Positions 1 through 64,000 of a stretch of 64,000 nucleotides of DNA are shown here, piece by piece. Source of the stretch: a virus (lineage: Duplodnaviria > Caudoviricetes); the IMG/VR virus record IMGVR_UViG_2675903036_000001, positions 1 to 64,000 of that record, one strand, 5' to 3'. Position numbers and translations under genes: made by a program. Below the pieces are notes generated by a model. The model saw nothing but the letters and a program-made list of their open reading frames with translations, made no database searches and was not told the origin of the DNA. The first letter of the stretch is position 1, and each line of letters starts with the position of its first letter.

Positions 1-133
1 AACACTTCCTTTGCCAGATCAATTCCAATTGTCGTAATTTTCATGTCGGACGCTCCTCTCTAGTTACAGGGTTTTAAACAACACTACTTTGGCACCTCGT
101 TGCCATTTAGGGTAGTGGGCGTCCATTCCATTA
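1..133 (-). mobile_element. IS110-family element left end and transposase N-terminus (runs off window)
   Basis: Minus strand from ATG at 44 reads MKITTIGIDLAKEV, the GIDLAK DEDD start motif. Non-coding end 45-133 is structured (ggacgc/gcgtcc, cactac/gtagtg). Confidence 0.8.
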
Positions 134-313
134 CGATTAACCTCCCGCGCCGAGTGCAATCCTTTCGCACGGTACGATTCAATCAATTGGCGATCCTCGT
201 CGGTGAGATGCAATTCGGTTTGGCGCATGATCAACTCCTCGTGGCAGGGTGGATGTGCGTCAGTATAATGATGTTTTGTTGTTTATGTGTTGTGATACTA
301 GTGTTCCGAGTAT
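134..313 (-). pseudogene. IS630-like transposase N-terminal remnant, interrupted by the IS110
   Basis: Minus strand reads MRQTELHLTDEDRQLIE, then a frameshift into YRAKGLHSAREVN, cut at the IS110 end. Confidence 0.5.
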
Positions 314-433
314 AGTGATTTGAAATAAAATAGGAACCATCATGGCCCCCCATATTCTTTCTGTCAGCTTTCTTGAAAATAATTACTGGCAAGTGAGTGT
401 GTGATGAAAATAACTTCAATTGGCGTGGATGAA

Positions 434-1621
434 TTATCCCATTGATTCTGCTGACTGTTGTTCCTGGAACACAAGTGGCAATTCTCCTTGAGATAAAATA
501 TTAGTCCCTTGCGGGGAATGTATGGTGGTTAACTTGGTGACGCGTATTCCGAGTAATCGCAGTTTCTTTTCCAGTGGCACACGCCGCAAACATTCTCTCG
601 CAGCATGGCGTATGGATGAGTGATCAGCAGTGAATGTAGTCAAGGTGATATCTCGTGTGACAGTATGGAAATCCTCGAAGCGCAGCTTGATGCCAATGGT
701 GCGCCCGAGGTAGCCTTTGCGCTGGAGATCCTCTGCGATGCGTATGCACAGGACAGTGAGTATTTCTGATAAAACGGCGCGATCATGACGTGGATGAAGA
801 TTGCGCTCAAAGGTGGTCTCCCGACTAATCGATTTGGGCTCGGAGCTAGTGATGACAGGGCGGTCATCAATTCCATGAGAAGCTTCGTATAACCAGGTTG
901 AGTAGCTGCGACCAAAGTGAGTCTGAAGGAAGCCCAACTCGGCCTGTGCCAGCTCAGCAATCGTCGAAATACCAAGCGATGCAAGTTTCTTTTCTGTTTT
1001 AGGGCCAATTCCATTGATTTTACGCACTGGTAATGGCCAAATTCGATTTGGAATCTCGAACATGTCAAGAATGGTGATGCCATCGGGTTTCTCAAGACTT
1101 GAGCAAATCTTCGACAGCAGTTTGTTTGGTGTAATACCAATGGAGCAGGTGAGGCCAGTGGCGTCGAATACCGCTTGCTTGATCCGTTTTGCAAGCGTCA
1201 GGCTATCGTCGGGCAGGCCACTTAGATCAATATAAATTTCATCTATGCCAGAGTCTTCGATCTGTGAAGCAATGCTTGCCACGGCCGCCTTGAACAGCCG
1301 CGAATAATGACGGTACGCATCAAAATCAACCGGCAGCAGAATGGCATCGGGAGCAAGCTGCGCTGCCTTCATCATGCCCATAGCAGAGAAGATGCCAATC
1401 GCCCGCGCTTCATAGGTAGCTGTTGTAATCACACCACGACCGATATATTCACGCAGTCGTGAAAAGTGGAGACTTCCATCTGCCTGTATCGTCGGTTTAT
1501 GATCAGATTTCCCACCAATCACGACTGGCAAACCACGTAATTGCGGGTAACGGAGAAGTTCGACCGATGCATAGAAAGCGTCCATATCAAGATGGGCGAT
1601 ACGACGTGATAAGATGTTCAT
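434..1621 (-). CDS. dinB: DNA polymerase IV (Y family)
   Basis: Motifs HLDMDAFYASVE, TYEAR, SGIDEIYID, GIGPKT and KSISRETTF. Confidence 0.95.
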   Translation of the reverse strand: MNILSRRIAHLDMDAFYASVELLRYPQLRGLPVVIGGKSDHKPTIQADGSLHFSRLREYIGRGVITTATYEARAIGIFSAMGMMKAAQLAPDAILLPVDFDAYRHYSRLFKAAVASIASQIEDSGIDEIYIDLSGLPDDSLTLAKRIKQAVFDATGLTCSIGITPNKLLSKICSSLEKPDGITILDMFEIPNRIWPLPVRKINGIGPKTEKKLASLGISTIAELAQAELGFLQTHFGRSYSTWLYEASHGIDDRPVITSSEPKSISRETTFERNLHPRHDRAVLSEILTVLCIRIAEDLQRKGYLGRTIGIKLRFEDFHTVTRDITLTTFTADHSSIRHAARECLRRVPLEKKLRLLGIRVTKLTTIHSPQGTNILSQGELPLVFQEQQSAESMG

Positions 1622-1786
1622 TGCTTACAAGCTATTTAATTCTGAGTTATTGTCAATTTGACGATCAGTATTTGAAAATGAATTGCATCTTACGTCAACC
1701 CATGATTGAGTGTAAATTCTGAATCAACGTAGAGAGGTTGTTTGGGGAACTGTACTCGTCGCACTTCAAAATTCGGTTTTTATAAT

Positions 1787-1817
1787 CCCTCATCCGGCCT
1801 TCTCCCAGCGGGAGAAG
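1787..1817. repeat. REP-like short palindrome
   Basis: CCCTCATCCGGCCTTCTCCCAGCGGGAGAAG, with a CTTCTCCC/GGGAGAAG stem. Confidence 0.4.
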
Positions 1818-1905
1818 ATATAGTTGCCGAATTTTGAAGTGCGATGAGTATAGAAATATATCTTGATACGATAGAATGCTTTTTTTCGGATCTTTTTTGA
1901 GTGAA

Positions 1906-2271
1906 ATGCTAATGACGAAGGATACCAGCAAACTTGATAAAGTAGTACTGCAAGCACGCCTGAATGCGGAAAAACGTGCGAAAGGTTATCGAGAGCAGGC
2001 ACTTAAGCTCTTTCCATGGATTTGTGGTCGTTGTGCACGCGCTTTCGACCATAAAACTGTTCAACTGCTAGAAGTGCATCATAAGAATCATAATCATGAC
2101 GACAACCCCGCTGACGGTAGTAATTGGGAATTATTGTGCACTTATTGTCATGAGAATGAGCACGCCAAAGTGAGGGATTCGGCAGGGCGGACCGATCGTG
2201 ATAATGCCATGGCGAGTGCTACCTTTAATCCTTTTGCTGATCTCAAAGAAAGATTTAAAAATAAAACCTGA
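1906..2271 (+). CDS. yajD: YajD-family HNH nuclease
   Basis: GYREQALKLFPWICGRC...VHHKNHNHDDNPADGSNWELLCTYCHENEH, and C-terminal ATFNPFADLK. Confidence 0.85.
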   Translation: MLMTKDTSKLDKVVLQARLNAEKRAKGYREQALKLFPWICGRCARAFDHKTVQLLEVHHKNHNHDDNPADGSNWELLCTYCHENEHAKVRDSAGRTDRDNAMASATFNPFADLKERFKNKT

Positions 2272-2399
2272 ATTGTGATTGTTGGGACACTCAGTTTAAT
2301 ATGCCTTGGTGAGCACCGGAGTTATTCCACCAAAATCCGCGATTAGTTTCTTAATCTCATCCTTTAGTACGCTGGGATACGCTCGCGGGGGGGAGAAAC

Positions 2400-2800
2400 A
2401 AAGAAGAATCAGTAAATTTGATGGCAGTCACGCGCATGATACCGCTATTTTCGGTATTATTAGCACATTTTGGTTTTCCAAGAACATGTTTGTTCCTGCC
2501 GTGGGGGAGCAGAACCAAGAAAGGAAAGCGCTGGTCGGCTAGGGAGTGAGAGATTGTGCCAATTGGTAGCTTTTGGTACGGATGTTTCGGAACAACTCGG
2601 CGGCGGTTCGAGGCAAATGCCGCCTTTTTTGTATCGGCGTAATCGCTCATAACCTGTTCGTTCTGTTCAAGCGTTCTGCCTTGGATGGCAATTAGCAGCA
2701 CCATCGGGTGGCAACAGTACGCTGGCGACTGTTTCATCTGCCAGGAAAAGTAGTGCGTCACGCCCGTACGGCTGGTGCTCAAGATCGCCCGCAAGGCATG
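2400..2800 (+). pseudogene. IS1380-family transposase remnant (frameshifted; ends approximate)
   Basis: Fragments FEANAAFF, GVIAHNLF and TVRWRLFHLPGKVVRHA in different frames. Confidence 0.65.
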
Positions 2801-3222
2801 CGTTCCATACCAAAGCCAATTTTCAATTCTTTTATACCATTCGCACTGCCTGGTCAATCCTTTGCTGGAACGGTGCGCCGTATTGCGCCATATGTCACAG
2901 AAATTTCAGAGACTTCGCCACGTTGGCGATACCAAACCAAGGTGGTCGAAAAACCACCTGGGCACTAGTTGCAACTGGCCGGTAGCAGATAAAAATAAGC
3001 GGAATGAACGATTGTGTTAGAGAAGACCGACACATCACTGGTGCTAATCCGCCCGCTTTTTTAGCGTGGTCATGGGTCACGTCGGCGACATTGGTGAATC
3101 CGTGGTAACGGACATCCCGTTTGAAAGAGTGAGTACAACGACAAACCCGAACCAGCGCGGCATTCCGATAGAGATGATGGAGGACGGTAGGTGTCAACGT
3201 ACTTTTCACCTGAGTACATCAT

Positions 3223-3470
3223 TTAAGCTACTTTTTTCATCGTAGTTTCTGGTTGCGCATTACCGGGATTAAGCCTGACTATTGACTCGTGCAACCAGTT
3301 TCTGGTTTTTCCCGGCCAACGTTCCGGATGTTTCTTTTTTGCATTCTCATAGAGGCGTTTTCGCTGTTCAAGAATAGTCACATCATCACCATGATGACGC
3401 TGTGCCGACGTCACATATTTTATGCCGCTATGGCGATGACAGTTGTTATACCAGTCAACAAAAGTTTGAC
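3223..3470 (-). pseudogene. IS3-family transposase C-terminal remnant
   Basis: FVDWYNNCHRHSGIKYVTSAQRH...HPERW. Confidence 0.75.
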
Positions 3471-3504
3471 CGTGTGATACGGTCACCCTGTTGGTATGTG
3501 ATGC

Positions 3505-3585
3505 CACCTTTAGGTGGCGCCAATTCTTGCTCCTTTGAGGGGCTAACAGAAATAAGCCTCCGGCTTTGCCGGAGGTAATTTAACT
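3505..3585 (+). mobile_element. IS200/IS605-like end hairpin
   Basis: CCTCCGGC-TTT-GCCGGAGG hairpin; no transposase gene remains. Confidence 0.45.
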
Positions 3586-4217
3586 CGACTCTTGAGAAAA
3601 AGAGAAGAAATATTGAAAATACAAAATTATCTAAATTACTTTAGATGCATACCAAAATTCTTTCTACATGAAGCATATCGCAGCATAAAACCCGGCTTTC
3701 TCAACAAACCAAACCGTTGAAACTAATGCAACTTCATACATACAAAATAGCTTCCCCGCAAATGCCGTCAGACTGTCATCTTGAACCTTAAGGTTCAAGG
3801 TGGTTGCTAACCGTATGCATCAGGTACTTCTTTTTTAAGAAGCGCACAACAGCATCACTTTGGTTTACAACCAGATACTAGGAATTGGTTCAAAGAATAT
3901 GAGCCTTAACAAACACTGCAGGGAAAATTTTTACTCGCTTTTTTGAGTTATAACACTCAAAAAGCCAATTTACTTAATAATCAATTCTATTAATTTTTTC
4001 GCTCTAGCAATATCTCGTTCAACTTGCCTTCCAAGGTTTTAATTTTACGCTTAAACTCATTCATGTCAAAACTTTTAATTAGATACATTCGCAATTTGTT
4101 GAGCCTCAATTTTTAATTAGCGTTGGGGATCGTATGGTGACCATGATCCAGTTCTAATCCAGCGTCGTGCTCTTTTCAATTTTTGAGATATACTCATCGC
4201 ACATGAAATTTCGGCAC

Positions 4218-4590
4218 TCAGGTGCTACCGATGATTTGGAAATTATCAGTTAATAAAGTACGTAATTCTGCTTTGTAATGATCCAATGTTGTGAAAAAAG
4301 CTTCGCAAGTGCTTTTGAAAAATGAAAAAATTTCATAGTAGCGACCATAGAAAATTTTCTTCTTGAAAAACTTCCAATAACGCTCAATCAAGTTTAGGTT
4401 AGGTGCATATGGCAGCAAAAATATGAGTTTTATTTTTGAATCATTGAGATAATCATTGACCAGTTGGGATCGATAATAACGCGCATTGTCACAAATAATG
4501 TAAATATGTGCTGCTATTGGATGGTGTGCCTCGATCTGCTGAAACAATTGGATAGTCGATTGCGCGTTGATGTAGCTAATTTTGCTATAA
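4218..4590 (-). pseudogene. IS630-family transposase C-terminal fragment
   Basis: ICDNARYY and FLLPYAPNLNLIERYWK motifs. Confidence 0.8.
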
Positions 4591-4609
4591 TTTGTTGTTT
4601 TCCCGGCTG

Positions 4610-4785
4610 CGAAAAAAATGTGGGCGCCACAAACACCCGACAGCAGGCTGTCTGGATAGTCAAAGCGTCAAATGTACTGCGGTTCCTGGGCAACATGGTT
4701 TTGATACTGGCAAGAAGGTTAATGGCCATAAACGTCACATTCTGGTGGACACACTGGGGTTATTGTTGACGGTTGTAGTGACTAT
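4610..4785 (+). pseudogene. IS5-family transposase fragment
   Basis: DSQSVK...GFDTGKKVNGHKRHILVDTLGLLL. Confidence 0.8.
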
Positions 4786-4901
4786 GCTTCCAAACAGCTT
4801 CTTAGAAAGAATCAGCGCAAAAGTTGCTCCAAAGCATGAACTAGTTTATCCTTTCCACCCTATTATTTCTTGGCTGAAAAATCATTTAGCAGGAGCAAAA
4901 A

Positions 4902-4994
4902 GGAGAAGTGACCGAGTGGCTTAAGGTGCACGCCTGGAAAGCGTGTGTATGGTTTATCGCCGTACCGCGGGTTCGAATCCCGCCTTCTCCGCCA
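4902..4994 (+). tRNA. tRNA-Ser (anticodon GGA); probable prophage integration site
   Basis: Acceptor stem GGAGAAG/CTTCTCC; anticodon arm CACGC-CTGGAAA-GCGTG; long variable arm; GGTTCGAATCC T-loop; encoded CCA. Confidence 0.95.
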
Positions 4995-5073
4995 TAGAAC
5001 CATTAAAAATTAAATACTTACAGATAAACGGTTGACTGTTTTTGATCATATTTGGTCATGTTTTTGCATAGCG

Positions 5074-5095
5074 TGGTCAACATTTTGGTCAACAT
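5074..5095 (+). repeat. Putative integrase arm-type sites
   Basis: Direct repeat TGGTCAACAT at 5074-5083 and 5086-5095, between the tRNA and the int stop. Confidence 0.55.
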
Positions 5096-6277
5096 TTAAG
5101 GGTTACGATCAATTACTTTGTGATTCTGAGGATTGAATAAATACTCCCCAAACATATCAAGCGCCTTGCCGCCTTGCTGCGTATTTGAAGGTATCCAGCG
5201 AGCGTAAGTGCGTGCAGTAATTAACACGCTCGAGTGCCCCATCTGCTTAGATACCCAAGCCAAATTTTCTCCTGCTGATAGCATCATTGAAGCGAATGTG
5301 TGCCTAGTTTGGTAAGGGTTTCTATAGCGAACATTTGCTCGTTTCAATAATGGAATCCAAAGCGATTTCCTGATTTGCTGATCACCGGTCCATTGCACGC
5401 CTTTAATCGGGTTAAGAAATATTTTGCCGCCTTGCAATAAAGTGTGCTGCTTTTGATTAATCAACGCTTGCTCAACAGGTGGCAGCATATCTATTTCGCG
5501 CGTCCCTGTTTTTGTTTTGGTTGTCTCATCAGCGTCAGAGAATTGAGTTTTTGCCTTGCTGATATTGATCTTCTTTCTATTGAAATCGATGTCTGACCAC
5601 TCCAACGCAATCAATTCTGATGTACGCATACCAGTCCAAAAGAACACAATGCATTGATTTTTGATTTGCCCGACTGCGGCCTTAATGATTGCTTGCTGCT
5701 CTTCCTGGGTAAACGGGTCCACATAATCTTTTGTGGCGGGCGCTTCATTGCGCTGATATGTCCAGCCAAGCAAAGGATTCAATTGAATCAGATCATCGTG
5801 AAGCGCGTCCTGTAGTGATGCACGTAGCGGACTTAGAATATTAGATATGCGCTTATTAGAGCAATTGAGATTGGCCGCCCACGTTCTCACATCATTTCGG
5901 CTCAAGCATGTTAATAATTTCGATCCAAATTGAGGTATTACCAGATTCTCAATTATCTTTCTGTAGTCGTTGTATGTACTGGCTTTGATGGTCGGCTTTT
6001 TATTAGCAAGCCATTCTATTAAATATGATTTGACAGTGTATTGAGATGGCGCGAACTTAAGCGCATTCTTTGAATTTGGAAACGTATATGAATAATCAAA
6101 TGTGCCCGCATCAATCGCGCTTAGTATTGCCGCTCTATGCTGGGCCGCCTTCTTTAAGTTAGTGGGCGTGGGCTTGAGTCTGATACGCTCCTTGCAGCGC
6201 TTTCCTTTGTAGTAGAAGTCGATCTCAATCGACGAATCGCTTGACTCTCTGACTCCCGGATACTTGCCTCCACCCAT
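5096..6277 (-). CDS. int: Phage tyrosine integrase with N-terminal arm-binding domain
   Basis: TGMRTSEL, YQTRHTFAS and QMGH...ARTY catalytic motifs. Confidence 0.93.
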   Translation of the reverse strand: MGGGKYPGVRESSDSSIEIDFYYKGKRCKERIRLKPTPTNLKKAAQHRAAILSAIDAGTFDYSYTFPNSKNALKFAPSQYTVKSYLIEWLANKKPTIKASTYNDYRKIIENLVIPQFGSKLLTCLSRNDVRTWAANLNCSNKRISNILSPLRASLQDALHDDLIQLNPLLGWTYQRNEAPATKDYVDPFTQEEQQAIIKAAVGQIKNQCIVFFWTGMRTSELIALEWSDIDFNRKKINISKAKTQFSDADETTKTKTGTREIDMLPPVEQALINQKQHTLLQGGKIFLNPIKGVQWTGDQQIRKSLWIPLLKRANVRYRNPYQTRHTFASMMLSAGENLAWVSKQMGHSSVLITARTYARWIPSNTQQGGKALDMFGEYLFNPQNHKVIDRNP

Positions 6278-6438
6278 GAATGATACCCCTCAACGTTGAT
6301 TAGAATTCTTCCGTCAGGCGCTTTAGTGTACTCCCGCCCCCTGATCCAGTCACCACGCGAAATTTTTGATCTGATTGCGTCCGGTGTATAGCCTGTTACT
6401 TGGCAGAATTTATCAATTGTTACGTAGTTTGCAATCAT
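6154..6438 (-). CDS. xis: Excisionase, overlapping the int 5' end by 124 bp
   Basis: YVTIDKFCQVTGYTPDAIRSKI...KAPDGRILIN; position directly upstream of int. Confidence 0.8.
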   Translation of the reverse strand: MIANYVTIDKFCQVTGYTPDAIRSKISRGDWIRGREYTKAPDGRILINVEGYHSWVEASIRESESQAIRRLRSTSTTKESAARSVSDSSPRPLT

Positions 6439-6481
6439 AATTCACCTAGCCATACGCTTTCTTCAGATGTTTTCTGTTCCA

Positions 6482-7102
6482 TCAAGCCCTCCTAAACTCA
6501 ATCTTCCAAACGTATGGATCTTCATTCCACGATCCTTTCCCGTTTATTGATTCCCACAGGTATTGATAGCCAGCTCTATATTGTATATGCTCAAGATTTC
6601 TGCCAACTCCGGATGGATCAGCACCCTCAGAAATCGCATCCTCTTCACTGATGTCATTGAGCCTCTCTGCTCTGATATTTGTGATCTCCAGGGTGATTCT
6701 TGACGCTGATCGCGGCATAAAAATTGACGGCCTTAATTTTCCAGGGTTGATCATTTTTTTACCGGAGATTAGGTTGCTGCTTTCATCTGCTTCGTAATGT
6801 ATTCCAGCGCCTAAAACCAGACATCTTGGCGGTACACCATCCAATGCTTCAGATGTGCGCCAAGTTTCCCTCACCCAAAGTACATCCCCAATTTTTCCGA
6901 ACGGGCAATGAATCACAATGTCTTGCAGCTTTGGCAGTAGTAATCCATCAAGAGGCTTATTTAGCCACTCGCCAGATAGATTGCCGTGCTCATTAACTTC
7001 TGGCTGCGGCTTGATGATCCGCCTTGTTTGTGTCTTCCTTCCATCTAGCAAAGCTTTTACCATTGGCGCAGACATTAATATTGGGCGTTCTTTAACCATC
7101 AC
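6482..7102 (-). CDS. ASCH/PUA-like phage protein
   Basis: RPILMSAPMVKALLDGRKTQTRR, GDVLWVRE, PSIFMPR and PYVWKIEF. Confidence 0.7.
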   Translation of the reverse strand: MMVKERPILMSAPMVKALLDGRKTQTRRIIKPQPEVNEHGNLSGEWLNKPLDGLLLPKLQDIVIHCPFGKIGDVLWVRETWRTSEALDGVPPRCLVLGAGIHYEADESSNLISGKKMINPGKLRPSIFMPRSASRITLEITNIRAERLNDISEEDAISEGADPSGVGRNLEHIQYRAGYQYLWESINGKGSWNEDPYVWKIEFRRA

Positions 7103-8004
7103 GCAGTCTCAGATTCTTCAAGCTTTACTGCGCCACCCAATACAGAATTTATGCCCGAGAAAGCATCGCGCACTGCGTTGGCATTAAGGATGATTTCAGC
7201 ATCAATCCTTTCTTCCTTCAGCATATCCATGTGGTCTGGGTCACGTTCTTCTATACCTATGTGATTGATATTTTTTAATACCAGCTTTCCAGTCAGGACA
7301 AAAGAAAGCTTGTCGTTGTGTGTTAAAGCCAGTTCGATGCAATTTCTTGCGCGAAGAAGATCTCGAAACTCATCTTCACAGATATTTTCTTTAGTAATTC
7401 TTACTTTCCCGCCATCTGGATTGGTTAGAACTGCACGATCATCAATGGTAAAACCATGTGGGCAATCATCGTTACCCAGCCAGTTTGTAAAGTTTGCTGA
7501 TGGGTTTTGGTTAGTTCTCCATTTAATGATTTCAACATCCCAATCCGCATGTTTTAACAATGCGCTAATCAACCAGTCAGCTTTAGACTGGTTGGATGTG
7601 TTAACGACTAACAGATTGGTATTAAAATCTACCCAAGCCCGAACATACTCGGTTTTAACAAATGCCTTGGCCAGTAATTCAATAATTACCGCATCTTTAA
7701 TCTCTCTTTCTTGTTTGCGGCCAACAGGACAGCCCTGTATTTCTTCAAATTTTTTGGCACGTAATTTGGTTTCTTCTTTCACCAAGCTGGCAGGTATTAT
7801 CTTTTGATCAACCCTGAGCATGATGGCCGCAATATTTCCAATATTGCGCTCCAGTTCATCTTTGCCCTCGATTGGTGGAACAAAGCCAACGCTAGAAAAA
7901 TCAGCCTGAGTGCAAGGAATGAATGTCCGCATACTAATAGCAGCATTGAGTTTTTCTGGTGTTAATCCGCTAAATGTAAAAATGGTTGCGTTTTTTGCGA
8001 GCAT
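7099..8004 (-). CDS. rdgC: Recombination-associated protein RdgC (phage copy)
   Basis: FIPC...SVGFVPP, KIIPASLVKE, and GRKQEREIKDAVIIELLAKAF. Confidence 0.85.
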   Translation of the reverse strand: MLAKNATIFTFSGLTPEKLNAAISMRTFIPCTQADFSSVGFVPPIEGKDELERNIGNIAAIMLRVDQKIIPASLVKEETKLRAKKFEEIQGCPVGRKQEREIKDAVIIELLAKAFVKTEYVRAWVDFNTNLLVVNTSNQSKADWLISALLKHADWDVEIIKWRTNQNPSANFTNWLGNDDCPHGFTIDDRAVLTNPDGGKVRITKENICEDEFRDLLRARNCIELALTHNDKLSFVLTGKLVLKNINHIGIEERDPDHMDMLKEERIDAEIILNANAVRDAFSGINSVLGGAVKLEESETA

Positions 8005-8660
8005 TATGATGACTCCTTGTTTGTCGCTTTTGCTTCGTCATATTTGCTGATGCCATAAACAATTGCGTACAAGCACCAGGTGTAATCGAATGTGTAAGAT
8101 TTACAATCAACACCATCAAAAAAATCTATGAACTCTATACCTTTATAGTTAAATGAATTGATAGCATCACAAGCGGCATGCTCACCATCCCGTGAACGGG
8201 ATAGGACTTGATCTTCTATCTTCTCCCAGATTTCCGCCTCAAAGTCGTCATCGCCTTCCTCTAGTTCGTGAGCGATGTAGTTATCGAAATGATGTCGAAC
8301 TGCGTTCTCGAATAGCTCTATGTTAAATTCTTTATAGCCTGCATTTGTTCCTATGCTCAGTAACTTTTCACCCCAGTATGATGGGTTTATAAATAAGCCT
8401 TTTTTACCTTCCGGTCTCTCAGGTCTTGTTCTTAAAAAATCGAACATATCTGAAACTCTACTAAAAACATACGTCCCGAAGTCACCGTCAATACACAGTC
8501 TTCCAGGCCATGTAATAAGATCAAGCCGATAAACAGAACTTCCATTTCTTGAGAATTTGATATGCCGATGAACCCCATCATCTCTAATTATTTCCATTGA
8601 ATGATCTTTAACATCATTCAGGAATCTTTCCTCTGTGCATGCGTGATCTTTGTTTGACAT
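8004..8660 (-). CDS. Phage hypothetical protein
   Basis: 218-aa ORF, translationally coupled within the leftward operon. Confidence 0.75.
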   Translation of the reverse strand: MSNKDHACTEERFLNDVKDHSMEIIRDDGVHRHIKFSRNGSSVYRLDLITWPGRLCIDGDFGTYVFSRVSDMFDFLRTRPERPEGKKGLFINPSYWGEKLLSIGTNAGYKEFNIELFENAVRHHFDNYIAHELEEGDDDFEAEIWEKIEDQVLSRSRDGEHAACDAINSFNYKGIEFIDFFDGVDCKSYTFDYTWCLYAIVYGISKYDEAKATNKESS

Positions 8661-10415
8661 TTAAGCTACCGCCTCCTCTTGTGCTTCAACACGCTCAAGT
8701 ACCCCATCTTGCATCCAGTGCACCTGGGTATTGTTAAATGATTTCGCAACATTCTCAGCGTGTTGCTTTTGTAGAGTTCCATTGATAATGCAGGTATCAA
8801 TTTCATTCCTGATCGCAAGCTCTTCGAGAAAAATGAATACGCTTCCTCGTGATGAACTTTCCAGAATATCCATTCCGTCGATGATGAACAGCTTCAGACC
8901 GGACACATGACTGACAGCCTCCGCCAGAAGAACATCTGCGCGCCACTGGAATGACTTTGAGCTCAGGCAATACGGCCTGCCTTCAACCATGACGTTCATA
9001 TCACTATCAAGCGTTACTGGAGGCCATCCGGTGATATCTGCAGTAAATTCCAATCTCTTTAGGAATGGCGCAATTGCTTCTTTTAAAAATTCTCCTGGGA
9101 TACCATCTGGCGCGAGAGCATCAGCCACTTTTAGCCACTTCATTACTTGAGTGTGATGCTCAAGTGCTTTTGCCGTTTTTTGGTCTGCCTCCATTAAAGC
9201 TTTCACTTGTTCAGACAGACTTTTTATTTCATCCTCAAGAGATTTTTTTTGAGACTTCAATTCATCGCGCTTGGCGGTGATCGCAAGAAACGCTGCATCG
9301 TCAATTTGTGATGTAGTTGAATTGATAGCATCAAGCTGTGCTTTTGCTTTTTCTGAATTAGCCAGATCTCGCTTATCGTTTTCAATCGAGTTGAGAATGA
9401 TGTTTAGACTATTTTCAAATGTTGTCAGGTTGGCGGCTGCATCCTCATCACCACTCATATCGCCATGTTCTATTAGTTTTTTATCTCTGCCTAAGAATAT
9501 AACCTCGGTCCCACATGATGGACAGTGACACACCGTATCATCGGAAGTTATGTTACTGGCCAGCCGCCTAGTGTTTTCAATTAACGCCTCTGTGTCTTTG
9601 GCTTGCTGCAAATCGAATTCTAATTTTTTCTGGATCCTTGGTATTTTTGCTGCTTCTTCTTGCAGAGTTGCAATCTCTGATGCTCTGGCATCAGACTTGC
9701 TTTTCTCAGCGTCCATAGCTCCATATTGTTGAGTAACCTGATCATATTCAACATTAATGGTTGCAAGTAATTGCTCTTTTTCCATCACTGCATTTTGCAT
9801 TTGAGTGAGGTCTCCCTCTGCTTTGGCTTTCCATTCAGGGGCCTTTTTATCACCGTAAGCCTCTCCAGTGACGCCTTTCCACAAAACCTTTTCATCTCTG
9901 GCTTTTGTTTGAGCCTCAGCTTGCGCGTCTGGAAATCCTGCGCGTAGGAGCGGAATGACATGATCAGCCATTTGCCCATCAATACCCTTGGCAAGCATGC
10001 GCTCTTTGACCTTTTCGCTTGTTATCTTTGTGCCCGAGATGTTAAGAACAAGTTTGCGTATCTCATCCGATTTGGATGCTGCAAATCTGGATGCAGTGAG
10101 CACGTAGGGGAGGGCGGGCGCAGGATCAATGCCTTGCCCCTTGACCGTTCCGTTTTTCAGAATCCGATGGTAAAAATAGCTATCTCCGATCGTGACTTCT
10201 GCCATGCCATCCTCGTTGCCATTAATGAGCCAAGGAGCTTCTTGTTTGAGTTTGACGCGACAAAGACCGCCGGTTAACGCCATAGACACAGCATCTGCAA
10301 TACAGGTTTTGCCCGATGCGTTATTGCCAGCAACAAAAATAATCGGCTTTTCTGTTTCAATCTCTGCGCTTTTAACTGCGAGGATATTTTTTATTGATAT
10401 CTTGTTGAGTTTCAT
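8661..10415 (-). CDS. SbcC/Rad50-like ATPase
   Basis: Walker A GNNASGKT; coiled coils; central CPSC zinc hook; Walker B-like FIIDGMD. Confidence 0.8.
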   Translation of the reverse strand: MKLNKISIKNILAVKSAEIETEKPIIFVAGNNASGKTCIADAVSMALTGGLCRVKLKQEAPWLINGNEDGMAEVTIGDSYFYHRILKNGTVKGQGIDPAPALPYVLTASRFAASKSDEIRKLVLNISGTKITSEKVKERMLAKGIDGQMADHVIPLLRAGFPDAQAEAQTKARDEKVLWKGVTGEAYGDKKAPEWKAKAEGDLTQMQNAVMEKEQLLATINVEYDQVTQQYGAMDAEKSKSDARASEIATLQEEAAKIPRIQKKLEFDLQQAKDTEALIENTRRLASNITSDDTVCHCPSCGTEVIFLGRDKKLIEHGDMSGDEDAAANLTTFENSLNIILNSIENDKRDLANSEKAKAQLDAINSTTSQIDDAAFLAITAKRDELKSQKKSLEDEIKSLSEQVKALMEADQKTAKALEHHTQVMKWLKVADALAPDGIPGEFLKEAIAPFLKRLEFTADITGWPPVTLDSDMNVMVEGRPYCLSSKSFQWRADVLLAEAVSHVSGLKLFIIDGMDILESSSRGSVFIFLEELAIRNEIDTCIINGTLQKQHAENVAKSFNNTQVHWMQDGVLERVEAQEEAVA

Positions 10416-10750
10416 TTTTTATCCTGTCCTATCTTTTGCAGTAGCTCCACGCACTCTTCTTGAGCATCTTTTGCTGCATCGATCAAGTCTCGCCGCATTA
10501 ATTCCCTTGCAGTCGCAATCACACTTTCAATATGATGCTGCGTTGCCTCACGTAAATATGCATTCAATTCTCTTACTGAACCGGAATATTTGCTTGCATG
10601 CTGTTGGTATGTGACCAGATCGGCTGATAGGGTACTTATTACTAATCTAGCCTTCCCAAATTCTTGATCTTGTCCGACGACGGATAAAAATTCTTCAATT
10701 TCATTTAATTCGGACTTCAATTTCTTGTATGCCTCAATTTTCATAGTCAC
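10412..10750 (-). CDS. Hypothetical protein
   Basis: 4-bp overlaps with both neighbours. Confidence 0.6.
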   Translation of the reverse strand: MTMKIEAYKKLKSELNEIEEFLSVVGQDQEFGKARLVISTLSADLVTYQQHASKYSGSVRELNAYLREATQHHIESVIATARELMRRDLIDAAKDAQEECVELLQKIGQDKK

Positions 10751-10935
10751 CCCAAATCCATTTTACGTTGTTGCAACTGATGTTTAATTTCCTGTCGTTT
10801 AACCATGTGGTGCTGATAGTCTTCGTATGCGTGATGCTTGTTACCGACCCATCCGCATGAGCAAGATGGTTGAATCCACGACATTGGCCCACTACCTCCG
10901 TATGTTCGTTTTAGCTCGTGCTTCACACTCATCAC
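10747..10935 (-). CDS. Small CxCGW protein
   Basis: Coupled ORF containing SCSCGWVG. Confidence 0.55.
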   Translation of the reverse strand: MMSVKHELKRTYGGSGPMSWIQPSCSCGWVGNKHHAYEDYQHHMVKRQEIKHQLQQRKMDLG

Positions 10936-11933
10936 CCCAAATCCACTTTTTTACGTTGTCTTGTCTGCTGCTGTGTTGGCTGCTCTAATACTGTTCCGCC
11001 AGACTCGCCTGGCGTTTCGTCTCTTAATCCATCAGAGACTGCTTGCTCGGTGTTTTGACTTGCCTGGGATATCTCGCCTGTTTCCGGATCAACAGATTCG
11101 CGTGTTGATGGAATATCCCCAACATCAGGTGTCGATTTCAGGTCTTGTAGATTGACATTGGCTGAATAAGAGCCGTCCGATTGAGGCGTTACGTCAATAA
11201 TGTCACGCGCCTCTTCGCTGCTCCTGCCCATGCCCATAATTACATCCGGCGCATAAATGGAGGCAAAAAAGGAAGCTGCGCGATACTGAAGCATCTGTAA
11301 ACGCATGTCTCCTTGCCATTTTGAGCCATCCTTGGCATACCAGCCTTCCTCCACCGCCATCTGCATCGTTACTGGGATGGACTGAACAATCTCTTTCGTT
11401 GGCCGCATGTTTTCATCAACTTCATATGCCCAGGCAATGCATTCCAAATTTTCAATTTCAACTTCATGCTCAACATAGTTGAACTTCCTTAGCTGATTAT
11501 TCCAATCCGTTTTCTCTTTATACTTTGCCTTGATGTAGCCGAGGTTTCTACGCTTGAACTTGAGCGGGGTGAACCGTCTGGACGCATTAACTGCGGCAAT
11601 CTGGTATTTTGCCGACCAGCGCAATTGACCTTGGATCACGTCAGCATTCTGCATGACGCTTATTACAGATAGTCCTACAGAATTAGCTACTTCCATTGCA
11701 ACGAGGCAATTGCCGATTGCAGATGGATTCTCGACTAAAGTAATGTTTCCTTGTTTGTCTTTTTTCTCATTGAATTGTCGAAATGGTTCTGGTACCGCAT
11801 TGGAAGTGGCAAATGCTCTTGATATTCTGCATGCCAGCTCAAAACCGCTTTTGGAGAAGAAATCAACCTTTACATCAGGCGTACTCACCAGTTGGTTATT
11901 TTTCAATGCTGTTAGTTGCGTTGTTTGTTGCAT
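10932..11933 (-). CDS. RecT-like single-strand annealing protein
   Basis: GNCLVAMEVA...VMQN..VIQG..WSAK; MAVEEGW...SKW...QMLQYRAASFF; low-complexity C-terminal tail. Confidence 0.65.
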   Translation of the reverse strand: MQQTTQLTALKNNQLVSTPDVKVDFFSKSGFELACRISRAFATSNAVPEPFRQFNEKKDKQGNITLVENPSAIGNCLVAMEVANSVGLSVISVMQNADVIQGQLRWSAKYQIAAVNASRRFTPLKFKRRNLGYIKAKYKEKTDWNNQLRKFNYVEHEVEIENLECIAWAYEVDENMRPTKEIVQSIPVTMQMAVEEGWYAKDGSKWQGDMRLQMLQYRAASFFASIYAPDVIMGMGRSSEEARDIIDVTPQSDGSYSANVNLQDLKSTPDVGDIPSTRESVDPETGEISQASQNTEQAVSDGLRDETPGESGGTVLEQPTQQQTRQRKKVDLG

Positions 11934-12001
11934 GATTTTTTCCTTTTAAAAATTTAAATACTGTGGTGAATGCATTAATCTAGGCTGGCTTTCTGCCGCA
12001 T

Positions 12002-12376
12002 TTAAACCCTCTTATTTATATTCAACCCGCCTTTATATTTCGGGCTGTTTGCCCCCGCTGAGCCGAACATTGATTCCCTAAGTTTTATTCCATTTCTAAT
12101 AAGAATTCCTCTAATGTGTGTTTTGGAGACACCAAACATATTCCCAATAAATCTTGTTGATTTACCTTCTAAATAAAGCTTACAGGCTTTGTCATAATCG
12201 AATTTTCTATACTCTTTTGCGCTCCTATCCCTGGTGACCATGGAATGCTTCTTCATCCTGTAATAAACAGTTGACTTTCCGCATCCAATTTCTTTTGCTA
12301 TCTGTTCCTGTGTCATTCCTTTTTTATAAAGCTCTTCCATTTTTTCGTAGGAATAATTTGTGTTTAAAGCAGGCAT
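12002..12376 (-). CDS. Tandem-HTH protein, probable truncated homing endonuclease
   Basis: Two HTH repeats, then GANSPKYKGG, then a stop with no HNH domain. Confidence 0.5.
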   Translation of the reverse strand: MPALNTNYSYEKMEELYKKGMTQEQIAKEIGCGKSTVYYRMKKHSMVTRDRSAKEYRKFDYDKACKLYLEGKSTRFIGNMFGVSKTHIRGILIRNGIKLRESMFGSAGANSPKYKGGLNINKRV

Positions 12377-12378
12377 AA

Positions 12379-13212
12379 TTAAGCTCCCTCCCTAAATGAG
12401 CAGGTATTCCACCTGGGGCAATATTTCTCGTTACATAACAAAGATCTCGGATTCGGTGGGAAAAGACCTGCTTTGAATAATTTTGCTGCGTACTCTAAAA
12501 GACCCGGGTTATTTTCATCCCCAACAATTATTCTTTTCGCGTTTTTAATGGTTCCGGTAGCAATCCTTGCAGTGCTGCTAGTTGATAAACCAAGAATTTC
12601 AGCATCAGCGTTTATTTCTTGCCCTGTAGTATGAGAGTAGAGCAATTCGTACGTCCCAATTTGAGCTCCATGCCCAATGGTACTGGCCTTGTGAATGCCG
12701 GTTTTTTTATCTTCAATAACCGCTCTTGATCCTGTTTTCAGATCAGTAATACCAGTACTGTCATCACGTTTATAAATACGAGCTCTGTCCAGTGTTCCGG
12801 TCAAGCGGATTACTGTTCCATCGCCGCAGTCGATATCGAGCGGATTGACTGACATTTCCACCGCCACATAATCAAATTTAGGAGCCCACTCATGGCAGTA
12901 TTTACTAATCAGTTTTAAGCCTATTAGCTCTGCCTCTCTGCCTGTTAAGTTGTCTTTGTTAGGATCGAACTCGTTATCCGGGTCGTACAGGGTATCTATT
13001 AATACTCCAGCCGCATCATCAGCTGATATCGTCGATCCATTCAGCTTGGCGCTATCAAAAGCTGCTGTTCCAGCGTGTATAGCGGTGCCAAGGACTGCTC
13101 TTCTGCCGACCACATTTCGCATGCCTAGAAGGTAAATACCCTCCGCTCTGTACGCACAATCGAACCACGATCCGAATGCACTTGCCCTAATCGTGAGTGA
13201 CGGCTCACTCAT
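12379..13212 (-). CDS. Cas4/RecB-like PD-(D/E)XK exonuclease
   Basis: GTAIH, LTGTLD, DLKTG and QIGTY motifs; one N-terminal plus three C-terminal Cys (Fe-S pattern). Confidence 0.8.
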   Translation of the reverse strand: MSEPSLTIRASAFGSWFDCAYRAEGIYLLGMRNVVGRRAVLGTAIHAGTAAFDSAKLNGSTISADDAAGVLIDTLYDPDNEFDPNKDNLTGREAELIGLKLISKYCHEWAPKFDYVAVEMSVNPLDIDCGDGTVIRLTGTLDRARIYKRDDSTGITDLKTGSRAVIEDKKTGIHKASTIGHGAQIGTYELLYSHTTGQEINADAEILGLSTSSTARIATGTIKNAKRIIVGDENNPGLLEYAAKLFKAGLFPPNPRSLLCNEKYCPRWNTCSFREGA

Positions 13213-13326
13213 AACCCACTCCTCCTGATAACCCATCTTGCATACATCAGCCGATACGTAAACTCAATAGCGATAATCAGAGATTTCCAAGTTGGCAGAC
13301 CTGATTTGCGGATAAACACCACACGA

Positions 13327-13560
13327 TTAATAAAATTGCGCATCTTTCACTTCCACAAAATCAGGGCTATCAAGCTCGCTTGCTCCACACTCATTAAGAT
13401 CAATCGTCAGGATCATTGGCTCGTCATCAAAGCTGTGGCGATCTGCCATATTGCCCATCACCGCCAGAGCAAGCATTGCCAGCATCATCACCACTGATAG
13501 TCTGAAAGTACGTAGCTTCTCTTCGTGCTTACGAACCCTTGATTCTTCGTTATTTTCCAT
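13327..13560 (-). CDS. Small membrane protein
   Basis: One hydrophobic segment; purine-rich RBS upstream. Confidence 0.55.
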   Translation of the reverse strand: MENNEESRVRKHEEKLRTFRLSVVMMLAMLALAVMGNMADRHSFDDEPMILTIDLNECGASELDSPDFVEVKDAQFY

Positions 13561-13575
13561 AGCTCTCTCTCCCTT

Positions 13576-13755
13576 TTAAGCCGCTTCCTTGTCACCCACA
13601 TCTGCTACCCTGAACTCCCCGCACCAATCATCCTCATGGATGATGGGGAAAGTGTTTGTGTCGCCGCCTGGCGGAAACCGTCTGCACAGCGTGTGCCCCT
13701 TAACGGAAAATCTCGTTTTGTCAGAGAACATGCAGTTCTTGCATACCTTTTCCAT
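13576..13755 (-). CDS. 59-aa Cys-rich phage protein (not in ORF track)
   Basis: Translated by hand: MEKVCKNCMF...LCRRFPP...FPIIHEDDWCGEF. Confidence 0.65.
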   Translation of the reverse strand: MEKVCKNCMFSDKTRFSVKGHTLCRRFPPGGDTNTFPIIHEDDWCGEFRVADVGDKEAA

Positions 13756-13773
13756 ATCAAATCTCCCCGATCA

Positions 13774-14208
13774 CTATCCAAGCAAGGCGCTGATTACCCA
13801 TTTAAAGAGCAGTGCGCCTGTTGTCTCTTTTTGATCCTTTTCCGGAAATATGTTGTGCAGCTTGCTTATAGGTATGACGCGATGTTCGCCAAACCAATCT
13901 TCCACGTGCATGTCGTTCCCGACTTGCCAATAGCAGTTATGGCGATAATCACCACTCTGGCGGTTGAATTCCTTGCCGCCACATGCATGTGGGATCTCCA
14001 CAACAATGCTCTCTATTCCGCATGGCATGTTCTTATAAAGCTCAAGAAATGATGCTGGGAGACTCGTGCCCAAGCCTATCGGAGTGCTCAGATGAATTCT
14101 TTCCTGTTCTTGTTTTATCTGATGCTCGTCAATCCCTTTGCCAATAAAATACGAGATCGGGAGAATGCTTATCATCAGTGCGGTATATATTTTTAAATTA
14201 AGTGTCAT
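13774..14208 (-). CDS. Membrane-anchored hypothetical protein
   Basis: N-terminal TM segment after an RBS-preceded ATG (MTLNLK). Confidence 0.55.
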   Translation of the reverse strand: MTLNLKIYTALMISILPISYFIGKGIDEHQIKQEQERIHLSTPIGLGTSLPASFLELYKNMPCGIESIVVEIPHACGGKEFNRQSGDYRHNCYWQVGNDMHVEDWFGEHRVIPISKLHNIFPEKDQKETTGALLFKWVISALLG

Positions 14209-14230
14209 CTCTTCTTTTCCTTTGGTAAAT

Positions 14231-14395
14231 CTAGGCAGCCCTCGCGTCAACTTTCACTATTCCGTATTTCTCAAGAGCATCCATGACTGCCTCTGAAGTA
14301 GACTTGAACAATCCGTTATAGGTAAATGATCGTCCATCTTTCATGGTTACCTGTACCTTGCACTTAACTGGCTGCTTGTAATGTTTCATCCTCAT
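14231..14395 (-). CDS. 54-aa phage protein (not in ORF track)
   Basis: Translated by hand: MRMKHYKQPVKCKVQVTMKDGRSFTYNGLFKSTSEAVMDALE... Confidence 0.55.
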   Translation of the reverse strand: MRMKHYKQPVKCKVQVTMKDGRSFTYNGLFKSTSEAVMDALEKYGIVKVDARAA

Positions 14396-14400
14396 TGTTT

Positions 14401-14667
14401 TCATGATGAGTGGGTTCCTGTTTTTTTGGGCACGACTCTTCCTCGGATGTAAGCCCAGTCGATGTTTGGGTGAAGTTCCTCACACACCACCTTGCCATCA
14501 GTCAGTCTCTCTATATTTGGGCAATGAGCAGCTGGGATGGGTCTGTGTCCAGTTGTCCATTGATTAATGGTCGCAATTGTCACCTTAAGCAAGAGAGCCA
14601 TTTGTGCTTGACCGCCCACAATTTGGCACGCCTTTTTTATAGCTGTGATTTGTATATTTGTTCTCAT
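14401..14667 (-). CDS. Second Cro/YdaS-family HTH protein
   Basis: ACQIVGGQAQMA...TINQW...IPA..CP.IE.LT.G.V.CEEL.P.IDWAY; clearly paralogous to 20956..21420. Confidence 0.85.
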   Translation of the reverse strand: MRTNIQITAIKKACQIVGGQAQMALLLKVTIATINQWTTGHRPIPAAHCPNIERLTDGKVVCEELHPNIDWAYIRGRVVPKKTGTHSS

Positions 14668-14675
14668 CTTTCTCT

Positions 14676-14942
14676 CTAAATCTCCGGTCTTAAATAATCA
14701 AATTCGTCCATCGGCGGATCGAGACTTGCTTCGTACTGCTCAACCCATCCCTCAAATTCGTCCTCGGTCTCTTCTCTCATTTGCTGGAAAGTCACGGGGA
14801 AATATTCTTCCAATTGCGTAGCTACCAGATAAGCAGAGTCACAGTTGAATTCCCTTTCGATCAGGGCGTAAGTTTCTGGATACGCAAACTTGAACCGTTC
14901 TCCGATCAGCTCCAGCTCTCGTTTTTGTTTCTCGTCCCTCAT
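14676..14942 (-). CDS. Acidic hypothetical protein, first gene after PL
   Basis: 88-aa, very E/D-rich ORF immediately downstream of PL. Confidence 0.65.
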   Translation of the reverse strand: MRDEKQKRELELIGERFKFAYPETYALIEREFNCDSAYLVATQLEEYFPVTFQQMREETEDEFEGWVEQYEASLDPPMDEFDYLRPEI

Positions 14943-14973
14943 GGCCGTCTCGCTGGTGTGTTGTCGATGATTA

Positions 14974-15016
14974 AATTTAGCGTAACGCTAAACACATGTC
15001 AATAGCGAAATGCTAA
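14974..15016 (-). promoter_or_regulatory. PL promoter with two repressor operators
   Basis: Minus-strand TTGACA-17-TAAATT; operators TTAGCGTAACGCTAA (14977-14991) and ATAGCGAAATGCTAA (15002-15016). Confidence 0.8.
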
Positions 15017-15143
15017 TATATTTTGCTAAAATACCCCTGATGTTTTTATGGAGTTTCTCTGGGAGGGGAATTAAATGAGACTAGAGAGGGTGAAGGGAGG
15101 GGGAGGGGGGGTGAGAAGTGAGGATTGCTAGCTATACAAAAAC

Positions 15144-15488
15144 TTGTATAATAATACTATGATTAAACAAATTGAATTCATTTCTGATTCTCTCAGTGAA
15201 TTACGTATGTTTCCTATAAGTGCAAGGCGTGAAGCAGGTTTTCAGCTAGATAGAGTGCAAAAAGGATTTGATCCGGATGACTGGAAGCCAATGAAAACGA
15301 TTGGTTCAGGAGTTAATGAGATTCGTGTGAGAGATGCAGATGGAGTTTATAGGGTAATTTACATTGCTAAATTTGATGAGACTGTATTTGTGCTCCATTG
15401 CTTCAAAAAGAAAACTGAAAAGACTGCCAAAACGAATATTGATCTAGCAAAATCGAGGTATAAGGAATTAATGAGGAGATTTAAATGA
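15144..15488 (+). CDS. RelE/HigB-like (Gp49-type) toxin
   Basis: ARREAGFQLDRVQ.G..P.DWKPM..IG.GV.EIR...YRVIY...VLHCF.KKT.KT. Confidence 0.85.
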   Translation: MYNNTMIKQIEFISDSLSELRMFPISARREAGFQLDRVQKGFDPDDWKPMKTIGSGVNEIRVRDADGVYRVIYIAKFDETVFVLHCFKKKTEKTAKTNIDLAKSRYKELMRRFK

Positions 15489-15763
15489 ACGATAAATTTA
15501 ATAGCGTGTGGGATGCTATTGAGGATACGCCGCATCAAGCAGCAAGCATGAAGATACGCTCTAAATTGCTAATAGCGCTGCAGGAGCGCTTGAGAAACAG
15601 TGGCTTGACACAAGTCAAAGCGGCAAAGCTGCTTGGTGTTACTCAACCGCGTGTTTCTGATTTGATGCGTGGAAGGATTGACTTGTTTTCGCTGGAATCA
15701 CTGGTGGATATGATCACTAGCATTGGTTTGGAAGTGGAAATAAGCATTAAAGATGCTGCTTAG
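15485..15763 (+). CDS. HigA-like XRE antitoxin
   Basis: LTQVKAAKLLGVTQPRVSDLMRG.IDLFSLE; coupled to the toxin. Confidence 0.85.
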   Translation: MNDKFNSVWDAIEDTPHQAASMKIRSKLLIALQERLRNSGLTQVKAAKLLGVTQPRVSDLMRGRIDLFSLESLVDMITSIGLEVEISIKDAA

Positions 15764-15842
15764 AATGTGCTAAAGAAAACGAATAGCCTGCCGATAACAA
15801 TCTTTCACGGCTTTATCGTGAACACTAAGTAAGAAAAGTGAG

Positions 15843-15879
15843 AAACCCCATCAGATTTACACGAGTCTGGTGGGGTTTT
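15843..15879 (+). terminator. Intrinsic terminator
   Basis: AAACCCCATCAGA...TCTGGTGGGGTTTT. Confidence 0.7.
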
Positions 15880-15953
15880 AATTGTATGGACCTTAATCTA
15901 TCCAAGCATTTCTTTAAAGAGAAATTGACTTTAATATTTAGGAGATATGAATT

Positions 15954-16253
15954 ATGACCAATTTTGCGTCTGTTGCTTCCGAGTCTGCACCTTTACAAGG
16001 GCAAGATCATCGTTCTAGCTACAATTTTCAATTACTACCTAATAATGATCCCCAATCTGGATTTACTATAAGCAGCGCACAGGGCGTCGTTTTTGATATT
16101 AAGCAAGATGTTACTGGTTCAGATCCAACTCCGGTGAAATCAGTGACTAACGGTTCTACTATCCAGGCGGGTGTGTTAAAAAACGGAAATAACTATTACA
16201 TTGCCAATCCACAACATGCTAATGGTAATTTCGTTGTCACATTAAATCAGTAA
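15954..16253 (+). CDS. Moron, beta-rich hypothetical protein
   Basis: AGGAGA RBS; stand-alone gene between two terminators. Confidence 0.7.
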   Translation: MTNFASVASESAPLQGQDHRSSYNFQLLPNNDPQSGFTISSAQGVVFDIKQDVTGSDPTPVKSVTNGSTIQAGVLKNGNNYYIANPQHANGNFVVTLNQ

Positions 16254-16296
16254 ATTGTCGAAGAGATTTTCGTGATTTTCCCTCGTTGAAAAAGGG

Positions 16297-16334
16297 AAAC
16301 CCCGCTAGATAATGCTGCGATCTGGTGGGGTTTT
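16297..16334 (+). terminator. Intrinsic terminator
   Basis: AAACCCCGCTAGAT...ATCTGGTGGGTTTT. Confidence 0.65.
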
Positions 16335-17038
16335 GCTGAACCTCCCATGCAAAATCGTCTTGAAAAGATTTTACCAACATGGAATAGCCTCGTTCCGTAA
16401 TGACGGTAATTCCTCTCGGAGGTATATTAATTCCAGAACAACGGAATTCGTTGTTTTGAGAAAATCAATTAGATAGTAATGCCTTCCTTCTTCAAATCTG
16501 TTGTGAATCGTCAAGTTAATAGGTCTTGAGCCTAGTAAGCGAACGAGTAAGTAAAGAAGTAATGGAAACAAAACGGAAAAGCTCTACGCCGCATTCCAAA
16601 TATGAACCCTCAAGTAAGAATCTAAAACTAAACTATGTTTTACGCATATTATAAAATCGGTTAATGAATTTAATTCAAATTTCGCGACTAGATTTTTGTT
16701 TTCTCTCTTGGGTATAGTGGAATGTGCTAGCAGAAATCGGTAGGTTGCGATGGATGATGATGGATGAGATATATTAGATGTTTAGTCCCATGCATTTATT
16801 CTAATTTGCGTGGCAAGTTTGATGCTCTTTAGGGGAGGGAGGCAGTCAACACAATCCTTTCCAGGGGTAGGTAGTTCAGCAAATGCGTTATAAAGATTGA
16901 GAGCAGACCAGATTAGAAAAGCTTATGAGTAGTGATTCAGTAATCAAAGGAATAAATAATTGTTCTAGTCCTTCATGGCTCACCACAACGGATAAAACTG
17001 GTAACTGGATTATTAAGATTTCAGTTTGATATCTATGC

Positions 17039-17110
17039 AATTAAAGCCCGCAGCACGGGCAAAATTGAAGCGCAGCGAAAATTTTGTCTCTGTGCCTGTG
17101 ATTGTTAAGC
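17039..17110 (-). other. attC site (terminal, R' degenerate)
   Basis: Minus strand: R'' GCTTAAC, 5 nt, L'' CAG(G)CACA, hairpin, L' CGTGCTG, CGGGC, then TTTAATT instead of GTTRRRY. Confidence 0.7.
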
Positions 17111-17112
17111 TT

Positions 17113-18063
17113 CTATGGGTAAATCACTTTTAGCTTCTCCAAGTTACCATGCTCGAATTTTTTGTGTAGAGCCGGCCTATCTATAGCGAAGCTTCCAGAT
17201 TTCGCTACTTCATCAATGGCCGAGTTGAGAAACTTAAATAGCTCAGAGCCCGTTGAATTACCCTGAACCAGGGCTTGTTCGTAAATATTCTGTGCTCTTG
17301 CCTCGAATTGATTCCTCATTCCGAGTACGGCGACTTGGTCTTCTGAAACTTCTTCACCTTCGGTAAACATCTCGATAATCCCATCTTCGTTCTGACGTTC
17401 TTTCATACGATATACGAAAATATGATGAGACCTCCTCCGAGGACAGTAGATGCCAGCTGCAAAATCTGTGCTCATTAGATCCAAATCTTCACGACTTAAT
17501 CGATATTTCTTTGCAGACTTTAGCGCCACGTTGATTGAGTGCTCGATAATACTTGCTATGAATTCAAATGATAAAAGACCTTCAAAATGTCTTGGGAGAA
17601 ACATATCCTCACCCCACAAAACCACTCTCGGAGAATCCCTGAGCTCGTTGTGTTCACAGTGACGCTGAACAATGTACTCACCAGGAGAGGAACTTTCACT
17701 GCATGATTTATAAGAGATTTGAAGTTTCGCCAGATGTTCGATGATCGTGTTTAATGCGTGGGTGGCGGTAAGAGTACTTCCTGAAAAGGCTATAAAGCAG
17801 CCAGTTTCTATATACACTTCAAAGTAATCACGAAAATATTCACCTACGAAGTATGGTTTCCATAGTTTTATTGGGACGTGGTGGACCTTCCTCAACCCAC
17901 TAAGAATTGGCTTTTCTCCCTGAGTACCATTTGCAGTTATTACGCTATCTGATACTGCGAATAGTCCTTCGCTACGAAGAGAAATTTTCGACTCTTCTTT
18001 GTGCGCCCAAACCTGTGAAAAACCATCTTTTACCTTTTCGTGCCCAACAATAACTAGAGTCAT
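17113..18063 (-). CDS. Cassette gene, possible Ntn-hydrolase/proteasome-beta-like protein
   Basis: GAGGA RBS then MTLVIVG...AVSDSVIT...IAFSGS; bounded by attC sites. Confidence 0.55.
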   Translation of the reverse strand: MTLVIVGHEKVKDGFSQVWAHKEESKISLRSEGLFAVSDSVITANGTQGEKPILSGLRKVHHVPIKLWKPYFVGEYFRDYFEVYIETGCFIAFSGSTLTATHALNTIIEHLAKLQISYKSCSESSSPGEYIVQRHCEHNELRDSPRVVLWGEDMFLPRHFEGLLSFEFIASIIEHSINVALKSAKKYRLSREDLDLMSTDFAAGIYCPRRRSHHIFVYRMKERQNEDGIIEMFTEGEEVSEDQVAVLGMRNQFEARAQNIYEQALVQGNSTGSELFKFLNSAIDEVAKSGSFAIDRPALHKKFEHGNLEKLKVIYP

Positions 18064-18077
18064 CAGATCCTCATTAA

Positions 18078-18148
18078 GTCTAACGTTCAAGGTCAGGGGC
18101 GCGGCGCGGCTTTATCGCGCAGCGTCCCCCTGCACCCCAGGGTTGGCC
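18078..18148 (-). other. attC site (intact, 71 bp)
   Basis: Minus strand: GGCCAAC-CCTGG-GGT(G)CAGG...CCTGACC-TTGAAC-GTTAGAC; canonical boxes, spacers and extrahelical base. Confidence 0.9.
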
Positions 18149-18155
18149 GTCATTG

Positions 18156-19319
18156 CTATACCCCCGCGCCATCACTGTGCGAAACCGGAATTCTCTTGAA
18201 GTATTTTTTCAAGGCCCAGCCCGTCTGATGGCTCTGTAACAGCCAATGAAAATACTCAAATTGAATCCACTTTCCTCGCTCGGATATTGGCTTCACAACT
18301 TCGCGCGGGAATAGCTTCCCCTCTACGGGGGCTCCATGTTCTGGCCTACGCCTGACTGTAGCGATGCGATCCAAAACCACGAAGCGCTGTTCATCTCGCT
18401 TGGCTTCCTGGACGAGTGCCTTTTCCACGAGGCGTGACAATGACTCAAGTTGCTTGGCTTGGGTCTGAAGGAGCAACCTTTGGGCCTCCAGCCTCTCGTC
18501 AGTTTGCTTTTGCCACTCGCGAGACGACAGCTCTTGATAAATGGGTATCAAGAATGTGAGGATAAAACTCAGCAAGGTCATCAGCTCTAGCTTCCTTCGA
18601 CTGAGGCCAATCCCCGCCTCTACTGGCGCTAACGCCTTCTCGCTCAAGGTGCCATCTGGGGCAATACCGAGGGCGGCAAGTTGAGCCTCCATGCCCTCTG
18701 GCCCAAGAAGCCTCGCGAGAGTACTCGCAGAGGTGAAGTCAACGACGGGCAGAGTCAACCGACCCAGCTGCTCTTGCATTGCTTTCAGCGCACCGATGGA
18801 GTCAACCAATTCGGCAGGCACAGACCAACTTCGTTCAGCCTCTTTATATGCGTTCATTGTCTGGGCAAGGGACCCGGCAATGGAAGTCGCTGAAAGCATC
18901 TCTTGCGCGTGAGAGAACGAAGACTGCATACTTTCCTGCATAGCTTCCGCGACGTGATTGAAGTGGCTAGCCTCTCTAGCGGCCCTCTCCACTTCGGCAC
19001 TCAGGAACGATGATTGTTCGATCTCTTCCATCAGTTTCCGATAACTAGAGTCAAACATCAGACTCTTGCGAATGTCGGCAATGGGATCAAGCATCGTTCT
19101 AATGTGGTCGAGTTGTAGCCTGTTCGCATGCTGGAACTCTTCAGCCATCTTTGCCGCTACTGATGCGGGCTCAGCGAGTAATCGAAGTTGTTCTGAAAGT
19201 GTATTGATTGGTTGGAGGTTCTCAATCCAGCTGCGTCGTGCTTCTTCCATCCTCTTCATTTCTCGATAAACGCTGCTATCCGGAAATGCATTAATAGCGG
19301 ATAGGCCAAGAATCTTCAT
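18156..19319 (-). CDS. Cassette gene: helical protein with one TM and a C-terminal SH3-like domain
   Basis: TM LMTLLSFILTFLIPIY; VRRRP...GKW...TGW. Cassette begins at GTTGGGC (19377). Confidence 0.65.
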   Translation of the reverse strand: MKILGLSAINAFPDSSVYREMKRMEEARRSWIENLQPINTLSEQLRLLAEPASVAAKMAEEFQHANRLQLDHIRTMLDPIADIRKSLMFDSSYRKLMEEIEQSSFLSAEVERAAREASHFNHVAEAMQESMQSSFSHAQEMLSATSIAGSLAQTMNAYKEAERSWSVPAELVDSIGALKAMQEQLGRLTLPVVDFTSASTLARLLGPEGMEAQLAALGIAPDGTLSEKALAPVEAGIGLSRRKLELMTLLSFILTFLIPIYQELSSREWQKQTDERLEAQRLLLQTQAKQLESLSRLVEKALVQEAKRDEQRFVVLDRIATVRRRPEHGAPVEGKLFPREVVKPISERGKWIQFEYFHWLLQSHQTGWALKKYFKRIPVSHSDGAGV

Positions 19320-19607
19320 GAATTACCTTCTATCGCATTGGCATAGGACACTGTGCGATCTGCCTGTGACGCCCAACAACGTATTGTATACGACAAAAAA
19401 TGTCTCATAACTTAGTTAAGGATAGAAAAACACCGAATATAAAATATATGTTCTAGCAAAATAATGGTTATAAATTGCTTTGTGCATATCAACTAATATC
19501 AATATATAAGATACTCATTTCCAGAATCGATTTAAGATAAGGCAGTAGCTTGATCTGAATTATTTAAATGTTATCAGCGAGAAATATCTTCCTTTATGGC
19601 GGACTGT

Positions 19608-20093
19608 TTACTTTCTCCTGGATTTACGCCACTCCCAGGGTGGGATTTTCTCAGATTCAGGCAGACTCCATAGACCAACGCGATTTTTCCTTGCTTGATT
19701 TTCTAATGCATAAAGGCTCTTATCCTTAGCATATTGCCGATATACCCATGCGGAACCGCGTCTGACTAACTCCGCGTTTACATCAACATTACCCACATAG
19801 ACACGACCGACAACGCGCTTGTATCGATCCGTGCTCTGAGATTTGACGATAGCGGTTTTGTTATAAGCGAGTGCTGATAGCTCTTGCTTTGCCTTGCTAC
19901 CATATGGCTGTTTTGACTCCGGCGTGTCTATTTCAGCCAGTCGCACTTTGATTTGACGTTTATTCGAATCAAGAATCGTTAGGGTATCCCCATCAGATAT
20001 GGCTACGACACGGCCTCTGTATTCTTGAGCAGCGTAGAGCGGAAGCGATAATACAAGCAGAATCAGATTAAAAAGGATTATTTTTGGTTGCAT
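19608..20093 (-). CDS. Thermonuclease (SNase) family, exported
   Basis: Signal peptide; ISDGDT, VRLAEIDTPE, DRYKR and PPWEWR. Confidence 0.92.
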   Translation of the reverse strand: MQPKIILFNLILLVLSLPLYAAQEYRGRVVAISDGDTLTILDSNKRQIKVRLAEIDTPESKQPYGSKAKQELSALAYNKTAIVKSQSTDRYKRVVGRVYVGNVDVNAELVRRGSAWVYRQYAKDKSLYALENQARKNRVGLWSLPESEKIPPWEWRKSRRK

Positions 20094-20849
20094 TCACACC
20101 GATCCAAATTTCTTGAACGTCATGGGAAGTGCCCGGATTACTCTTCCGATAATCCGTGTGCCCTCCATGCGGTCATCCCATGGCCAGCTCTGATAAAACT
20201 TATTATCCGAGCTGACCATGAGCGTCTTTCCAACAATTGAAAGTCTTTTGCATATTAGTTCGCCGCCGTGAAGCAATATGTAAATAGCCTCTCCGGCATA
20301 ATCTTTGATCGACATGTCAACAAACAGCAAGTCATCAGGTTGGATGGTAGGAGCCATGCTATCTTTACTAGCAATGACAATCTGAATCTTATTATTACGA
20401 TTCATGCTGCCAATCAGGTGTTGTGCTTCATTTGGTTCCATTTCTATCGATCGTACAATCTCGTGGTAATCATTATTAAAATGACCTTCTCCACAAGCAG
20501 CTTTTACGTCAAGAATGTGGAAAAAGGCGGAGGCGTTAGTATCTTCCTCGAAGGATATCCTCTTTGAGGATATGACTGGTTCCTGGTCATATATTGCGGA
20601 GGATTTATGTATATGTTCAATAGGTTGATCCATCCAACCGCGTGGTTTTCTACATATTTCCTCTATATCTCTTGCCGATCTGCTGCTCATAGCACGAGGT
20701 TTGCCGGTCGCTGAATCGGGTGATTCATTTACCCATTGTGATACTTGTGATTGGTGCTTGCCTATTTTCTCGGCAAACCTCGTTAATCCGCCAGCTTCCT
20801 CGATAAGGATATTAAGTCTGGCTATTCGAATTTTATTAATAGTTTCCAT
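20094..20849 (-). CDS. cI: CI-like repressor with S24 peptidase domain
   Basis: N-terminal HTH; AACG cleavage-like site; DSMAPTI; ICKRL; SSDN. Confidence 0.9.
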   Translation of the reverse strand: METINKIRIARLNILIEEAGGLTRFAEKIGKHQSQVSQWVNESPDSATGKPRAMSSRSARDIEEICRKPRGWMDQPIEHIHKSSAIYDQEPVISSKRISFEEDTNASAFFHILDVKAACGEGHFNNDYHEIVRSIEMEPNEAQHLIGSMNRNNKIQIVIASKDSMAPTIQPDDLLFVDMSIKDYAGEAIYILLHGGELICKRLSIVGKTLMVSSDNKFYQSWPWDDRMEGTRIIGRVIRALPMTFKKFGSV

Positions 20850-20858
20850 AACCTAAAA

Positions 20859-20926
20859 ATAGCATTTTGCTAATAGAAAATAAATTAGCGTAACGCTTGA
20901 CTAAGTTATTAGCGCTGCGCTAATAT
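20859..20926. promoter_or_regulatory. OR region: three operators and PR
   Basis: ATAGCATTTTGCTAA (20859-73), TTAGCGTAACGCTTG (20885-99), TTAGCGCTGCGCTAA (20909-23); TTGACT-18-TAATAT. Confidence 0.8.
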
Positions 20927-20955
20927 AATAAAAGGAATATATAAAAGACCCAAAA

Positions 20956-21420
20956 ATGAATTCAGAAAGAAAACACATTGCATTTGAAAGAGCCTGCGAC
21001 ATAGTTGGTTGTCAGGCAAAAATGGCAAGGCTGCTTAATATGAAGCCTCCAACAATCAATCAATGGATACATCTTGTAAAACAAATCCCAGCAGAACGCT
21101 GCCCTGAAATTGAGAAATTAACCAACGGCGCCGTGAAATGCGAAGAACTTCGCCCCGACATCGATTGGGCATACCTGAGAAGCACGGTTACTACAACCAA
21201 ACCGCAAGCATCAACATTCCCTATTCCAGAAACAGAGCTTTCTTCGATTCCTGTAGAGGATTCAGGGAAGCTTTTAATCATCGACAAGTCGGATCGCCGC
21301 AATGAAGAGCGGAGAAAAGGTGATCGCCGCGATGGTGACCGTCGTAATGACAATGGCGCTGGACGCCGTGTTGGTGAGCGACGTATCTGCGATAGACGCT
21401 CTTGTGATCGTCGCGAATAA
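20956..21420 (+). CDS. cro: Cro/YdaS-family regulator with C-terminal [D/E]RR repeat tail
   Basis: Divergent from cI; IPAERCPEIE.LTNGAV.CEELRPDIDW. Confidence 0.85.
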   Translation: MNSERKHIAFERACDIVGCQAKMARLLNMKPPTINQWIHLVKQIPAERCPEIEKLTNGAVKCEELRPDIDWAYLRSTVTTTKPQASTFPIPETELSSIPVEDSGKLLIIDKSDRRNEERRKGDRRDGDRRNDNGAGRRVGERRICDRRSCDRRE

Positions 21421-21626
21421 AAATGACCGTAATTACGATTATGCGATGCCTCCTGATTATTGATTTCCTTGGGTCCTCTTACCTCGTGGCGCTACTCCCT
21501 TATCTGCGGTACCCCATCCAGCAGGTCGCCACGGGAGATTTTTTTAATCATGCAGGAGTTTATGTGGGTGGGGAATCGTACAGGAGTACACCTGTACTTT
21601 GGTACAGGTAGGGAAGGGCAGTAGAA

Positions 21627-22736
21627 ATGCATTACTACCAATTCAATATAGCTGACTATAGAAAGGATACTTCCCACTTGTCCCCTATAGAGCACTACAT
21701 ATACCGAACGCTTATTGATTGGTATTACCTCGATGAATCACCAATACCCAAAGAAACCCAGATGGTATTGCGCCGGTTATGCTTGGGAACCGAACATGAA
21801 CCTAATTTAAAGAATGTACTTTCCGACTTCTTTATAAACACCGAATTTGGTTGGAGACACAAACGAATAGAGCAGGAAATTATTGAGTATGCGGCCAAGT
21901 GTGAAAAAAACGCAAACAACGGAAAGAAAGGCGGCAGGCCGAAGAAAACCCAGTCGGTTAATTGCGCTAACCCAAATGAAAGCGAATTAAACCCTAACCA
22001 AAAACCAATAACCAATAACCAAGAACCATTAAAAACCTTTACACCACCCCCCAACCCCCCTGAGGGGGGCTCTGCCGTCCTGTCGGACTCCGGGTCTATC
22101 GACCCTCCGTTCTCCAGTCCGGTCGCAAGGGGTTCAGCAGAAAATCGCAAGAAATCGCAAAAGATCACCGAAAATCCGCTCGAAAACAGCGGTAAAAAAC
22201 CTGAGACTGACGCCAGAAATCAGCCACAAAACATAGAAAAATCAAGTGTTAACACCCAGAATCTGCCAGCTGAAACCGGAAAACCACCTGGCGGATTAAC
22301 GGTCGTTGCAAAGCAAAATCCTCAGCCCATGCTGATCGTGGGTAAAGAAGCTCCGAAAAAGCCGAAAAACCACGGTACTCCTGAAACACTCACAAGCGAA
22401 ACCTGGGATGCGTACGCCGTAGCCTACGAACAACGCTACGGCGCAACACCGGTGCGAAATGCTACGGTCAGCGGTCAGCTAGCGCATTTTGTGAAACGCA
22501 TCGGAAGGGACGAATCGCCGCATGTAGCAAGGTTCTTTGTCTTTCATAACTCGCAGTATTACGTCAAAAAAATGCATGCTGTCGGGGTAATGCTGGCTGA
22601 TGCTGAGAAGCTCAGAACCGAATGGGCAACCAATCGCAGCGTAACCGAAACGCAAGCAAAGCAGATAGACCGTAAACAGACTACCAGCAACGTTTTTAAT
22701 CAACTAATTGAGGAAGTAAGGAATGGGAAAATCTGA
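21627..22736 (+). CDS. YdaU/DUF1376-type replication initiator
   Basis: MHYYQFNIADY..DT.HLS..EH..YR.LID.YY..E.P; NGKKGGRP. Confidence 0.8.
   Translation: MHYYQFNIADYRKDTSHLSPIEHYIYRTLIDWYYLDESPIPKETQMVLRRLCLGTEHEPNLKNVLSDFFINTEFGWRHKRIEQEIIEYAAKCEKNANNGKKGGRPKKTQSVNCANPNESELNPNQKPITNNQEPLKTFTPPPNPPEGGSAVLSDSGSIDPPFSSPVARGSAENRKKSQKITENPLENSGKKPETDARNQPQNIEKSSVNTQNLPAETGKPPGGLTVVAKQNPQPMLIVGKEAPKKPKNHGTPETLTSETWDAYAVAYEQRYGATPVRNATVSGQLAHFVKRIGRDESPHVARFFVFHNSQYYVKKMHAVGVMLADAEKLRTEWATNRSVTETQAKQIDRKQTTSNVFNQLIEEVRNGKI
21990..22028 (+). repeat. 7-bp NNAACCA tandem repeats inside the initiator gene (possible ori)
   Basis: CTAACCA AAAACCA ATAACCA ATAACCA AGAACCA. Confidence 0.45.
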
Positions 22737-23361
22737 GATGGAAGAATTGGTCAAAGCCATCGCTGTAACGGCTGAATTGACCGGAACAGAGTTATCGATT
22801 GATGCAGCCAGGGTCATGGCTATGGACTTGTCTGAATACCCGATTAATCAGGTACTGGCTGCTTTGACGAAATGCAGACGTAGCCTGAGCGGAAGGCTTA
22901 CGGTTCAAGCCGTTATCAGCAGAATTGATGATGGAAGACCTGGGCCGGAAGAGGCTTGGGCTATGGTCCCAAGAGACGAAAGCGCATCTATTGTTTGGAC
23001 TGATGAAATGGCGCAGGCGTTTGGCATAGCCAATTCGTTGATTTGTGACGGGAGTACGATTCAAGCCCGTATGGCTTTTATTGAGTCATACAAAAGGTTA
23101 TGTGATGAGTCGCGTGAGCAAAAGATACCTGTTAGATGGACTCCATCGCTAGGGCATGACAAAAGAGGCCGCGAGTCAGTTCTGATGGATGCTGTGATGA
23201 AAGGACGCTTAGCTGCTAATCATGCTCTTGGCCTACTGCCTCATATCGATGGATCGGATGCTAAAGAAAATCTTCTTGCGATTATTAGATCAACTGATCG
23301 TCTCATTAAGATTAAAGCAATTGATCAATCTCCCAAATTAACCGAGAAAGAGTTTGCTTGA
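22723..23361 (+). CDS. Putative replication accessory/helicase-loader protein
   Basis: Follows the initiator; DDGRPGPEEAW, ARMAFIESY and WTPSLG. Confidence 0.6.
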   Translation: MGKSEMEELVKAIAVTAELTGTELSIDAARVMAMDLSEYPINQVLAALTKCRRSLSGRLTVQAVISRIDDGRPGPEEAWAMVPRDESASIVWTDEMAQAFGIANSLICDGSTIQARMAFIESYKRLCDESREQKIPVRWTPSLGHDKRGRESVLMDAVMKGRLAANHALGLLPHIDGSDAKENLLAIIRSTDRLIKIKAIDQSPKLTEKEFA

Positions 23362-23407
23362 TAAGCGACAGAAAAAGCAAATAAACGAAGGGAAGAGGAA
23401 AAAGAAA

Positions 23408-23596
23408 ATGATTGGCCCTGTTAGCGATTACACGATTTTAAAAGAATCCGAGATGCCCGATCTGATTGATCGCGTTTGCCAATGCATCACGCTAGGCTGG
23501 GAGCCGCTTGGGTCGCCATTTGCAGATGGTGGTAATCATATTTCTGGCAGGCAATGGTGCCAGGCAATGGTCAAGAGGGAGGGAAGTAGGAAATGA
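23408..23596 (+). CDS. DUF1737-like small protein
   Basis: Y..L......L...V......GW.P.GSP....QAMVK pattern. Confidence 0.6.
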   Translation: MIGPVSDYTILKESEMPDLIDRVCQCITLGWEPLGSPFADGGNHISGRQWCQAMVKREGSRK

Positions 23597-23781
23597 GCGG
23601 GGAGCATTTTTACAGTTGCGCAATCGTCGATAGAAATAACCATCCGCTACATGACACATCAATGTCTGGATTGAATGAGAAAGACCTGCAGAAAGTCGCG
23701 GATATCTACAATGATGCAGCGCCTATGAATGCGGATACTAACGCGCCATACCGTGTGGTTAAGCTGTTTTTCAAGGATTAG
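23593..23781 (+). CDS. Hypothetical protein
   Basis: Coupled ORF in the early right operon. Confidence 0.5.
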   Translation: MSGEHFYSCAIVDRNNHPLHDTSMSGLNEKDLQKVADIYNDAAPMNADTNAPYRVVKLFFKD

Positions 23782-23787
23782 AGAGAG

Positions 23788-24267
23788 ATGCAGCAAGTTC
23801 GCAAGAAACCGTCCAAAGAAAAATTGATGTTCAAGGTGACTAAGGGTGCGCTTGTGCCGGCAGATTCTTACACGTCTGAAAGGCTAAGAGTGCGCAGGTA
23901 TCGGATTGGTGACTTAGTGGCGGTGATCATCTCCAAAATCCGTTCGCCTGGTTTTAATCGGCTAGCTCATCGTATCGGGCAGTTGGTTGTAGCTAATATC
24001 GATGATTTTCATGGGATGGACGCTCATGACGCGCTTAAAAAAATCCAGCTGGAAGGGAACATTGCCTGCGATGAAATGATGGTGGATTTTGGTGAGGGTG
24101 AAGTGAAATATCGCATACCGAGAAGCTTGTCTTTTGAGTCGATGGAGGAAGGGGAATTCAGGCAGGTTGCGGTGAAATTTTGCGAGTACATCGCAAATCG
24201 GTATTGGCCTGATCTTGATCCAGAGCAGATTGAGCACATGGCTCAGAGTTTTGTGGAGGCGGCGTGA
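23788..24267 (+). CDS. Nin-region protein (DUF1367-like)
   Basis: GALVPAD, RSPGFNR and IPRSLSFESMEEGEF. Confidence 0.6.
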   Translation: MQQVRKKPSKEKLMFKVTKGALVPADSYTSERLRVRRYRIGDLVAVIISKIRSPGFNRLAHRIGQLVVANIDDFHGMDAHDALKKIQLEGNIACDEMMVDFGEGEVKYRIPRSLSFESMEEGEFRQVAVKFCEYIANRYWPDLDPEQIEHMAQSFVEAA

Positions 24268-25262
24268 AAGCTTACTACAACGAATTTGATCGCGATGCTG
24301 CTGCTTGGCTGCGGCAGCTAATTAATGGTGGATTGATTGCTGACGGGGAAGTGGATGAGCGAAGCATTACTGAAGTTGAAGCAAATGACCTTGTGGGATT
24401 CGACAGATGCCATTTTTTCGCTGGGGTTGGAACTTGGGACTATTGCCTTAACGAAGCTGGATGGGGAAATAGACCGGTCTGGACAGCAAGCCTTCCCTGC
24501 CAGCCTTTCAGTGTCGCCGGAAAAGGATTCGGTAAGTCTGATGAACGGCACTTGCTCCCACACTTCGTTGAATTGGTCAGACAGTGCAAGCCTGACACTT
24601 TGTTTGGAGAGCAGGTTGCGTCAGCAATTCGCCACGGTTGGCTCGATGATTTACATGCAGAAATGGGTAAAGAAGGTTACGCCGTCGGGCATTGCGTATT
24701 CGGAGCACACAGCATCGGCACCGCGCACATCAGACAAAGGCTTTACTGGGTTGCCAACTCCATTCGCACCGGATCACAAGGGAAGGTATCAGGGCGGGAG
24801 GACGAGAAACGGCAAGCTCTCGAAAGACTCACTGGATGTCGTGGCGCAGATAGCTGGATGGGCATCACCAACAGCAACAGACTCAAGCAGAGGAGTGAAG
24901 CCGCCGAGGCCGCACGATACAGGAATACCGTTGACGCAACAGGTGGGGTTGATAGCCGGGTGGAGCACTCCAAGAGCAAACAAATGGGGATTCCCGGACA
25001 GTCACGGAAGCGACGAGAGGCCGATGTTGTCGAATGGCTCTACTGCCGAGACAACAAATACCGGCCAGTTAAATCCGGCCTTAAGCCGCTGGTTGATAGG
25101 ACTTCCACCGGAGTGGTGTACAGCGGCAATCAAAACCAAGAGATCAATGCCGACTACTCGCTTGAAGCAAAAACAATGAGGTTAAGAGGGTATGGCAACG
25201 CCATTGTGGCAGGGTGTGGGATTGAGTTTATTTCAGCATTTATGGATGTGATGCATGACTAA
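24264..25262 (+). CDS. C5-cytosine DNA methyltransferase, alpha polypeptide (motifs I-VIII and X)
   Basis: FFAGVG, PCQPFS, GEQV, HIRQRLYWVA and RLRGYGNAIV. Confidence 0.88.
   Translation: MKAYYNEFDRDAAAWLRQLINGGLIADGEVDERSITEVEANDLVGFDRCHFFAGVGTWDYCLNEAGWGNRPVWTASLPCQPFSVAGKGFGKSDERHLLPHFVELVRQCKPDTLFGEQVASAIRHGWLDDLHAEMGKEGYAVGHCVFGAHSIGTAHIRQRLYWVANSIRTGSQGKVSGREDEKRQALERLTGCRGADSWMGITNSNRLKQRSEAAEAARYRNTVDATGGVDSRVEHSKSKQMGIPGQSRKRREADVVEWLYCRDNKYRPVKSGLKPLVDRTSTGVVYSGNQNQEINADYSLEAKTMRLRGYGNAIVAGCGIEFISAFMDVMHD
24337..25179 (+). CDS. Nested +1-frame MTase beta polypeptide (motif IX-like); true start uncertain
   Basis: 280 open codons inside the alpha gene; three G(W/L)x(T/S)P repeats; GQLNPALSRWLIGLPPEW. 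Confidence 0.75.
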   Translation: MLTGKWMSEALLKLKQMTLWDSTDAIFSLGLELGTIALTKLDGEIDRSGQQAFPASLSVSPEKDSVSLMNGTCSHTSLNWSDSASLTLCLESRLRQQFATVGSMIYMQKWVKKVTPSGIAYSEHTASAPRTSDKGFTGLPTPFAPDHKGRYQGGRTRNGKLSKDSLDVVAQIAGWASPTATDSSRGVKPPRPHDTGIPLTQQVGLIAGWSTPRANKWGFPDSHGSDERPMLSNGSTAETTNTGQLNPALSRWLIGLPPEWCTAAIKTKRSMPTTRLKQKQ

Positions 25263-25545
25263 AGCAGAAAAAGACCATATGTCTGCAGTTGCCTCAACCT
25301 GCTGCGTAATCTGCCGCGAGTTCGATGGAGTGAGAACGCCCGGCCAGGTTCATCACGTTGCAGATGGTAGTAACCCTAGAAGCAGTTTCATGACGATTTG
25401 TCTTTGTGAATCTCACCACGTTGGACATGTGGGGCTGCACGGCATGGGCCCAAAGAAGTTCTGCAAATTATTCAGATTGCCGAATGAGTTTTATCTGCTT
25501 GGGCTGCAGAACAAATATCTGGCGATAGATAGAGGATCGAGATGA
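25255..25545 (+). CDS. Ref-like HNH nuclease
   Basis: KAEKDHMSAVA..CCVIC...VHH...ICLCESHH. Confidence 0.7.
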   Translation: MTKAEKDHMSAVASTCCVICREFDGVRTPGQVHHVADGSNPRSSFMTICLCESHHVGHVGLHGMGPKKFCKLFRLPNEFYLLGLQNKYLAIDRGSR

Positions 25546-25746
25546 ATGGATACAAGCTCAGAAGAGTATAGAGCCGCATGTGAGGCCGAAGAGGTTTTCA
25601 GACTATTCAAAACCAAAGAAGAGCGCAGGGCTTACATAGATGGTGTTGAGAAAAAAAGAGGAATCGCTGCGGCAAACAAGCTTAGATCAGATGTTTATGA
25701 CGAGTGGTATAGGAGAAAAAATGGAAGCGGAGCAGGCAATAAATAA
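25546..25746 (+). CDS. Small phage hypothetical protein
   Basis: SEEYRAACEA...R..Y...VEKKRG..AA..LR. Confidence 0.6.
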   Translation: MDTSSEEYRAACEAEEVFRLFKTKEERRAYIDGVEKKRGIAAANKLRSDVYDEWYRRKNGSGAGNK

Positions 25747-25835
25747 AAACTGGATGATTTCGTTTTTGAGTAAGTACGAGCTGTCACGATCCTTCCGTCA
25801 TTTATACAAGAAGAAGAGGGAGGAGGGTTAAATGC

Positions 25836-26273
25836 ATGGCGATTTATTCGAATGAATTTAGAAAAGAGATGGAAAAGCGATTTGCAGAAAATGCGGGCTT
25901 GTCATCTGCTAAAAAGAAAAATAATACCCTGCAAGAATTACAGGCGCTAGGAAGGTTAAAGGAGCGCCAGATGAATAAGCTGGAACTGGCGTACTCTCAG
26001 CATCTTGAAGCGCTGAAAGCATGCGGATATGTGCTTTGGCACGAATTCGAGGCGGTAAAGCTTAGGCTTGCGGACAACACGCACTACACGGTTGATTTCA
26101 TGGTGATGAGAGCCAACGGCGAGCTGGAAGCTCATGAAGTAAAGGGCGGGTATGCGTTTGACGATTCGTTGGTTAAGCTGAAATGCGCGGCAGAGAAATT
26201 TCCCTGGCCATTCTACCTGGTGAAAAAGGGCAAGGACGGTACCTGGGATATCAGCAAGGTGGAAAATAAATGA
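25836..26273 (+). CDS. PD-(D/E)XK nuclease (DUF1064-like)
   Basis: MNKLE..Y...L; FEAVKLRLA...YTVDF...HEVKG. Confidence 0.7.
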   Translation: MAIYSNEFRKEMEKRFAENAGLSSAKKKNNTLQELQALGRLKERQMNKLELAYSQHLEALKACGYVLWHEFEAVKLRLADNTHYTVDFMVMRANGELEAHEVKGGYAFDDSLVKLKCAAEKFPWPFYLVKKGKDGTWDISKVENK

Positions 26274-26473
26274 GAGAAGAGCATCTAACCCGATTGTCAT
26301 TTAGAGACCCGCTCAAGGTTTTGATGGTGAAGGAATCCAGAACGTGCAAGGGGTGTGTGCATGAGCATCGTGAGCGTGCGTTTGGTCAGGACGTAGTGGT
26401 GTGCACCAGAATGGATGCTGATGGCAGACAACGCAAGCACGGCAGAAGATGTAAGGACTACAAAGAAAATTGA
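26270..26473 (+). CDS. Small Cys-rich protein
   Basis: RDPLKVL...TCKGC...C...RC. Confidence 0.55.
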   Translation: MREEHLTRLSFRDPLKVLMVKESRTCKGCVHEHRERAFGQDVVVCTRMDADGRQRKHGRRCKDYKEN

Positions 26474-26503
26474 TGGTTGTTACTGGTGCTTAACTGACAA
26501 GGA

Positions 26504-27046
26504 ATGTTGGAGATGGAGCCTATCAAATACTTTTTAAGAGGGGATTGTCCTGGGGAATATTTCGAGTGCAGCAGATTATCTGCAACACTGACTAAATCAT
26601 CGTGCGCCGATATGTGGCGTCAAGCACGCAAGGAAAAAGATAACTTCCGTCTTCATCACTGCAGGAACTGCAAGATAGGCGCAATGCATGCCGGAGAGCA
26701 TGAAATATCTACATCGCGTCTATCAGGTAAAAGAATCTGCGCCAGGTGTCACAGGCCATCCAATCGATTTATCAGCGACAATATTTGTGTGAGCTGCTAC
26801 AACAGGCAACAAGAGTGGTTGAAGGGGAAGAATGCTAAAGGCACTAAGCCGATTAAACAAAGGCCATTGAAACCAATGAGTGTGCCGTATGTAACTGGTG
26901 ACGAATTGCATATTGCAAGGGCTGTACTTGCAGAATCGACGAATGAAATGATTATTAGAATGCTGAGAGACAGTCAGAAAAACGTACGGTTTGGTTTTTA
27001 TAGAAAGGCGCTTGCGATTGAAGCCAGAGAGTTGGTATCTGACTGA
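26504..27046 (+). CDS. Zn-finger-like phage protein
   Basis: Several CxxC pairs; CVSCYNR..EW.KGKNAKG. Confidence 0.65.
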   Translation: MLEMEPIKYFLRGDCPGEYFECSRLSATLTKSSCADMWRQARKEKDNFRLHHCRNCKIGAMHAGEHEISTSRLSGKRICARCHRPSNRFISDNICVSCYNRQQEWLKGKNAKGTKPIKQRPLKPMSVPYVTGDELHIARAVLAESTNEMIIRMLRDSQKNVRFGFYRKALAIEARELVSD

Positions 27047-27380
27047 TCATATCTGCCGGAACTGCTTTGGACGCATTCTGGTGAGATACAAAAGCCGGGC
27101 AATTCAGCGCGTAGAGAATGCGCAACTTGATTTGTTTGCTGATGCTTCTGGTCAGAAAACGATTAAGGAGGCTGCGGGTGAACGTGTCTGGAGGGAGGTA
27201 GGCAAGGTATTCAGATGTGCTGATTGCGGACAGATAGCAGTTTCTGATGATCACAGGGATATCTGTTGCTGTGGTCTCAAGCTGAAAGACGGTACTGATT
27301 TAGGGATTAGATGTGTGTATTCGGATAATCCAAACGAGCCATATCAAACTGAAATTATAGCCAAGCAGATAGATGATTAA
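26991..27380 (+). CDS. Cys-rich hypothetical protein
   Basis: HICRNCFGRIL, RCADCG and ICCCG; start uncertain. Confidence 0.55.
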   Translation: MVFIERRLRLKPESWYLTDHICRNCFGRILVRYKSRAIQRVENAQLDLFADASGQKTIKEAAGERVWREVGKVFRCADCGQIAVSDDHRDICCCGLKLKDGTDLGIRCVYSDNPNEPYQTEIIAKQIDD

Positions 27381-27396
27381 TTAAAAGGAGAAAGAG

Positions 27397-27681
27397 GTGG
27401 AAGAACAAAACAATGCAAGTGGAGTGCCAGAGCTTGAAGTCAGCAAGCTCGATATCAAGGATGGTGACATTCTGCTTATTCGTATTCCCGCCGGGAAGGT
27501 GCCCGATAAAGAAGCACAAATGTACTTCTCGGCATTGAGGGATAGATTAACTACTCTGGGCTTTAAAGACGTGACCGTTCTCGTTTTGGACGCAGAGATT
27601 GATATAGAAACGCTTGATGAAAGAATCATGAGTAAGTACGGGTGGGTTAAGGCTCCTAAAGCGGAAAGTATGCTGCATTGA
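27397..27681 (+). CDS. Hypothetical protein
   Basis: AGGAG RBS; GTG start. Confidence 0.6.
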   Translation: MEEQNNASGVPELEVSKLDIKDGDILLIRIPAGKVPDKEAQMYFSALRDRLTTLGFKDVTVLVLDAEIDIETLDERIMSKYGWVKAPKAESMLH

Positions 27682-27686
27682 TTATC

Positions 27687-27703
27687 GATCGTGATGTTAG
27701 GTT
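27687..27703 (+). promoter_or_regulatory. Putative late promoter (TCGTGA motif) before the terminase genes
   Basis: GATCGTGA-TGT-TAGGTT. Confidence 0.55.
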
Positions 27704-27758
27704 AATGTGTATTCCGGCAAGAGTACAAATCACAATAAACTGGATAGCAATTAAACAC

Positions 27759-27968
27759 ATGACATTACCTTACGATGTAGAGAGATGTAAAGGAAAGAAC
27801 GCGCTTTTGTGTCAACGATGCATGCGGCGCGAACCGGGCGACCAGGTTGCGCAGTGGTTTATCACTCCGGCTTTGACGCTGGATGGCTGCCAGAATTTTA
27901 TTGGTTATTCATTCCTGAACGCCAAAACGATAGAGGGAGGGCTGGTAAGTGGCTCGACTAACTCCTGA
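27759..27968 (+). CDS. Small Cys protein
   Basis: MTLPYDVERCKG...CQRCMRR. Confidence 0.5.
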   Translation: MTLPYDVERCKGKNALLCQRCMRREPGDQVAQWFITPALTLDGCQNFIGYSFLNAKTIEGGLVSGSTNS

Positions 27969-28467
27969 GCAATGGAATGATATTCGTGCCAAATTTGAAG
28001 TAGGTGCTTCTGCCAGAGAGTTATCCGCGATATTCGGTATTTCTCATACGGCAATTAATAAAAAGGCCGAGAAAGAAGGATGGACGCGGAGTATTGAACC
28101 GGCGATCAGGCGGAAAGTTTCCGAGAAAGTTTCCGGCTATGTTTCCAGTGACAACCTTTCAAAACGGGCTGAGGCGATTGATGCTGAAGCGGAGCGCCGT
28201 GCCGCCGTTATTGAACGGCATCGTGAAGAATGGCCGACGGTTCGCGAGATGGTGGAGGCAGGCTGCAAAACTCATAGTGAGGCATCAAGTCTTGAGGAAA
28301 AGCGTATCGCGTTCGAAGACTTGAAAGCAGCCAAGATTGCGAGTGAAACGTTGAAGATCATTCAGGATGGGGAGAGGAAAGCCTGGAATTTAGATCAAAT
28401 TGTGGACGTGACGACGCTTACGGATGAGCAATTGGCGGCGATAGCTAAAGGGAGAATGCCAGTTTAA
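27949..28467 (+). CDS. terS: Terminase small subunit
   Basis: N-terminal HTH (W..IR..FE.G.S.RELS..FGISHTAI.KKA.KEGW); upstream of terL. Confidence 0.75.
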   Translation: MARLTPEQWNDIRAKFEVGASARELSAIFGISHTAINKKAEKEGWTRSIEPAIRRKVSEKVSGYVSSDNLSKRAEAIDAEAERRAAVIERHREEWPTVREMVEAGCKTHSEASSLEEKRIAFEDLKAAKIASETLKIIQDGERKAWNLDQIVDVTTLTDEQLAAIAKGRMPV

Positions 28468-28477
28468 TTACAAGAAC

Positions 28478-29389
28478 ATGGTGACTGCTAAAGATATGAC
28501 CGGAATGGTGTTTGGTCGCTTCACGGTAATTCGTCGTGATTCCGAAAGAAAAAGCCATTCTGGTTCAAGGTGGATATGCCGTTGTGAATGCGGCAACGAG
28601 AAATCCATAATTCGAGGCAATCTAATCAGTGGACAAATCAAGTCATGTGGTTGCCTCCTTCTTGGCGATCCAGCTAAGGTTTGCGGGCGAACACTTGGCG
28701 TATCCATTAATTATTTGCCAGGAGAGAGGTTTGGTCGTTTGGTCGTAATTTCTACATGCGAATCTAAAAAAGGAATGTCTCAATTCAATACGCGCTGTGA
28801 TTGTGGAAAGGATGTTACGGTTACAGGTCTGTATTTAAGAAAAAGCAAGAATCCTTCGTGTGGTTGCTACGAGTATGAAAACGCTAGAAATAGGCGATTG
28901 ATAAATTTATCTGGCGAGCGATTTGGCAAACTTACTGCTGTTGAGCGATCTGGAAAAAATTCTTCAGGCCACACATTGTGGTTGTGCAAATGTGACTGTG
29001 GATGTGAAAAGAAAGTTTCTCTTTCTTCATTGCGAAGTGGGCGCACTATTTCATGCGGGTGCGCTAAATCAGATAGTGTCGTTTGGATGCCAAATAATGC
29101 ACTCAGATATTCTCGCCATCGAGGTTCTATTCGTCGTGCGCTGAGGCATGGTGCTAATGGAAAATTCACAGAGAAAGAGATTGAAGAATTAAATAAAAAA
29201 CAAAAAGGTCGCTGTGCTTATTGTGGTGCAAAGTTTGGTAACTCATATGATCGCGATCACATTCAGCCTCTGAGCAAAGGTGGAAGTAACGCGATTGACA
29301 ATATTCAATTGTTATGTCGATCTTGCAATGGTCGTAAAAATGCCAAAGATCCGTTTACATGGGCTAATGAGATTGGGATGCTGTTGTAA
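28478..29389 (+). CDS. HNH homing endonuclease between terS and terL
   Basis: Three G.RFG.L.V...C.CG...SCGC repeats, plus CAYCG..DHIQPLSKGGSN..NIQLLC..CN. Confidence 0.85.
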   Translation: MVTAKDMTGMVFGRFTVIRRDSERKSHSGSRWICRCECGNEKSIIRGNLISGQIKSCGCLLLGDPAKVCGRTLGVSINYLPGERFGRLVVISTCESKKGMSQFNTRCDCGKDVTVTGLYLRKSKNPSCGCYEYENARNRRLINLSGERFGKLTAVERSGKNSSGHTLWLCKCDCGCEKKVSLSSLRSGRTISCGCAKSDSVVWMPNNALRYSRHRGSIRRALRHGANGKFTEKEIEELNKKQKGRCAYCGAKFGNSYDRDHIQPLSKGGSNAIDNIQLLCRSCNGRKNAKDPFTWANEIGMLL

Positions 29390-30912
29390 TGGTTATTCCG
29401 TTATCTATTCGGGCAGCGGCTGAGCTGGAAATTCGCCGCCGCCGCACAGAAGAACTTAAGCGGATTAATGGTGATTCGGAAACTATACGTGAGCGTTTGG
29501 GAATGCCGCAGCTTCACCCTGCTCAAATAAGAATGCTCGCAGAAAGTCGACGTTACAATGTCGCTTCGTGTGGCAGAAGGTTCGGGAAAACTTTCCTCTC
29601 TGCTGATGTGCTCCTTGATGGCCCTCGAAAAAAGGGAGCGCTTCATGGGTACCCGGTGGCGTTGTATGCCCCCACCTATCAAACCATGCTTGAATCGTGG
29701 CGGAATCTAGTTTATCTGCTGAAACCCATTACTTCCCAGAAATCAGAGCAGAATAAGCGTATTGACCTAAATACTGGTGGGTGTATTGAGTTCTGGTCAT
29801 TGGACAATCCTGATGCTGGCCGGGGCAGGAAGTATGCCACGGTAGTTATCGATGAGGCCGCCATGATAAAACGACTGGAAGAATCATGGAGTCAGAACAT
29901 ACAGCCGCTTTTGCTTGATTACCAAGGAGAGGCATGGATTGTTAGCACTCCGAAGGGTGATAATTTCTTCAAGACTCTGTTTGATTATGGTCATGCCGCA
30001 AATCCGGCGCGAGATGACCAATGGCAATCCTGGCAGATACCGACTTGGGAAAATCCTCATATCAATCGGGAAGATATTGAAAGAATGCGCTCTAGCATGC
30101 CTCGTTTGGCGTTCATGCAGGAGATCGAGGCGCAATTCGTAACTTTCGCTGGCACGTTCATTAAGGCAGAGCATCTCCATAGCGGTCAGCCACCGGAGGG
30201 TATGACGCTGTATCAGGGAGTTGATCTTGCAATTTCAATGAAGGAAAACGCTGACTATACTGCAATTGTTACTGTTGGTGTGGATAAGAACACAGGCCGC
30301 GTGTGGATAGTAGATGCAGAACGAAGGCGAGTTGGTTTCCGGGATGCGTTGGATTTTATCCAAAGTAAAGCGGAAAGATGGCGCCCAGAATCGATTGCTA
30401 TTGAAGTGGTGCAATATCAGGCTGCTGTAGTAGAGGAATTATTGCGCTCTACCGATCTTCCTGTGCGACAGGTAAGACCAGATAAAGATAAATTGACGCG
30501 TGCACAAGGCTTGATTACACGATACGAGAACGGGCTTGTCTGGCATGCAGAGACACTTCCACAAGAGTTTATCAACGAACTATTATCGTTTGGCCCGGAC
30601 TGTGAGCATGATGATATGGTCGATGCCGCTGTTTATGGATACATGATGACTGGAGACTATGGGAAAACATTATTTATTCTGCCAAAAAATCCTGAGACAG
30701 AAGTGATGCAGAAACGTCAAGCAATGGTCGAAAGGGGTATGCCTGGCTTACCTGATGGCGTGATGGGAATACTCGAAAAGCAGCCTACGGAAAGCGAGGT
30801 GTGCGGCAATTGCACGGCGTTCAACTCTGAAACCAAGCTGTGTGAAGAGCGGCACGTGAAGGTGCGTGCACACGATCCTGGATGTTCATTATTTGTGGAG
30901 GCGGAGGGTTGA
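29389..30912 (+). CDS. terL: Terminase large subunit
   Basis: GRRFGKT, VIDEAA, STPKG, GVDLA and HDDMVDA. Confidence 0.92.
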   Translation: MVIPLSIRAAAELEIRRRRTEELKRINGDSETIRERLGMPQLHPAQIRMLAESRRYNVASCGRRFGKTFLSADVLLDGPRKKGALHGYPVALYAPTYQTMLESWRNLVYLLKPITSQKSEQNKRIDLNTGGCIEFWSLDNPDAGRGRKYATVVIDEAAMIKRLEESWSQNIQPLLLDYQGEAWIVSTPKGDNFFKTLFDYGHAANPARDDQWQSWQIPTWENPHINREDIERMRSSMPRLAFMQEIEAQFVTFAGTFIKAEHLHSGQPPEGMTLYQGVDLAISMKENADYTAIVTVGVDKNTGRVWIVDAERRRVGFRDALDFIQSKAERWRPESIAIEVVQYQAAVVEELLRSTDLPVRQVRPDKDKLTRAQGLITRYENGLVWHAETLPQEFINELLSFGPDCEHDDMVDAAVYGYMMTGDYGKTLFILPKNPETEVMQKRQAMVERGMPGLPDGVMGILEKQPTESEVCGNCTAFNSETKLCEERHVKVRAHDPGCSLFVEAEG

Positions 30913-30938
30913 AATAAATAAAAATCTAATTGGCTATT

Positions 30939-30997
30939 ATTCTACTTTTGAAATAACCGGCGCGCTTTAACACGTTCAGTTGATTGAGTCGTTGGGC
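30939..30997 (-). other. attC site (terminal, R' degenerate)
   Basis: Minus strand: GCCCAAC-GACTC-AAT(C)AACT...GGTTATT-TCAAAA-GTAGAAT. R'' is the exact complement of this cassette's start GTTGGGC (31424). Confidence 0.75.
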
Positions 30998-31001
30998 GTG
31001 C

Positions 31002-31394
31002 TCACGGTTGCGCCATGAGCGCTTCATAGCCCCACACGATGCAGAGCGCAGCCAACAGTAGCCAAATTGCGATGATTACTGCGCCAGCAACCCGGCTTAC
31101 TGTTTTTCCATTTTTAATGGTTTCCTGTGCTCGTGTTCGGCATTCAGCCAGAACAGAATGGGGAACCAGCTTGATTGCCAATGCAATACCCAGAGGTATC
31201 AGGATGAGATCATCCAGGTAGCCAAGAACAGGCACAAAGTCCGGAATAAGATCAATAGGACTGAAGGCATAAGCAACGATACCGGCAACGAGAAGCTTGG
31301 CATACCAAGGTGTCCGTGGGTCGCGGGCAGCAAGATAAAGCGCAAAGGTTTCCGCCTTGAGATGGCGCGCGCGTTGTTTCAATTTTTCGAGCAC
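31002..31394 (-). CDS. Cassette gene, YkvA/DUF1232 membrane protein
   Basis: DPRTPWYAK..YAFSPIDLIPDFVPVLGYLDD; GTG start after GAGG. Confidence 0.85.
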   Translation of the reverse strand: MLEKLKQRARHLKAETFALYLAARDPRTPWYAKLLVAGIVAYAFSPIDLIPDFVPVLGYLDDLILIPLGIALAIKLVPHSVLAECRTRAQETIKNGKTVSRVAGAVIIAIWLLLAALCIVWGYEALMAQP

Positions 31395-31417
31395 TACCAC
31401 TGCCTCGCTAAATAGAC

Positions 31418-31534
31418 GCCCAACGCCTTGGTTAACCGGCGCCGGAGCACGAAGTGCGGAGGGTACCGACATAGGCCATGAAAATGCCGAAGGCATGGCC
31501 TATGTTGGCGTCCGCGTTGAACCCCCAGTTAGGC
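31418..31534 (-). other. attC site (intact, 117 bp)
   Basis: Minus strand: GCCTAAC-TGGGG-GTT(C)AACG...GGTTAAC-CAAGGC-GTTGGGC. R'' matches the cassette start GTTAGGC (32078). Confidence 0.9.
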
Positions 31535-31582
31535 TGGGGAGCGTAGGCACGGTGTTGCATGTCAGTTTTAATGATGGAAGTG

Positions 31583-32047
31583 TCAAACATCGCTTTGTGA
31601 GCCACCCTTTGCACCATTCGGATAACTGATAACGGCCGCAACGTTACCAACTGGTGCCGTTACTTGAACGCCTATCACTGCTCCGTTCGCGTAGCCATCC
31701 TGTCTTCCATCGCGATGCTTGACCTGATACGAGCCTCCAGGAAGTACCTTAATGCGCCCAGCATTAGCACCTCCTCGAGTTGATGTGTTTTGCGAATCGC
31801 AGTTCGGGCAAAGTAAACGGAGGTTTTCAGTTCTGTTGTCTCTCGAATTTCCTGACTCGTGATCCAGTATGAGCGGCAACGGCTTACCGTTCCATTGCAG
31901 TGGCACGGAAAAAAACTGGCAAGAAGAGTTATCGCATCGTTCAGGTAGGCCTTGGCGTTTTCGCCATGCTAAGTAGTGTCTGCGGACAGTTTGTCGCGAC
32001 TTGGGGTGGTCGGACATACAAAGCACGGAAGTTTGGTCTGGTTGCAT
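31583..32047 (-). CDS. Cassette gene, HNH endonuclease
   Basis: WNGKPLPLILDHESGNSRDNRTENLRLLCPNCDSQ. Confidence 0.8.
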   Translation of the reverse strand: MQPDQTSVLCMSDHPKSRQTVRRHYLAWRKRQGLPERCDNSSCQFFSVPLQWNGKPLPLILDHESGNSRDNRTENLRLLCPNCDSQNTSTRGGANAGRIKVLPGGSYQVKHRDGRQDGYANGAVIGVQVTAPVGNVAAVISYPNGAKGGSQSDV

Positions 32048-32071
32048 GAGAACTTCCTATTGGTGACGAAA

Positions 32072-32221
32072 GCCTAACTAGAATTAGACCTCCGAAATGA
32101 CGCAATATATTACGTCAAAAATGAAATATAACTCGGAAAGTTGCATGCTATTTTCTTATGATTAATAGAATTGCGTCGGTTTAGCTTTCATCATAATAAC
32201 AATCTTCGCTAGATCCACAAA
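32072..32221 (-). other. attI-like crossover site plus conserved upstream element
   Basis: Minus strand GTCTAAT-TCTA-GTTAGGC; 20-bp near-palindrome at 32098-32117; homologous to 61868-62075. Confidence 0.55.
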
Positions 32222-32224
32222 TAT

Positions 32225-32557
32225 ATGAAATTTATATCCGCATTAGTAACCATTCTTATTTCCCATCTGGCATTTGCTTCTGGAGATCACATCCAACCAG
32301 ATAAGTTGGGCGGCTACTTCACTAAAGAGGACCATTACCAATCAGACAGGATGGGCGGTTACTATGCCCCTAACGGAGAGCACCTGCAATCAGATGGTAG
32401 GGGCGGCTACTTTACGCAAAAAGGTCATGTTCAGACTGATAACCAAGGTGGTTATTATGCTCCACAAGGGCATTATCAATCGGACGGCAGGGGTGGATAC
32501 TTCACCCCTGATGGCAAGCATATTCAGTCTGACGGAATGGGTGGGTGGTATAAGTAA
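32225..32557 (+). CDS. Secreted repeat protein
   Basis: Signal peptide, then six HxQxDxxGG(Y/W) repeats of 15-16 aa. Confidence 0.75.
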   Translation: MKFISALVTILISHLAFASGDHIQPDKLGGYFTKEDHYQSDRMGGYYAPNGEHLQSDGRGGYFTQKGHVQTDNQGGYYAPQGHYQSDGRGGYFTPDGKHIQSDGMGGWYK

Positions 32558-32674
32558 GTTATTTGACACGACAATGCAAGGGGGATATATTGCAGATAAG
32601 TGCTCAAAACACTTCGCATAGCGGACTAACCTGCGCCCGATAGTCGTGGTTTTTTTACGTCCATAGTTTTCCTA

Positions 32675-32756
32675 TGGCCGGGTGTTAGGCTAATAAAAGA
32701 CCTGTCTTGACAGGGAATATGCCAGCCGTCTATGCGCGGTTTTGAGCACCCGGCCA
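32675..32756 (+). ncRNA. C4-like antisense RNA controlling the antirepressor
   Basis: Closing stem TGGCCGGGTG/CACCCGGCCA. CTATGCG is complementary to CGCATAG at 32615 and 32790; TTTTGAG is complementary to CTCAAAA at 32603, 32761 and 32778. Confidence 0.8.
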
Positions 32757-32805
32757 CCCTCTCAAAAAGGGTGAATACTCAAAATAAATCGCATAGGAGG
32801 TCATC

Positions 32806-33630
32806 ATGACTGCTCTTTCTTTAGCTTTTCAATCCACTCAATTCGACGTTGTAGACCGTAACAACCAGCCTTGGCTAAGGAGCCTCCAGATCGGAGGTGC
32901 CTTGGGATATGCCAAGCCAGACCACTCGATTTGGAAATTGTACGAATCTAACAAAGACGAATTCACCGACGCCATGACTGCCTTGGTTGAATTAGAAACT
33001 AATGGCGGAAAACAGAAAGTAAGAATTTTCTCCCTTCGTGGTGCTCATCTTCTCGCCATGTTCGCCCGCACAAAAATCGCTAAAGAATTCAGGAAATGGG
33101 TTCTGGATATCCTGGATCGGGAAACTCAACTACCGAGCAATCCTCAGCAGTTCATTACACCCGAGCAAACCAACGAAATTTACACTCTGGTTTGCGAGCG
33201 CTTCCCAGATGGCCGTGACCGTGTGTACGCATGGAGCCGCTTCAACAATCATTTTCGTATCAATAGCTACAAAAATTTACTGTTTACAAAATACGAGGAG
33301 GCTTGCCGGTATATCCCTTCCATTCCAGGCAAGAAAGAAGTTAGGACGTTACCCGCTCCTATGCCTGCGATCAAACCACCCGTTTGGACAAAGCCCGATC
33401 CTGCGGGCTCAGCAGACGCAATACGCAGCATCCAAACAATGAGAAGCATCATTACGGAATTGCAGACCTGGTGTCATGAGCTTCCCATTGAAGCAGGGAT
33501 GCCGCTATGGGAAGCACTGGATGATGTTAAGAGGCTCCTAATAACTGGCTCAACAGAAGTAAGCGAAGCATTGATGCATATCGGCATCGCCACTCGCTAC
33601 CTGAATCGCTGGATGGGTAGGAGCCAATAG
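32806..33630 (+). CDS. Bro-N family antirepressor
   Basis: RIFSLRGAHLLAMFARTKIAKEFRKWVLDILD. Confidence 0.85.
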   Translation: MTALSLAFQSTQFDVVDRNNQPWLRSLQIGGALGYAKPDHSIWKLYESNKDEFTDAMTALVELETNGGKQKVRIFSLRGAHLLAMFARTKIAKEFRKWVLDILDRETQLPSNPQQFITPEQTNEIYTLVCERFPDGRDRVYAWSRFNNHFRINSYKNLLFTKYEEACRYIPSIPGKKEVRTLPAPMPAIKPPVWTKPDPAGSADAIRSIQTMRSIITELQTWCHELPIEAGMPLWEALDDVKRLLITGSTEVSEALMHIGIATRYLNRWMGRSQ

Positions 33631-33698
33631 AAAGCACAGCACAGGAAAGGGCCTAGATGCTCTTTCCTTTCTCAAGCAAAATAAAAAGGAAGAATAAG

Positions 33699-34775
33699 AT
33701 GAAAAAATGGTTGTTTGTGATGATGCTGTTTCTTAGTGCTTGTGCAGTTCCTCAGGAATCCCAAAGAACATCGTATTGGGATAGTATGAATAATTCCGAG
33801 AAGAGCGCTTTCTTGACACAGCAATTTGCGAAATCTGGAGACTCAAATGAGCAGCTAAAACTTGGTGATGCTTATATGGATGGCTTAGGAATGCCACAGG
33901 ATTCTGAGAAAGCATTTTACTGGACTGAAAAAGCAGCTAATGGTTGGGCTCGTGGAGCAAATTATAAAGTAGGAATCATGTACCAAAAAGGAATCGGCGT
34001 TGAACAAAACTCTGTTAAAGCCGCAGAACATTTCTTAAAAGCAATAGAGAGAGATGTTGATAAAAAAGCAATGATACATTTAGGCGAAATGTATTTGAAT
34101 GGGGATGGCGTTGAGAAAAATATAGAAAAAGGTATTTCTCTCTATGAGAGGGCTGCTGAGGGAGGCGATGCTGATGCTCAATTCGCATTGGGAAAAATTT
34201 ATTTCAATGATTACCGTGTGCCTAAGAATATAAAGCAAGCTCACTACTGGTTGACTACATCTGCTAAAAATGGATATTCAGATCAGGTAAACAGTCTTTT
34301 GAATGATTTGGATAAAGAATTAGCTCAGGCTGAGGCTGATGAGCAAGAGAAGGCTAGAAAAGCGAAAACCGAGCTTAATGAAGCTATAAGAAGCCAGTCC
34401 TATGTTAAACAGTTAAGGCAAAAATACGGAAAACGCTTGAGGTATGAAACCGCTCACGCGCAAACAAGGATTCAATCCTTCAATATTGATTGCCGTGCAA
34501 ACGATGGGCGCTATCTTCCACTTGAGAATGTCTTGCTTGCCAAGATGGCTTCTCTTGATAGTAAACAAGCATATCTGACTATCCGTGCAACTAACCGTGG
34601 TGACGATGTAAGAATCTACGATGAGCTGATAAGTGCAGACGGCAGACGCATGGGCTCAATACCTATGTTTGAGATTAATAAATGGGGGGAATTGCGTACA
34701 TTAGCAGATGTCAGGATTGAGGCTATCCTAAATAGTTGTTTTGGCAGTTTCGGTCCAATATGGGCAAGCAGGTAA
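33699..34775 (+). CDS. Sel1-repeat lipoprotein (moron)
   Basis: Lipobox LSAC; repeated LG.MY..G.GV..(N/D)..KA Sel1 units. Confidence 0.85.
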   Translation: MKKWLFVMMLFLSACAVPQESQRTSYWDSMNNSEKSAFLTQQFAKSGDSNEQLKLGDAYMDGLGMPQDSEKAFYWTEKAANGWARGANYKVGIMYQKGIGVEQNSVKAAEHFLKAIERDVDKKAMIHLGEMYLNGDGVEKNIEKGISLYERAAEGGDADAQFALGKIYFNDYRVPKNIKQAHYWLTTSAKNGYSDQVNSLLNDLDKELAQAEADEQEKARKAKTELNEAIRSQSYVKQLRQKYGKRLRYETAHAQTRIQSFNIDCRANDGRYLPLENVLLAKMASLDSKQAYLTIRATNRGDDVRIYDELISADGRRMGSIPMFEINKWGELRTLADVRIEAILNSCFGSFGPIWASR

Positions 34776-34870
34776 GCAAGCGCCGCTAAAATACGGATCG
34801 TCTCAATCATCTTGTTTTTGCGCAAATAAACCGTTAGAATTTAACGGTCAATAAATAAAATAATACCCGC

Positions 34871-35182
34871 ATGAGCAATATTGTTGCTTTGGATTTGACA
34901 TGCGCTAACGCAAAACAATTAATAGCTGAAATAGCGAAAGACAGCGCCAGAGTATTCTATACAACTCATGCGGAAAAGCGCATGAAGGAGCGCAAAATCA
35001 CAAGATCGCAGGTTCAGCGTTGCTTGCTACATGGGAAAATAACTGAAGGTCCGTACCGTGATATTCACGGCAAATGGTGTTTAACTTTGGAAACATTTTC
35101 GGCTGGAGAGCCAGTGGCGGTAGTTGCCGCCCTTGATAAAGACTCTGATGGAAGCATGATTATTATAATAACGTCTTATTGA
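34871..35182 (+). CDS. DUF4258-like (RelE-superfamily) toxin
   Basis: YTTHAEKRMKERKIT...G.I.E; C-terminal IIITSY. Confidence 0.7.
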   Translation: MSNIVALDLTCANAKQLIAEIAKDSARVFYTTHAEKRMKERKITRSQVQRCLLHGKITEGPYRDIHGKWCLTLETFSAGEPVAVVAALDKDSDGSMIIIITSY

Positions 35183-35195
35183 GGAGGGGATCAGC

Positions 35196-35636
35196 ATGTT
35201 GCATTATACAAGCTGCGGGCTACAAAATATTTGGCTTAGGAACGGATATACAACTGTTAAAACTGCTTATGGAGAAGCCACTTCCATTCATGATCTGGAT
35301 GGCTTGCATAAAGCTATTGGGCTGTATTTGGTTAATAACAAACCAAGATTAACAGGCGCGGAACTGCGGTTTCTACGGAAAGAACTTGATTTGTCACAAT
35401 CTCATTTAGCTACCATGCTTGGTGTTAGCGAGCCATCAATCAGGGGGTGGGAGAATAATCGTTCTAAAGTATCTGCTCCAGCAGAAAAAATACTAAGAGC
35501 GATGTATGCGGCAAAAGTGAATGGGCATAGAGATATAAATTCTCTATTGGAGAGGATAAGCCAATTAAACCGTGACATTCATTCAGTCAAGATAGAGCTT
35601 GAAGAAACCAAATCGGGGTGGAAACAAGCTGCTTAA
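35196..35636 (+). CDS. MqsA-like HTH antitoxin
   Basis: HYTSCGLQNIWLRNG; LTGAELRFLRKELDLSQ..LA..LGV....IRGWE. Confidence 0.75.
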   Translation: MLHYTSCGLQNIWLRNGYTTVKTAYGEATSIHDLDGLHKAIGLYLVNNKPRLTGAELRFLRKELDLSQSHLATMLGVSEPSIRGWENNRSKVSAPAEKILRAMYAAKVNGHRDINSLLERISQLNRDIHSVKIELEETKSGWKQAA

Positions 35637-35666
35637 GCTGAAATATGTAGGCCAATAACAAAAGGG

Positions 35667-35683
35667 TGTCGTGATGCTACTTT
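35667..35683 (+). promoter_or_regulatory. Putative late promoter, leaderless, portal gene
   Basis: TGTCGTGA-TGC-TACTTT-6 nt-ATG. Confidence 0.7.
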
Positions 35684-35689
35684 CATGGC

Positions 35690-37429
35690 ATGAACGACAC
35701 TCCCTCACAAGTAGCTTTCAACGAAGTAGCGCCACAAGATGAGCGCTATGACGCCCATGCAGAGTTACAAAAAAGTGCATTATCAGAATTAATTCCGCGC
35801 CCTGAGATACAGCCGGTCATTGACTATATTCTTGATGACTTGGCTGAACAGGAAATGAGAAAGGCTTTAGCGAAGCCGAATATCATTCCTTTCCCTTCTA
35901 AAGCAGTCAAGAATAAGCAACCTGGCATGCAATCCGTGTATCTGGACGATATGCAGGTATCGGTCATGGGGCACTACTACGATAAGCCTGGCGTGTTCAG
36001 CTTCGACTCCATGCGTGCCATGGTCGAACAGACGCCGATACTCAATTCCGTGATCATGACACGTATCCGCCAGGTTCAGCGGTTCTGCAGGATACAGGAA
36101 TCCGGTCGCGGGCCTGGCTTCGAGATCAAGCTCAAAGACCGTGAGGCAGAGGTAACGGATACCAACCGTCAATCCATCCAATTGATGCAGGATTTCATGC
36201 TTAACTGCGGGTGGGAAGCAAAACCACGCCAGAGAATGCGGCTTAAGCGCGACGATTTCACGTCATTCGTGGCCAAGCTGACTCGGGATAGTCTTACCAT
36301 GGATTCAATGGCTATCGAGACAGAATACAAGCGTGACAGAAAGCTTGGGATGGATGGATTGTATGCCGTGGATGGTTCCACGATCAGGCTTTGCACGGAA
36401 GATGGTTATGAGGGCGATGACGAGATATTCGCGCTGCAGGTGGTGCAGGGGCGCATCCGTACTGCCTATACCTATGACGATCTGATCTATGTGCCGCGCA
36501 ATCCGCGTACGGATGTATTAACTGGTGGTTATGGTCTGGCTGAGACCGAGTTATTGATTCGCGTGGTCACGGGATTTTTAAACGCCATGACCTACAATCA
36601 GAAGTATTTCGATAGTAACGCGATTCCCAAAGGGCTGTTGCACTTATCCGGAAATTATTCCGAGAAAGACCTGTCGGCATTCAAGCGCTACTGGAATGCA
36701 ATGGTGAAGGGTGTCAACAATGCCTGGACGTTGCCGGTCATGGTATCCAAGGATCAGGAATCCCGCGCGGCCTTCGAGCGCTTTGGTGTCGATGTCGATG
36801 AGATGATGTTCTCGAAATGGATGACATTCCTGGCATCGATCATCTGTGCCATTTACGGCATTTCTCCTGATGAGATTAATTTTGAGTCATTCAGCGCAAG
36901 CAAATCATCTCTTTCTGGCTCAGACACGTCTGAGAAGCTGGCAAATTCAAAAGACAGCGGCTTACGTCCACTTCTGACTTATCTGGAAAATATTTTCTCG
37001 GATTTCATTATTCAGGATTTCAGCGAGCAATATGTGTTTCGCTGGACAGGGCTCGATGAGGAAGACGAAGAAAAGCGCCATGAAATTCGCAAGCTGGTAC
37101 TCAAGGTCAATGAAATACGCGCCCAAGAAGGTTACGACAAACTAAATGACAAATGGGGTGAGGCCCCTGTCAATCCTGCCTTGCTTGGCGCTTGGCAGTC
37201 CGAACAGCAACAGAATGATCAAGATTTTGGTAACCCGGACGAGCAAGGCAGTAATTCTGACCAGGAAGATCAATCTGATTTTGGCGATGCAGGAGAGAAT
37301 CAAGGCGATCAGCAAGAAGCGGATTATGGCGATGCGGGTGATAACGATGATGAGACTGCAATCGAGTCCGATGATGAAGAAAATTTAGGAAAGTCTTTCG
37401 GTCTGCCTGTTTACACATTTGAAGTTTAG
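35690..37429 (+). CDS. Portal protein
   Basis: AVDGSTIR, NPRTD...GYG, YFDSNAIPKG, IYGISPDEINF, NEIR; acidic tail. Confidence 0.85.
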   Translation: MNDTPSQVAFNEVAPQDERYDAHAELQKSALSELIPRPEIQPVIDYILDDLAEQEMRKALAKPNIIPFPSKAVKNKQPGMQSVYLDDMQVSVMGHYYDKPGVFSFDSMRAMVEQTPILNSVIMTRIRQVQRFCRIQESGRGPGFEIKLKDREAEVTDTNRQSIQLMQDFMLNCGWEAKPRQRMRLKRDDFTSFVAKLTRDSLTMDSMAIETEYKRDRKLGMDGLYAVDGSTIRLCTEDGYEGDDEIFALQVVQGRIRTAYTYDDLIYVPRNPRTDVLTGGYGLAETELLIRVVTGFLNAMTYNQKYFDSNAIPKGLLHLSGNYSEKDLSAFKRYWNAMVKGVNNAWTLPVMVSKDQESRAAFERFGVDVDEMMFSKWMTFLASIICAIYGISPDEINFESFSASKSSLSGSDTSEKLANSKDSGLRPLLTYLENIFSDFIIQDFSEQYVFRWTGLDEEDEEKRHEIRKLVLKVNEIRAQEGYDKLNDKWGEAPVNPALLGAWQSEQQQNDQDFGNPDEQGSNSDQEDQSDFGDAGENQGDQQEADYGDAGDNDDETAIESDDEENLGKSFGLPVYTFEV

Positions 37430-37440
37430 CGGAGAAGTTA

Positions 37441-37734
37441 ATGGAGTCTCAAGAGCAGAGAGAGTTGCCGCGTTACAAAGGTCACAAAGAGGTTTGTGCT
37501 TTAAAAATTAAGAAAGTTATCAGAAACCAACAATCTTTTGCAATTACGTTAAGTTTTGAAGAGGAAGGCTATTCTGATCTAGCTGTCAGTGAGGAATGGT
37601 TGATCAGACATCGACCGCAAGCAGGAGGTTATTACGTTGTTTGCCAAGATGGATATGTGTCGTATTCGTCAGCCAAGGCATTTGAGGATGGCTATACGCT
37701 TATACGACCAGTGGGACCATTGGGGGTTGTTTGA
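37441..37734 (+). CDS. Small phage protein
   Basis: HKEVCALKI...GGYYVV..DGY.SYS...FEDGY. Confidence 0.65.
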   Translation: MESQEQRELPRYKGHKEVCALKIKKVIRNQQSFAITLSFEEEGYSDLAVSEEWLIRHRPQAGGYYVVCQDGYVSYSSAKAFEDGYTLIRPVGPLGVV

Positions 37735-39221
37735 AAAATCAGAAATTGCCTAGTAGAGCTATTGCTGGCGATGAAATCTTCTTCCATCACAAAGATGCGC
37801 CGTGCTGCGGAAAGGTATTGTCTGTCGGCAAGCATGGCGTGACGGTCGATCAGGAAGGGAAGCAGCATCGCGTCACGTGGGAGCGGGTGCTAGGACACAA
37901 GAAACGTATATCACCAAAACTAAAAATACTGCATGAAGGCGAGGACGGCATGATCGTAGAAGATGCTATGGGCAAGAAGCGCTTCGTGCATATTCCGTCA
38001 GATGCTAAAGAGGATCAATACATGGTTAAAGCATTGTCTGATAAACGGCTATTGTTGTTTACAAAGTCAGAGAAGATCGCTAATCGTGCAGGCCTTCACC
38101 TGGAAAACAGGACGGACCGTACAGGACGAAATCAAAAAAAATGGGTACGAAGTGGCCAGGATGAAACGAAAGGCGATAAACAAACCAAAACAAGTGAGTC
38201 TGAGCAAAATAGCAGCCATGGGCAGACAGAATTTGGCGCACACAATATTAAAGCTGGGCAAAAAGTGCAATTCAAGCTGGGCGAGCTTGCTGGTGAAGGC
38301 AAAGTTGTTGGCAATCCGGGTGCTGATGGTGCGCATGTTAAGGATTCAAGCGGCCATATTCATCAGGTGCGCTGGGATCAGGTAACAGGGAATAGTTCGC
38401 ATAATTCTGAGAGTGATAACAAAGGAGCTGGCGATGATCAGCAAGGCCAAAGCAAGCTATTTGATGACGAATTCGTTGCATCACTGCCTAGCATAGCAAA
38501 ACAGCCACATGATAACTGGGAAGACCTGGTTAAACATGGCAAGGAAGGTCTGGAGCAATTCAATGAGATGTTAGGCAAGGTCCAGCAGGTTATGGGATTG
38601 AAATCTGGACACAATCCAGATGATATTACTGATGAGCAATGGGGGAATGACGACGGCTATCTATTCATTGCGCCTCTGAAAGGTGAGAAACGGGCAAGAG
38701 AAAAAGTAGAGGGAGATTATGATGGTGATTGGTCGCAATTGCGCGATGTGGTTAGGGCGACAATTAGTGTGCCTACTATGGCGCAAGTCAAGCAGGCCGT
38801 GGGACATTTGCATGATGTGGGTATTGATCTGGCGCAAAAACCGAAGAACAGGTTTGAGAAGTCTACGCATGAAGGTTATCGCGATTTAATGGCTATTGTT
38901 AAGCTGCCTAATGGTATGGTTGCAGAACTGCAAATTCATGTCAAAGCAATGACACAGGCAAAAAATCACGGGCATCACCATTATGGAATCACCCGCTCCT
39001 TGCAGACTAAATATAATGAAATCGAGCCTTCTGATAAATGGAGTGATGAGGATCATTCTGAATACTATAAAGCGATCAAGGCTCAACGTAACATATATTC
39101 CGAAGCTTGGAGAAAGGCTAATGGAGAGACTAAGAATCAATTGACAAAGGCATTCCTAGGTAGCACAATAATATTGCTGTTTAGGAAGAAGGAGGTGCCA
39201 AATGAACATGATTTACATTGA
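37731..39221 (+). CDS. Multidomain protein with C-terminal RelA/SpoT-like synthetase
   Basis: PLKGEKRAREKV, LRDVVRATI, GYRDL and AELQIH. Confidence 0.75.
   Translation: MKNQKLPSRAIAGDEIFFHHKDAPCCGKVLSVGKHGVTVDQEGKQHRVTWERVLGHKKRISPKLKILHEGEDGMIVEDAMGKKRFVHIPSDAKEDQYMVKALSDKRLLLFTKSEKIANRAGLHLENRTDRTGRNQKKWVRSGQDETKGDKQTKTSESEQNSSHGQTEFGAHNIKAGQKVQFKLGELAGEGKVVGNPGADGAHVKDSSGHIHQVRWDQVTGNSSHNSESDNKGAGDDQQGQSKLFDDEFVASLPSIAKQPHDNWEDLVKHGKEGLEQFNEMLGKVQQVMGLKSGHNPDDITDEQWGNDDGYLFIAPLKGEKRAREKVEGDYDGDWSQLRDVVRATISVPTMAQVKQAVGHLHDVGIDLAQKPKNRFEKSTHEGYRDLMAIVKLPNGMVAELQIHVKAMTQAKNHGHHHYGITRSLQTKYNEIEPSDKWSDEDHSEYYKAIKAQRNIYSEAWRKANGETKNQLTKAFLGSTIILLFRKKEVPNEHDLH
39141..39169 (+). promoter_or_regulatory. 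Internal sigma70-like promoter for the 76-aa gene and the HD hydrolase
   Basis: TTGACA-17-CACAAT, followed by a GGAGG RBS before ATG 39202. Confidence 0.6.
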
Positions 39222-39432
39222 GAATGAAGGCGCTTTGTATCGCGGACCAGCTAGGGGAGTTCCTAGGGAAATCTGGAACGCAAAAGAAAAGAAATTCGTG
39301 CCTTACAAGGGCGCTGTCCCTAAGCCAATTGAGTGGGGGTACGAAATTGATGAGGCAGAAGCGCGGGAAATGATGGGTATCGAGGAAGAAGGGAATGGGA
39401 AAAATGATCCTGTTCTTCAAGTCGCACATTAG
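39202..39432 (+). CDS. Small protein, candidate immunity/antitoxin
   Basis: Strong RBS; overlaps both neighbours. Confidence 0.6.
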   Translation: MNMIYIENEGALYRGPARGVPREIWNAKEKKFVPYKGAVPKPIEWGYEIDEAEAREMMGIEEEGNGKNDPVLQVAH

Positions 39433-39976
39433 CGGCTACACCCGAGGTAATACCTACGTTCATGACCATTACCGTCGAGCTGCAAAATTTGCGGCTGCCA
39501 AGCATAAAGGCCAAACCCGCAAGGATGGCAAAACACCCTACATAACACACCCAGTCCAGGTGGCATCTATTCTGAGTAGAGAGGCCAAAGTAACCGATCC
39601 GGTTATCCTGTTAAGCGCATTACTACATGACACACTGGAAGATACCGACACCAGCTACGAGGAATTGGAAGCAGAGTTCGGCAACGAGGTTGCCAATCTG
39701 GTGCTGGAAGTGACCAATAATCCAAACCTATCCAAGCTGGATAGCAAAACAGAGCAAATTGCCAAGCCGTGGTCTCCAAAAGCTATCAGACTCAAGATGG
39801 CCGACAAGACAGCTAACCTGCGAGATCTGGTTAATGCTCCGCCAGTTGGAATGTCAAAAGACAAAAAGATTGAATACGCCAATCATGCCAGAAAGGTGAT
39901 TGAAGGCATGAGAGAGCATCCAGAAGCGTTAAAACGATTATTCGATCTAGCCTACCAAATAGTTCTCAGTCACTAA
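39395..39976 (+). CDS. HD-domain small alarmone hydrolase (Mesh1/SAH-like)
   Basis: AAKHKGQTRK...PYITHP, ALLHDTLEDT and KMADKTANLRD. Confidence 0.9.
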   Translation: MGKMILFFKSHISGYTRGNTYVHDHYRRAAKFAAAKHKGQTRKDGKTPYITHPVQVASILSREAKVTDPVILLSALLHDTLEDTDTSYEELEAEFGNEVANLVLEVTNNPNLSKLDSKTEQIAKPWSPKAIRLKMADKTANLRDLVNAPPVGMSKDKKIEYANHARKVIEGMREHPEALKRLFDLAYQIVLSH

Positions 39977-40240
39977 ACTGCTTCATTCCATAGCGGTATG
40001 GTGTCGTAACGTACCATAATTATCTTCGACAACCTGGGCAAAACTTTTTGCTGCTAAGTATTGTCTTATTAATTACTCCGAGCGTGTGTGTGGGGTGCTT
40101 CAAAAAACATCACGCAGCTGGTGAGCAGATCTCCTTTTGCAGAGTTACCCATCCTCTGTTTCTTGCGTGAGCCAGTCGATTCCGTGCGTTAGTCGGCGAT
40201 TCTATTTTTGCAAGCTGAGAAACCGGCTGCAACTATTGTA

Positions 40241-40257
40241 TGTCGTGACCTGACAAT
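40241..40257 (+). promoter_or_regulatory. Putative late promoter, leaderless, muF gene
   Basis: TGTCGTGA-CCT-GACAAT-7 nt-ATG (40265). Confidence 0.7.
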
Positions 40258-40264
40258 ATGTGTC

Positions 40265-41425
40265 ATGACAACGCTTCTAATCGATATAGGCCCATTGAGC
40301 GAACATCAATCAGATGAAGCGCTAGAGGCAATCTACAAATCAGTCCACGATCATGGCGGTGATGATTCTATCTGGAATACGCATGAATCCCCATATATCA
40401 GACGATTAATCGAGTTATTTACCGAACGAGGATTAACTCGTCTCGAAAAGGTAAGGACAGAGTTAACTGCGTGGGCTAAAGGTGAAAAACACCGTAAAGA
40501 TAGTCCTGTTCCAAGGCCGGAGGGCATGATACGCCGGTGGGACAAAGGCGAGCTTGCATTGGTCAAGCTCTATCTTGAAGCCTTGCCACCGGAGCAATTC
40601 ACCCTGGATGATTGGGGAATGGTCGTTGATTTTTTGGTGCAGCGTTATCTGCCGGAAGATGAATTGCGTACCGAAGCAGAATGGCTGGCAACGCGATCAG
40701 GATTAATGGGCAAGGTGCAAGCAAACATGCAAAAGTCACCAAACTTGAAGCAGGCAGACAGGTTGCTGGCAGCTATGCCCAATACCGTCAAGGGTGCGTC
40801 CAAGCAATTCAAACTATCATCCGTGCAACATGCGGTACTGGACTTTGGGCGTGCGCGTGCAGCCGAAGCAGTGACAAGGCTATCTGACAACGTGCGTCAC
40901 AAAATGCGTGATGTGATCATGCAGCATGAAGAACAGAAGATGCTCAATGGTGGAGCAGCTACGCCGGGGTCAGCCCTAAAAACGCGATTGTTAGATGAAT
41001 TTGCCGTATTGAACAGAGATTGGCGGCGTATTGCGTTGACAGAAGCAGGGGAAACCGCCAATCAAGGTTTTATTTCCAGTATGAAGCCTGGCAGCAAATT
41101 GAGGCGCGTTGAACAATACGCGAATGCCTGTTCTTTCTGCAGGAAGATTGATGGCGCCATTGTAGAGGTTGTGGAGCCTTCGAAGCCATTAAAGAATCCC
41201 GATACGATGGTTTGGCTTGGAAAAACCAATGTGGGGCGTTCATTGTCACCACACAAGCGCGTGGGAGGTGAATTAATCGAGCGCTTGCCGGAAGAACGCT
41301 GGTGGATTGCGGCAGGTGTACAGCATCCGCACTGCCGTGGACAGTGGATAAAATTACCTGAATCAAGACCAGAAGACGATCCTGATTTTGCTGAATGGCT
41401 AAGAAGAACGTTGGAGCAGATATGA
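40265..41425 (+). CDS. MuF-like minor head protein
   Basis: RDWRRIALTE, ACSFC and QHPHCRG. Confidence 0.75.
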   Translation: MTTLLIDIGPLSEHQSDEALEAIYKSVHDHGGDDSIWNTHESPYIRRLIELFTERGLTRLEKVRTELTAWAKGEKHRKDSPVPRPEGMIRRWDKGELALVKLYLEALPPEQFTLDDWGMVVDFLVQRYLPEDELRTEAEWLATRSGLMGKVQANMQKSPNLKQADRLLAAMPNTVKGASKQFKLSSVQHAVLDFGRARAAEAVTRLSDNVRHKMRDVIMQHEEQKMLNGGAATPGSALKTRLLDEFAVLNRDWRRIALTEAGETANQGFISSMKPGSKLRRVEQYANACSFCRKIDGAIVEVVEPSKPLKNPDTMVWLGKTNVGRSLSPHKRVGGELIERLPEERWWIAAGVQHPHCRGQWIKLPESRPEDDPDFAEWLRRTLEQI

Positions 41426-42000
41426 TACTTTTCTTGAAAGCTCACCCTATTAATCAGGCCATTTCACGTAGCACGTCAGCAAGCAAATTGAATGATAATG
41501 GAATCCGTCGCAATCCTGGCGAACCATCACCAGAGGCTGCTAAGGAAGGAAACTATAAAAAGCCGGTGATGAAGTGGCGTGGTCTGACCATTCGTATCGA
41601 GAATCCTGCCGGTTCCGTGCGTCGAGGGAATGGGTGGGAAACCAGAATGAAATATGACTATGGTTATATATCCGGTTCAAACGGGGTCGATGGCGACGAA
41701 GTAGATGTGTATATTGGCCCAAATCTCGATGTCACTGAAATGGTTTACGTTGTGCATCAGCGTAAATATGGGGACTGGAACAAGTACGACGAAGATAAAT
41801 GCTTGATCGGATTTATGAGTGAGGATGAAGCCAAGGCAGCTTACCTTGCGCATTACGATGATCCACGCTTTCTAGGGCCGATAACAGCATTGCCGGTTGA
41901 GGAATTTATCGAAAAGGTCAAAGCGACAAGAGAACAGTCTGGAATGATCAAATCGATGATTCTATTCTTCAAAGCCAACGTCAATCGGTGCTCGATTTAA
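41422..42000 (+). CDS. Inorganic pyrophosphatase-like domain protein
   Basis: IENPAGSVR, DYGYI..S.GVDGDEVDVYIGP and YDEDKCLIGF. Confidence 0.8.
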   Translation: MILFLKAHPINQAISRSTSASKLNDNGIRRNPGEPSPEAAKEGNYKKPVMKWRGLTIRIENPAGSVRRGNGWETRMKYDYGYISGSNGVDGDEVDVYIGPNLDVTEMVYVVHQRKYGDWNKYDEDKCLIGFMSEDEAKAAYLAHYDDPRFLGPITALPVEEFIEKVKATREQSGMIKSMILFFKANVNRCSI

Positions 42001-42057
42001 TGCTGCGATGATGAATATCTAAGCATTACATTCTTAAAACAAGATTCATAAAAAAAG

Positions 42058-42074
42058 CATCGTGACACGACAAT
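42058..42074 (+). promoter_or_regulatory. Putative late promoter, DarB-like gene
   Basis: CATCGTGA-CAC-GACAAT. Confidence 0.6.
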
Positions 42075-42108
42075 AGGCTCAATAACCTTTTGTCGAAGTC
42101 GCGAGCCT

Positions 42109-45100
42109 ATGTTGATTCTTTTCCTGAAAGCAGAACAGCAATCACTGCTGTTTGACGCTCCTGTATTAGTGCAGGGGTCAGTCCGTAAAGACGGAAGTGT
42201 AGTAAAACCGCACGTGCGGATTCAAAAAAAGAAACTGCCTGATTCTGGCGGTACACAGGGGAATTTATTTGGTGATAATTCCACTGAACAATCGAAAAAA
42301 CCCTCAAAGTTAGACGCATTCATTGCCAAGCAAGGCGGAATGCAGTCTCTTGCGTCCAAGCTATCAATGCTGACTGAAGGTCAGCAGCAGACCATCTTTG
42401 AAAAGATGGCGGCGCTGGATGGAAAGAACGTCAAAGAAGTAGCTGCGATGTTTGACGGCTTTTCTGTCAGTGAGATCGAACAGAAGCAGCCGGATTTGTT
42501 CACATTGCAACATGAAGCGGTAAAGGAAGCAAACAAAGAAGAGTTTGCGGAAGAGGACAAAGCTCCACAGATTATCAATCATCTTGACCCACTTGAATTT
42601 GGCGTTAAAGCCGGTATCACCAAGTCAGAACGGCGCAAACTCAATGCACAGGCCGTAGCTATCGTCACAGACAAAACTTCATCGGATATCACTGAAGACG
42701 ACCGTGCGATCCTGCGTCAGTATTCCGGCAATGGTGGCTGTGGTGATTCGCTCAATGAATTCTATACCGATCCGGCAGTTGCGCTTGCCATGTGGAAAGT
42801 CGCGGAAAAGCTGGGTATTACTCACGGTACAGCCTTGGAGCCTTCATGTGGATCGGGCGTATTCCTGCACACTGCGCCTGCTGGATTCAAGGTTACTGGC
42901 GTTGAATTGGAAAGCATCTCTGCCAAGATGGCCGAAGCATTACATGGTGAACGGCATGAAATCGTGAATGCTTCGCTGGAGCGATTTGCTACTCAGGATA
43001 CGCGACGATTTGATATCGTAATCGGCAATCCCCCCTATGGGCCGCGCGGCATGCTTGCCAGGGATGACAAGAAAGAGCTGTCCAAAGCGGAAGAGTATTT
43101 CATTGATACCAGTCTGGACAAGACCCGTGCAGATGGACTATGCATGCTGGTAGTGCCAAGCGGCATTATGGGTAGCAAGAATGGCCGCAAATTCAGGGAG
43201 CGCATGCTGAGAAAAGCGGAGTTCCTGGGCGCTCAGCGATTGCCTAACAGTGCATTCGAGGCAAGTCATACCGATGTGACGACCGACATTATTTACCTTC
43301 GCAAAAGGCCGGATGATATAGCAGGCGCATTATGCGTTGTGGATAAGAAAGCTCTGCAAGCGCTTGGTGTGTGGGATGATGAATTTCTGGCAGGAAAATA
43401 CTTCGAAGGACGAGGGAAAGCCAGCGTGTTTGGCGAGGTGGGCACTGCCAAGCGTGCGTTCGGTGAAATTTATACCGTAAATGGGACAATGCGCGGCGTG
43501 CCATTTTTGATCGAGGAATTCAATCCTCATTCACAAACGGTTACGCCGTCGATTAATGACATTCTGTCGGTATTACCGGATCAAGCGGCCAAGGATAAAG
43601 CGCTCAATGCAGCTGAAAAGCAACCATATCAGAATGGCGCCAAGGTAGGTGATATCAAGGTTGAGGATGGCGTGACCTATGTGCTGCAGGGTAATCCACC
43701 ACGTTGGCATCGGGTGGATGATGCGATGCAATCCGAAGCTGTTACCCAAGCGCAAGCATTGGCATCTGAAATTGATCGTCTTATGGACGGCGAGGTGGCA
43801 GACCGGGCTGCGCTCGAGCAATCCCTCCGTGACTGGGTGGCGCGGCACGGCATACCGGCCAAGCATCCAGAGCTGTTAATCGCAGCAGCCCAGGATAAAA
43901 CGCTTTATCGGTTAATCGGTGCGGTAGGCAAGGACGGCAGATTGTCCGATGCGGTGATGGGCAGAGCCGCGCGCAGAATAGAGGGTGGATTCGATGCAGT
44001 AGCACAATCATTGGCGTTGACGCATGAGTCTGGTGATTTCTCGGTTGCTGAATTAGCCGAAGCGCTAGACAGAGATCAGGACGATATCCTGGATCAGCTG
44101 ACTGCGGATCATCGTTATGCATATGTCGATGGCGATAGATGGTCTACTATGGATACTTACCTGACAGGTCATCTATGGTCTAAACTTGATCAAGTCAAGA
44201 GCCAGCTTGCCAGCAATGAATTAGTCATGGTTATGCGTTCAAAGCTGGAAAATCAGCAAAAGAGACTTGAAGAAACCATCGATCCAAAATCACTGGAAGA
44301 TGTGGAAATTCAGTTAAACAGCGCATTCATTCCCCTAAGCATTCTGGAAGCATGGATTGACGATAAGGCTGACAGATTACGCGAGTCCAACCCCGGTTCA
44401 GGCTGGTATCAAAACCTTAAGCAAGCTTCCATCACTTTTGAGAATGGCATTTACACCATAGGCAAAGGTACGGCGATCAATGAATCCTTGCTCGATAAAT
44501 ACTTGAATCGAACGGGCGTCAGAAAGGACGATTTGCCGACAATTGATGAATGGAACGAAGCATTCAAAAATTGGCTATGCGCATCAGAGTATCGAGACGC
44601 AGTAGAGGATTTATATAACCGTAAATTCCGTGGCTTCGTGCATCGAGAATTCACCGATGAACCGATTGATGTGCCTGGATTGGCCAATCAAGACCAACTA
44701 AAACGTTACCAATGGCCGGGGCTGAAATGGGCGTTATCGGTCGGTAAAGGGATTATTGCGGATGATGTTGGATTAGGGAAGACCGTAAAGGGCCTGTTGC
44801 TCGCACGATTGGCCAAGCTTACCGGCAAGGCGCATAAGCCGATGATCATGGTTCCTAAGTCAGTATTAGCTAACTGGTACGTGGAGTCTCAAAAATGGTT
44901 CCCCGGTTCCAAGGTGCTTACCATAGGCGGTGATTTCTCCTATAACGACAAAGGTGAATTAGTCGGGCGTGACGATAATAAGAACGAGCGTGAACGCAAA
45001 TATCATGATCTGACGCAAAACGATTATGATTTCGTAATCATATCTGAGCCGGTCTTTCAGGAAATAGACCTTGATCCGGTGACGAAGAAAGAAATGTATG

Positions 45101-48051
45101 ACACTGATTTCTGGGTGCAGCGTGGTGATTCGCTTGGCAATGCAGGGGATAAGCGCGTCAAGAAAATTCGAGAAGCCTACGAGCAGTCTATTGCAAAACG
45201 TGAATTCGAAGACAGAACGGGCGTGATCTACTTTAATGATCTTGGTGTGGACATGATCATTGCAGATGAAGCGCATCACACAAAAAACCTCTATGCCGCA
45301 AAATCGCGTTTTGGCGACAATCCCAAGTTCCTGGGTGGACAAGGACTATCAAACCGTGCGTTGGATTTCAATCTGAAAGCACGTTGGTTATTGGGACAAA
45401 ACGGCGGTAAAGGCGTATATGGATTGACGGCCACACCGACCAAAAATAGCCCCCTGGAAATCTATTCGATGTTGTCGCATATCGCACCAGAAGCGTTTGA
45501 AAGCATCGGTATCCGTAACAGCGAGGAATTTCTTGATCGATTCTGCAAGTTCGAGCGTGATAACGTGCTGGGAACCAACGGCGAGATTGATGAAGCGCTG
45601 GTGGTGGCGGGTTTCAAAAACATGGAAGAACTGCGCACGCTCATGAGCCAATATGTCAGGAGGACAACCGCAGAGGATGTCGGATTGATATTGCCGAAAC
45701 GCGACGACCGCATGCATCTGATCGACATGACGCCTGAACAACAGGCGGTTTATGTGGAATTGCGCGACATGGCTGCCGAAGCTGCTAAAAAGGATGCTAC
45801 CGGTGATGCGCATATCTTCAGTGTCATGGACAAAATGAACAAAGCGGCGCTTGACCTGGAAATATACGATCCGGTTACCTATCAAGGTACCAGCAGTCCA
45901 AAATACGAGGCATTGTCCAAGCACGTGGCGGAGGGCGTCAAGGATGGCGGGCAGGTGATTTTTGCCGATTACGTGGATGCGCACGACAAGATTGTGAAAG
46001 CGCTCGTAAAGGCAGGCATACCCAAAAACCAGATTGGCATTATCAATGCACAGGTGGCATCCAGCGCGGTGAAACGGCAAAACATCGCCGATCAGTTCAA
46101 TGCAGGCAAATTGAAGGTGGTAATCGGCAATACTGCAACCATGGGTGAGGGAATCAATTTGCAGAAAGGCACTACTGATATTCATCACATGGATCTGCCG
46201 TGGGAACCGGCCAGCATTCAACAGCGCAACGGTCGCGGATTGCGGCAAGGCAATATTAAAGAAGCGGTGAGGATACACACCTATCTGTCGAAAGGATCAT
46301 TCGATGGTTATCGTTATCAGTCAATCGGCGCAAAAAAAGACTGGCAAGACCTGTTGTGGAAAGGCGGGGATACTATTGAAAATCTGTCCCGGGAGGGCAA
46401 CATCAGCCGTGATGAAATGCTGATCATGCTGTCCGCCGATCCGGACGCGGCGCGCGCTAGATTCGATTCTGACAAGAAAGCGGCTCTAGAGCGGCATGAA
46501 GCAGGAGAGCGCGCAAAAGCTTCTGAAGAATTCGTGCGCTTCCAGTCACTGAGAGCAAGCTACCAGTCGCTCAAGGACAAGAACACCACAAGCGCGGCTT
46601 TGTTGCAATCCAAGCTGGAGAAAGCTAAAACCGCTCTGAGAGGCAATCGCTTCTTTACGGGTAAGTCATTGATCGATTCCGCTACCGATGCGCTCATGGA
46701 GCCCAAGACCGGCCTGGTATTGCATGCCAATGTGGCGTTTCATGCAGTAGATGAAAAAGGTGAGAACGAGGGTAAATTTGTGGTGACCGGCGTCAATCTG
46801 AAGGAAAAAACGGTGACGGTGAGACCGTATGCGGATATCAATGGTCGCAAGAAGGCTGTCAAATTGTCAGATCTGAATCATGGTATTAAGCCTTTTGCAT
46901 TCAATGAGGATAGCGAAGCTAAAGAGCTGGCTGCGAAGATGGAATCCGATGCAGCGAATAAAGCCAACAATATTACGGATTACAAACAGTTATCGGAGTT
47001 GCCATCAAGGGTTCTGCGTGAATCGCATGACGCCATACAGCAACAGCTTAAGGAAGGGGCAAGATCATACAAGATTTCGTTCCACGCTGGTAAAGTGCCG
47101 ATGGTTCATCGTGAGAGTGGAGGGATTGATTTGGTTAATAACTACTCAATCCGTGACAAGCTGGATAGTCATGATTTCCTGCTGCCGACCGATGACGCCA
47201 GGAAGAAACTGGCAGACGCCTGGCTGGATGAAGAGCGCAATGTCAGGTTTGGAACTACTTTTGTTAAAACAGGGAGAAGAGGTTCATCATCCTCTCAGAC
47301 GCATGCTGTCAGGGAGTATCAGAATGCGGATTACAGCAGCAAACAACATAACCCTTGGTCTGAGCATGTAGCATCCGCGAATGGCGAGAAACATTCGTAT
47401 TACGAGGATGAATATGGCGCCAGTACGCCATCCATCAAGGCATTACGCGAGAGGCTGAAAAAAGAACAGATTGATCGCGCTAAGAAAGCCACTACATTAA
47501 CGGATACAATCAATATCCTTGCGCCATTGGGCGCAGTGCAAGACAAGGTGAAGGGATATGGCGCAAAAGTTAAGCTGCCCAGAAAAGCATTAGCGATCCT
47601 GTGGGCCAAGGCGAGGCATTTGGGCGTGCTGGGCGAGAAATTGGACGATCATCTGCCAGGGGAAGAAAAGAATTACGGGAAGTATGAAAAACATTCCAGT
47701 TATTTCCATGGATCAAGAAAAGATAAAACGGTGCATGCTGCATTGATTGGCATGGCGAAAGATGCCGGATATGACGACCTCGCTGCGGCAATGATTGAGT
47801 CTGGTCTGCGTCACCATAAGAAATCTGATCACAAAGAGGTGTTGAGCGAGTTGCACCAAGACTACGGTCACAGCGATCAAGTGCTTAAAATGATGCTTAA
47901 ATTAGCGGAAGCATCGGGCATTGCTGACATGAAAGCGGTTAATGCGGAAACAGGCATTCAGAATGCTGGCATACTGCGGCCTAGACAATGGGGTGGCGAT
48001 GAGCATAAAACGATACGAGAAATAATACAGGAGCGTATGAAGAATGGTTGA
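42109..48051 (+). CDS. DarB-like N6-adenine methyltransferase / SNF2 helicase fusion (1980 aa)
   Basis: EFYT, LEPSCGSG, GNPPY; DVGLGKT, DEAH, TATP, GEGINLQ and QRNGRGLRQGN. Confidence 0.88.
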   Translation: MLILFLKAEQQSLLFDAPVLVQGSVRKDGSVVKPHVRIQKKKLPDSGGTQGNLFGDNSTEQSKKPSKLDAFIAKQGGMQSLASKLSMLTEGQQQTIFEKMAALDGKNVKEVAAMFDGFSVSEIEQKQPDLFTLQHEAVKEANKEEFAEEDKAPQIINHLDPLEFGVKAGITKSERRKLNAQAVAIVTDKTSSDITEDDRAILRQYSGNGGCGDSLNEFYTDPAVALAMWKVAEKLGITHGTALEPSCGSGVFLHTAPAGFKVTGVELESISAKMAEALHGERHEIVNASLERFATQDTRRFDIVIGNPPYGPRGMLARDDKKELSKAEEYFIDTSLDKTRADGLCMLVVPSGIMGSKNGRKFRERMLRKAEFLGAQRLPNSAFEASHTDVTTDIIYLRKRPDDIAGALCVVDKKALQALGVWDDEFLAGKYFEGRGKASVFGEVGTAKRAFGEIYTVNGTMRGVPFLIEEFNPHSQTVTPSINDILSVLPDQAAKDKALNAAEKQPYQNGAKVGDIKVEDGVTYVLQGNPPRWHRVDDAMQSEAVTQAQALASEIDRLMDGEVADRAALEQSLRDWVARHGIPAKHPELLIAAAQDKTLYRLIGAVGKDGRLSDAVMGRAARRIEGGFDAVAQSLALTHESGDFSVAELAEALDRDQDDILDQLTADHRYAYVDGDRWSTMDTYLTGHLWSKLDQVKSQLASNELVMVMRSKLENQQKRLEETIDPKSLEDVEIQLNSAFIPLSILEAWIDDKADRLRESNPGSGWYQNLKQASITFENGIYTIGKGTAINESLLDKYLNRTGVRKDDLPTIDEWNEAFKNWLCASEYRDAVEDLYNRKFRGFVHREFTDEPIDVPGLANQDQLKRYQWPGLKWALSVGKGIIADDVGLGKTVKGLLLARLAKLTGKAHKPMIMVPKSVLANWYVESQKWFPGSKVLTIGGDFSYNDKGELVGRDDNKNERERKYHDLTQNDYDFVIISEPVFQEIDLDPVTKKEMYDTDFWVQRGDSLGNAGDKRVKKIREAYEQSIAKREFEDRTGVIYFNDLGVDMIIADEAHHTKNLYAAKSRFGDNPKFLGGQGLSNRALDFNLKARWLLGQNGGKGVYGLTATPTKNSPLEIYSMLSHIAPEAFESIGIRNSEEFLDRFCKFERDNVLGTNGEIDEALVVAGFKNMEELRTLMSQYVRRTTAEDVGLILPKRDDRMHLIDMTPEQQAVYVELRDMAAEAAKKDATGDAHIFSVMDKMNKAALDLEIYDPVTYQGTSSPKYEALSKHVAEGVKDGGQVIFADYVDAHDKIVKALVKAGIPKNQIGIINAQVASSAVKRQNIADQFNAGKLKVVIGNTATMGEGINLQKGTTDIHHMDLPWEPASIQQRNGRGLRQGNIKEAVRIHTYLSKGSFDGYRYQSIGAKKDWQDLLWKGGDTIENLSREGNISRDEMLIMLSADPDAARARFDSDKKAALERHEAGERAKASEEFVRFQSLRASYQSLKDKNTTSAALLQSKLEKAKTALRGNRFFTGKSLIDSATDALMEPKTGLVLHANVAFHAVDEKGENEGKFVVTGVNLKEKTVTVRPYADINGRKKAVKLSDLNHGIKPFAFNEDSEAKELAAKMESDAANKANNITDYKQLSELPSRVLRESHDAIQQQLKEGARSYKISFHAGKVPMVHRESGGIDLVNNYSIRDKLDSHDFLLPTDDARKKLADAWLDEERNVRFGTTFVKTGRRGSSSSQTHAVREYQNADYSSKQHNPWSEHVASANGEKHSYYEDEYGASTPSIKALRERLKKEQIDRAKKATTLTDTINILAPLGAVQDKVKGYGAKVKLPRKALAILWAKARHLGVLGEKLDDHLPGEEKNYGKYEKHSSYFHGSRKDKTVHAALIGMAKDAGYDDLAAAMIESGLRHHKKSDHKEVLSELHQDYGHSDQVLKMMLKLAEASGIADMKAVNAETGIQNAGILRPRQWGGDEHKTIREIIQERMKNG

Positions 48052-48370
48052 TCCTAAGACCTTTGCGGAATCAACTCTACAATTATTGCAGCAAGACCCG
48101 AGGCGATACCATAATTTCGGGGTGTACTGGTATTTCGTCAAGGCGCTCATGAAGCGGTATTACACCAAAGATAATCTGCATCTCCTTGGCGAGTATATGG
48201 ATGCTGACACCATGGCGAGAATGCCTGAGCACGCTACTTTGCAGGAAGCAATAGAAGCGGCTATCGAGGAATACCGGCATAATGCCAGCTTCAACCTTGG
48301 TCGCTCGACCGTCGAGGATTTAACAGGTGGCGGTGTGCTTGACCTGCATGATGAGGATGCTGGCGTCTAA
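48044..48370 (+). CDS. Hypothetical protein coupled to the DarB-like gene
   Basis: Overlapping start; AGGAG upstream. Confidence 0.65.
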   Translation: MVDPKTFAESTLQLLQQDPRRYHNFGVYWYFVKALMKRYYTKDNLHLLGEYMDADTMARMPEHATLQEAIEAAIEEYRHNASFNLGRSTVEDLTGGGVLDLHDEDAGV

Positions 48371-48408
48371 CTTTCGATAGCGAGAGATCCCTCGTCGTGT
48401 GAGCGTTC

Positions 48409-48425
48409 TGTCGTGACCGTACCAT
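48409..48425 (+). promoter_or_regulatory. Putative late promoter, leaderless
   Basis: TGTCGTGA-CCG-TACCAT-7 nt-ATG (48433). Confidence 0.7.
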
Positions 48426-48432
48426 AGCGCGT

Positions 48433-48567
48433 ATGAGCCAGATTGTATTCATCAAAGCTTTCAGCAGCGAATGGAAGGAGGAGGATCATTCCCGTGATGG
48501 TAACGGAAAATTTGCTGAAAAATCATCCGCCAGTACCGGGTCGAGCCTGCTCCACAACCGTGGGTAA
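48433..48567 (+). pseudogene. 44-aa leader-only ORF (truncated cargo gene or mini-gene)
   Basis: MSQIVFIKAFSSEWKEEDHSRDGNGKFAEK resembles the 50611 N-terminus MRPILFIKSAPLKWNESDHSRNEKGEFAHK. Confidence 0.7.
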
Positions 48568-48681
48568 ATAGCGTTATCCATGAACTCTACAGGGAAACTC
48601 TGTTTTTGGCTGTCTGATTTTTCTGGAAGCTGAGGCGCATGGTTTCTACATTTGCATCAATTCCATTTTTTACAGCAATTT

Positions 48682-48838
48682 CACGAGCTTCCTGCTGAAG
48701 CAGGACTGCCATTAATGGGATGCGTTAGATGATCTGGCCAAGCTCTTGATCACCGGCTCAACAGAAGTAAGCGAGGCATTGACGCATATCGGCATCGCCA
48801 CTCGCTACCTGAATCGCTGGATGGGAAGGAGCCGCTAA
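48682..48838 (+). pseudogene. Second, frameshifted copy of the antirepressor 3' end
   Basis: Closely similar to 33475-33630; shares GCATATCGGCATCGCCACTCGCTACCTGAATCGCTGGATGGG exactly. Confidence 0.9.
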
Positions 48839-48948
48839 CTCATCATTAGCTGGTAATAGGGAAGGAGTGAAATTTCGCTCTTTCCCTTCAGCTCATCAAG
48901 GACAAAGACGCTTGATTTGTCGCGGCTATACGATTGATTGAGTTTTTA

Positions 48949-50307
48949 TCAAAGTGAAACTTTTGCTCTTTCCATAGCCTTCTCATCAAGGGAAAACAGA
49001 TTTACGCGTATCGCGCGACTGAGCGCAGCCTGATGCAATTGCTCTTCAGTTTGGCCAGATGGATTATTCGCTGTCTTCACGTTTTGATATTCAATACTGA
49101 AATCCAGGATATTGAGTAAGGAGTTTTGATTCGTCGAAGAACCGGAATATGCAATCGTGTGCTGAAACCCGAGCTGGGCAAGGAATCTGGCAAAATTCGT
49201 GAAGTATGTGGAATAAGTGCTCAGTGCCGATGGCAATACCCAGGAGATGTGTTTTAGCTTGCTTGTGACCATATCATCGGTAGTAGTGTCGAATGTGCCT
49301 GCCAGCGATTTCCAAGGTTGCACCTGGGTATAGGTATTCTGGGGGATACCGAATAACCCCTTGGCATTCAGCGCATTGAGAGCCGCTCCAACGGCGATTG
49401 ATCCTGTGATGGTTTCCGAGGGACTTGCAGAAGTAGGTTGAGCGATATTTTTTTCATAGATGAACGGTATTTGTTCAAGAGTAGAGCTCTGCCATGCATG
49501 AGGGACGACATCCAGGGTATTGTATTCACTCGTGTAGGTGAGGCTTGCGTTATTACCTTGCGGAATCGATCCGATGACGTACTCGTAGTAGGAAGCGAAA
49601 TTGGTTTCTCCCGGGGTAGGGCCCGCCGTAGCCCATACGTCGATTTCTGTTACCTTGCCATTTGAGTTCCAATTCTGAAGATTTTGCATGTAGAGAGCCA
49701 GCACAGGAGAGAGCGCTCCGCCCAAGCTATGTCCTGCTACGGCAACGTTAGCTCCTGACGGGATGTTGACCGTGGTGCTCGCTAATTGACTCTGAAGGAC
49801 TGTGAGCATGGTGTTGCTGTTCGCATCCACCATACTGAGCAAGGCCGAGAGACCGTCCGCCGCGCCTTGGGAGATGGCTGCATCAGCATACTGACTTGGT
49901 AAAGTCAATTCATTGCCGAGTATGCTTTGCCACGTTACGTTGGTGTGTACGCCGAAATCTTCCGTTAACCACCCATACACCGAATCGATGTTGGTGCCAG
50001 CTATCGCCACGACGAATTGATTTTGAGAAGGACTGTAGAAAAGTACCATTGTGTTATCTGCGATGGCTGGGACAGCTAATGGATTGTGTGACCAGATAAC
50101 TGGTCCCCAAATGACTTGCCAGTCGTTACCGATAAATCCTTGAATTGTTGTATCGTTAAGCGACGCCGTGATGACCTTTGCTACAAATCCCTGAAGATCG
50201 GTGATTGTATTGAAGGAGGTTACTCCGAATGCTGCATTGGAGAGCAGGGAAAGACTATGGATTTGCTGCTCTATGGAATATGTTCCGGGTTGCGCTGTCT
50301 GTTCCAT
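48949..50307 (-). CDS. Class 3 lipase / alpha-beta hydrolase (moron)
   Basis: VAIAGTN, VAGHSLGG, TAGPTPG and NTLDVVP; start at MEQTAQ. Confidence 0.85.
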   Translation of the reverse strand: MEQTAQPGTYSIEQQIHSLSLLSNAAFGVTSFNTITDLQGFVAKVITASLNDTTIQGFIGNDWQVIWGPVIWSHNPLAVPAIADNTMVLFYSPSQNQFVVAIAGTNIDSVYGWLTEDFGVHTNVTWQSILGNELTLPSQYADAAISQGAADGLSALLSMVDANSNTMLTVLQSQLASTTVNIPSGANVAVAGHSLGGALSPVLALYMQNLQNWNSNGKVTEIDVWATAGPTPGETNFASYYEYVIGSIPQGNNASLTYTSEYNTLDVVPHAWQSSTLEQIPFIYEKNIAQPTSASPSETITGSIAVGAALNALNAKGLFGIPQNTYTQVQPWKSLAGTFDTTTDDMVTSKLKHISWVLPSALSTYSTYFTNFARFLAQLGFQHTIAYSGSSTNQNSLLNILDFSIEYQNVKTANNPSGQTEEQLHQAALSRAIRVNLFSLDEKAMERAKVSL

Positions 50308-50586
50308 TTTTTGTATCCTTTTCTGGAAGGGAGTGGTGTGTAGGAGAAACAAAAGCCCTTTTACGTAAATAGCGCTTATCGCAATACAATCCGAATTTAC
50401 TGGATAGGCCGTCAGACAGGGCATGAAAACAATATAGGGGAGGCAAAACAGGAGCAATAAATGAAAAAGAACCGTTTTCCCCCTGTTATTTAAGTGTTCT
50501 GATATGCCAAAAGCATGGTAAGCCAATTATTGTCGAATTGATCATGGCTAACGCAATTTTTGATTGCTCTTGTCTGGAAACACATA

Positions 50587-50603
50587 TGTCGTGACCTCAA
50601 AAT
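50587..50603 (+). promoter_or_regulatory. Putative late promoter, leaderless
   Basis: TGTCGTGA-CCT-CAAAAT-7 nt-ATG (50611). Confidence 0.7.
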
Positions 50604-50610
50604 AGAGGCC

Positions 50611-53600
50611 ATGAGGCCAATCTTATTTATCAAATCAGCTCCCCTCAAATGGAATGAATCCGATCACTCGCGCAATGAAAAGGGTGAGTTTGCGCATAAA
50701 CCATCCATGCATGTTGAGTCAAGCGCCGGAATCGAATCATTTGAACAGGCAAGAGCGTGGTGGCGTAAAAATCTCGGTGGAAAGGTGGCCGACCTGACGG
50801 TTCATCTTTCGCGTTCCGGCGACGGATGGAAAAAAACAATAAAGATCAAGGTTGATTTCCCGTCCAATGAAACCCACGCTTTTACTGAAAAATCAGATCC
50901 TGGCGTAAACCCAGATTGTTACGATAATCCAAAAAAACGTTTGCATCCGAGATCATTTATTCGTGAACGCGCGATATTAATGGATCGCATTGCTAGGACA
51001 ATCGAGTTTCCACAAACGAAAGCCATTCATTATGGCGCTGACCTGTTATTCGAGCGCGTTTATGGAGGCAAGCACCTTGTGGTTGCTTTGACGTGGAGTC
51101 AAGCACGCGGTTTATATGTGTTTGATTCCGCGTATGCGATGTCGGCAGACAAAGTAAAGAAAATCTTGAGCAGTCAAGACCGCACAAAAAACAACGGCCC
51201 ACTTCAAAAAAGTGAGCCATTTGGATCGGCGCCTTCGGTCTTTCGGGACTCTACTGAATCCGGGAGTTACCCCACCGGCAGTAAACCTGTGGTATCAGAA
51301 CCCATCGGCTTCCGTCGCTGCTGCACAGATACTATAGTTGACTTTCTAACGACGGTCAACGCCGATTTGGTGAAGTCGATTCCGGCGGGTGCGCGCTGGA
51401 TCACGGTTCACCCTAATGGCAAGGACGCAAAAGGCCAGCCATTGCTTGTTCAGGAGGAATCAGACGGTTCGATGCGCGTCATTGGTGGCGCTGGCGGCAA
51501 GCTTAATTACCTGAAATTGCGCCATGTCCGCTCTGAGTCCGATTACAAGAAAGAGGCTGGTGAGCGCAGAAAGGCGCAAGCTGAGAAAAGAAAAGAACAG
51601 CGAAAAAAGGATAAAGAGCTTGGTATAAGCGAATCCAAGGGCCGAGCGCGAGAAGCTATTGTTGCTCAACGCAGGGGCGCGGAAAGAGAGTACATCCAGT
51701 CTGTCTCTCAAGCAATGGGCTGGGAGCAATCATCAATCGAATTCCCGGAGCATAAATACGGCCATTTGTCGGATGCCGCCGTCAACAAGCTACGCGGCAA
51801 GCACCATAGAAACTTACTGGAAAAAGCCAAGCAAGCAGTCGAGCTGCAGCGTCAAAAGTTGCTGTCGAGTGAAGAGGCGAGATTGTCTGCCGGGATAGGC
51901 GAAGTGCCTCTTGATACGCAGGATGATGATAGTCTGTCGGTTGATGATCTTAAACCCATCCCAAGTCAGAATGGAGGTCTTGGATATAGCTCTGATTATA
52001 AAGGTCGCGCTGAACGTGCCGGGCTGACTGAGGAAGACTTGAAAGCTGAGTCAAGCGCCATCCGCTCAGAAAAGCTTGCGCAAATGACTGACGCGCAACG
52101 GCAGGCGGCAATCAGGCTAGGTGAAACATCCAGGCTGCTGAAGCAGGAACTGGAAAATATCCGGGAGCCGGTTGTATCGAACGCGGTGAGTGTAATGGAA
52201 GATGCCAAAGCTGCGGTCGAATTACTCAAGGCAGAAAAGAAGCTGAAGGCCATTAACCAGCAAGCAAAAATGAAGCTGGCTGAAGTGGATGAGGCCAGTG
52301 CAAAGGTAGAGCCAAAGGCGTTTGTGCTTGAGTATGCGGCTGACCCTGATATAGAAAAGAAAATCGCGGAAGATATCGAAAACGATCTGCGCACTGCGCA
52401 AACACGCACATTTTTGACGGAATTTCAGCGGTTAGCCGGTGATAAGCCGGAGGAAACCGTTGGAAAATATATGGGTATCGGTGCTTATAACAGCATTAAT
52501 TCCCTGGCGCTTGCTGTGGGTGGTGATGCTTTGGTAGATCGCTCAGTGGTAGATGTGCTGGGTATAGCCGGTGCAGCGCAGGTGCTGGCGAGGCGAGTCC
52601 ATGCCGATCTGAAGGAGGATGTAGATCGGATTGCTGAGGGCATGCAGGAGTTTCACCTTCACCACTACATGACAACCAGCGATCAGGCACTTAATCAAGC
52701 ACGTGAATTGATGGATGTGGCGCGTGAAATTGAGATAGGTGAGGGTGCAACAGGGGCTGATCTTAATACCGCACAAGAGCTCAATGCCAAGCGCCGGGCT
52801 GCGGTGACTGATGCGCAAAAGATCATCGGGCAAGCATTAGGAGAAATGGAGGCCAATGCTGCTCTGGTGATGGCGCTGAAGCAAGGCGCAAAAGATTTGG
52901 TGCAGGTACCATTAGGCAATCTATCTGTCGAAAGTGCAATTGTGCGCGCTAGGGCAATCGGATTGCAGCGTGGGGATTATCAAATTGACGATTCTGCAGG
53001 GCAAACCTTCCTGACCGTCAATGCAAGCGGTATGGATAGATTAGCCAAGCCGGTTAATCGCGAAGATGTAGAGCAGATTAAACATAATCTCTCGATCATG
53101 CGTGGCGATCACGATGAAGATGATTGGCTGCCGTTGGGTGTTGCCAACAGACCAGATTTGGCGATAAATGTTAATCCGGGCATTGCGCCAAGGTTAGCTG
53201 ACCCATTTCAACCAAGCGAAGACCCGGAACAATCACTGCGAGATTATATCGGTGGACGCACGGCTGATGGCGATACGCCTGCCGATATCCTGGCTGACAT
53301 TCAATCGCTGGATTTCTTCCGGAAAGCAGGTAGTGATGAAGCGTACAGAGCTGCGCTAGATGCTGTTGCACCATTAAAGGATCAAGATGGAAAAATACAA
53401 CGAGCTGAATCACTCTCTGACCATTTCGAGCAATATGCAGACCAATTTGTACAATCCAGATACGGTGGATCAAGATCCCCGATCAACCGTCAAAAGTTTG
53501 AAATTAACCAAAAATCAGTTGATGCACTCCATCGCGCATTGTCAGAGGCACCGGAGGGTGTGGCGGCATATAAGCAGATAGGCGAGTTGACCCATACTGA

Positions 53601-55884
53601 TCAAAGGACGCTTAGAGAGTATTTCTATCGTCATGTGGCGAAGGAAACCCCGGAATCCAGCATGTTGCGTCAAGACCTGGAGCAATTGGACAAAAACGAG
53701 CCGGAAAAAGAGTTTGTCGATATGTTTGGCGACACGGCTACTAACCCGGAATGGTCGGCTTGGCGCAATCAGCGTGATGAGCTTGCGGCGAAGGTTAATG
53801 CTGCATCTCTAACCTGGGATAAGTATATTGACACGATGCGTGGGCATGAAAAAGCCTACGAGTCCATTCAGGACATGATTCGTTCGCGCGTGTCCAAAAA
53901 GTTTGTTGATGAGCACAATAAACTGAATCCCGATAATCCTTTGAAGATAGGCCGGTCTGTTATCCGTAATAACCTGAATCATCTGGATGCAACAGACCAG
54001 GAAACGCGGGAAGCAAGAATGGCAGAACAAAGGCAGTTGATAGACAGTCTGCGTGAGCGCTCTCAAGGCAGATATGCTGCAGGTTCTGTCTCTGACAAAC
54101 TGGATGCGGTGAGAGAACGTCAGGAAGCGTTTGAACAGTCGCAAATGGATTTCTTTTCTACTGAGGAAATGCCTGCTGAGGAAGCCATTAAAGAATTAAG
54201 AAGCGATGAGCGGCATACAGTAGGGCATGAAGCAGAGCGGCAGATTGCCGGGATGATGGGTATTGTCGGCAAAAACTTTAAGCCGGGGCAACCCGTAAAA
54301 CTCTGGAATCCATCGATGAGCGGGGGCGATAATTACGCGCGTCAGCGGGCTATCAAGCTGATTCAGGCAAACAAGCGCATCGGCTTGCACCTAGGCGCGG
54401 GATCCGGAAAAACGCTTGTCGGTCTCGGCGGATTTACCCATCTTCATCAGCAAGGGCTTGTAAAAAGAGGGATTGCGGTAGTTCCAAGCATAGTCCAAGG
54501 GCAGTTTTCGGGAGAGGCCATCAGGTATCTTGAGCCGAACAAGTTTAACTGGCACATCGAGCCTGGCGCAAACCGTGCGGAGCGAATCGCGGCATATAAA
54601 AATCCTGATAATCATCTTTGTGTTGTAACTCATCAATCGCTTCGTGACGATCTGTTATATCTGGGTTCGCAACGCGCGGGTATTCCGCCAAAAGAAATGT
54701 CTGAGCGTGTATCAGTGATGACTCACGCAGAACGCAAAGAGTGGGCGCGTGATCTGATGGAGAAAGAAGGAATCGATTTTCAGTACATGATGATCGATGA
54801 AGGTCATAACCTTCTCGACCGTCAAGGGAAGGAAGATTCCGCCATGTCCAACGTGATCGGCTCTTTTTCTGCAAATACTCCTTACTATGTGAGCATGACC
54901 GCCGACCCGGTTCGCAATGACGCGTCGGAAATATTCTCCGCGTTGCAGAAGGTCGCACCGGAAAGATATACCGACAGAGCGGAGTTCATGCGCCGCTACG
55001 GAACAGATACATTGGCATCAAAGGATGCATTGCGTCGAGAAATGGCAAGATACTTCTATCCTCACAAGATAGAACCAAAAGTCAATATCAAAAGCGATGT
55101 GGTGAACGTGCCGCTCAGTGAAGGCCAGAAACACGCTCTGTCTTCATTGGATAAGGATTTGGCGTCTATGCGCATTGCCAGAATGCAAGGCAAGGTGGAT
55201 ATTGAAGCTGCAAAACGGGTGAATCCCGCTATGTTCGATGGCGTTCCCGAAGATCGGCATGAATCGATTGCGAAGTCGTTGCAAAACGCAATTGGGATTG
55301 TCCGTGAGTCCGCTACGCAACGAATAATCAATGCTCACCCAGAATCTGCGAAACTGGACGAAGTGGCGAAACAGGTCAAAGCGAGAAGCGGGAAACCAGG
55401 AATTATTTTTTCACACAGCCTGGAAGCCGTTGAATCCATCAAGTCGCGGCTGGAAAAGGAAGGGATGCGCGTCGTTACGATATCAGGAGCAGATTCGTCT
55501 GCTGAGAAGGATCGTAAGCGCAAGATGTTCAGCCCCGATGGGGGTGAAGAACCGAAAGCCGATATTCTTGTGGCGTCAGATGCTGCAAGCACGGGGCTAA
55601 ACGCGCAGCGCGGTCAGTACCTGATTCAGTACGACGTGGTGAATACTGCGATGACGCACGCTCAACGCAGAGCGCGTATACACCGGATTGGGCAGAAAAA
55701 TGATATTGAATTGATTGATTTGGTTGGAGACCATCCTTCTGAGCGCAGAGCAAGAGACCGATTGGCAAAAAAGTATCAGTTGAGGGATTTGACTACGAGC
55801 CCGCTGGAAGGACTTGATGATACCGGCCTGGCTTATTTCCTGCGCCAGCGAGAACTAACACAAAATCAAGGAGGGTTGTTTTGA
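50611..55884 (+). CDS. Polyvalent protein: N-terminal putative BECR-like nuclease, long helical region, C-terminal SNF2 helicase
   Basis: GAGSGKT, DEGH, MTADP, STGLNAQ and QRRARIHRIGQ. N-terminal HAFT...ERAILMDRI..TI..P...FDSAY; the nuclease call is tentative. Confidence 0.75.
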   Translation: MRPILFIKSAPLKWNESDHSRNEKGEFAHKPSMHVESSAGIESFEQARAWWRKNLGGKVADLTVHLSRSGDGWKKTIKIKVDFPSNETHAFTEKSDPGVNPDCYDNPKKRLHPRSFIRERAILMDRIARTIEFPQTKAIHYGADLLFERVYGGKHLVVALTWSQARGLYVFDSAYAMSADKVKKILSSQDRTKNNGPLQKSEPFGSAPSVFRDSTESGSYPTGSKPVVSEPIGFRRCCTDTIVDFLTTVNADLVKSIPAGARWITVHPNGKDAKGQPLLVQEESDGSMRVIGGAGGKLNYLKLRHVRSESDYKKEAGERRKAQAEKRKEQRKKDKELGISESKGRAREAIVAQRRGAEREYIQSVSQAMGWEQSSIEFPEHKYGHLSDAAVNKLRGKHHRNLLEKAKQAVELQRQKLLSSEEARLSAGIGEVPLDTQDDDSLSVDDLKPIPSQNGGLGYSSDYKGRAERAGLTEEDLKAESSAIRSEKLAQMTDAQRQAAIRLGETSRLLKQELENIREPVVSNAVSVMEDAKAAVELLKAEKKLKAINQQAKMKLAEVDEASAKVEPKAFVLEYAADPDIEKKIAEDIENDLRTAQTRTFLTEFQRLAGDKPEETVGKYMGIGAYNSINSLALAVGGDALVDRSVVDVLGIAGAAQVLARRVHADLKEDVDRIAEGMQEFHLHHYMTTSDQALNQARELMDVAREIEIGEGATGADLNTAQELNAKRRAAVTDAQKIIGQALGEMEANAALVMALKQGAKDLVQVPLGNLSVESAIVRARAIGLQRGDYQIDDSAGQTFLTVNASGMDRLAKPVNREDVEQIKHNLSIMRGDHDEDDWLPLGVANRPDLAINVNPGIAPRLADPFQPSEDPEQSLRDYIGGRTADGDTPADILADIQSLDFFRKAGSDEAYRAALDAVAPLKDQDGKIQRAESLSDHFEQYADQFVQSRYGGSRSPINRQKFEINQKSVDALHRALSEAPEGVAAYKQIGELTHTDQRTLREYFYRHVAKETPESSMLRQDLEQLDKNEPEKEFVDMFGDTATNPEWSAWRNQRDELAAKVNAASLTWDKYIDTMRGHEKAYESIQDMIRSRVSKKFVDEHNKLNPDNPLKIGRSVIRNNLNHLDATDQETREARMAEQRQLIDSLRERSQGRYAAGSVSDKLDAVRERQEAFEQSQMDFFSTEEMPAEEAIKELRSDERHTVGHEAERQIAGMMGIVGKNFKPGQPVKLWNPSMSGGDNYARQRAIKLIQANKRIGLHLGAGSGKTLVGLGGFTHLHQQGLVKRGIAVVPSIVQGQFSGEAIRYLEPNKFNWHIEPGANRAERIAAYKNPDNHLCVVTHQSLRDDLLYLGSQRAGIPPKEMSERVSVMTHAERKEWARDLMEKEGIDFQYMMIDEGHNLLDRQGKEDSAMSNVIGSFSANTPYYVSMTADPVRNDASEIFSALQKVAPERYTDRAEFMRRYGTDTLASKDALRREMARYFYPHKIEPKVNIKSDVVNVPLSEGQKHALSSLDKDLASMRIARMQGKVDIEAAKRVNPAMFDGVPEDRHESIAKSLQNAIGIVRESATQRIINAHPESAKLDEVAKQVKARSGKPGIIFSHSLEAVESIKSRLEKEGMRVVTISGADSSAEKDRKRKMFSPDGGEEPKADILVASDAASTGLNAQRGQYLIQYDVVNTAMTHAQRRARIHRIGQKNDIELIDLVGDHPSERRARDRLAKKYQLRDLTTSPLEGLDDTGLAYFLRQRELTQNQGGLF
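51186..51359 (-). ncRNA. Candidate antisense structured RNA with its own promoter and terminator
   Basis: Minus-strand TTGACC-17-TATAGT; GUAA-capped stem; terminator GGCTCACTT/AAGTGGGCC followed by GTTGTTTTTT. Confidence 0.5.
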
Positions 55885-55960
55885 GAGCAATTATTTCTGC
55901 CATGCTGCTTGTCAGTTGCGGGGTTTCCCCGGCGTCTGACAGTTTTCTGGAGACACGCTG

Positions 55961-56209
55961 TTGATTGATGATCTCAAGGATCGCTCAAGGAGACAGCTAG
56001 GCGAGTTGGCCGTCATGCAGCATCGCATCAATGAAAGCGAGAAGCTGATACTCAAGCGGGCTGAAACGAGGCTGGATGAAGTCAATGCGCGCATTCAGCA
56101 AATACGGTCTTCATCATTGGACCAGTCGCAGGAATATATGAATTTAATCAAAGAGCGTGGTCTACTGCACATGATCATCGCGCAAGCAAAAGCATCTATT
56201 CGGATTTAG
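55961..56209 (+). CDS. Coiled-coil hypothetical protein
   Basis: GGAG RBS; TTG start. Confidence 0.55.
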   Translation: MIDDLKDRSRRQLGELAVMQHRINESEKLILKRAETRLDEVNARIQQIRSSSLDQSQEYMNLIKERGLLHMIIAQAKASIRI

Positions 56210-56288
56210 TTTCACTTGGAATTCTCCAAGTGAGAGAGAACGATTTCTCACTGGCGATTTCGCCAGTGAGCTTTGGTAGCGCACTTTG

Positions 56289-56310
56289 ACCGCCTTCTGG
56301 CGGTTTTTTT
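56289..56310 (+). terminator. Intrinsic terminator
   Basis: ACCGCC-TTCT-GGCGGT followed by a T-run. Confidence 0.8.
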
Positions 56311-56332
56311 GTGATCAATCCCTTATCTATCA

Positions 56333-56349
56333 AGTCGTGATGCAAACAT
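56333..56349 (+). promoter_or_regulatory. Putative late promoter, leaderless, protease-scaffold-capsid operon
   Basis: AGTCGTGA-TGC-AAACAT-6 nt-ATG. Confidence 0.7.
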
Positions 56350-56355
56350 TGCTGC

Positions 56356-57276
56356 ATGAACGACGCGGAGATACTTGCAGCGACACCAGATTACATAAGC
56401 ATCGGGAGCATGCTCAAGGCAACTCCTGCGATGGAGTCTGGGCAGCGTCTGATTTATCTGGAAGCTAGCAACGAGGCGCTTGACCAGCAGAATGAAGTGG
56501 TTCTGCAGAAAGCGCTCAAGGATAGCGCGGACTGGTTTCTGCGCTACGGAAATCTGGATATCGACCATTTCAGTTTGATCGGCAAGCCCAATCCGGCCAA
56601 AGGGTATGCAGGCATACCGGATTATCAGAACTACGAGATTGGTAGACCGCTTGATGTCCGCTTTGATGGTGCCAAGACATTTGTTAAAGGCGAGATTTAT
56701 TCTGGTCAAGGTGCTGCTGCTGAACAGGCCAATCAATTCTGGGAAAGCTTGACTGAAATACAGCCTCCAGCCAGATGGTATCCATCCGTAGGTGGAAGCA
56801 TCATGGAAAAAGCTGTTGAGCTGGATGCCAATACACAAGCGCGCAAAACTGTTATCAGAAAAGTGCGCTGGTCTAATATCGGTTTTAGCAAAACGCCAGT
56901 CAATCCAGCGGTTCCCACAGTGGCCACCGTTCCCATAGGTGTGCTCGTCAAGAGCTGGGGGGCATCCGGTCTTGATATCGCCAAGGCATTGGAAGCAGGT
57001 TACGGCACGGATTCCGCTCAATTGTCGGGCGGCGCGGCATTGCGCAAGCAATCCCTGCATGGCAATCCCATTGGATATTTTGAATTACGCAATCGCTTAT
57101 CGGAGGCTTTGCATAAAGGCAGTCTCGGTAAGAACCCAGGCATACGTGACCTGATTGCGCATTGCACGCAGAAGTTCGGGTTGTCTCGGGACGAGGCCGC
57201 CGAATGTGTTGAGCGCTTCATGCGCGATTTAAAACGTGGGTTGAAAAATCGCCAGGCAATCAGGTCGGGCGGGTAA
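56356..57276 (+). CDS. Prohead protease
   Basis: EASNEALDQQNE, GNLDIDH, IGRP, PSVGG and SKTPVN; upstream of scaffold and MCP. Confidence 0.75.
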   Translation: MNDAEILAATPDYISIGSMLKATPAMESGQRLIYLEASNEALDQQNEVVLQKALKDSADWFLRYGNLDIDHFSLIGKPNPAKGYAGIPDYQNYEIGRPLDVRFDGAKTFVKGEIYSGQGAAAEQANQFWESLTEIQPPARWYPSVGGSIMEKAVELDANTQARKTVIRKVRWSNIGFSKTPVNPAVPTVATVPIGVLVKSWGASGLDIAKALEAGYGTDSAQLSGGAALRKQSLHGNPIGYFELRNRLSEALHKGSLGKNPGIRDLIAHCTQKFGLSRDEAAECVERFMRDLKRGLKNRQAIRSGG

Positions 57277-57287
57277 TAAACGGAGAT

Positions 57288-57938
57288 ATGGAGAAAATTA
57301 TGAGCTTTGAAAAACTGTTAGACGAACTCGAAACCATGAGCAAGGCCATGCCATCCGACGACACTGGCGAGGATGATAAAAAGATCCAAGCTGCGGCGGC
57401 TGAAGGTGGTGAAGGCGATGTGAGTGATGAGAATGAAAATGTCGATGGAAATGAAGAAGAAAGCGACGACGATCCAAGTGACGATGAAGTGGAAGTTGGA
57501 GATGAAAACATGACCAAATCATTTCAATTCACCCTTGATAGCGGAGAAATCATTGAAGCGCAAGACGGAACCAAGCTGGTTAAGTCGTTGATGAATCGTA
57601 TCGAGAAGAATGAAGGAACGTTGACTAAAGCGCTTGGCACTGCGGTCACGCTCATCAAATCACAGGGAGACATGATTAAGTCTCTACAGGAAAAGATCGG
57701 CCAATTGTCCGGTCAGGGGCGCGGACGCAAGGCGGTTGTTAGCGTCGTGGAGAAGCAGCCTACTGCTCTGGTCAAGTCTGCTCAGGAAGAAGGCATGTCT
57801 TCAAATGAATTCATGACAAAGGCGTTGAGTGCGCAAGCTTCCGGAAAAATAACCGGCAATGACGTGGCTCGCGCGGAAGCGTATCTGAACAAGGGCATGC
57901 CGATTCCGTCGGACATCGTTAGCAGAGTAATCAGCTAA
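57288..57938 (+). CDS. Scaffold-like protein
   Basis: Acidic N-terminal half; many hydrophobic-x-K-[A/S] sites; between protease and MCP. Confidence 0.65.
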   Translation: MEKIMSFEKLLDELETMSKAMPSDDTGEDDKKIQAAAAEGGEGDVSDENENVDGNEEESDDDPSDDEVEVGDENMTKSFQFTLDSGEIIEAQDGTKLVKSLMNRIEKNEGTLTKALGTAVTLIKSQGDMIKSLQEKIGQLSGQGRGRKAVVSVVEKQPTALVKSAQEEGMSSNEFMTKALSAQASGKITGNDVARAEAYLNKGMPIPSDIVSRVIS

Positions 57939-57983
57939 GTTCCCGTATCGTTATCATTAGTCACTAAGTTAAGGAAAATTATA

Positions 57984-59444
57984 ATGAATCCACAAGTAAT
58001 CCAATCTTTGACCGGCAATGCATCAGGTACTGGTCAGATGTCGTTGGGGGATGTTCAAGATTTGCAGAAGGCGCTTGAAGCGGGTTACGGTACTGATGTT
58101 GCGCAGCTGACTGGTGGCGGTGCGCTGCGTATTCAGTCGCTCGAAAAAACCATGCTGTCCACTATCCAGGAGAATAAGCATTTTGCTTTATTCAACGAGC
58201 TGCAAAAAACCAATGCAACGGCTACGGTAGATGAATGGACTGAGCAATCAGGCGTTGGCGGTAGATTAGGCGGATCGACTAATACTGAGACGGGCAATAT
58301 CCGTGCGGCGCAAGGTCAGTACAATCGTCGTACTGGCATGGTCAAGTACCTGATGACTCGCAGGGAAGTATCGTTCGTACAAACGTTGCAAAATGCGATT
58401 GCGGATGCCGAGGCAGTTGAAGCTCAGAATGGCGCATTGCAGTTGCTGACGGATGCCGAATACCTGTGCTTTGAGGGCGATTCCACGGTTGTTCCTACCG
58501 AGTATGACGGATTGCGCGCATTGCTGTTGGATGGTGTTGATGCTGGCCAGGTGTCTGCGGATAACATCTTGGACGCAGAGGGTCAGTCCCTGGCATCTAT
58601 TGATCTGATCAGCAAAGGCGCTGCGCAAATCGCCGGATATGGCAACTTTGGCACGCCAACACATCTTTTCATGAGCCAGCTTACTCAATCCGATTTTGAT
58701 ATTGGACTTGATCCGGCATGGCGCGTACCGTTAAACGATGTGCCTGGAGGCGGTATCAGCCTGGGCTCTCCCGTGGTCGGTATTCGCACCAGTTGGGGTA
58801 ACATCAAAACAGTTAATGACGTATTCATCCGCGATGAGCGCCAACAAATGCCGCATGAAGCATCCAATGCCGCTGACGCTTCCGCAATGAATGCGATCAA
58901 ACCGGCTTCTGTCGCAGGAGTCGCCACAAGTGATGCTAGCTCAAAGTTTGGCGCTGCGCATGATGGCAATTATTACTACTTTGTTACCGGCGTTAATGCT
59001 GCAGGTGAATCAACCGGCAAGGCATCTGCTCAGGTCGCTGTTGCGGTTGGCGATAAAGTCACGCTGACTATTACCGCGTCAGTTGGCGGAGAGGAGACCG
59101 GATATGTGATCTACCGCAGTCGCCTGAATGGAACAGCCAACGCAAATGATGTGCGTCAGATGGCGCGAGTAGCAAAATCAGGTGCTACCACAACCTACGT
59201 CGATCTGAACCGTGAAATCCCCGGATCGACCAATGCCTATATTCTCAATATGGCTCCAGGCGCGATGGCAATCACCTGGAGACAGTTACTTCCTATGCTG
59301 AAATTCCCGCTCTATCCTACTGTTAGCGCAGTAGTTCCTTGGGCGCAGTTGTTGTTCGGCTATCTTCGTATCGGGAAACGCCGTCATCATGTTCTGATCA
59401 AGAATATCGTGAGCAACGGCGCGCTGTGGAAGCCATTCGCATAA
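57984..59444 (+). CDS. Major capsid protein
   Basis: KAL.AGYGTD...GGALRIQSLE, AEY.CF.GDS...EYDGL, FGTPTHLF and QLLPMLK.PL. Confidence 0.85.
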   Translation: MNPQVIQSLTGNASGTGQMSLGDVQDLQKALEAGYGTDVAQLTGGGALRIQSLEKTMLSTIQENKHFALFNELQKTNATATVDEWTEQSGVGGRLGGSTNTETGNIRAAQGQYNRRTGMVKYLMTRREVSFVQTLQNAIADAEAVEAQNGALQLLTDAEYLCFEGDSTVVPTEYDGLRALLLDGVDAGQVSADNILDAEGQSLASIDLISKGAAQIAGYGNFGTPTHLFMSQLTQSDFDIGLDPAWRVPLNDVPGGGISLGSPVVGIRTSWGNIKTVNDVFIRDERQQMPHEASNAADASAMNAIKPASVAGVATSDASSKFGAAHDGNYYYFVTGVNAAGESTGKASAQVAVAVGDKVTLTITASVGGEETGYVIYRSRLNGTANANDVRQMARVAKSGATTTYVDLNREIPGSTNAYILNMAPGAMAITWRQLLPMLKFPLYPTVSAVVPWAQLLFGYLRIGKRRHHVLIKNIVSNGALWKPFA

Positions 59445-59514
59445 AGCTTTAACCAGATAGCGCGGCAGGAGGCTTTATGGCTTCCTGTTGTGCTGCTGTA
59501 TAGGAGACAGAGAA

Positions 59515-59838
59515 ATGGTTAAACGATTACTTTGCACCTTGCCTAATGCGTCAAACGATATTAACGGGATCGAATTCGAGCCTTATGAGTTAGGCGGTAT
59601 GGTGTCGGTCAAGCAAGCGGATGATCTGGGTGAGGTAGTAATCCGTAAATTTCTTAAGATCGGCGGATATAAGCTGATTGATGTAGATGCTAAATCAACT
59701 GGCAATGAGTCTGTTAATCAGCCTATTGTAGAAGATGGCGGTGTCAAGGGGGCAGGGCTTTCATTAAGTCAATCCGGCCTGGCTGGCAAGCACAAGAAGA
59801 TAATCCGGTCAAAAGATAAGGAAAATACAAATGAATGA
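59515..59838 (+). CDS. Hypothetical virion-module protein
   Basis: AGGAG RBS; CTLPNAS..INGI.F. Confidence 0.6.
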   Translation: MVKRLLCTLPNASNDINGIEFEPYELGGMVSVKQADDLGEVVIRKFLKIGGYKLIDVDAKSTGNESVNQPIVEDGGVKGAGLSLSQSGLAGKHKKIIRSKDKENTNE

Positions 59839-60046
59839 ATCTCAAGAGAAAAGAATTCTGAACAATGTGTCACCAGGAACTAAAAAAGTTGGTTTGGGTG
59901 AACGCCTGATTGCGCTTGAAAAGACGGTTGCCGTATTGCCAAGACAGGCTGTTGCTGTTGATGATGCTGCGGGAGCAAATCCAACAAAAGCTGAATTCGA
60001 TGCATTGCTGGACGCGCTCAGAGCATCGGGCGTTATAGCTGAATAG
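59831..60046 (+). CDS. Head-fiber/decoration-like protein
   Basis: QAVAVDDAAGANPTKAEFDALLDALRASGVIA. Confidence 0.6.
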   Translation: MNESQEKRILNNVSPGTKKVGLGERLIALEKTVAVLPRQAVAVDDAAGANPTKAEFDALLDALRASGVIAE

Positions 60047-60048
60047 CC

Positions 60049-60288
60049 ATGAGATCATTGGATAGAGACACAGGGGCCTCGGAATCTCAGCGCGGAACCG
60101 ATGGTGCGCAGCACGTATATCCGGTGGCGCGTGTCCTGTCATCGCAATCTGTTGCGGCTGGCGCGTCGTCAGCGCAGTCTGCCGCTATTAGTGAGCGGAC
60201 GGTGCGGCTGTGTTCCACGGGCCGTATTCTCTGGTCATTGACGACGGCGATTTTTACCAATTCATCCAGACGCAAGGTCTTCAGTTGA
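60049..60288 (+). CDS. Hypothetical protein, possibly truncated
   Basis: In-operon ORF. Confidence 0.4.
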   Translation: MRSLDRDTGASESQRGTDGAQHVYPVARVLSSQSVAAGASSAQSAAISERTVRLCSTGRILWSLTTAIFTNSSRRKVFS

Positions 60289-60315
60289 TTTTGTGATTTG
60301 TCGTAGGAGGTTAAA

Positions 60316-61098
60316 TTGAGTTCTCTATTTCCAGATTTAACTGCGACAACAGCATTATTGAGGCAAGATCAATTAATGCTGGCTTCAAAATATGCTTTGC
60401 CCAATTCATCCAGCCTGTCGGATGACTACCTGAATTCAAAGTTGATAGCTGCTGAAGCTGATGCATCTAGGCAATTGAGAATCTATTTTGAACCAACAGT
60501 CATGATTCCTGACGATGTGCTTCAAGATGAGATTGATGCATTGGAGGCAGCCAACACGAAATATGCTCAGGAAGCAGCGTATGACTACGATTCACATTTT
60601 TTCACGGGAGAACGATGGGGATATATTGTCACGAAAGAGAAACCGATCATCTCAGTGCAATCTATCAAGTTTGCCTATCCTGCTCCAACCAATCAGGTGT
60701 TTGAAATTCCGCAATCGTGGATCAGGCTGGATAAAAAGTTTGGTCATATCCGGCTGGTTCCTGCTGCTCAATCCTTCTCTGCGCCATTGTCCGCGTTCAT
60801 CATGCAGGCATTAGGTGGTGGCAGAACGGTGCCCTTCATGATTCATGTGCGCTACACAGCAGGGTTGAGTAACCCTAACCAGGATTACCCGGATTTAGTT
60901 GATTTGGTCAAGAAAATGGCTATCTTGAGGATAATGCAGGATGCTTTCCTGCCGCAATCAGGATCGATCTCTTCAGATGGTCTCAGTCAGTCTATGAGCG
61001 TAGATTTGCAGAAATGGCATGATGGGATCGAGGATAAGCTGGATGCGCTAAGAGATGCTATTCACGGCCCACGCATTGCATTTCTGGGGCATGTTTAA
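60316..61098 (+). CDS. Head-tail adaptor/neck protein
   Basis: AGGAGG RBS; HVRYTAG and SISSDGLSQSMS; position after MCP. Confidence 0.65.
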   Translation: MSSLFPDLTATTALLRQDQLMLASKYALPNSSSLSDDYLNSKLIAAEADASRQLRIYFEPTVMIPDDVLQDEIDALEAANTKYAQEAAYDYDSHFFTGERWGYIVTKEKPIISVQSIKFAYPAPTNQVFEIPQSWIRLDKKFGHIRLVPAAQSFSAPLSAFIMQALGGGRTVPFMIHVRYTAGLSNPNQDYPDLVDLVKKMAILRIMQDAFLPQSGSISSDGLSQSMSVDLQKWHDGIEDKLDALRDAIHGPRIAFLGHV

Positions 61099-61100
61099 TC

Positions 61101-61730
61101 ATGGAGTTCAGCGTTGACTGGTTCAATGATCACTTGGCTGGGATGGGGCAAGATTTCTTGTGGCGCAAAGCATCCATGTGTCCGTGCGTCAATCCGCATA
61201 GTGGCGCAGCCAAGCCCAATTGCCCGATATGCGGCGGGAAGGGTAGAAGCTGGACTAATCCGGTTTCTGTTAAGGCTGGCATGGCAAGTGAGCGTGTTCT
61301 GCGTCAATGGGCGCAGTTTGGAAGGTATGAGGCAGGCGATGCAGTATTGAGCGTACCTGAAAGCTCATTACTCTATGAAGCAGGGCAATTTGACCGAGTG
61401 ACCATGCTGAATGCGACCGACCAATTCTCTTTAGTGTTAGTGCGTGGACAAAACGACAGAATAAGCTTCCCTGTGCAGAATATCGACCAGATATATTGGA
61501 TCGTCTCAGGCAATACCATTGTTGAAGGTGGCATTCCTTCGGTAGCGAGCAATGGGCAGTTATCCTGGACTTCTGGTGCGCCTCCTGCCGGCACTCATTA
61601 CAGCATATCTGGTACCAGGTACTCAGAATATTTTGCCTGGGATGAGGTGCCCGGTGACAGAAATCATCACTATGGCTCAAGACTTCCCAGAAAGCTGGTA
61701 GTGAGGCGATTTGATTTGTTTGGGCGGTAA
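61101..61730 (+). CDS. Head completion/neck protein
   Basis: WRKASMCPC...CPICGGKG, FDRVT and RLPRK. Confidence 0.65.
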   Translation: MEFSVDWFNDHLAGMGQDFLWRKASMCPCVNPHSGAAKPNCPICGGKGRSWTNPVSVKAGMASERVLRQWAQFGRYEAGDAVLSVPESSLLYEAGQFDRVTMLNATDQFSLVLVRGQNDRISFPVQNIDQIYWIVSGNTIVEGGIPSVASNGQLSWTSGAPPAGTHYSISGTRYSEYFAWDEVPGDRNHHYGSRLPRKLVVRRFDLFGR

Positions 61731-61867
61731 TTGTGAATCCTATTATATTGACTAAGGATGCCTGTTTTGCCCAAGTGTGCGGTAAAAAAGCATACCTCAA
61801 TGTCTAAAGCGGGTTTAAGCCTAAGTTTGTCACGCATTTGGCCCAACCGAGGTTTATTCATCAGATT

Positions 61868-62075
61868 TTTGTGGATCTAACGATGTTTGTTATGATGAAA
61901 ACTAAATTGACGCATTCCCATAAAACATGGGTAGATAACATGCGGTTTGCTGTGTTATTCCATTTCCAAATCAAAAGTTAATTATTAATGTGTCAAGTAA
62001 TTGAAGTTGCAACAATAAAAAATTAAATAAATACACTTTAGATTTAAAAATGGAATTAAATTTCATTTTTGACGT
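61868..62075 (+). other. Second copy of the cassette-upstream element
   Basis: Aligns with the reverse complement of 32112-32221; exact 15-mer TTTCATTTTTGACGT. Confidence 0.65.
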
Positions 62076-62132
62076 CATACCCAGAAGGAGCGGTGTCTTG
62101 ACGCAGGTGTATCAATAGATAGGAGGATTGCA

Positions 62133-62495
62133 ATGAGTGAGGACAACTCCAAAAAGGATGCGGTGAAGAATGAGAACGGTTCTGGTAAGGACACCATTAA
62201 GAAGGTCGGCGCCGAGAAAGGCGCAGCTGTAGGCGGAGCGGTCGCCGGGGCCGTTACTGGGGCTGCTGCAAGTGCAGTGGCTGCCGCTGCCGCGGGTACA
62301 ACCACTTCGCTCACAGTGGGAGCTGGATTCGCGCCGTTTGTTTCAGCTCTTGGGGCGGCAAAATTGGCTTCCTTGCCTGGCATTGTTTTATTTCTTGCGA
62401 ACCCCGTTGGGGGGGCGATCGCCACAGGAGCGCTCGCTGTTGGCGGGGCCGTTGTTGGTTACAAGATCGCGAAGGCCATTGCGAAGAAGCTCTAA
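62133..62495 (+). CDS. Cassette gene, Gly/Ala-zipper membrane protein
   Basis: AGGAGG RBS; GxxxG-rich hydrophobic segments; followed by an attC. Confidence 0.7.
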   Translation: MSEDNSKKDAVKNENGSGKDTIKKVGAEKGAAVGGAVAGAVTGAAASAVAAAAAGTTTSLTVGAGFAPFVSALGAAKLASLPGIVLFLANPVGGAIATGALAVGGAVVGYKIAKAIAKKL

Positions 62496-62543
62496 CATTG
62501 CAGGGTGCGCGTCACGCTGGTGATCTAGCGGCCACGAGTTGTG

Positions 62544-62625
62544 GCCTAACTTCCGCTTCAACGCGTACCCACGGCAAGCGGCGCTTCGCTTACTTGTTGC
62601 GGGTCGGTTAAGCGGAGCGTTATAA
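62544..62625 (+). other. attC site (82 bp)
   Basis: GCCTAAC-TTCCG-CTT(C)AACG...GGTTAAG-CGGAGC-GTTATAA. Confidence 0.85.
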
Positions 62626-62818
62626 AGTTTCCGTATATCTTCCATACTCTTGGCATTAATGACAACAAAATTGCTACCTTTATTAGGTTTATCCACTGTA
62701 TATCATCACAAATGGATCGATATACAGTTCTGGAGATCATGACAGCGCTAACTGTCTCATATTATTTAGCCAAATTAACGGAAATTTATTGAAAGAAATT
62801 GACTGGCTGGTTTTGGTC

Positions 62819-62990
62819 GAGGCTGTGTAAAAACGCTAGAACTGAAAAAACCAGTGGTTTGATCATGCTAAATATTGAATAAAATACTGAGCAATGTGGA
62901 GTCAATCATTGAGTATTGACTCATTTCTGACCGCTCAGTGGGACAATTCTAATATTTGTTAGGTTTGGTAATGCATTTTGACGCAGCCTC
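62819..62990. mobile_element. 172-bp MITE
   Basis: TIRs GAGGCTGTGTAAAAACGC / GCATTTTGACGCAGCCTC (15/18 match), flanked by a GGTC direct repeat. Confidence 0.75.
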
Positions 62991-63136
62991 GGTCGAATTT
63001 AGTCAATCAATGCCAGATTAAATGAAAACTAATTTTTGAAGCTGTTAACTCAAGTCTGAGCTACTACATATACATATAAAGTGCCTTTGCTTTTATTTCT
63101 TAGGTAGACAAGATAAAGAAATGTCCATTAATTTTT

Positions 63137-63913
63137 TTACTTAGCCATTCTAATAGCTTCCTGAAAAGCTTTTTCCGCTCTTGGCTGCATGGCTTCTGCT
63201 ACGGCCTTGGCAAGAAATAAACCGGGTTTGGCAGGCACTATCCAGCCATTACTTTTCTCCGACATAACGCGGAATGTCAAATAAGTGCTGCGTTTTGCTC
63301 CGCCTGCGCTGGTGTCGAAGCGACGCATGCCAGCGAATCGATTTGGAATAGAGTCTCCCGATAAACTCCCTCCCCATTTGTAAATATTCTGGTTGACCGT
63401 CAATCGTTTCCTTGACTGAATATCGTATGCGCCGGTGCCTGATAGACGTTGCGTTTGCCCAGTCACCATGGACGAGGACAGCGTTTTAGCCATATCATAG
63501 ATTTCATCCGGCATAGCCTGTCCGGTAGCATTCGCGCCTGGCGTGTTGTGCTGGAAGGGGATGATCAGAAATCGGCTCCCTTTTTGCGATGTGCGCACCT
63601 TCAGGCTGGTATTGAGCATTCGCTTAAGGTCCTTGGGTTGGCGGCCTTGCTCGATCTCTTCCGCGTATTTGTAATCAGCCCACACTAAAGCTTCAAATTC
63701 ATTGATCATCTGCCACTGGATCGTTGCCTTATAAGCATCCTTCTCGCCCCGCCAGAGTCGCGCTCGTTCCACCGATTCAAGCCAGTCAATCCTTGTTTGC
63801 TGTGCGACGGCTCGCACGGCCTGATTGAGTAATGGGAATATCTCTGCAGTAATAATGCTTCTGCTAGCAGCTATCACATCTGACAAATCCACACTGATTC
63901 TGAACTCGGCCAT
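63137..63913 (-). CDS. Neck/tail-completion-like virion protein
   Basis: YAEEIE.G..P.DLK..L, FLIIPF.H, YLTFRVMSE.S.GWI.P; AAGGAG RBS before MAEFR. Confidence 0.65.
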   Translation of the reverse strand: MAEFRISVDLSDVIAASRSIITAEIFPLLNQAVRAVAQQTRIDWLESVERARLWRGEKDAYKATIQWQMINEFEALVWADYKYAEEIEQGRQPKDLKRMLNTSLKVRTSQKGSRFLIIPFQHNTPGANATGQAMPDEIYDMAKTLSSSMVTGQTQRLSGTGAYDIQSRKRLTVNQNIYKWGGSLSGDSIPNRFAGMRRFDTSAGGAKRSTYLTFRVMSEKSNGWIVPAKPGLFLAKAVAEAMQPRAEKAFQEAIRMAK

Positions 63914-63936
63914 GGCTGGGACTCCTTGATGCCGAA

Positions 63937-63953
63937 ATTTTATATTCACGACA
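63937..63953 (-). promoter_or_regulatory. Putative late promoter
   Basis: Minus strand TGTCGTGA-ATA-TAAAAT. Confidence 0.7.
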
Positions 63954-64000
63954 GTAAAAAATCATTTATCCACAATTTCCGTGGATAAGGTTGTGGGTAA

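Follow-up and report, generated by a model that had tools for sequence, protein, structure and literature searches.

Integron gene cassettes at three loci and two integrase-less attI sites in a prophage of an ammonia-oxidising Nitrosomonas

Plasmids and transposons are the vehicles usually presumed to carry integron gene cassettes. Phage carriage of integron parts was first reported in 2023, for a handful of genomes; in the portion of that report drawn upon here, Qi, Rajabal, Ghaly, Tetu and Gillings screened 10,705 phage genomes and obtained three complete integrons, one In0 and 17 CALINs (PMC9892861). In this study, we analysed a window of 64,000 nt (the whole stretch of DNA under study, from an 86.7-kb record) of a prophage whose host is an ammonia-oxidising Nitrosomonas, and which carries integron gene cassettes at three loci along with two integrase-less attI sites. 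Since phage-borne integron parts are already in print (PMC9892861), the prophage represents a clear new example and not a new kind of system. Like the phages in the part of that report considered here, it is a temperate phage with attC sites, attI and cassettes. Unlike them, as far as they are described there, it has no integron integrase gene (intI) other than a stub of 16 codons, its cassettes lie at three separate loci, its attI is one of a multi-copy family whose members in the Nitrosomonadaceae mostly have no integrase beside them, cassette-level polymorphism exists at its attI (in a sister prophage and a soil metagenome), and its host is a nitrifier.

One of the three loci, locus A, recalls the CALIN and SALIN arrangements and the attC x attG insertions treated by Loot et al. 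in a preprint (10.1101/2022.09.11.507474). Like these, in the part of the preprint relevant here, locus A is a small group of attCs that has neither attI nor nearby intI, and it begins at a GTT in otherwise unrelated DNA, as insertion of a cassette at a genomic site would leave it; unlike them, it lies in a phage genome, 3' of a repressor gene, and its 3' attC has no GTT core. Locus A may have arisen either by secondary-site insertion or by block transfer. The chromosomal integrons of the Nitrosomonadaceae share both the attI platform sequence and the attC families with the phage; unlike the complete ones among them, the phage platforms are without intI, as is the platform in most of its chromosomal occurrences. 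An active IntI is reported for N. europaea, in work attributed to Leon and Roy in 2003.

The features of the three loci, in window coordinates, are as follows (R1 is the attC covariance model described below).

Locus A (17039-19377, minus)
19371-19377, minus: start core of cassette A1, GTTGGGC
18156-19319, minus: cassette A1 ORF (387 aa; C-terminus weakly SH3_3-like)
18078-18148, minus: attC A1 (R1 46.2 bits, E 7.4e-9)
17113-18090, minus: cassette A2 ORF, predicted proteasome/Ntn-hydrolase-like fold
17039-17110, minus: attC A2, decayed, recognised by homology to chromosomal attCs (no score from R1)
Locus B (30939-32229, minus)
32078-32229, minus: attI platform, integrase-less, recognised by homology to the intI-attI intergenic region
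31425-32076, minus: HNH cassette, attI-proximal, with its ORF at 31583-32047 (HNH_3 E 3.7e-6; phrog_10822)
31418-31534, minus: attC B1, 117 nt (R1 25.8 bits, E 6e-4)
30940-31424, minus: DUF1232 cassette, with its ORF ending at 31002 (DUF1232 E 4.3e-14)
30940-30997, minus: attC B2 (R1 12.6 bits, E 0.89)
Locus C (61813-62625)
61813-61861, minus: intI stub comprising the initial 16 integron-integrase codons, from translation and DNA alignment
61862-62080, plus: broken attI platform, comprising the intI-proximal ~90 bp, an insertion and a 20-bp platform fragment
62133-62495, plus: cassette C ORF, 120 aa, Gly/Ala-rich
62544-62625, plus: attC C (R1 19.9 bits, E 0.016)

An earlier note on this DNA had claimed five attC sites. 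All five lie where it placed them, on the same strand as the preceding ORF and 2-48 nt past its stop codon. Covariance model R1, seeded with 19 chromosomal Nitrosomonadaceae attCs and with the window and the sister prophage excluded, was used to scan all 64,000 bases of the window on both strands with filters off. Seven matches were obtained at E <= 10, the top four being four of the five claimed sites and the other three being weak (E 5-8). Three of the claimed sites (A1, B1 and C) had E < 0.05, B2 was borderline, and A2, left unscored by the model, is recognised as an attC through homology only. In a control scan of the rest of the record and the whole 87.5-kb contig of Nitrosomonas sp. Nm132 (110 kb, default filters), the sole match at E < 0.01 was the Nm132 ortholog of B2 (23.8 bits, E 0.003). 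These matches, together with chromosomal homologs of the attCs, uphold the claim that genuine integron cassettes reside in the prophage. A1, B1 and C each have the attC boxes, the extrahelical base in L'' and the imperfect hairpin that define an integron gene cassette, while loci A and B, under R1, each have one significant attC plus one weak or decayed site (a CALIN requires at least two accepted attCs). Two other approaches were set aside as evidence. A rule-based attC scan was unspecific (11 matches in the window versus a mean of 4.25 in 20 shuffles) and was used solely for finding seeds in chromosomal arrays. Free-energy folding as a sole criterion fails to separate the sites, with B2 (cassette strand z 0.08, opposite strand 0.18) and A2 (z -0.64 and -1.67) folding no better than shuffles.

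Locus B has a platform of ~155 bp directly upstream of its cassettes, the last bases of which are GGAGGTCTAATTCTA and then G/TT; no sigma-70-like promoter was found on its cassette strand. Homologs of this platform occur in the Nitrosomonadaceae. In G115:C58 and G119:C68 the segment separates a divergent full-length intI, 27 bp away, from the first cassette, and other copies adjoin intI fragments in G001:C73, G071:C54, G036:C96, G036:C97 and G115:C72. The G115 and G119 copies are near-identical up to GTTA and unlike beyond it (alignment A7), and eight platform copies diverge at the same GTTA point (alignment A2). Both features by which an attI is recognised, a position beside intI and sequences that are alike up to G/TT and unlike after it, are found for the platform family to which that of locus B belongs. 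Similarity of sequence indicates that the platforms of loci B and C derive from chromosomal Nitrosomonadaceae integrons. At least 118 platform matches were found in 36 of 121 family genomes, six of them in Nm132; intI above the curated cut-off was detected in 25 of the 121 genomes sampled, and 24 of the 36 platform-bearing genomes have none above it. The exact attI-core pattern had 0 matches in IMG/VR, from which near-identical records may be missing.

The earlier note had also stated that an integron integrase is lacking, and this holds across the 86.7-kb record bar the stub in locus C: a search with TIGR02249 returned no intI in the whole record, the best match (24.7 bits versus a cut-off of 265) being the phage integrase, and the functional intI beside attI of a complete integron is absent from it. 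The same note described the phage as filling its moron slots with cassettes, which is borne out as to cassettes being in the prophage, but loci B and C also carry attI platforms, overlooked in that note, and locus C an intI stub.

The boxes of attC B1 (R'' GCCTAAC, L'' GTT[C]AAC, L' GTTAAC, R' GTTGGGC) and attC B2 (R'' GCCCAAC, L'' AAT[C]AAC, L' GTTATT, R' GTAGAAT) confirm that R'' and cassette start are exactly complementary in both cassettes of locus B (GTTAGGC/GCCTAAC and GTTGGGC/GCCCAAC), at 7/7 positions, and at 6/7 and 5/7 in those of locus A. Copies of attC B1 with ~80% identity were found in G057, G054 and G063; their inner stems show compensatory changes, and their homology ends at both boxes. 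The G063 copy (R1 23.9 bits) lies 1.7 kb 3' of a partial attI.

Locus A is a two-cassette cluster 3' of a cI-like repressor gene and a nuclease gene. No attI platform was found upstream of cassette A1, the DNA there (19378-19604) being a filler of 29% GC that is absent in the sister prophage. The 3' half of attC A1 (R'' GGCCAAC, L'' GGT[G]CAGGGG, L' CCCCTGACC, R' GTTAGAC) has 85-97% identity to attCs that lie 0.5-5 kb from intI (G083, G105, G024, G059, G006 and G093, the intI of G093 being split and reaching the cut-off only together with its neighbour). The decayed attC A2 (R'' GCTTAAC, L'' CAG[G]CAC, L' GTGCTG, R' TTTAATT, the GTT core being lost) can be aligned along its entire length with G119_a and G115_c, two attCs of arrays adjoining intact intI, with a compensatory change in the L''/L' pair and the extra base retained (alignment A6).

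As to the cargo, the A1 protein matched Pfam SH3_3 at E 0.004, under the cut-off, had Atlas feature matches to clusters bearing SH3_3, and had no match in PADLOC or PHROGs. The A2 protein belongs to phrog_25719 (unknown function; E 5.6e-50); its true start is likely the ATG at 18063, giving Met-Thr, and the Atlas copy begins at residue 10. A proteasome/Ntn-hydrolase-like fold is predicted for it from structure comparison in the Atlas (TM 0.56 to a PF00227 cluster). Searches of Pfam, PADLOC and PHROGs returned no family for the cassette C protein. The suggestion that the cargo is defensive is unsupported, PADLOC giving generic HNH matches for only one of the six proteins. Among eight loci elsewhere with homologs of the A2 and DUF1232 ORFs, an attC was nearby in one (G073), and there is little support for these ORFs travelling as cassettes in other genomes.

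Locus C is a decayed mini-integron in which a broken platform and a single cassette are accompanied by an intI stub and a MITE-like insertion. It had been assigned to the neck module, a placement we correct here, as it follows a tail-fibre gene and a virion structural gene. The stub was compared with the intI fragment of Nm132, and its DNA was aligned to the 5' ends of the full-length intI of G115 and G119 (alignment A8). An AT-rich insertion of ~110 bp occupies 61952-62060 of the platform, and the attI core is lost, as is the GTTAGGC start of the cassette. attC C (R'' GCCTAAC, L'' GCTT[C]AAC, L' GTTAAGC, R' GTTATAA) forms one long imperfect hairpin on either strand, with z -2.16 on the bottom strand (4/200 shuffles as good) and -1.42 on the top (18/200), and its 3' core is joined to the MITE-like end. 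The 200-bp repeat that follows attC C was considered as an attC-specific element and ruled out, since none of its other copies (13 loci) adjoins an attC, the two model matches found there both being ~1.2 kb or more away. Also rejected as integron evidence was sRNA-Xcc1, which here precedes a Bro-N/ORF6C gene and precedes an ORF6N gene in APSE phages too.

Comparison with a related prophage revealed variation bounded by GTT at locus B, the outcome that the earlier note had named as support. A single sister prophage, in Nitrosomonas sp. Nm132, was identified, no other with this TerL being present in the 190 family genomes searched. It is 98.5% identical to the window over 5,121 nt up to 31425 and resumes at 32072, thereby skipping exactly the HNH cassette, which is the attI-proximal one, as the newest insertion would be. 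Locus C is entirely missing from the Nm132 prophage, and unrelated genes without an attC are found at its locus A. Both forms were recovered from soil run X2: the HNH-less joint of the Nm132 type on a contig of depth 14.4, and the HNH ORF, covered at 31495-31802 with zero differences, on a contig of depth 4.28. Loose ends, 25 in all, depart from the platform at 32072-32075 in runs X2, X6, X7 and X8 and continue into unlike sequences; stretches of X6, X7 and X8 without contig cover are uninformative. The HNH cassette, the one cassette examined in this way, thus moves as a unit with its ends at GTT cores. The HNH-less junction in Nm132 and X2 (AATTTC-GTTGGGC) is 2-3 nt off the product that clean IntI excision from the window form would give (AATTCTA-GTTGGGC), and therefore the two forms differ by more than one clean event. 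In addition, Nm132 and the window are 98.5% identical on one side of the boundary and 87% on the other, which indicates that other recombination has acted there. Further relatives by TerL (seven IMG/VR loci, six at 66% and one at 32%; four metagenome loci at 32-73%) were all too distant for comparison of junctions, and a megablast of 17000-32800 against 50,697 phage records gave no match.

The prophage thus contains genuine integron parts, and its cassette content varies, with the differences at GTT cores, both from one sister prophage to the other and among members of a soil population. To explain this, we propose with moderate confidence that it holds three pieces of Nitrosomonadaceae integrons, and that host IntI loads the phage-borne attI with cassettes which the phage carries onward. 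At locus B, an integrase-less attI platform is followed by the HNH and then the DUF1232 cassette. An integron integrase from the host chromosome would act in trans, recombining a circular cassette, by way of its folded attC, with the phage attI at G/TT, so that new cassettes would enter adjoining the attI, and the phage would bring them to its next host. Several observations weigh against the proposal: no intI in the 86.7-kb record and none intact in the sister host Nm132, a junction that is not the clean excision product, the fall in identity at the boundary, no sigma-70-like promoter on the cassette strand of the platform, a single sister prophage among the 190 family genomes, and no match to the attI-core pattern in IMG/VR. 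The homologs of attC A1, B1 and A2 in chromosomal arrays, several of them 0.5-5 kb from intact intI, are consistent with this proposal, by which IntI may have caused the cassette differences by acting on the phage copy and the phage may be loadable today. The three of five sites with non-canonical 3' cores (TTT in A2, GTA in B2, and C with its MITE-like end), as well as the core-less attI of locus C, are probably dead.

The alternative that fares best, and which we consider possible though rather unlikely, is that the loci are inert fossils, captured whole as integron fragments by homologous or illegitimate recombination with chromosomal mini-integrons, with no IntI action on the phage since and with the HNH difference due to homologous exchange or slippage. 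Block capture does not predict that the ends of the HNH unit match both GTT cores, that R'' and start of the unit are exactly complementary, or that it is attI-proximal. Nevertheless, the abundance of platform copies, including the six in Nm132, offers ample homology for exchange, and the fall in identity at the boundary, the departure of the junction from a clean excision product, the decayed 3' cores of A2, B2 and C, and the broken platform of locus C all fit this explanation. So does the host Nm132, in which no intact intI was found, only a 77-residue fragment. A second X2 joint, from 31425 to 32072, could likewise be a deletion between two AGGC repeats, although letters may lie between its two sides.

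Free-standing HNH endonuclease genes commonly home beside terL in phages, and the presence or absence of the HNH gene could in principle reflect such homing, with incidental attC-like flanks. The gene product is indeed an HNH endonuclease, and a second HNH gene (28478-29389) lies directly upstream of terL. We regard homing as very improbable: the unit that varies contains an attC of 117 nt, homologs of which occur in the arrays of other genomes, and it ends at GTT cores beside an attI, whereas homing predicts co-converted flanks and no fixed ends. That the sites are chance hairpins or terminators resembling attC, as the unspecific rule-based scan and the shuffle-like folding of B2 and A2 might suggest, is scarcely credible, and is already refuted for A1, B1 and C by their R1 E-values, homologous attCs beside intI in other genomes and compensatory changes in stems.

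The proposal of loading by host IntI can be extended, more tentatively, to the platform itself, which may be a dispersed, mostly integrase-less landing pad, with one IntI, resident or incoming, serving many pads at a time and temperate phages shuttling pad and cassettes. This extension is suggested because of the many platform copies found in the family and the majority of platform-bearing genomes with no intI above cut-off. Our analyses add to the phage-borne integrons a prophage that has attI docking sites and no integrase, comparative evidence that cassette content at a phage attI varies among near-identical prophages and in one soil sample, and a bacterial family with a multi-copy, mostly orphaned attI platform. 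If host IntI can load these pads, phages would be a route of cassette exchange among environmental nitrifiers, and the orphan pads a simple system in which to test trans-acting integron recombination. If the platforms are indeed landing pads, then phages would provide a shuttle for the cassette pool of soil nitrifiers, loaded in one host and delivered to the next.

We are almost certain that the cassette loci of this prophage, namely locus A (cassettes A1 and A2), locus B (an HNH cassette with attC B1 and a DUF1232 cassette with attC B2) and locus C (one cassette), consist of true integron parts carried by a phage. All three lie inside the phage, because they are flanked by phage genes collinear with the sister prophage of Nitrosomonas sp. 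Nm132. TerL is 99% identical between the two prophages, and the host is therefore a Nitrosomonas. The window makes up the initial 64 kb of an 86.7-kb IMG/VR virus record, and the following features frame the loci.

1-5000, host flank, with a 6S RNA (3749-3927) and a tRNA (4902-4991)
5096-6277, phage integrase
19608-20093, minus strand, staphylococcal-nuclease-like gene immediately downstream of the repressor, present in both prophages
20094-20849, minus strand, cI-like S24 repressor of the immunity region
20956-21420, plus strand, regulator of the immunity region, divergent from the cI-like repressor
28478-29389, plus strand, second, larger HNH endonuclease just upstream of terL
29389-30912, terL
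60316-61730, tail-fibre gene and virion structural gene

Upstream of the HNH cassette, on the minus strand, is a segment of ~155 bp (32229 down to 32078) that ends ...TCTAATTCTA and then G/TTAGGC, and that was missing from the earlier note. Judged from sequence comparisons, this platform behaves as an attI site, because its copies match as far as GTTA and diverge from there (alignment A2), with differing cassettes and unrelated flanks. The near-identical platforms of genomes G115 and G119 lead into different cassettes (alignment A7), and the flanks of 29 other copies have nothing else in common with the window. Six copies were found in the Nm132 genome and a further, broken one at locus C, while across the family the platform occurs in 36 of 121 sampled genomes with at least 118 matches (at most seven candidates per genome were scored), many of which span just the attI-proximal ~60 bp. 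A full-length intI (502.7 bits), read divergently, immediately flanks the platform in G115:C58 and G119:C68, with the first cassette directly on its other side, and the platform adjoins intI fragments in G001:C73, G071:C54, G036:C96, G036:C97 and G115:C72. A cross-check of the intI and platform searches revealed that an intI above the cut-off is present in only 12 of the 36 genomes with a platform, and that only 7 of the 118 listed matches can be placed beside an intI match; most pads are therefore orphans. The orphan pads that were fetched retain small arrays with attCs. Short decayed intI starts persist beside several Nm132 copies. In the Nm132 C62 array (fetched locus L032, 5375-5405), a cassette-end R'' (GCATAAC) is the exact complement of the cassette start GTTATGC and is followed only 6 nt later by GTTAGCT; this site seems to be an attC whose whole centre was lost.

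Comparison of locus B with Nm132 revealed a cassette polymorphism at the phage-borne platform. Window positions 26305-31425 are 98.5% identical to the Nm132 prophage (78 mismatches, no gaps) and the match resumes at 32072 at 87%, the unmatched 646-653 bp being the HNH cassette with ends G/TTAGGC and ...AAGGCG/TTGGGC. GTT-bounded variation among related prophages, which the earlier note had proposed looking for, is thus present: Nm132 is without the HNH cassette, with ends at GTT cores. The HNH cassette is attI-proximal and the distal DUF1232 cassette is common to both prophages; in integrons the attI-proximal position is that of the newest arrival. Among contigs (not reads) of the soil metagenome run X2, the Nm132-type HNH-less joint was found at a depth of 14.4, and the HNH ORF is covered, with no differences, by another contig at a depth of 4.28. 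In addition, 25 loose ends with unlike continuations depart from the platform at 32072-32075 (four runs, four studies), many of these metagenome contigs probably being from chromosomal pads. Forms with and without the HNH cassette both exist in nature, and the contigs are silent on how they arose.

Several further features adjoin locus B. A 110-aa signal-peptide protein of Gly/Tyr-rich repeats (32225-32557, plus strand) has its start codon at the platform edge where intI would start, is 87% identical to its Nm132 copy versus 98.5% for the flanking phage DNA, and matched no family in Pfam, PADLOC or PHROGs searches. A second variable stretch, 32550-35666, falls within the interval that separates terL from the next conserved late gene, with 3.1 kb in the window and 5.5 kb of unrelated sequence in Nm132; more distant relatives have ~2.5 kb less between those genes. 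It contains a strong sRNA-Xcc1 match (RF02221, 68.4 bits; 32676-32763, plus strand) directly upstream of a Bro-N/ORF6C gene (32806-33630), as well as a 372-aa ORF. In Xanthomonas, sRNA-Xcc1 is carried on a cassette together with symE, and in APSE phages it precedes an ORF6N gene; the Nm132 copy is at a different place on its prophage contig (C70:69602). A weak attC-like match after the 110-aa ORF (32624-32690, plus strand; 9.2 bits, E 5.9) overlaps the 5' end of sRNA-Xcc1 and is probably due to chance.

To score the attC sites we used TIGR02249 to find integron integrases of the host family (25 of 121 sampled genomes have one that exceeds the curated cut-off), fetched the adjoining arrays and chose attC-shaped sites by a crude script. 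The resulting alignment A5 holds 19 sites of 60-78 nt, with those of the window and the Nm132 prophage excluded. On the R''/R' and L''/L' structure 82% of its cells pair, versus 70% in shuffles (none of 500 as high), and pairing falls to 29-59% with the partner slid. The covariance model R1, built from A5 and this structure, gave seven matches at E<=10 over the whole 64-kb window with filters off. Its top four correspond to four of the five sites claimed by the earlier note: A1 (46.2 bits, E 7.4e-9), B1 (25.8 bits, E 6e-4) and C (19.9 bits, E 0.016), which can be regarded as solid attC sites, and B2 (12.6 bits, E 0.89), which appears to be a real attC that is weakened. The fifth, A2, received no R1 score in that search and appears to be real and decayed. 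In a control with default filters on the other 22.7 kb of the record and the 87.5-kb Nm132 contig, the sole match at E<0.01 was the Nm132 ortholog of B2 (23.8 bits). R1 also recovers untrained sites in the fetched chromosomal arrays, and those at E<0.2 are all on the strand of the array.

Related chromosomal sites are consistent with these assignments. Site A2 can be aligned along its whole length to two attCs in arrays adjoining the full-length intI of G119 and G115 (alignment A6), sharing their central motif, with a compensatory L''/L' change and the extra base retained, and its R' is TTTAATT versus GTTAG in the relatives. Six genomes have attCs, 0.5-5 kb from intI, that share 85-97% identity with the 3' half of A1; this intI is intact in five of the genomes, and in G093 it is split and makes the cut-off only when its neighbour is included. 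Three genomes contain copies ~80% identical to B1, whose inner stems show compensatory changes and whose homology stops at R'' and R'.

Locus C is a wrecked copy of the intI-platform-cassette arrangement, with the following features.

61813-61861, minus strand, intI stub of 16 codons, which matches the start of full-length intI in an alignment
61952-62060, AT-rich insertion of ~110 bp splitting the platform, 91% identical to G001:C24:2336-2445 on another Nm132 contig
62620-62795, MITE-like element of ~175 bp with ~14-bp terminal inverted repeats, beginning exactly at the TT of the attC C R' core
62989-63071, short repeat of ~80 bp in the locus C insert, with copies in six other genomes at 82-86% identity

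After the stub come ~90 bp of platform, the insertion and 20 bp more of platform, then a Gly/Ala-rich ORF and attC C; the attI core has been lost. The MITE-like element occurs in multiple copies in 23 of 121 genomes, its other copies not lying beside attCs, and contains a palindrome that we take, by eye, to be LexA-box-like. The whole 1.4-kb block (61730-63152) is missing from the Nm132 prophage, in which two convergent phage genes are ~14 bp apart. Further downstream, at least six Nm132 contigs carry repeats, 88-97% identical, of a stretch of 35-43 bp within 63959-64000.

No platform is present at locus A. The locus is a variable slot, which in Nm132 is taken up by 2.5 kb of unrelated genes with no attC among them. 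It follows the repressor and the staphylococcal-nuclease-like gene and shares their strand; rexAB occupies the corresponding position in lambda.

The cassettes encode an HNH endonuclease, a DUF1232 membrane protein, a protein with a predicted proteasome/Ntn-like fold and a Met-Thr start (A2), a product with weak SH3_3 signals (A1) and the Gly/Ala-rich protein of locus C, for which no family was found. The prophage has 46.5% GC, a value exceeded in four of the five cassettes (51-53% in A1, HNH and DUF1232, and 59% in the locus C ORF plus its attC), with A2 at 42%. A defence role, as suggested in the earlier note, stays a guess because PADLOC matched only generic HNH models among the cargo.

The earlier note also proposed that a host IntI acts in trans, and we lean modestly towards a host IntI acting on the phage-borne attI now or in the recent past. 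This claim is held apart from that of genuine integron parts because of evidence against activity on the phage: the HNH-less junction is AATTTC-GTT, instead of the AATTCTA-GTT predicted for a clean excision of the cassette from the form in the window, identity drops sharply over the boundary (98.5% to 87%), TIGR02249 found no intI in the 86.7-kb record, Nm132 has none that is intact, and several 3' cores are decayed. The main rival is capture en bloc from chromosomal mini-integrons, followed by decay.

Phage carriage of integron parts is already known: for phage genomes, Qi et al. 2023 (PMC9892861) describe complete integrons, one In0 and 17 CALINs, among them a prophage CALIN with its own attI. 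A preprint by Loot et al. (10.1101/2022.09.11.507474) describes cassettes found in isolation as well as insertion at positions other than att sites, and by titles and abstract openings none of the papers found on Nitrosomonas, integrons and attI is on phage. What seems new here is the presence of orphan, multi-copy attI pads in the Nitrosomonadaceae and of cassette polymorphism at a pad borne by a phage.

Follow-up and report, generated by a model that had tools for sequence, protein, structure and literature searches.

Between the terminase and portal genes of a Nitrosomonas prophage, a short stretch of DNA in front of an HNH endonuclease gene resembles the head of an integron array, and a second, inverted copy of it stands in front of another accessory gene of the same prophage. 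The question that it raises is whether such an element is a site at which gene cassettes dock and are expressed, the remains of one, or the promoter region of ordinary phage accessory genes. An earlier note on this DNA had proposed a dispersed, stand-alone attI module that both captures and transcribes cassettes. The window referred to below is the whole stretch of DNA that was analysed, which is the initial 64 kb of a virus record of 86,709 bases (CheckV completeness 95%); coordinates of its features are collected in Table 1. (A slash within a motif marks the crossover point.)

Table 1. Features of the window that bear on the element, in order of position.
Feature	Position	Strand	Description
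Host flank	1-5000		holds 6S RNA 3749-3927 (-) and tRNA 4902-4991 (+)
Phage integrase	5096-6277	-	after host flank
Locus A cassettes	ORFs 18156-19319, 17113-18090	-	attC 18148-18078; unknown function
Head of locus A	19371-19402	-	CATTTTTTGTCGTATACAATACGTT-GTTGGGC (also given as TGTCGTATACAATACGTT-GTTGGGC); attI core, second integron class
Terminase large subunit	29389-30912		PHROGs
Cassette B2	30991-31423	-	DUF1232 membrane protein; ORF listed as 31002-31496
Cassette B1, 654 bp	31424-32077	-	HNH endonuclease ORF 31583-32047 (Pfam, PHROG) and attC 31534-31418
Simple site	32072-32089	-	GTCTAAT-TCTA-G/TTAGGC; crossover between 32078 and 32077
Platform copy B	32078-32224	-	from base next to former intI start codon to crossover G (32078); 42-copy alignment
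Leader ORF	32084-32146	-	20 codons MQLSELYFIFDVIYCVISEV and TAA; stop 6 nt before crossover G
Palindrome	32098-32117	.	TGACGTAATATATTGCGTCA; 20 bp, within leader ORF
Pc-like promoter (putative)	32193-32220	-	TTGTGG 32220-32215, 16-nt spacer, extended -10 TGT-TATTAT 32201-32193
Secreted GGY-repeat protein gene	32225-32557	+	ATG at position of intI ATG in complete integrons
Portal	35690-37429		PHROGs
Head protease	56356-57276		PHROGs
Major head protein	57984-59444		PHROGs
Tail fibre-like	60316-61098		PHROGs
Virion structural protein	61101-61730		PHROGs
intI stub, copy C	61814-61861	-	first 16 codons MNKPRLGQMRDKLRLK of ORF 61670-61861
Platform copy C, decayed	61861-62079	+	promoter half 61861-61960; block 62053-62079 with TTTCATTTTTGACGT
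Cassette C1	62133-62625	+	Gly/Ala-rich 120-aa protein 62133-62495 and attC 62544-62625

Two copies in a prophage of Nitrosomonas

The host of the prophage is Nitrosomonas. That genus accounts for 14 of the 16 genome loci with more than 50 nt of match to the element, and the sister-prophage genome of Nitrosomonas sp. Nm132 (G002, the genome of locus L196) carries part of this prophage region at 98% identity. Copy B lies in a 4.7-kb accessory block in the terminase-portal interval and copy C lies 3' of the virion structural gene. Other features of this prophage include a Sel1-repeat lipoprotein-like gene (33657-34775), a toxin-antitoxin-like pair just 5' of the portal gene (a DUF4258 protein and an HTH_3 protein, 34871-35636, +), and a 119-nt direct repeat of 86% identity that links 33507-33625, near the end of a BRO-N gene, with 48715-48833. 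Between the GGY-repeat gene and the BRO-N/ORF6C anti-repressor-like gene is a full-length Rfam match to sRNA-Xcc1 (32676-32763, +; 68.4 bits against a gathering score of 53), which starts GGCCGGGTGTTAGGC. The available text of a preprint describes the Xanthomonas sRNA-Xcc1 as cassette-borne and 5' of symE (bioRxiv 10.1101/2025.06.18.660453); no symE-like gene follows the match in the window.

The inverted similarity of the two copies that the earlier note described is borne out by alignment: the reverse complement of 32128-32228 matches 61861-61958 at 71-84% identity over ~100 nt, a repeat search dividing it into pairs I1 (32128-32204 with 61882-61958, 77 nt, 71%) and I2 (32191-32228 with 61861-61898, 38 nt, 84%). 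The exact TTTCATTTTTGACGT said to be common to both copies is contained in a further inverted pair, I6 (32108-32134 with 62053-62079, 27 nt, 89%). By BLAST the whole 86,709-base record contains only two copies, with E of 1.5e-11 in the long block and 1.7e-4 in the short block; the next-best matches within the record have E of at least 0.09. Both aim into downstream genes, B into the HNH gene and C into that of the Gly/Ala-rich protein, and the near-perfect 20-bp palindrome and GTCTAAT-TCTA-GTTAGGC are present in B where they had been placed. (The span delimited at the outset, 32072-32221, amounts to platform copy B plus the first six bases of the cassette.) GTTAGGC by itself is non-significant, with 7 matches in the window against 4.4 expected, and the evidential weight must come from comparative data.

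Copy C is decayed. It lacks the GTT core, as previously noticed, and the right palindrome arm and the L box are missing as well; it has gained an AT-rich insertion of ~100 nt, an ORF of 13 codons starts at the ATG of 61940, and homology is lost after TTTTTGACGTCAT. Copy C cannot work as an attI, and without a recombination core it has at most a promoter role for its one cassette. On its other side it keeps an intI stub of 16 codons, to be compared with the N-termini of IntI at L208 (MTNKSRLLDQMRDKLRLKHYSYRTEQ) and L244 (..ENKPRLLDQVRDKLRFKHYS). The element was therefore not stand-alone from its origin.

The arrays behind B and C are those of integrons, their attC sites having the canonical R''-5-L''...L'-5-R' layout. 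The attC of B1 reads GCCTAAC-TGGGG-GTTCAAC ... GTTAACC-AAGGC-GTTGGGC and that of C1 GCCTAAC-TTCCG-CTTCAAC ... GTTAAGC-GGAGC-GTTATAA; a strict finder also found the former and caught the inner part of the latter. B2 ends in a degenerate GCCCAAC (30997-30991) adjoining the terminase gene end, and the true start of its DUF1232 ORF is probably internal to the listed ORF. The C1 protein has no family match in Pfam or PHROG. There are thus one full attC and one degenerate end at B, one attC at C and one clear attC at A, with a possible second after 17113; these were read from the sequence, a CALIN being defined as a cluster of at least two attC sites with no integrase nearby. Contigs of soil run X2 pile up on 31410-31590, the attC of the HNH cassette (summed depth 47.8), and contigs of the RNA-library run X19 cover 31418-31559, again this attC only, which has no bearing on transcription of the element (the runs on record as RNA contribute small shares, as contigs). 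Together the two suggest an attC type that is common in these communities.

Locus A had been described as carrying a weaker echo of the element. The echo exists, CATTTTTTGTCGTA at 19389-19402 (-) preceding GTTGGGC at 19377-19371, and is now refined to the attI of a different integrase class. Its head matches L268, L269 and L264 over 18-34 nt (E 0.03-0.09), in each case 120-155 nt upstream of an intact intI of the other class and in the expected place and orientation; it also resembles the attI of L203 (N. marina Nm71), ATGTCGTATATATTGC/GTTAGGT. The prophage thus holds array heads of two integron classes.

The element beside integron integrase genes

Of 190 Nitrosomonadaceae genomes, the family of G001, 81 contain the ~170-nt element (BLAST with copy B as query, E <=1e-5). 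Copy numbers from BLAST count the best four matches per genome and are therefore minima. A 28-nt core pattern with <=3 mismatches finds 2-5 copies in each of five genomes and the reversed-pattern control finds 0; core-pattern and BLAST places together give G001 at least six copies, and in G094 five copies are spread across 2.2 Mb of one contig. The term "dispersed" is accordingly apt, at 2-6 copies in each of the five genomes checked and with most copies lacking intI. Removal of 8 duplicates from 54 placements leaves a working set of 46 unique copies.

A pattern back-translated from eight codons of the small ORF of the element retrieves three true viral-contig homologues (L136, L138 and L144) and 46 stretches in species-representative genomes; L155/L189 (Atopobium) is a chance match of this pattern. 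Exact-pattern scans of viral contigs with 15 and 16 specified bases yielded L010-L154, all chance matches except the same three, which are the sole members of that series to match beyond the seed. GenBank phage records contain no match to copy B or C (blastn, E limit 1). In the cassette region that follows the element in L136 there is a different Gly/Ser/Thr-repeat secreted ORF (10112-10522). In Mu-like L136 (9300-9330) and L138 (5225-5250) a second motif resembling TAAT..TTCTAGTTAAC adjoins the head protease gene; it lies ~230 nt upstream of the element and is oppositely directed.

What the element adjoins is most clearly seen in complete integrons. In G105, G029, G125 and G051 an intact, divergent intI starts 27-40 bp from it; these genes have 325-340 codons, and their TIGR02249 scores of 494-503 bits exceed the cut-off of 265. 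Copy B is homologous to the complete integrons L242-L244 and L246, and L244 displays the whole layout: intI, element, TCTAG/TTATGC, and a first cassette for a papain-like protein. Divergent remnants of intI lie directly upstream in 6 of the 46 unique copies (tblastn with full IntI; the remnants span from residues 14-46 up to 8-322 with breaks), and two more copies are beside partial intI by coordinates (G120:C97 and G029:C72), bringing places with decayed intI to at least eight. The amount of intI DNA retained per copy ranges from 0 to ~980 nt (BLAST to L244). At L208, for example, an IntI fragment of 107 codons (MTNKSRLLDQMRDKLRLKHYSYRTEQ...) remains, its start codon appearing as the CAT directly before ATTTGTGGATC at the 5' end of the element. 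A divergent intI directly beside the element is thus found within the element family; in the window it is represented by the stub at C and by nothing at B. Copy B retains no intI codons, and the ATG of the GGY-repeat gene (32225) has taken the place of the intI ATG so exactly that this gene, which has no family match in Pfam or PHROG, may use the old intI promoter.

Of the 190 genomes, 41 have an IntI that exceeds the TIGR02249 cut-off, and 4 of 31 fetched intI loci have the element (BLAST); the other 27, with different attI regions, indicate that the family has several integron classes. No integron integrase is found in the 86.7-kb record (TIGR02249, no match >25 bits, the phage integrase alone matching weakly), neither window copy is a complete integron with its own intI, and Nm132 holds no intact intI, only fragments. 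Among the 81 genomes with the element, 60 have no IntI match at E <=1e-40 in a hand comparison, many of them being drafts in which absence is unproven.

The check that had been proposed, a BLAST search of the host genus, thus finds the element where an attI should be, before GTT-started cassettes and beside intI. The "solo-attI module" is upheld, with a refinement: the element does stand alone in most places, but as a remnant of a full integron platform. It is very probably the cassette-proximal platform of a Nitrosomonas-type integron that lost its integrase gene.

A simpler origin would be an ordinary promoter and 5' leader of phage moron genes, spread by homologous recombination and devoid of any site-specific role. 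The element is indeed upstream of accessory genes, here and in L136 and L138, and with its promoter-like site and leader ORF could act as a homology patch for exchange. Most copies, however, are chromosomal, and the intact intI next to four of them and the decayed intI next to at least eight are foreign to this explanation, which the junction, considered below, renders very improbable.

Anatomy of the platform and its cassette junction

Taken in order from the place of the divergent intI start, the platform consists of an extended -10 promoter-like site directed toward the cassettes, a Shine-Dalgarno sequence and leader ORF, the palindrome enclosed in that ORF, an L box (GTCTAAT) and, after TCTA, the crossover G/TT at which cassettes join. 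The extended -10 motif (TGnTAnnnT-GA) is kept in 26 of 42 copies, with TATGAT as the consensus box and TATTAT in B; the -35-like hexamer is also kept in 19 of the 42, in 18 of them at 16-nt spacing. A standard consensus promoter scan does not list the Pc-like site because its -35 hexamer matches at 3 of 6 positions. Judged by its sequence and placement, the site may drive the cassettes.

Of the 42 copies that have the SD-ATG anchor, 32 keep a leader ORF of exactly 20 codons; it finishes in the TAATTCTAG block, with its stop 6 nt ahead of the crossover G. Its Shine-Dalgarno sequence is GGAG in most copies and GAAA in B. Codons 2-7 are variable and the remainder is conserved even at synonymous sites, which implies that the peptide itself is probably unimportant. 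The ORF is predicted to be translated; it may also be a by-product of constraint at the DNA level.

In the top strand of the palindrome 98.2% of cells in the alignment pair, a T.G occurs at one pair in 35 of 42 copies, and there is one double compensatory change among the 42. Pair counts are not above those of shuffles in these 42 copies, where variation is too small for a test of covariation, and no claim of RNA structure is made. Rfam at E <=10 gives no match on the element itself. Both palindrome arms contain the motif GACG[TC]AAT, which is repeated further upstream (CGACGCAAT) and, with changes, in the L box. A comparison with DR1, DR2 and L of attI1 makes these repeats candidate integrase-binding sites. 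The LexA box CTGT-N8-ACAG has no match within either copy (the window as a whole has 16, with 17.5 expected).

A conserved, hairpin-capable palindrome near one end could also mark an unusual cassette-borne site of attC type, or a transposon end, and some 5'-truncated copies do follow a gene of the same direction (L144/L193, for example, after a nuclease gene). However, the element has no R''/L'' partner (that is, no AAC-containing partner) upstream of GTT, and the core is outside the palindrome, 19 nt away from it. The conserved part includes an intI stub as well as a promoter half, the 5' ends vary with the amount of intI retained, no transposase gene lies beside the copies inspected, and the position at array heads is constant. 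An origin as attC or transposon end is hardly credible.

The junction is sharply defined. In 43 copies anchored on TAATTCTAG homology ends at TAATTCTAG/TTRRRY: mean pairwise column identity is 0.80 for the 40 columns before the crossover (-40 to -1), 0.72 for TT (+1, +2), 0.47 for RRRY (+3 to +6) and 0.26 from +7 to +46. G/TT is found in 31 of the 43 and exact GTTRRRY in 21, copy B conforming and copy C not; among the 12 without G/TT are A/TT in L136 and L218, G/AT in L138 and G/CT in L187. There are 15 versions of the six bases that follow G (TTAGGC, TTAGGT, TTATGC, TTAGAT and TTGGGC, for example). The fall in identity together with the variability of these six bases marks a single attI to which different cassettes have been joined. 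A strict attC-like finder (home-made, of unknown sensitivity) gives matches in 13 of the 46 flanks downstream and in 3 of the 46 upstream. A lenient version was dropped as unspecific, with 33 downstream matches against 19 and 17 in upstream controls; a reverse-complement control is uninformative since attC sites are quasi-palindromic. Homology that stops at one base, at G/TT and then RRRY, with attC sites following, is not what homologous spread of a moron leader would leave.

Cassettes differ at this junction between close relatives. The sister prophage L210 matches window 29918-31425 (terminase and DUF1232) at 98.2% over 1508 nt and window 32072-32550 (element and GGY gene) at 87%, and is without 31426-32071. 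What is missing is the HNH cassette (32077-31424), so that the platform of L210 runs straight into the DUF1232 cassette, ...TCTAATTTCG/TTGGGC. (The joint is imperfect, TTTCG against TTCTAG, within the 87%-identical region.) An indel of exactly one cassette is a further point against the moron-leader explanation. Among the contigs of soil run X2, one passes from 31425 to 32082 across a single extra letter and another carries the HNH gene without differences, and at least 19 contig ends in X2, X5 and X7 (three studies) diverge at 32072, 32074 or 32075 into dissimilar sequence. The summed contig depth of X2 over 32047-32137, 305.6 against ~1-100 in neighbouring bins, means only that many contigs share this interval.

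An orthologous chromosomal locus in three species provides a further comparison. L219 (G064), L225 (G081) and L223 (G125) have in common a 1.2-kb upstream flank of 91-93% identity, the same truncation of intI (18 codons left) and an element of 94-99% identity, and their first cassettes are unrelated; between L219 and L225 an identity of 99.7% resumes over 629 nt, the next cassette, at G/TTGGRC after two different attC sites. A shared truncation with different first cassettes implies that the first position changed after intI was already broken. On this comparative evidence cassettes are gained and lost at the site as units. The differences in first cassette could alternatively reflect homologous exchange between arrays rather than integrase action.

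The platform would operate in the following way. An integron integrase from elsewhere in the cell would recombine the double-stranded site with a folded attC, and recombination at G/TT would insert or remove cassettes in first position; the promoter and the translated leader would express those that are docked. At copy B this would concern the HNH and DUF1232 cassette array between the terminase and portal genes; copy C, reduced to stub and promoter half, would at most drive its single cassette. Recombination would require an integrase in trans. With no integrase in the record and fragments in Nm132, recombination at B is not ongoing there unless an integrase arrives from elsewhere.

In another reading the element was once attI and Pc, all copies without intI are now inert, and cassette differences either predate the loss of intI or result from homologous exchange. 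The lack of intI in the record, of an intact one in Nm132 and of any match in most of the element-bearing genomes favours it, as does the visible decay of copy C and several others. On the other hand, copies keep ~80% identity or more in the 28-nt core and at the junction, between flanks that are unrelated, and a single intI truncation is found in three species whose first cassettes differ. Moreover, in G125 an intI-less copy (L223) coexists with a complete integron, L244, whose attI class is the same. That all intI-less copies are dead is on balance rather unlikely. That the intact intI-less platforms are live docking sites, served in trans by any cognate integrase, is put forward tentatively, as a reading that may well prove wrong.

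Precedents and implications

The usual picture of an integron has one integrase with a single attI and a single array, and clusters of attC sites without an integrase (CALINs) are treated as debris. The integron integrase of Nitrosomonas europaea is said to excise and integrate cassettes, a finding of Leon and Roy from 2003. The literature searched gave no account of the element, nor of attI/promoter units that lack intI and are dispersed in Nitrosomonas, although the N. europaea integrase paper might hold one.

Parts of integrons have been reported from phages before, and the closest precedent is a Shewanella prophage cassette array with its own attI. Prophage M16-3, in the available text of its description, bears a complete integron as well as a CALIN, both with a Shewanella attI and with phage structural genes flanking (Qi et al. 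2023, PMC9892861). Like that CALIN, the array at B is integrase-less, resides in a prophage, is headed by an attI of host type and has capsid, tail or terminase genes as neighbours. M16-3 differs in that the complete integron there has its IntI intact; the attI is described, in the same text, as a 28-nt Shewanella-type motif (PMC9892861). Here, in contrast, there is no integrase in the record, one platform is present in two copies and a third array has another attI class; and the unit is one of ~170 nt, with a promoter-like site and a leader ORF, dispersed through the host family.

A second comparison is with attI1 of class 1 integrons. According to the available account of attI1, it is likewise double-stranded, with a simple site ending in G/TTRRRY and further repeats upstream; its ORF-11 and its ORF-17 are likewise short, with a GGAG Shine-Dalgarno sequence of their own and an end just before the first cassette, and ORF-17, like the leader ORF, has its own stop (PMC8876359). 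It is the translation of ORF-11, rather than its peptide, that enhances expression of the first cassette, as stated there (PMC8876359). Set against what that account gives for attI1, the element has no sequence similarity to it; its upstream motifs form an inverted repeat instead of the direct repeats DR1 and DR2, its putative promoter is in the intergenic region by the intI start and not inside intI, and its ORF has 20 codons.

CALINs, defined by attC alone, are proposed to be degraded integrons in the portion of the IntegronFinder 2.0 paper that deals with them, which also states that attI sites outside class 1 are poorly described and not detected by that program (PMC9024848). Copies B and C would fit this view of CALINs as degraded integrons (PMC9024848). 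What sets them apart is that the attI/promoter end itself is the conserved, repeated unit.

What appears to be new, as read from sequence comparison, is an integron platform without integrase that is repeated within genomes and carried by a prophage, and at which cassettes seem still to be changing. The attI/promoter end emerges as a recognisable unit of ~170 nt, at several loci per genome and across a bacterial family. It persists in genomes in which no integrase is found and sits in the structural modules of prophages, and cassettes have turned over at a locus whose intI was already truncated. It also provides a sequence handle for array heads in Nitrosomonas genomes and metagenomes.

If such sites work in trans, cassette capture and expression would not be tied to the integrase locus, and temperate phages that infect ammonia oxidisers would receive cassettes as well as carry them. 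A Nitrosomonas genome together with its prophages would then be one distributed integron with several expression-ready entry points, in which lysogenic phages could swap accessory genes through sites in their structural modules and move whole arrays between hosts.

What the first reader, a model, noticed from the sequence alone, without database searches (positions are those of the whole stretch)
37731..55884. Virion-cargo block: unrelated enzymes share an ILFxK[A/S] leader, a candidate capsid-targeting/protease signal
Seen: N-termini read MILFFKS (HD hydrolase), MILFLKA (pyrophosphatase), MLILFLKA (DarB-like), MSQIVFIKA (48433) and MRPILFIKS (50611). Further copies are internal or terminal: LLLFTKS and IILLFRK in the RelA/SpoT-like protein, and MIKSMILFFKA at the pyrophosphatase C-terminus. 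The leader is followed by either a GY/SxRxxxxVxxH-like motif or a WxExDHSRxxxGxFA motif. Hydrophobic-x-K-[A/S] also recurs in portal, scaffold, protease and MCP (MRKA, LTKA, LVKS, LQKA). Known: T4 internal proteins use a short cleaved capsid-targeting sequence, and P1 DarB is packaged and injected. Inference: a modular address tag that loads interchangeable effectors into the head, where the prohead protease cleaves at K|A/S.
Basis: partly seen in the sequence, partly recalled or inferred. Interest (0 to 1): 0.85.

Follow-up and report, generated by a model that had tools for sequence, protein, structure and literature searches.

The report
Shared leader tag on phage cargo
A 87-kb uncultured phage starts several unrelated enzymes encoded among its head genes with the same six-residue peptide, which ends in the motif that its head protease most likely cuts, so the peptide probably marks proteins to be loaded into the capsid, trimmed there and injected with the DNA.

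Summary
The motif [ILVM][ILV]F[FLIT]K[AS] occurs 7 times in all six frames of the window. All 7 lie on the + strand between 38052 and 50620, and 5 sit at N-termini. Chance predicts 0.10 per proteome, and 0 of 2000 shuffles reach the observed count. Synonymous codons differ between copies, so selection acts on the peptide.

Orthologues in Bordetella phage PHB04 and in IMG/VR relatives keep the motif. A leader-plus-hairpin profile finds 1422 representative proteins carrying ART, InPase, Zeta-toxin, NUDIX, GNAT, HD or helicase domains.

The leader ends in hydrophobic-x-Lys followed by Ala or Ser. The same motif is conserved in MCP, scaffold, portal, protease and minor head protein, but not in tail proteins. 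It aligns with the first residue of the mature phage 812 capsid protein in the PDB. In fused relatives it sits at module borders. Thermus phage Lalka27a uses LAKA in both structural and cargo proteins, and its DarB and helicase homologues are reported in virions.

No cleavage or targeting has been shown. This is a Lys-type variant of T4-style capsid-targeting propeptides. This scan noted similar tags on other DNA.

The parts
35690..37429 (+). Portal protein. It has conserved hydrophobic-x-K-[AS] columns at EMRK|A (residues 55-59) and NLGK|S (residues 565-569).
   Evidence: Pfam Phage_portal 4.6e-20; PHROG portal families; 2 conserved K[AS] columns among 16 conserved K columns.
37441..37734 (+). 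97-aa conserved small protein of unknown function. It has no leader.
   Evidence: phrog_11049 1.5e-21.
37731..39221 (+). First cargo protein. It has a conserved ~100-aa N-domain, then YMVK|A (residues 97-101), then an internal leader LLLFTKS (residues 107-113, nt 38049-38069). A weak RelA/SpoT-like domain spans residues 325-417. QLTK|A (residues 470-474) and the tail IILLFRK follow.
   Evidence: Pfam RelA_SpoT 2.1e-5, 25.2 bits, below the 27-bit cut-off. The N-domain is found next to the portal in most relatives. Both K[AS] sites are conserved in 10 relatives.
39395..39976 (+). HD phosphohydrolase with leader M-ILFFKS (nt 39407-39424) followed by HISGYTRGNTYVHDH.
   Evidence: Pfam HD_4 6.7e-18. 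The AlphaFold2 model has mean pLDDT 88, with residues 1-18 below 50 and unstructured. The PHB04 orthologue starts V-IVFLKA.
40265..41425 (+). Conserved minor head protein, present in all relatives examined. It has a conserved AIYK|S site at residues 22-26.
   Evidence: Orthologues in 7 of 7 phages. Its homologue is annotated as particle-associated in Yersinia phage fHe-Yen8-01. No Pfam or PHROG match.
41395..42000 (+). Polyvalent-type inorganic pyrophosphatase. The likely start is 41422, giving M-ILFLKA. The C-terminus reads GMIK|S followed by a second leader, MILFFKA.
   Evidence: Pfam InPase 1.4e-43. A C-terminal (A)MIK[AS] is conserved and joins the next module in fused relatives L031, L033, L051, L017, L047 and P0002.
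42109..48051 (+). DarB-like N6-methyltransferase plus SNF2 helicase, 1980 aa, with leader ML-ILFLKA followed by EQQSLLFDAPVLVQGSVRKDGSVVKPH.
   Evidence: Pfam N6_Mtase, Eco57I, SNF2-rel_dom and Helicase_C; phrog_10089 DarB-like 1.6e-115; 54% identical to the PHB04 protein that starts MIILLTKA.
48044..48370 (+). Ulx-like protein. It has no leader.
   Evidence: phrog_1629 Ulx-like anti-restriction 5e-15.
48433..48567 (+). 44-aa remnant ORF. It is a duplicated 5' end of the helicase gene and carries leader MSQ-IVFIKA and WKEEDHSRDGNGKFA.
   Evidence: Sequence. Nt 48409-48456 is a 71% copy of nt 50587-50634.
50611..55884 (+). Large virion-type SF2 helicase, 1757 aa. It has leader MRP-ILFIKS, a ~250-aa N-terminal extension and then DLVK|S (residues 252-256) directly before the conserved IPAGARWITVHPNG.
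   Evidence: Pfam Helicase_C and ResIII; phrog_62 3.6e-250. In orthologues the leader abuts IPAGARWITVHPNG: PHB04 MKPILFLKAS, Mecenats66 MKRLMIKAS, L011 ILFFKS.
56356..57276 (+). Prohead protease with a gp21/assemblin-type fold. Conserved K[AS] sites lie at residues 21, 52, 152 and 210. The tail after DIAK|A copies the MCP N-arm.
   Evidence: phrog_1028 1.8e-38. A model of pLDDT 61.5 hits T4 gp21 5jbl at E 2.7e-6. Nt 56971-57069 is 67% identical to MCP residues 25-57.
57288..57938 (+). Scaffold protein with five conserved [ML]-x-K-[AS] sites, at residues 19, 77, 131, 163 and 178.
   Evidence: 5 of 6 conserved K columns are followed by A or S in 7 phages.
57984..59444 (+). Major capsid protein of the SPO1/Twort type. 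The probable maturation site is DLQK29|A30.
   Evidence: phrog_752 5.4e-88. The site is conserved in 7 of 7 relatives. It aligns with the first residue of the 439-aa phage 812 MCP chain 9row_B (the full-length chain 5lii has 463 aa).

Best explanation
The phage is a roughly 87-kb myovirus, probably of Nitrosomonas. Its capsid is of the SPO1/Twort type and its prohead protease has the T4 gp21/assemblin fold.

Between portal and protease it encodes a cassette of effector modules from the 'polyvalent protein' repertoire: RelA/SpoT-like, HD, InPase, DarB-like methylase-helicase with Ulx, and a large helicase. Each module starts with a short hydrophobic leader, consensus (M)x0-3-[ILV][ILV]F[FLIT]-K-[AS].

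Proposed mechanism:
1. The leader is a flexible propeptide whose last residues form the protease's cutting motif, hydrophobic-x-Lys|Ala/Ser.
2. It brings the module into the assembling prohead. This step is inferred by analogy with T4 capsid-targeting sequences. The partner it binds is unknown; it could be the scaffold or the protease itself.
3. The protease then cuts after Lys, at the same time as it trims MCP, portal, scaffold and itself.
4. In relatives where modules are fused into one polypeptide, the same sites cut the polyprotein into single enzymes.
5. The freed enzymes are injected with the DNA as counter-defence or takeover factors.

What is shown here: the motif, its enrichment, its conservation, its position at module borders, its match to conserved sites in head proteins, and the protease fold. 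What is inferred: cleavage, targeting and injection.
For: 1. Enrichment and position. There are 7 strict hits, all inside the block, against 0.10 expected, and 0 of 2000 shuffles reach the observed count. An N-terminal motif occurs in 4 of 9 ORFs of the interval and 0 of 92 others.

2. Selection acts on the peptide, because synonymous codons differ between copies.

3. Orthologues keep it. In PHB04 the HD, InPase, DarB-like and helicase proteins carry it, and the RelA-like protein has it internally at residue 115. In 36 IMG/VR loci there are 28 relaxed-motif hits (22 on the + strand) in 218.8 kb downstream of the portal, against 6 in 210.3 kb upstream.

4. It sits in front of at least five unrelated continuations: the hairpin, the InPase start, IPAGARWITVHPNG, WxExDHSR and EQQSLLFDAP.

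5. Head proteins carry a conserved [M/L/I]-x-K-[A/S]. It accounts for 13 of 41 conserved K columns in portal, minor head, protease, scaffold and MCP, and all 13 have M, L or I at P3 in the window's proteins. In sheath, tube, baseplate J and tape measure it accounts for 1 of 17, and that one has Ala at P3.

6. The MCP site K29|A30 aligns with residue 1 of PDB chain 9row_B. That chain is phage 812 MCP, 439 aa, starting at S25 after VVK24 of the 463-aa chain 5lii.

7. Fused relatives put the motif at module borders. L031 reads InPase...PAMIKA-QQLSLFDAP, where the window reads MLILFLKA-EQQSLLFDAP. P0002 reads leader-ART...ART...leader-InPase-AMIKA-leader-hairpin-GNAT. L017 fuses leader, InPase and helicase.

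8. Co-variation. Lalka27a has LAKA in scaffold, protease and portal, and also in DarB (ELLAKA|EQPALF) and in the Lvh helicase (ALLAKA|EVLAPGERWIT).

9. Passages of a bioRxiv preprint report the Lalka27a DarB homologue and Lvh helicase in purified virions.

10. The leader is outside the fold. In the HD model (mean pLDDT 88) residues 1-18 score below 50.

11. The helicase interior has only 1 conserved K[AS] among 37 conserved K columns, and that one (EPKA) lacks the hydrophobic P3.

12. The protease model hits T4 gp21 at E 2.7e-6.
Against: - No cut and no packaging has been observed for any protein of this phage or for any leader.
- Leaders have Phe at P3 plus two further hydrophobic residues, while the structural sites have Met or Leu at P3. 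The two classes might therefore be read by different partners.
- Not all genes of the interval carry the leader: Ulx-like, the 97-aa protein, PHB04 Ser/Thr phosphatase and Touem01 GDSL lipase lack it.
- The protease model, of moderate quality (pLDDT 61.5), places its own SMLKA in a beta-strand. A conserved KMNKA also lies inside the DarB helicase region. So a conserved K[AS] is not always a cut site.
- The head-versus-tail contrast without the P3 rule is only p = 0.046.
- The PDB evidence is the depositors' chain sequence. The passages read from the phage 812 paper contain no statement about cleavage.
- The fused forms could be recent gene fusions that kept old N-termini, since several internal leaders are preceded by Met.
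Confidence: 0.6

Rival explanations
1. The motif is only a processing site. The prohead protease cuts there, but the leader has no addressing role. Loading into the prohead would depend on something else: the basic hairpin behind the leader, the conserved N-domain of the first cargo protein, Ulx, or the minor head protein.
For: Inter-module sites in fused relatives can be as short as PAMIKA, without the hydrophobic ILFL stretch. The P1 DarB capsid-targeting sequence needs more than 9 and at most 30 residues (PMC9024508, passages). The hairpin or another conserved motif follows most leaders.
Against: A cut that removes 6-9 residues from a free N-terminus has no evident purpose, yet it is kept on unrelated proteins across distant relatives. 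Where a canonical site already exists, a full leader still follows it: GMIKS-MILFFKA, AMIKA-VLFFKS, DMTKA-IIFLKS. This suggests the hydrophobic stretch has a role of its own.
Confidence: 0.2
2. The leader is an N-terminal functional element unrelated to the prohead protease. It could be a docking strand for a partner, or a degradation tag that keeps unpackaged toxic enzymes short-lived. On this view its resemblance to the K[AS] sites of head proteins is a coincidence.
For: Many cargo domains are toxic (Zeta toxin, ART, RelA/SpoT-like). Short hydrophobic-basic N-termini are known recognition tags of cellular proteases (from general knowledge, not tested here). Leaders differ from the structural sites at P3, with Phe in place of Met or Leu.
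Against: The motif also occurs internally at module borders. It co-varies with the structural-protein motif in Lalka27a. It always ends in K-[AS], as the MCP maturation site does.
Confidence: 0.12
3. The repeat is a DNA-level joint, meaning a recombination or module-shuffling site or a translation-initiation element, and the peptide is a by-product.
For: Modules are clearly shuffled between relatives at these borders. A separate 10-nt DNA motif, TGTCGTGACC, lies upstream of three starts in the block.
Against: The six codons differ at synonymous positions in all copies, and the flanking DNA is unrelated. Direct-repeat search finds no shared DNA at the leaders apart from the duplicated helicase 5' end.
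Confidence: 0.03

Closest known systems
T4 capsid targeting sequences (CTS) of internal proteins IPI-III, Alt and gp24, removed by prohead protease gp21
   Same: A short N-terminal peptide of 10-20 residues on unrelated head-internal proteins. It ends in the protease's own cleavage motif, which MCP and scaffold share, and it is cut off inside the prohead. The proteases have the same fold (PMC5694885 passages).
   Different: The cut would fall after Lys, before Ala or Ser, not after Glu. The leader is shorter (6-9 residues) and strongly hydrophobic. There is no sequence similarity. The motif also acts as a module separator in polyproteins. Nothing has been shown experimentally here.
[quoted passage not shown]
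   Same: A DarB-like methylase-helicase is followed by an Ulx-like gene. In P1, the first 30 residues of DarB direct a reporter into the capsid (PMC9024508, abstract and passages).
   Different: The P1-type DarB N-terminus (RCS47) shows no leader motif, and similarity to the window's protein starts near residue 154. P1 MCP is cut after Glu120. DarA, Hdf, DdrA and DdrB were not searched for here.
Polyvalent proteins of phages and conjugative elements (Iyer, Burroughs, Anand, de Souza, Aravind 2017, PMC5512222)
   Same: The domain repertoire is the same: InPase, RelA/SpoT, DarB-type methylase and SNF2, with ART-PolyVal, PBECR, Zeta toxin, NUDIX and RadC in relatives. The genes lie among head genes and are predicted to be injected.
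   Different: In this window most modules are separate genes rather than one polypeptide. The passages I read propose processing by built-in zincin (MPTase) or fused assemblin-like peptidases. They do not mention a shared leader or cutting in trans by the prohead protease at a Lys motif.
Propeptides of ejection and inner-body proteins of phiKZ-like giant phages (SPN3US gp245, motif A-x-E)
   Same: A prohead protease cuts many packaged, ejected proteins at one motif. N-terminal propeptides may help incorporation (PMC5694885 passages).
   Different: The motif there is Glu-type, the propeptides are mostly longer than 100 residues, and the cargo is of a different kind.
Encapsulin cargo-loading peptides
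   Same: A short terminal peptide directs unrelated enzymes into a shell with an HK97-fold (from general knowledge, not tested here).
   Different: Encapsulin peptides are usually C-terminal, are not cleaved and bind the shell protein directly. No sequence similarity was examined.

Membership tests
T4-type capsid targeting sequence (cleavable cargo propeptide) | One short N-terminal peptide shared by unrelated proteins encoded with the head genes | tested here: met
   4 full genes plus 1 remnant ORF start with it; there are 2 internal copies and 1 C-terminal copy. Orthologues keep it.
T4-type capsid targeting sequence (cleavable cargo propeptide) | The peptide ends in the cleavage motif that the prohead protease uses on MCP and scaffold | tested here: met
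   The leader ends in hydrophobic-x-K-[AS]. The same motif is conserved in MCP, scaffold, portal, protease and minor head (13 of 41 conserved K columns) and is rare in tail proteins (1 of 17). It aligns with the start of the mature phage 812 MCP chain. This is a motif match only; no cut has been observed.
T4-type capsid targeting sequence (cleavable cargo propeptide) | The peptide is removed in the prohead and is sufficient to load a foreign protein | not testable with these tools
   This needs virion N-terminomics and reporter fusions.
T4-type capsid targeting sequence (cleavable cargo propeptide) | Glu-specific site, (L/I)-x-E, as in T4 and phiKZ-like phages | tested here: not met
   The site here is Lys-[Ala/Ser]. 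The finding therefore works like a CTS but is not a sequence relative of one.
Polyvalent proteins (Iyer et al. 2017) | Domains from the polyvalent repertoire, encoded among virion genes | tested here: met
   InPase PF18823 1.4e-43, N6_Mtase plus SNF2, HD_4 and a weak RelA_SpoT, all between portal and protease. Leader-bearing relatives carry ART-PolyVal, PBECR3, Zeta toxin, NUDIX, GNAT and RadC.
Polyvalent proteins (Iyer et al. 2017) | Several disparate activities in one polypeptide | tested here: inconclusive
   Only the DarB-like protein is multi-enzymatic in the window. The other modules are single genes. Fused versions exist in relatives: L017 (2044 aa), L031, L051, L047 and P0002.
Polyvalent proteins (Iyer et al. 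2017) | Packaged in the virion and delivered into the host | not testable with these tools
   Support is indirect. Passages of a preprint report the Lalka27a DarB homologue and Lvh helicase in virions. That preprint's supplementary table of virion proteins could not be read.
Phage P1 Dar anti-restriction system | DarB-type methylase-helicase with an adjacent Ulx | tested here: met
   phrog_10089 1.6e-115 and phrog_1629 5e-15. tblastn gives about 30% identity to P1-like phages D6, SJ46 and RCS47.
Phage P1 Dar anti-restriction system | A P1-like DarB N-terminal targeting sequence | tested here: not met
   The first 100 residues of RCS47 DarB carry no leader motif, and the alignment with the window's protein starts near residue 154.
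Phage P1 Dar anti-restriction system | DarA, Hdf, DdrA and DdrB partners | not tested
   No search was made for them.
gp21 / HK97 gp4 / herpesvirus assemblin prohead proteases | Assemblin-type fold | tested here: met
   Foldseek: 5jbl (T4 gp21) at E 2.7e-6, probability 1.00, TM 0.28/0.43, followed by weak herpesvirus protease hits. The model is of moderate quality (pLDDT 61.5).
gp21 / HK97 gp4 / herpesvirus assemblin prohead proteases | Catalytic His and Ser | tested here: inconclusive
   His71 (in DIDH) and Ser144 (in YPSVGG) are invariant in 7 sequences. They were not mapped onto the gp21 active site.

The most novel reading that the evidence does not exclude
The 6-residue peptide ILFLK|A may be a portable, self-sufficient cargo-loading code for the large group of phages with SPO1-type capsids and Lys-specific gp21-fold proteases. 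On this reading the protease, anchored in the prohead by its MCP-mimicking tail, acts as the receptor that captures any protein carrying the tag and then releases it by cutting. If so, every injected effector of these phages, including many unannotated ones, could be read directly from genome sequence. Any protein could also be loaded into such capsids by adding six residues.
Probability: 0.3. Interest if true: 0.8.

Novelty: new variant of a known kind. Interest (0 to 1): 0.62.

Why it matters
Which proteins a phage injects together with its DNA is mostly unknown, because such proteins have no common signature. If this reading holds, the leader provides one for a widespread phage group. A 42-residue leader-plus-hairpin profile alone finds 1422 representative proteins at E up to 0.001. 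These carry ADP-ribosyltransferases, Zeta-toxin kinases, NUDIX and HD hydrolases, pyrophosphatases, acetyltransferases, RNases and helicases.

It would do three things:
- It would turn 'is this effector packaged and injected?' into a sequence-level prediction.
- It would explain how polyvalent proteins are cut into working enzymes without a peptidase of their own.
- It would give a very short tag for loading foreign proteins into capsids.

One practical warning follows. The proposed cut is after Lys, so ordinary tryptic virion proteomics cannot detect it. That may be why it has gone unnoticed.

Tried and rejected
- DNA-level repeat. Rejected, because synonymous codons differ and the flanks are unrelated.
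- Chance. Rejected.
- Homology of the leader to the P1 DarB targeting sequence. Not found.
- Pfam or PHROG family for the minor head protein, the first cargo N-domain, the helicase N-extension and the 97-aa protein. No Pfam match even at E up to 5; only the 97-aa protein matches PHROG families of unknown function. My impression that the minor head protein is MuF-like rests on recall only and is not claimed.
- Sequence search of the protease against the PDB. Nothing meaningful; the fold search was needed.
- Prediction of a protease-leader complex.
- Literature on the MCP cleavage site in SPO1/Twort-like phages. The passages read in PMC5618024, PMC7344957, PMC12886913 and PMC3185647 contain no statement on it. 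PMC2519532 and PMC523202 are not held. My memory that Listeria phage A511 Cps loses about 23 N-terminal residues (Loessner and Scherer 1995) is recall only.
- Searches for a published description of this leader found none. The Mecenats66 paper has no relevant passage.
- Look-ups in this scan's notes by place and by sequence gave nothing.
- The first attempt to search with a 33-residue profile was too short. I repeated it with 42 residues.

Full report
**What the window is.** The window is the first 64 kb of an 86.7-kb IMG/VR virus record rated 95% complete. On the + strand the gene order is:

| Coordinates | Gene |
|---|---|
| 29389-30912 | terminase |
| 35690-37429 | portal |
| 37441-37734 | 97-aa protein |
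| 37731-39221 | 496-aa protein with a weak RelA/SpoT-like domain |
| 39395-39976 | HD hydrolase |
| 40265-41425 | conserved minor head protein |
| 41395-42000 | polyvalent-type pyrophosphatase (InPase) |
| 42109-48051 | 1980-aa DarB-like methylase-SNF2 helicase |
| 48044-48370 | Ulx-like protein |
| 50611-55884 | 1757-aa helicase |
| 56356-57276 | prohead protease |
| 57288-57938 | scaffold |
| 57984-59444 | major capsid protein (MCP) |

The MCP belongs to the SPO1/Twort family. Its closest cultured relatives, at about 42-50% identity, are Bordetella phage PHB04, Pseudomonas phages Dolphis, Jeremy and Touem01, Morganella phage Mecenats66, Aeromonas phage ST4, Yersinia phage fHe-Yen8-01 and E. 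coli phage ECML-606-1. Thermus Lalka phages follow at 36%. The HD protein is 80-81% identical to proteins named from Nitrosomonas, so the host is probably a Nitrosomonas.

- The pattern [ILVM][ILV]F[FLIT]K[AS] occurs 7 times in the six-frame translation of the window. All 7 are on the + strand between 38052 and 50620, and all are in real reading frames.
- In the whole genome (101 ORFs) 0.10 hits are expected and 6 are seen. A seventh lies in a 44-aa ORF. None of 2000 shuffles reaches 6.
- A motif in the first 25 residues occurs in 4 of 9 + strand ORFs between portal and protease and in 0 of 92 others, p = 3.1e-5.
- The six codons differ at synonymous positions in every copy and the flanking DNA is unrelated. 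The peptide is what is conserved.

**It is conserved in relatives and sits on unrelated proteins.**
- In PHB04 the orthologues start V-IVFLKA (HD), VGA-VVLLKA (InPase), MI-ILLTKA (DarB-like) and MKP-ILFLKA (helicase). The RelA-like protein has LLFFKA at residue 115.
- The Mecenats66 helicase starts MKRLMIKAS.
- In 12 IMG/VR loci found with the protease, and 36 found with the portal, a relaxed motif marks the N-termini of helicases, DarB-like proteins, InPases and other ORFs. There are 28 hits (22 on the + strand) in 218.8 kb downstream of the portal against 6 in 210.3 kb upstream.
- In Mecenats66, ST4, Touem01 and ECML-606-1, variant leaders (PLMAKA, DLMKA, ALLKG, KLFLKA) precede NUDIX-type and other proteins encoded upstream of the terminase. 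The tag therefore follows the protein, not the map position.
- Misses: PHB04 Ser/Thr phosphatase, Touem01 GDSL lipase, the Ulx-like proteins and the 97-aa protein have no leader. Dolphis, ST4 and fHe-Yen8-01 have no cargo genes in the interval at all.

**How widespread it is.**
- A 42-residue profile of leader plus the following hairpin (alignment A2) found 218 longer proteins at E up to 0.01 among 8000 scored candidates. It found 1422 of 1.84 billion representative proteins at E up to 0.001.
- Their domains include ART-PolyVal, InPase, PBECR3, Zeta toxin/AAA_33, NUDIX, GNAT, HD_4, RadC plus helicase, and protein kinase.
- Among the best 150 representatives:

| Class | Count |
|---|---|
| K[AS]-ended leader before a hairpin within the first ~30 residues | 71 |
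| such a leader only internally, by my crude rule | 29 |
| no leader, signal-peptide-like start | 17 |
| no leader, other | 32 |
| no hairpin by my pattern | 1 |

  Several of the 29 'internal' proteins do start with a leader whose hairpin my pattern missed.
- The hairpin V-x-GYTRKDGTxVxxH is thus a separate, more general module. The leader is the phage-specific addition.
- All 12 of 12 viral loci encoding relatives of a leader-bearing Zeta-toxin protein carry the same portal and minor-head families beside it.

**What the leader ends in.** I aligned each head and tail protein across the window and six cultured relatives and counted the conserved Lys columns that are followed by a conserved Ala or Ser.

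| Protein | Conserved K columns followed by A/S |
|---|---|
| scaffold | 5 of 6 |
| protease | 4 of 7 |
| portal | 2 of 16 |
| MCP | 1 of 6 |
| minor head | 1 of 6 |
| sheath | 1 of 6 |
| tube | 0 of 4 |
| baseplate J | 0 of 2 |
| tape measure | 0 of 5 |

- The totals are 13 of 41 for head proteins and 1 of 17 for tail proteins.
- All 13 head sites have Met, Leu or Ile three residues before the cut position in the window's proteins. The one sheath site has Ala there.
- Fisher p is 0.046 without the P3 rule and 0.0064 with it.
- The MCP site (DLQK29|A30) separates a variable N-terminus from the conserved LEAGYGTD...GGALR segment.
- In the PDB, phage 812 MCP is deposited as the full 463-aa chain (5lii) and as a 439-aa chain (9row_B). 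The shorter chain begins at Ser25, directly after VVK24, and this residue aligns with A30 of the window's MCP. The passages I read in the phage 812 neck paper contain no statement about this cut, so this is indirect evidence.
- The protease has the T4 gp21 fold. Its tail after DIAK|A copies MCP residues 25-57.

**Module borders.** Fused relatives place the motif exactly between modules.
- L031 reads InPase...DAPAMIKA-QQLSLFDAPVMVQASVKKDGTVVKPY. The window has a stop codon and then MLILFLKA-EQQSLLFDAPVLVQGSVRKDGSVVKPH.
- L017 is one 2044-aa protein: leader, hairpin, InPase, AMIKA, helicase.
- L047 fuses InPase and Ulx. L051 fuses the first-cargo N-domain and InPase.
- P0002 (841 aa) has a leader at residue 3, two ART domains, a leader at 481, InPase at 501-628, then AMIKA-VLFFKS-hairpin and a weak GNAT-like match below Pfam's cut-off (E 5.6e-4).
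- A canonical site is often followed at once by a full leader: GMIKS-MILFFKA in the window, AMIKA-VLFFKS, DMTKA-IIFLKS, and YMVKA...LLLFTKS in the window's first cargo protein. The hydrophobic stretch is therefore kept even where a cut site already exists.
- Inside the 1500-residue helicase only 1 of 37 conserved Lys columns is followed by Ala or Ser, and that one (EPKA) lacks the hydrophobic residue. DarB has 6 of 60, including one (KMNKA) inside the helicase region. The RelA-like family has 2 of 5, both at domain ends.

**Co-variation and virion evidence.**
- In Thermus phage Lalka27a the scaffold, protease and portal carry LAKA sites.
- Its DarB homologue starts MDLVRLYQELLAKA-EQPALF.
- Its 1715-aa Lvh helicase has ...EPALLAKA-EVLAPGERWITLKPHG.
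- Passages of a bioRxiv preprint (10.64898/2026.04.20.719267) state that this DarB homologue (Gp2) is a minor virion component and that Lvh is virion-associated. Its supplementary table could not be read.
- The minor head homologue is annotated as particle-associated in fHe-Yen8-01.

**The leader is outside the fold.** In an AlphaFold2 model of the HD protein (mean pLDDT 88), residues 1-18 score below 50 and have no secondary structure.

**Reading.** The most likely explanation is a Lys-type counterpart of the T4 capsid-targeting sequence.
- A short propeptide brings effector modules into the prohead and is cut off by the prohead protease at hydrophobic-x-K|A/S. The same sites cut fused polyproteins into single enzymes.
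- I put about 0.7 on the cleavage part and about 0.45-0.5 on the leader itself being the address, giving 0.6 for the combined statement as worded.
- Weak points: no cut or packaging has been seen. Leaders have Phe where the structural sites have Met or Leu. The protease's own SMLKA is modelled as a beta-strand. Some interval genes lack the leader.
- Rivals are a pure processing site (0.2), an unrelated N-terminal function such as a degradation tag (0.12), and a DNA-level joint (0.03).

**Comparison with what is known.**
- Cleavable targeting peptides are established for T4, and long propeptides for phiKZ-like phages (PMC5694885 passages).
- An N-terminal signal is established for P1 DarB (PMC9024508, abstract and passages). 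The P1-type N-terminus shows no leader motif.
- The polyvalent-protein paper (PMC5512222, abstract and passages) covers the domains and predicts packaging. In the passages I read it proposes built-in peptidases for processing and mentions no shared leader.
- Seven full-text searches turned up no description of this leader.
- This scan's own notes describe similar leader or junction codes on other DNA (e1-6044020, e1-5377200). I did not test those.
- I class the finding as a new variant of a known kind.

Noticed in passing
window 40241-40250, 48409-48418, 50587-50596 (+): TGTCGTGACC occurs three times exactly, each 17-26 nt upstream of an ATG: the true start of the minor head protein, the remnant ORF and the helicase. 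At up to one mismatch there are 6 matches against 1.75 expected, and 0 of 100 shuffles reach 6. It may be a late promoter or a translational element inside the cargo block.
   Followed up: partly
window 48433-50526: A class-3 lipase gene on the minus strand (48949-50526, Pfam Lipase_3 5.2e-9) is inserted between the Ulx-like gene and the helicase. Two footprints flank it: an 86% copy (48715-48833) of the 3' end of ORF 32806-33630, and a 71% copy of the helicase 5' end that forms a 44-aa leader-bearing remnant ORF (48433-48567). It looks like a moron insertion by recombination.
   Followed up: partly
window 56971-57069 versus 58056-58154: The C-terminal part of the prohead protease (DIAKALEAGYGTDSAQLSGGAALRKQSL) is 67% identical to MCP residues 25-57. 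The protease may enter the prohead by mimicking the capsid protein's N-arm.
   Followed up: partly
proteins P0010, P0047, P0087, P0130, P0139 and others: The basic hairpin V-x-GYTRKDGTxVxPH, which follows many leaders, also occurs without a leader. It is often repeated in tandem directly after signal peptides of small bacterial proteins, one of which has a peptidoglycan-binding domain. Pfam has no family for it, and its function is unknown.
   Followed up: partly
window 37731-38030 and loci L021-L071: A ~100-residue N-terminal domain (GDEIFFHHKD...GKVLSVGKHGVTV...) is encoded directly after the portal in most relatives. It is fused through a conserved hydrophobic-x-K-[AS] site to different effector domains (RelA/SpoT-like, Zeta toxin, InPase). 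It has no Pfam match and may be a constant delivery or anchoring domain.
   Followed up: partly
window 48460-48510 and 50641-50697; protein P0122: The second follow-on motif, W-x-E-x-DHSR-x3-G-x-FA, resembles NHDPKTGRFA found behind an LLVKS leader in an unrelated 1874-aa protein. It seems to be another reusable short module behind leaders.
   Followed up: no
window 40265-40300 and orthologues: The minor head protein family starts with a hydrophobic stretch that has Asp where the leaders have Lys (LLIDIG, LLFDLG, VFLDVY, LILDLT, VFIDFS). This lies about 20 residues before its conserved IYK|S site.
   Followed up: no
window 39395-39976: The closest named homologues of the HD protein (80-81% identity) come from Nitrosomonas assemblies. 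This suggests the phage infects an ammonia-oxidising Nitrosomonas.
   Followed up: no
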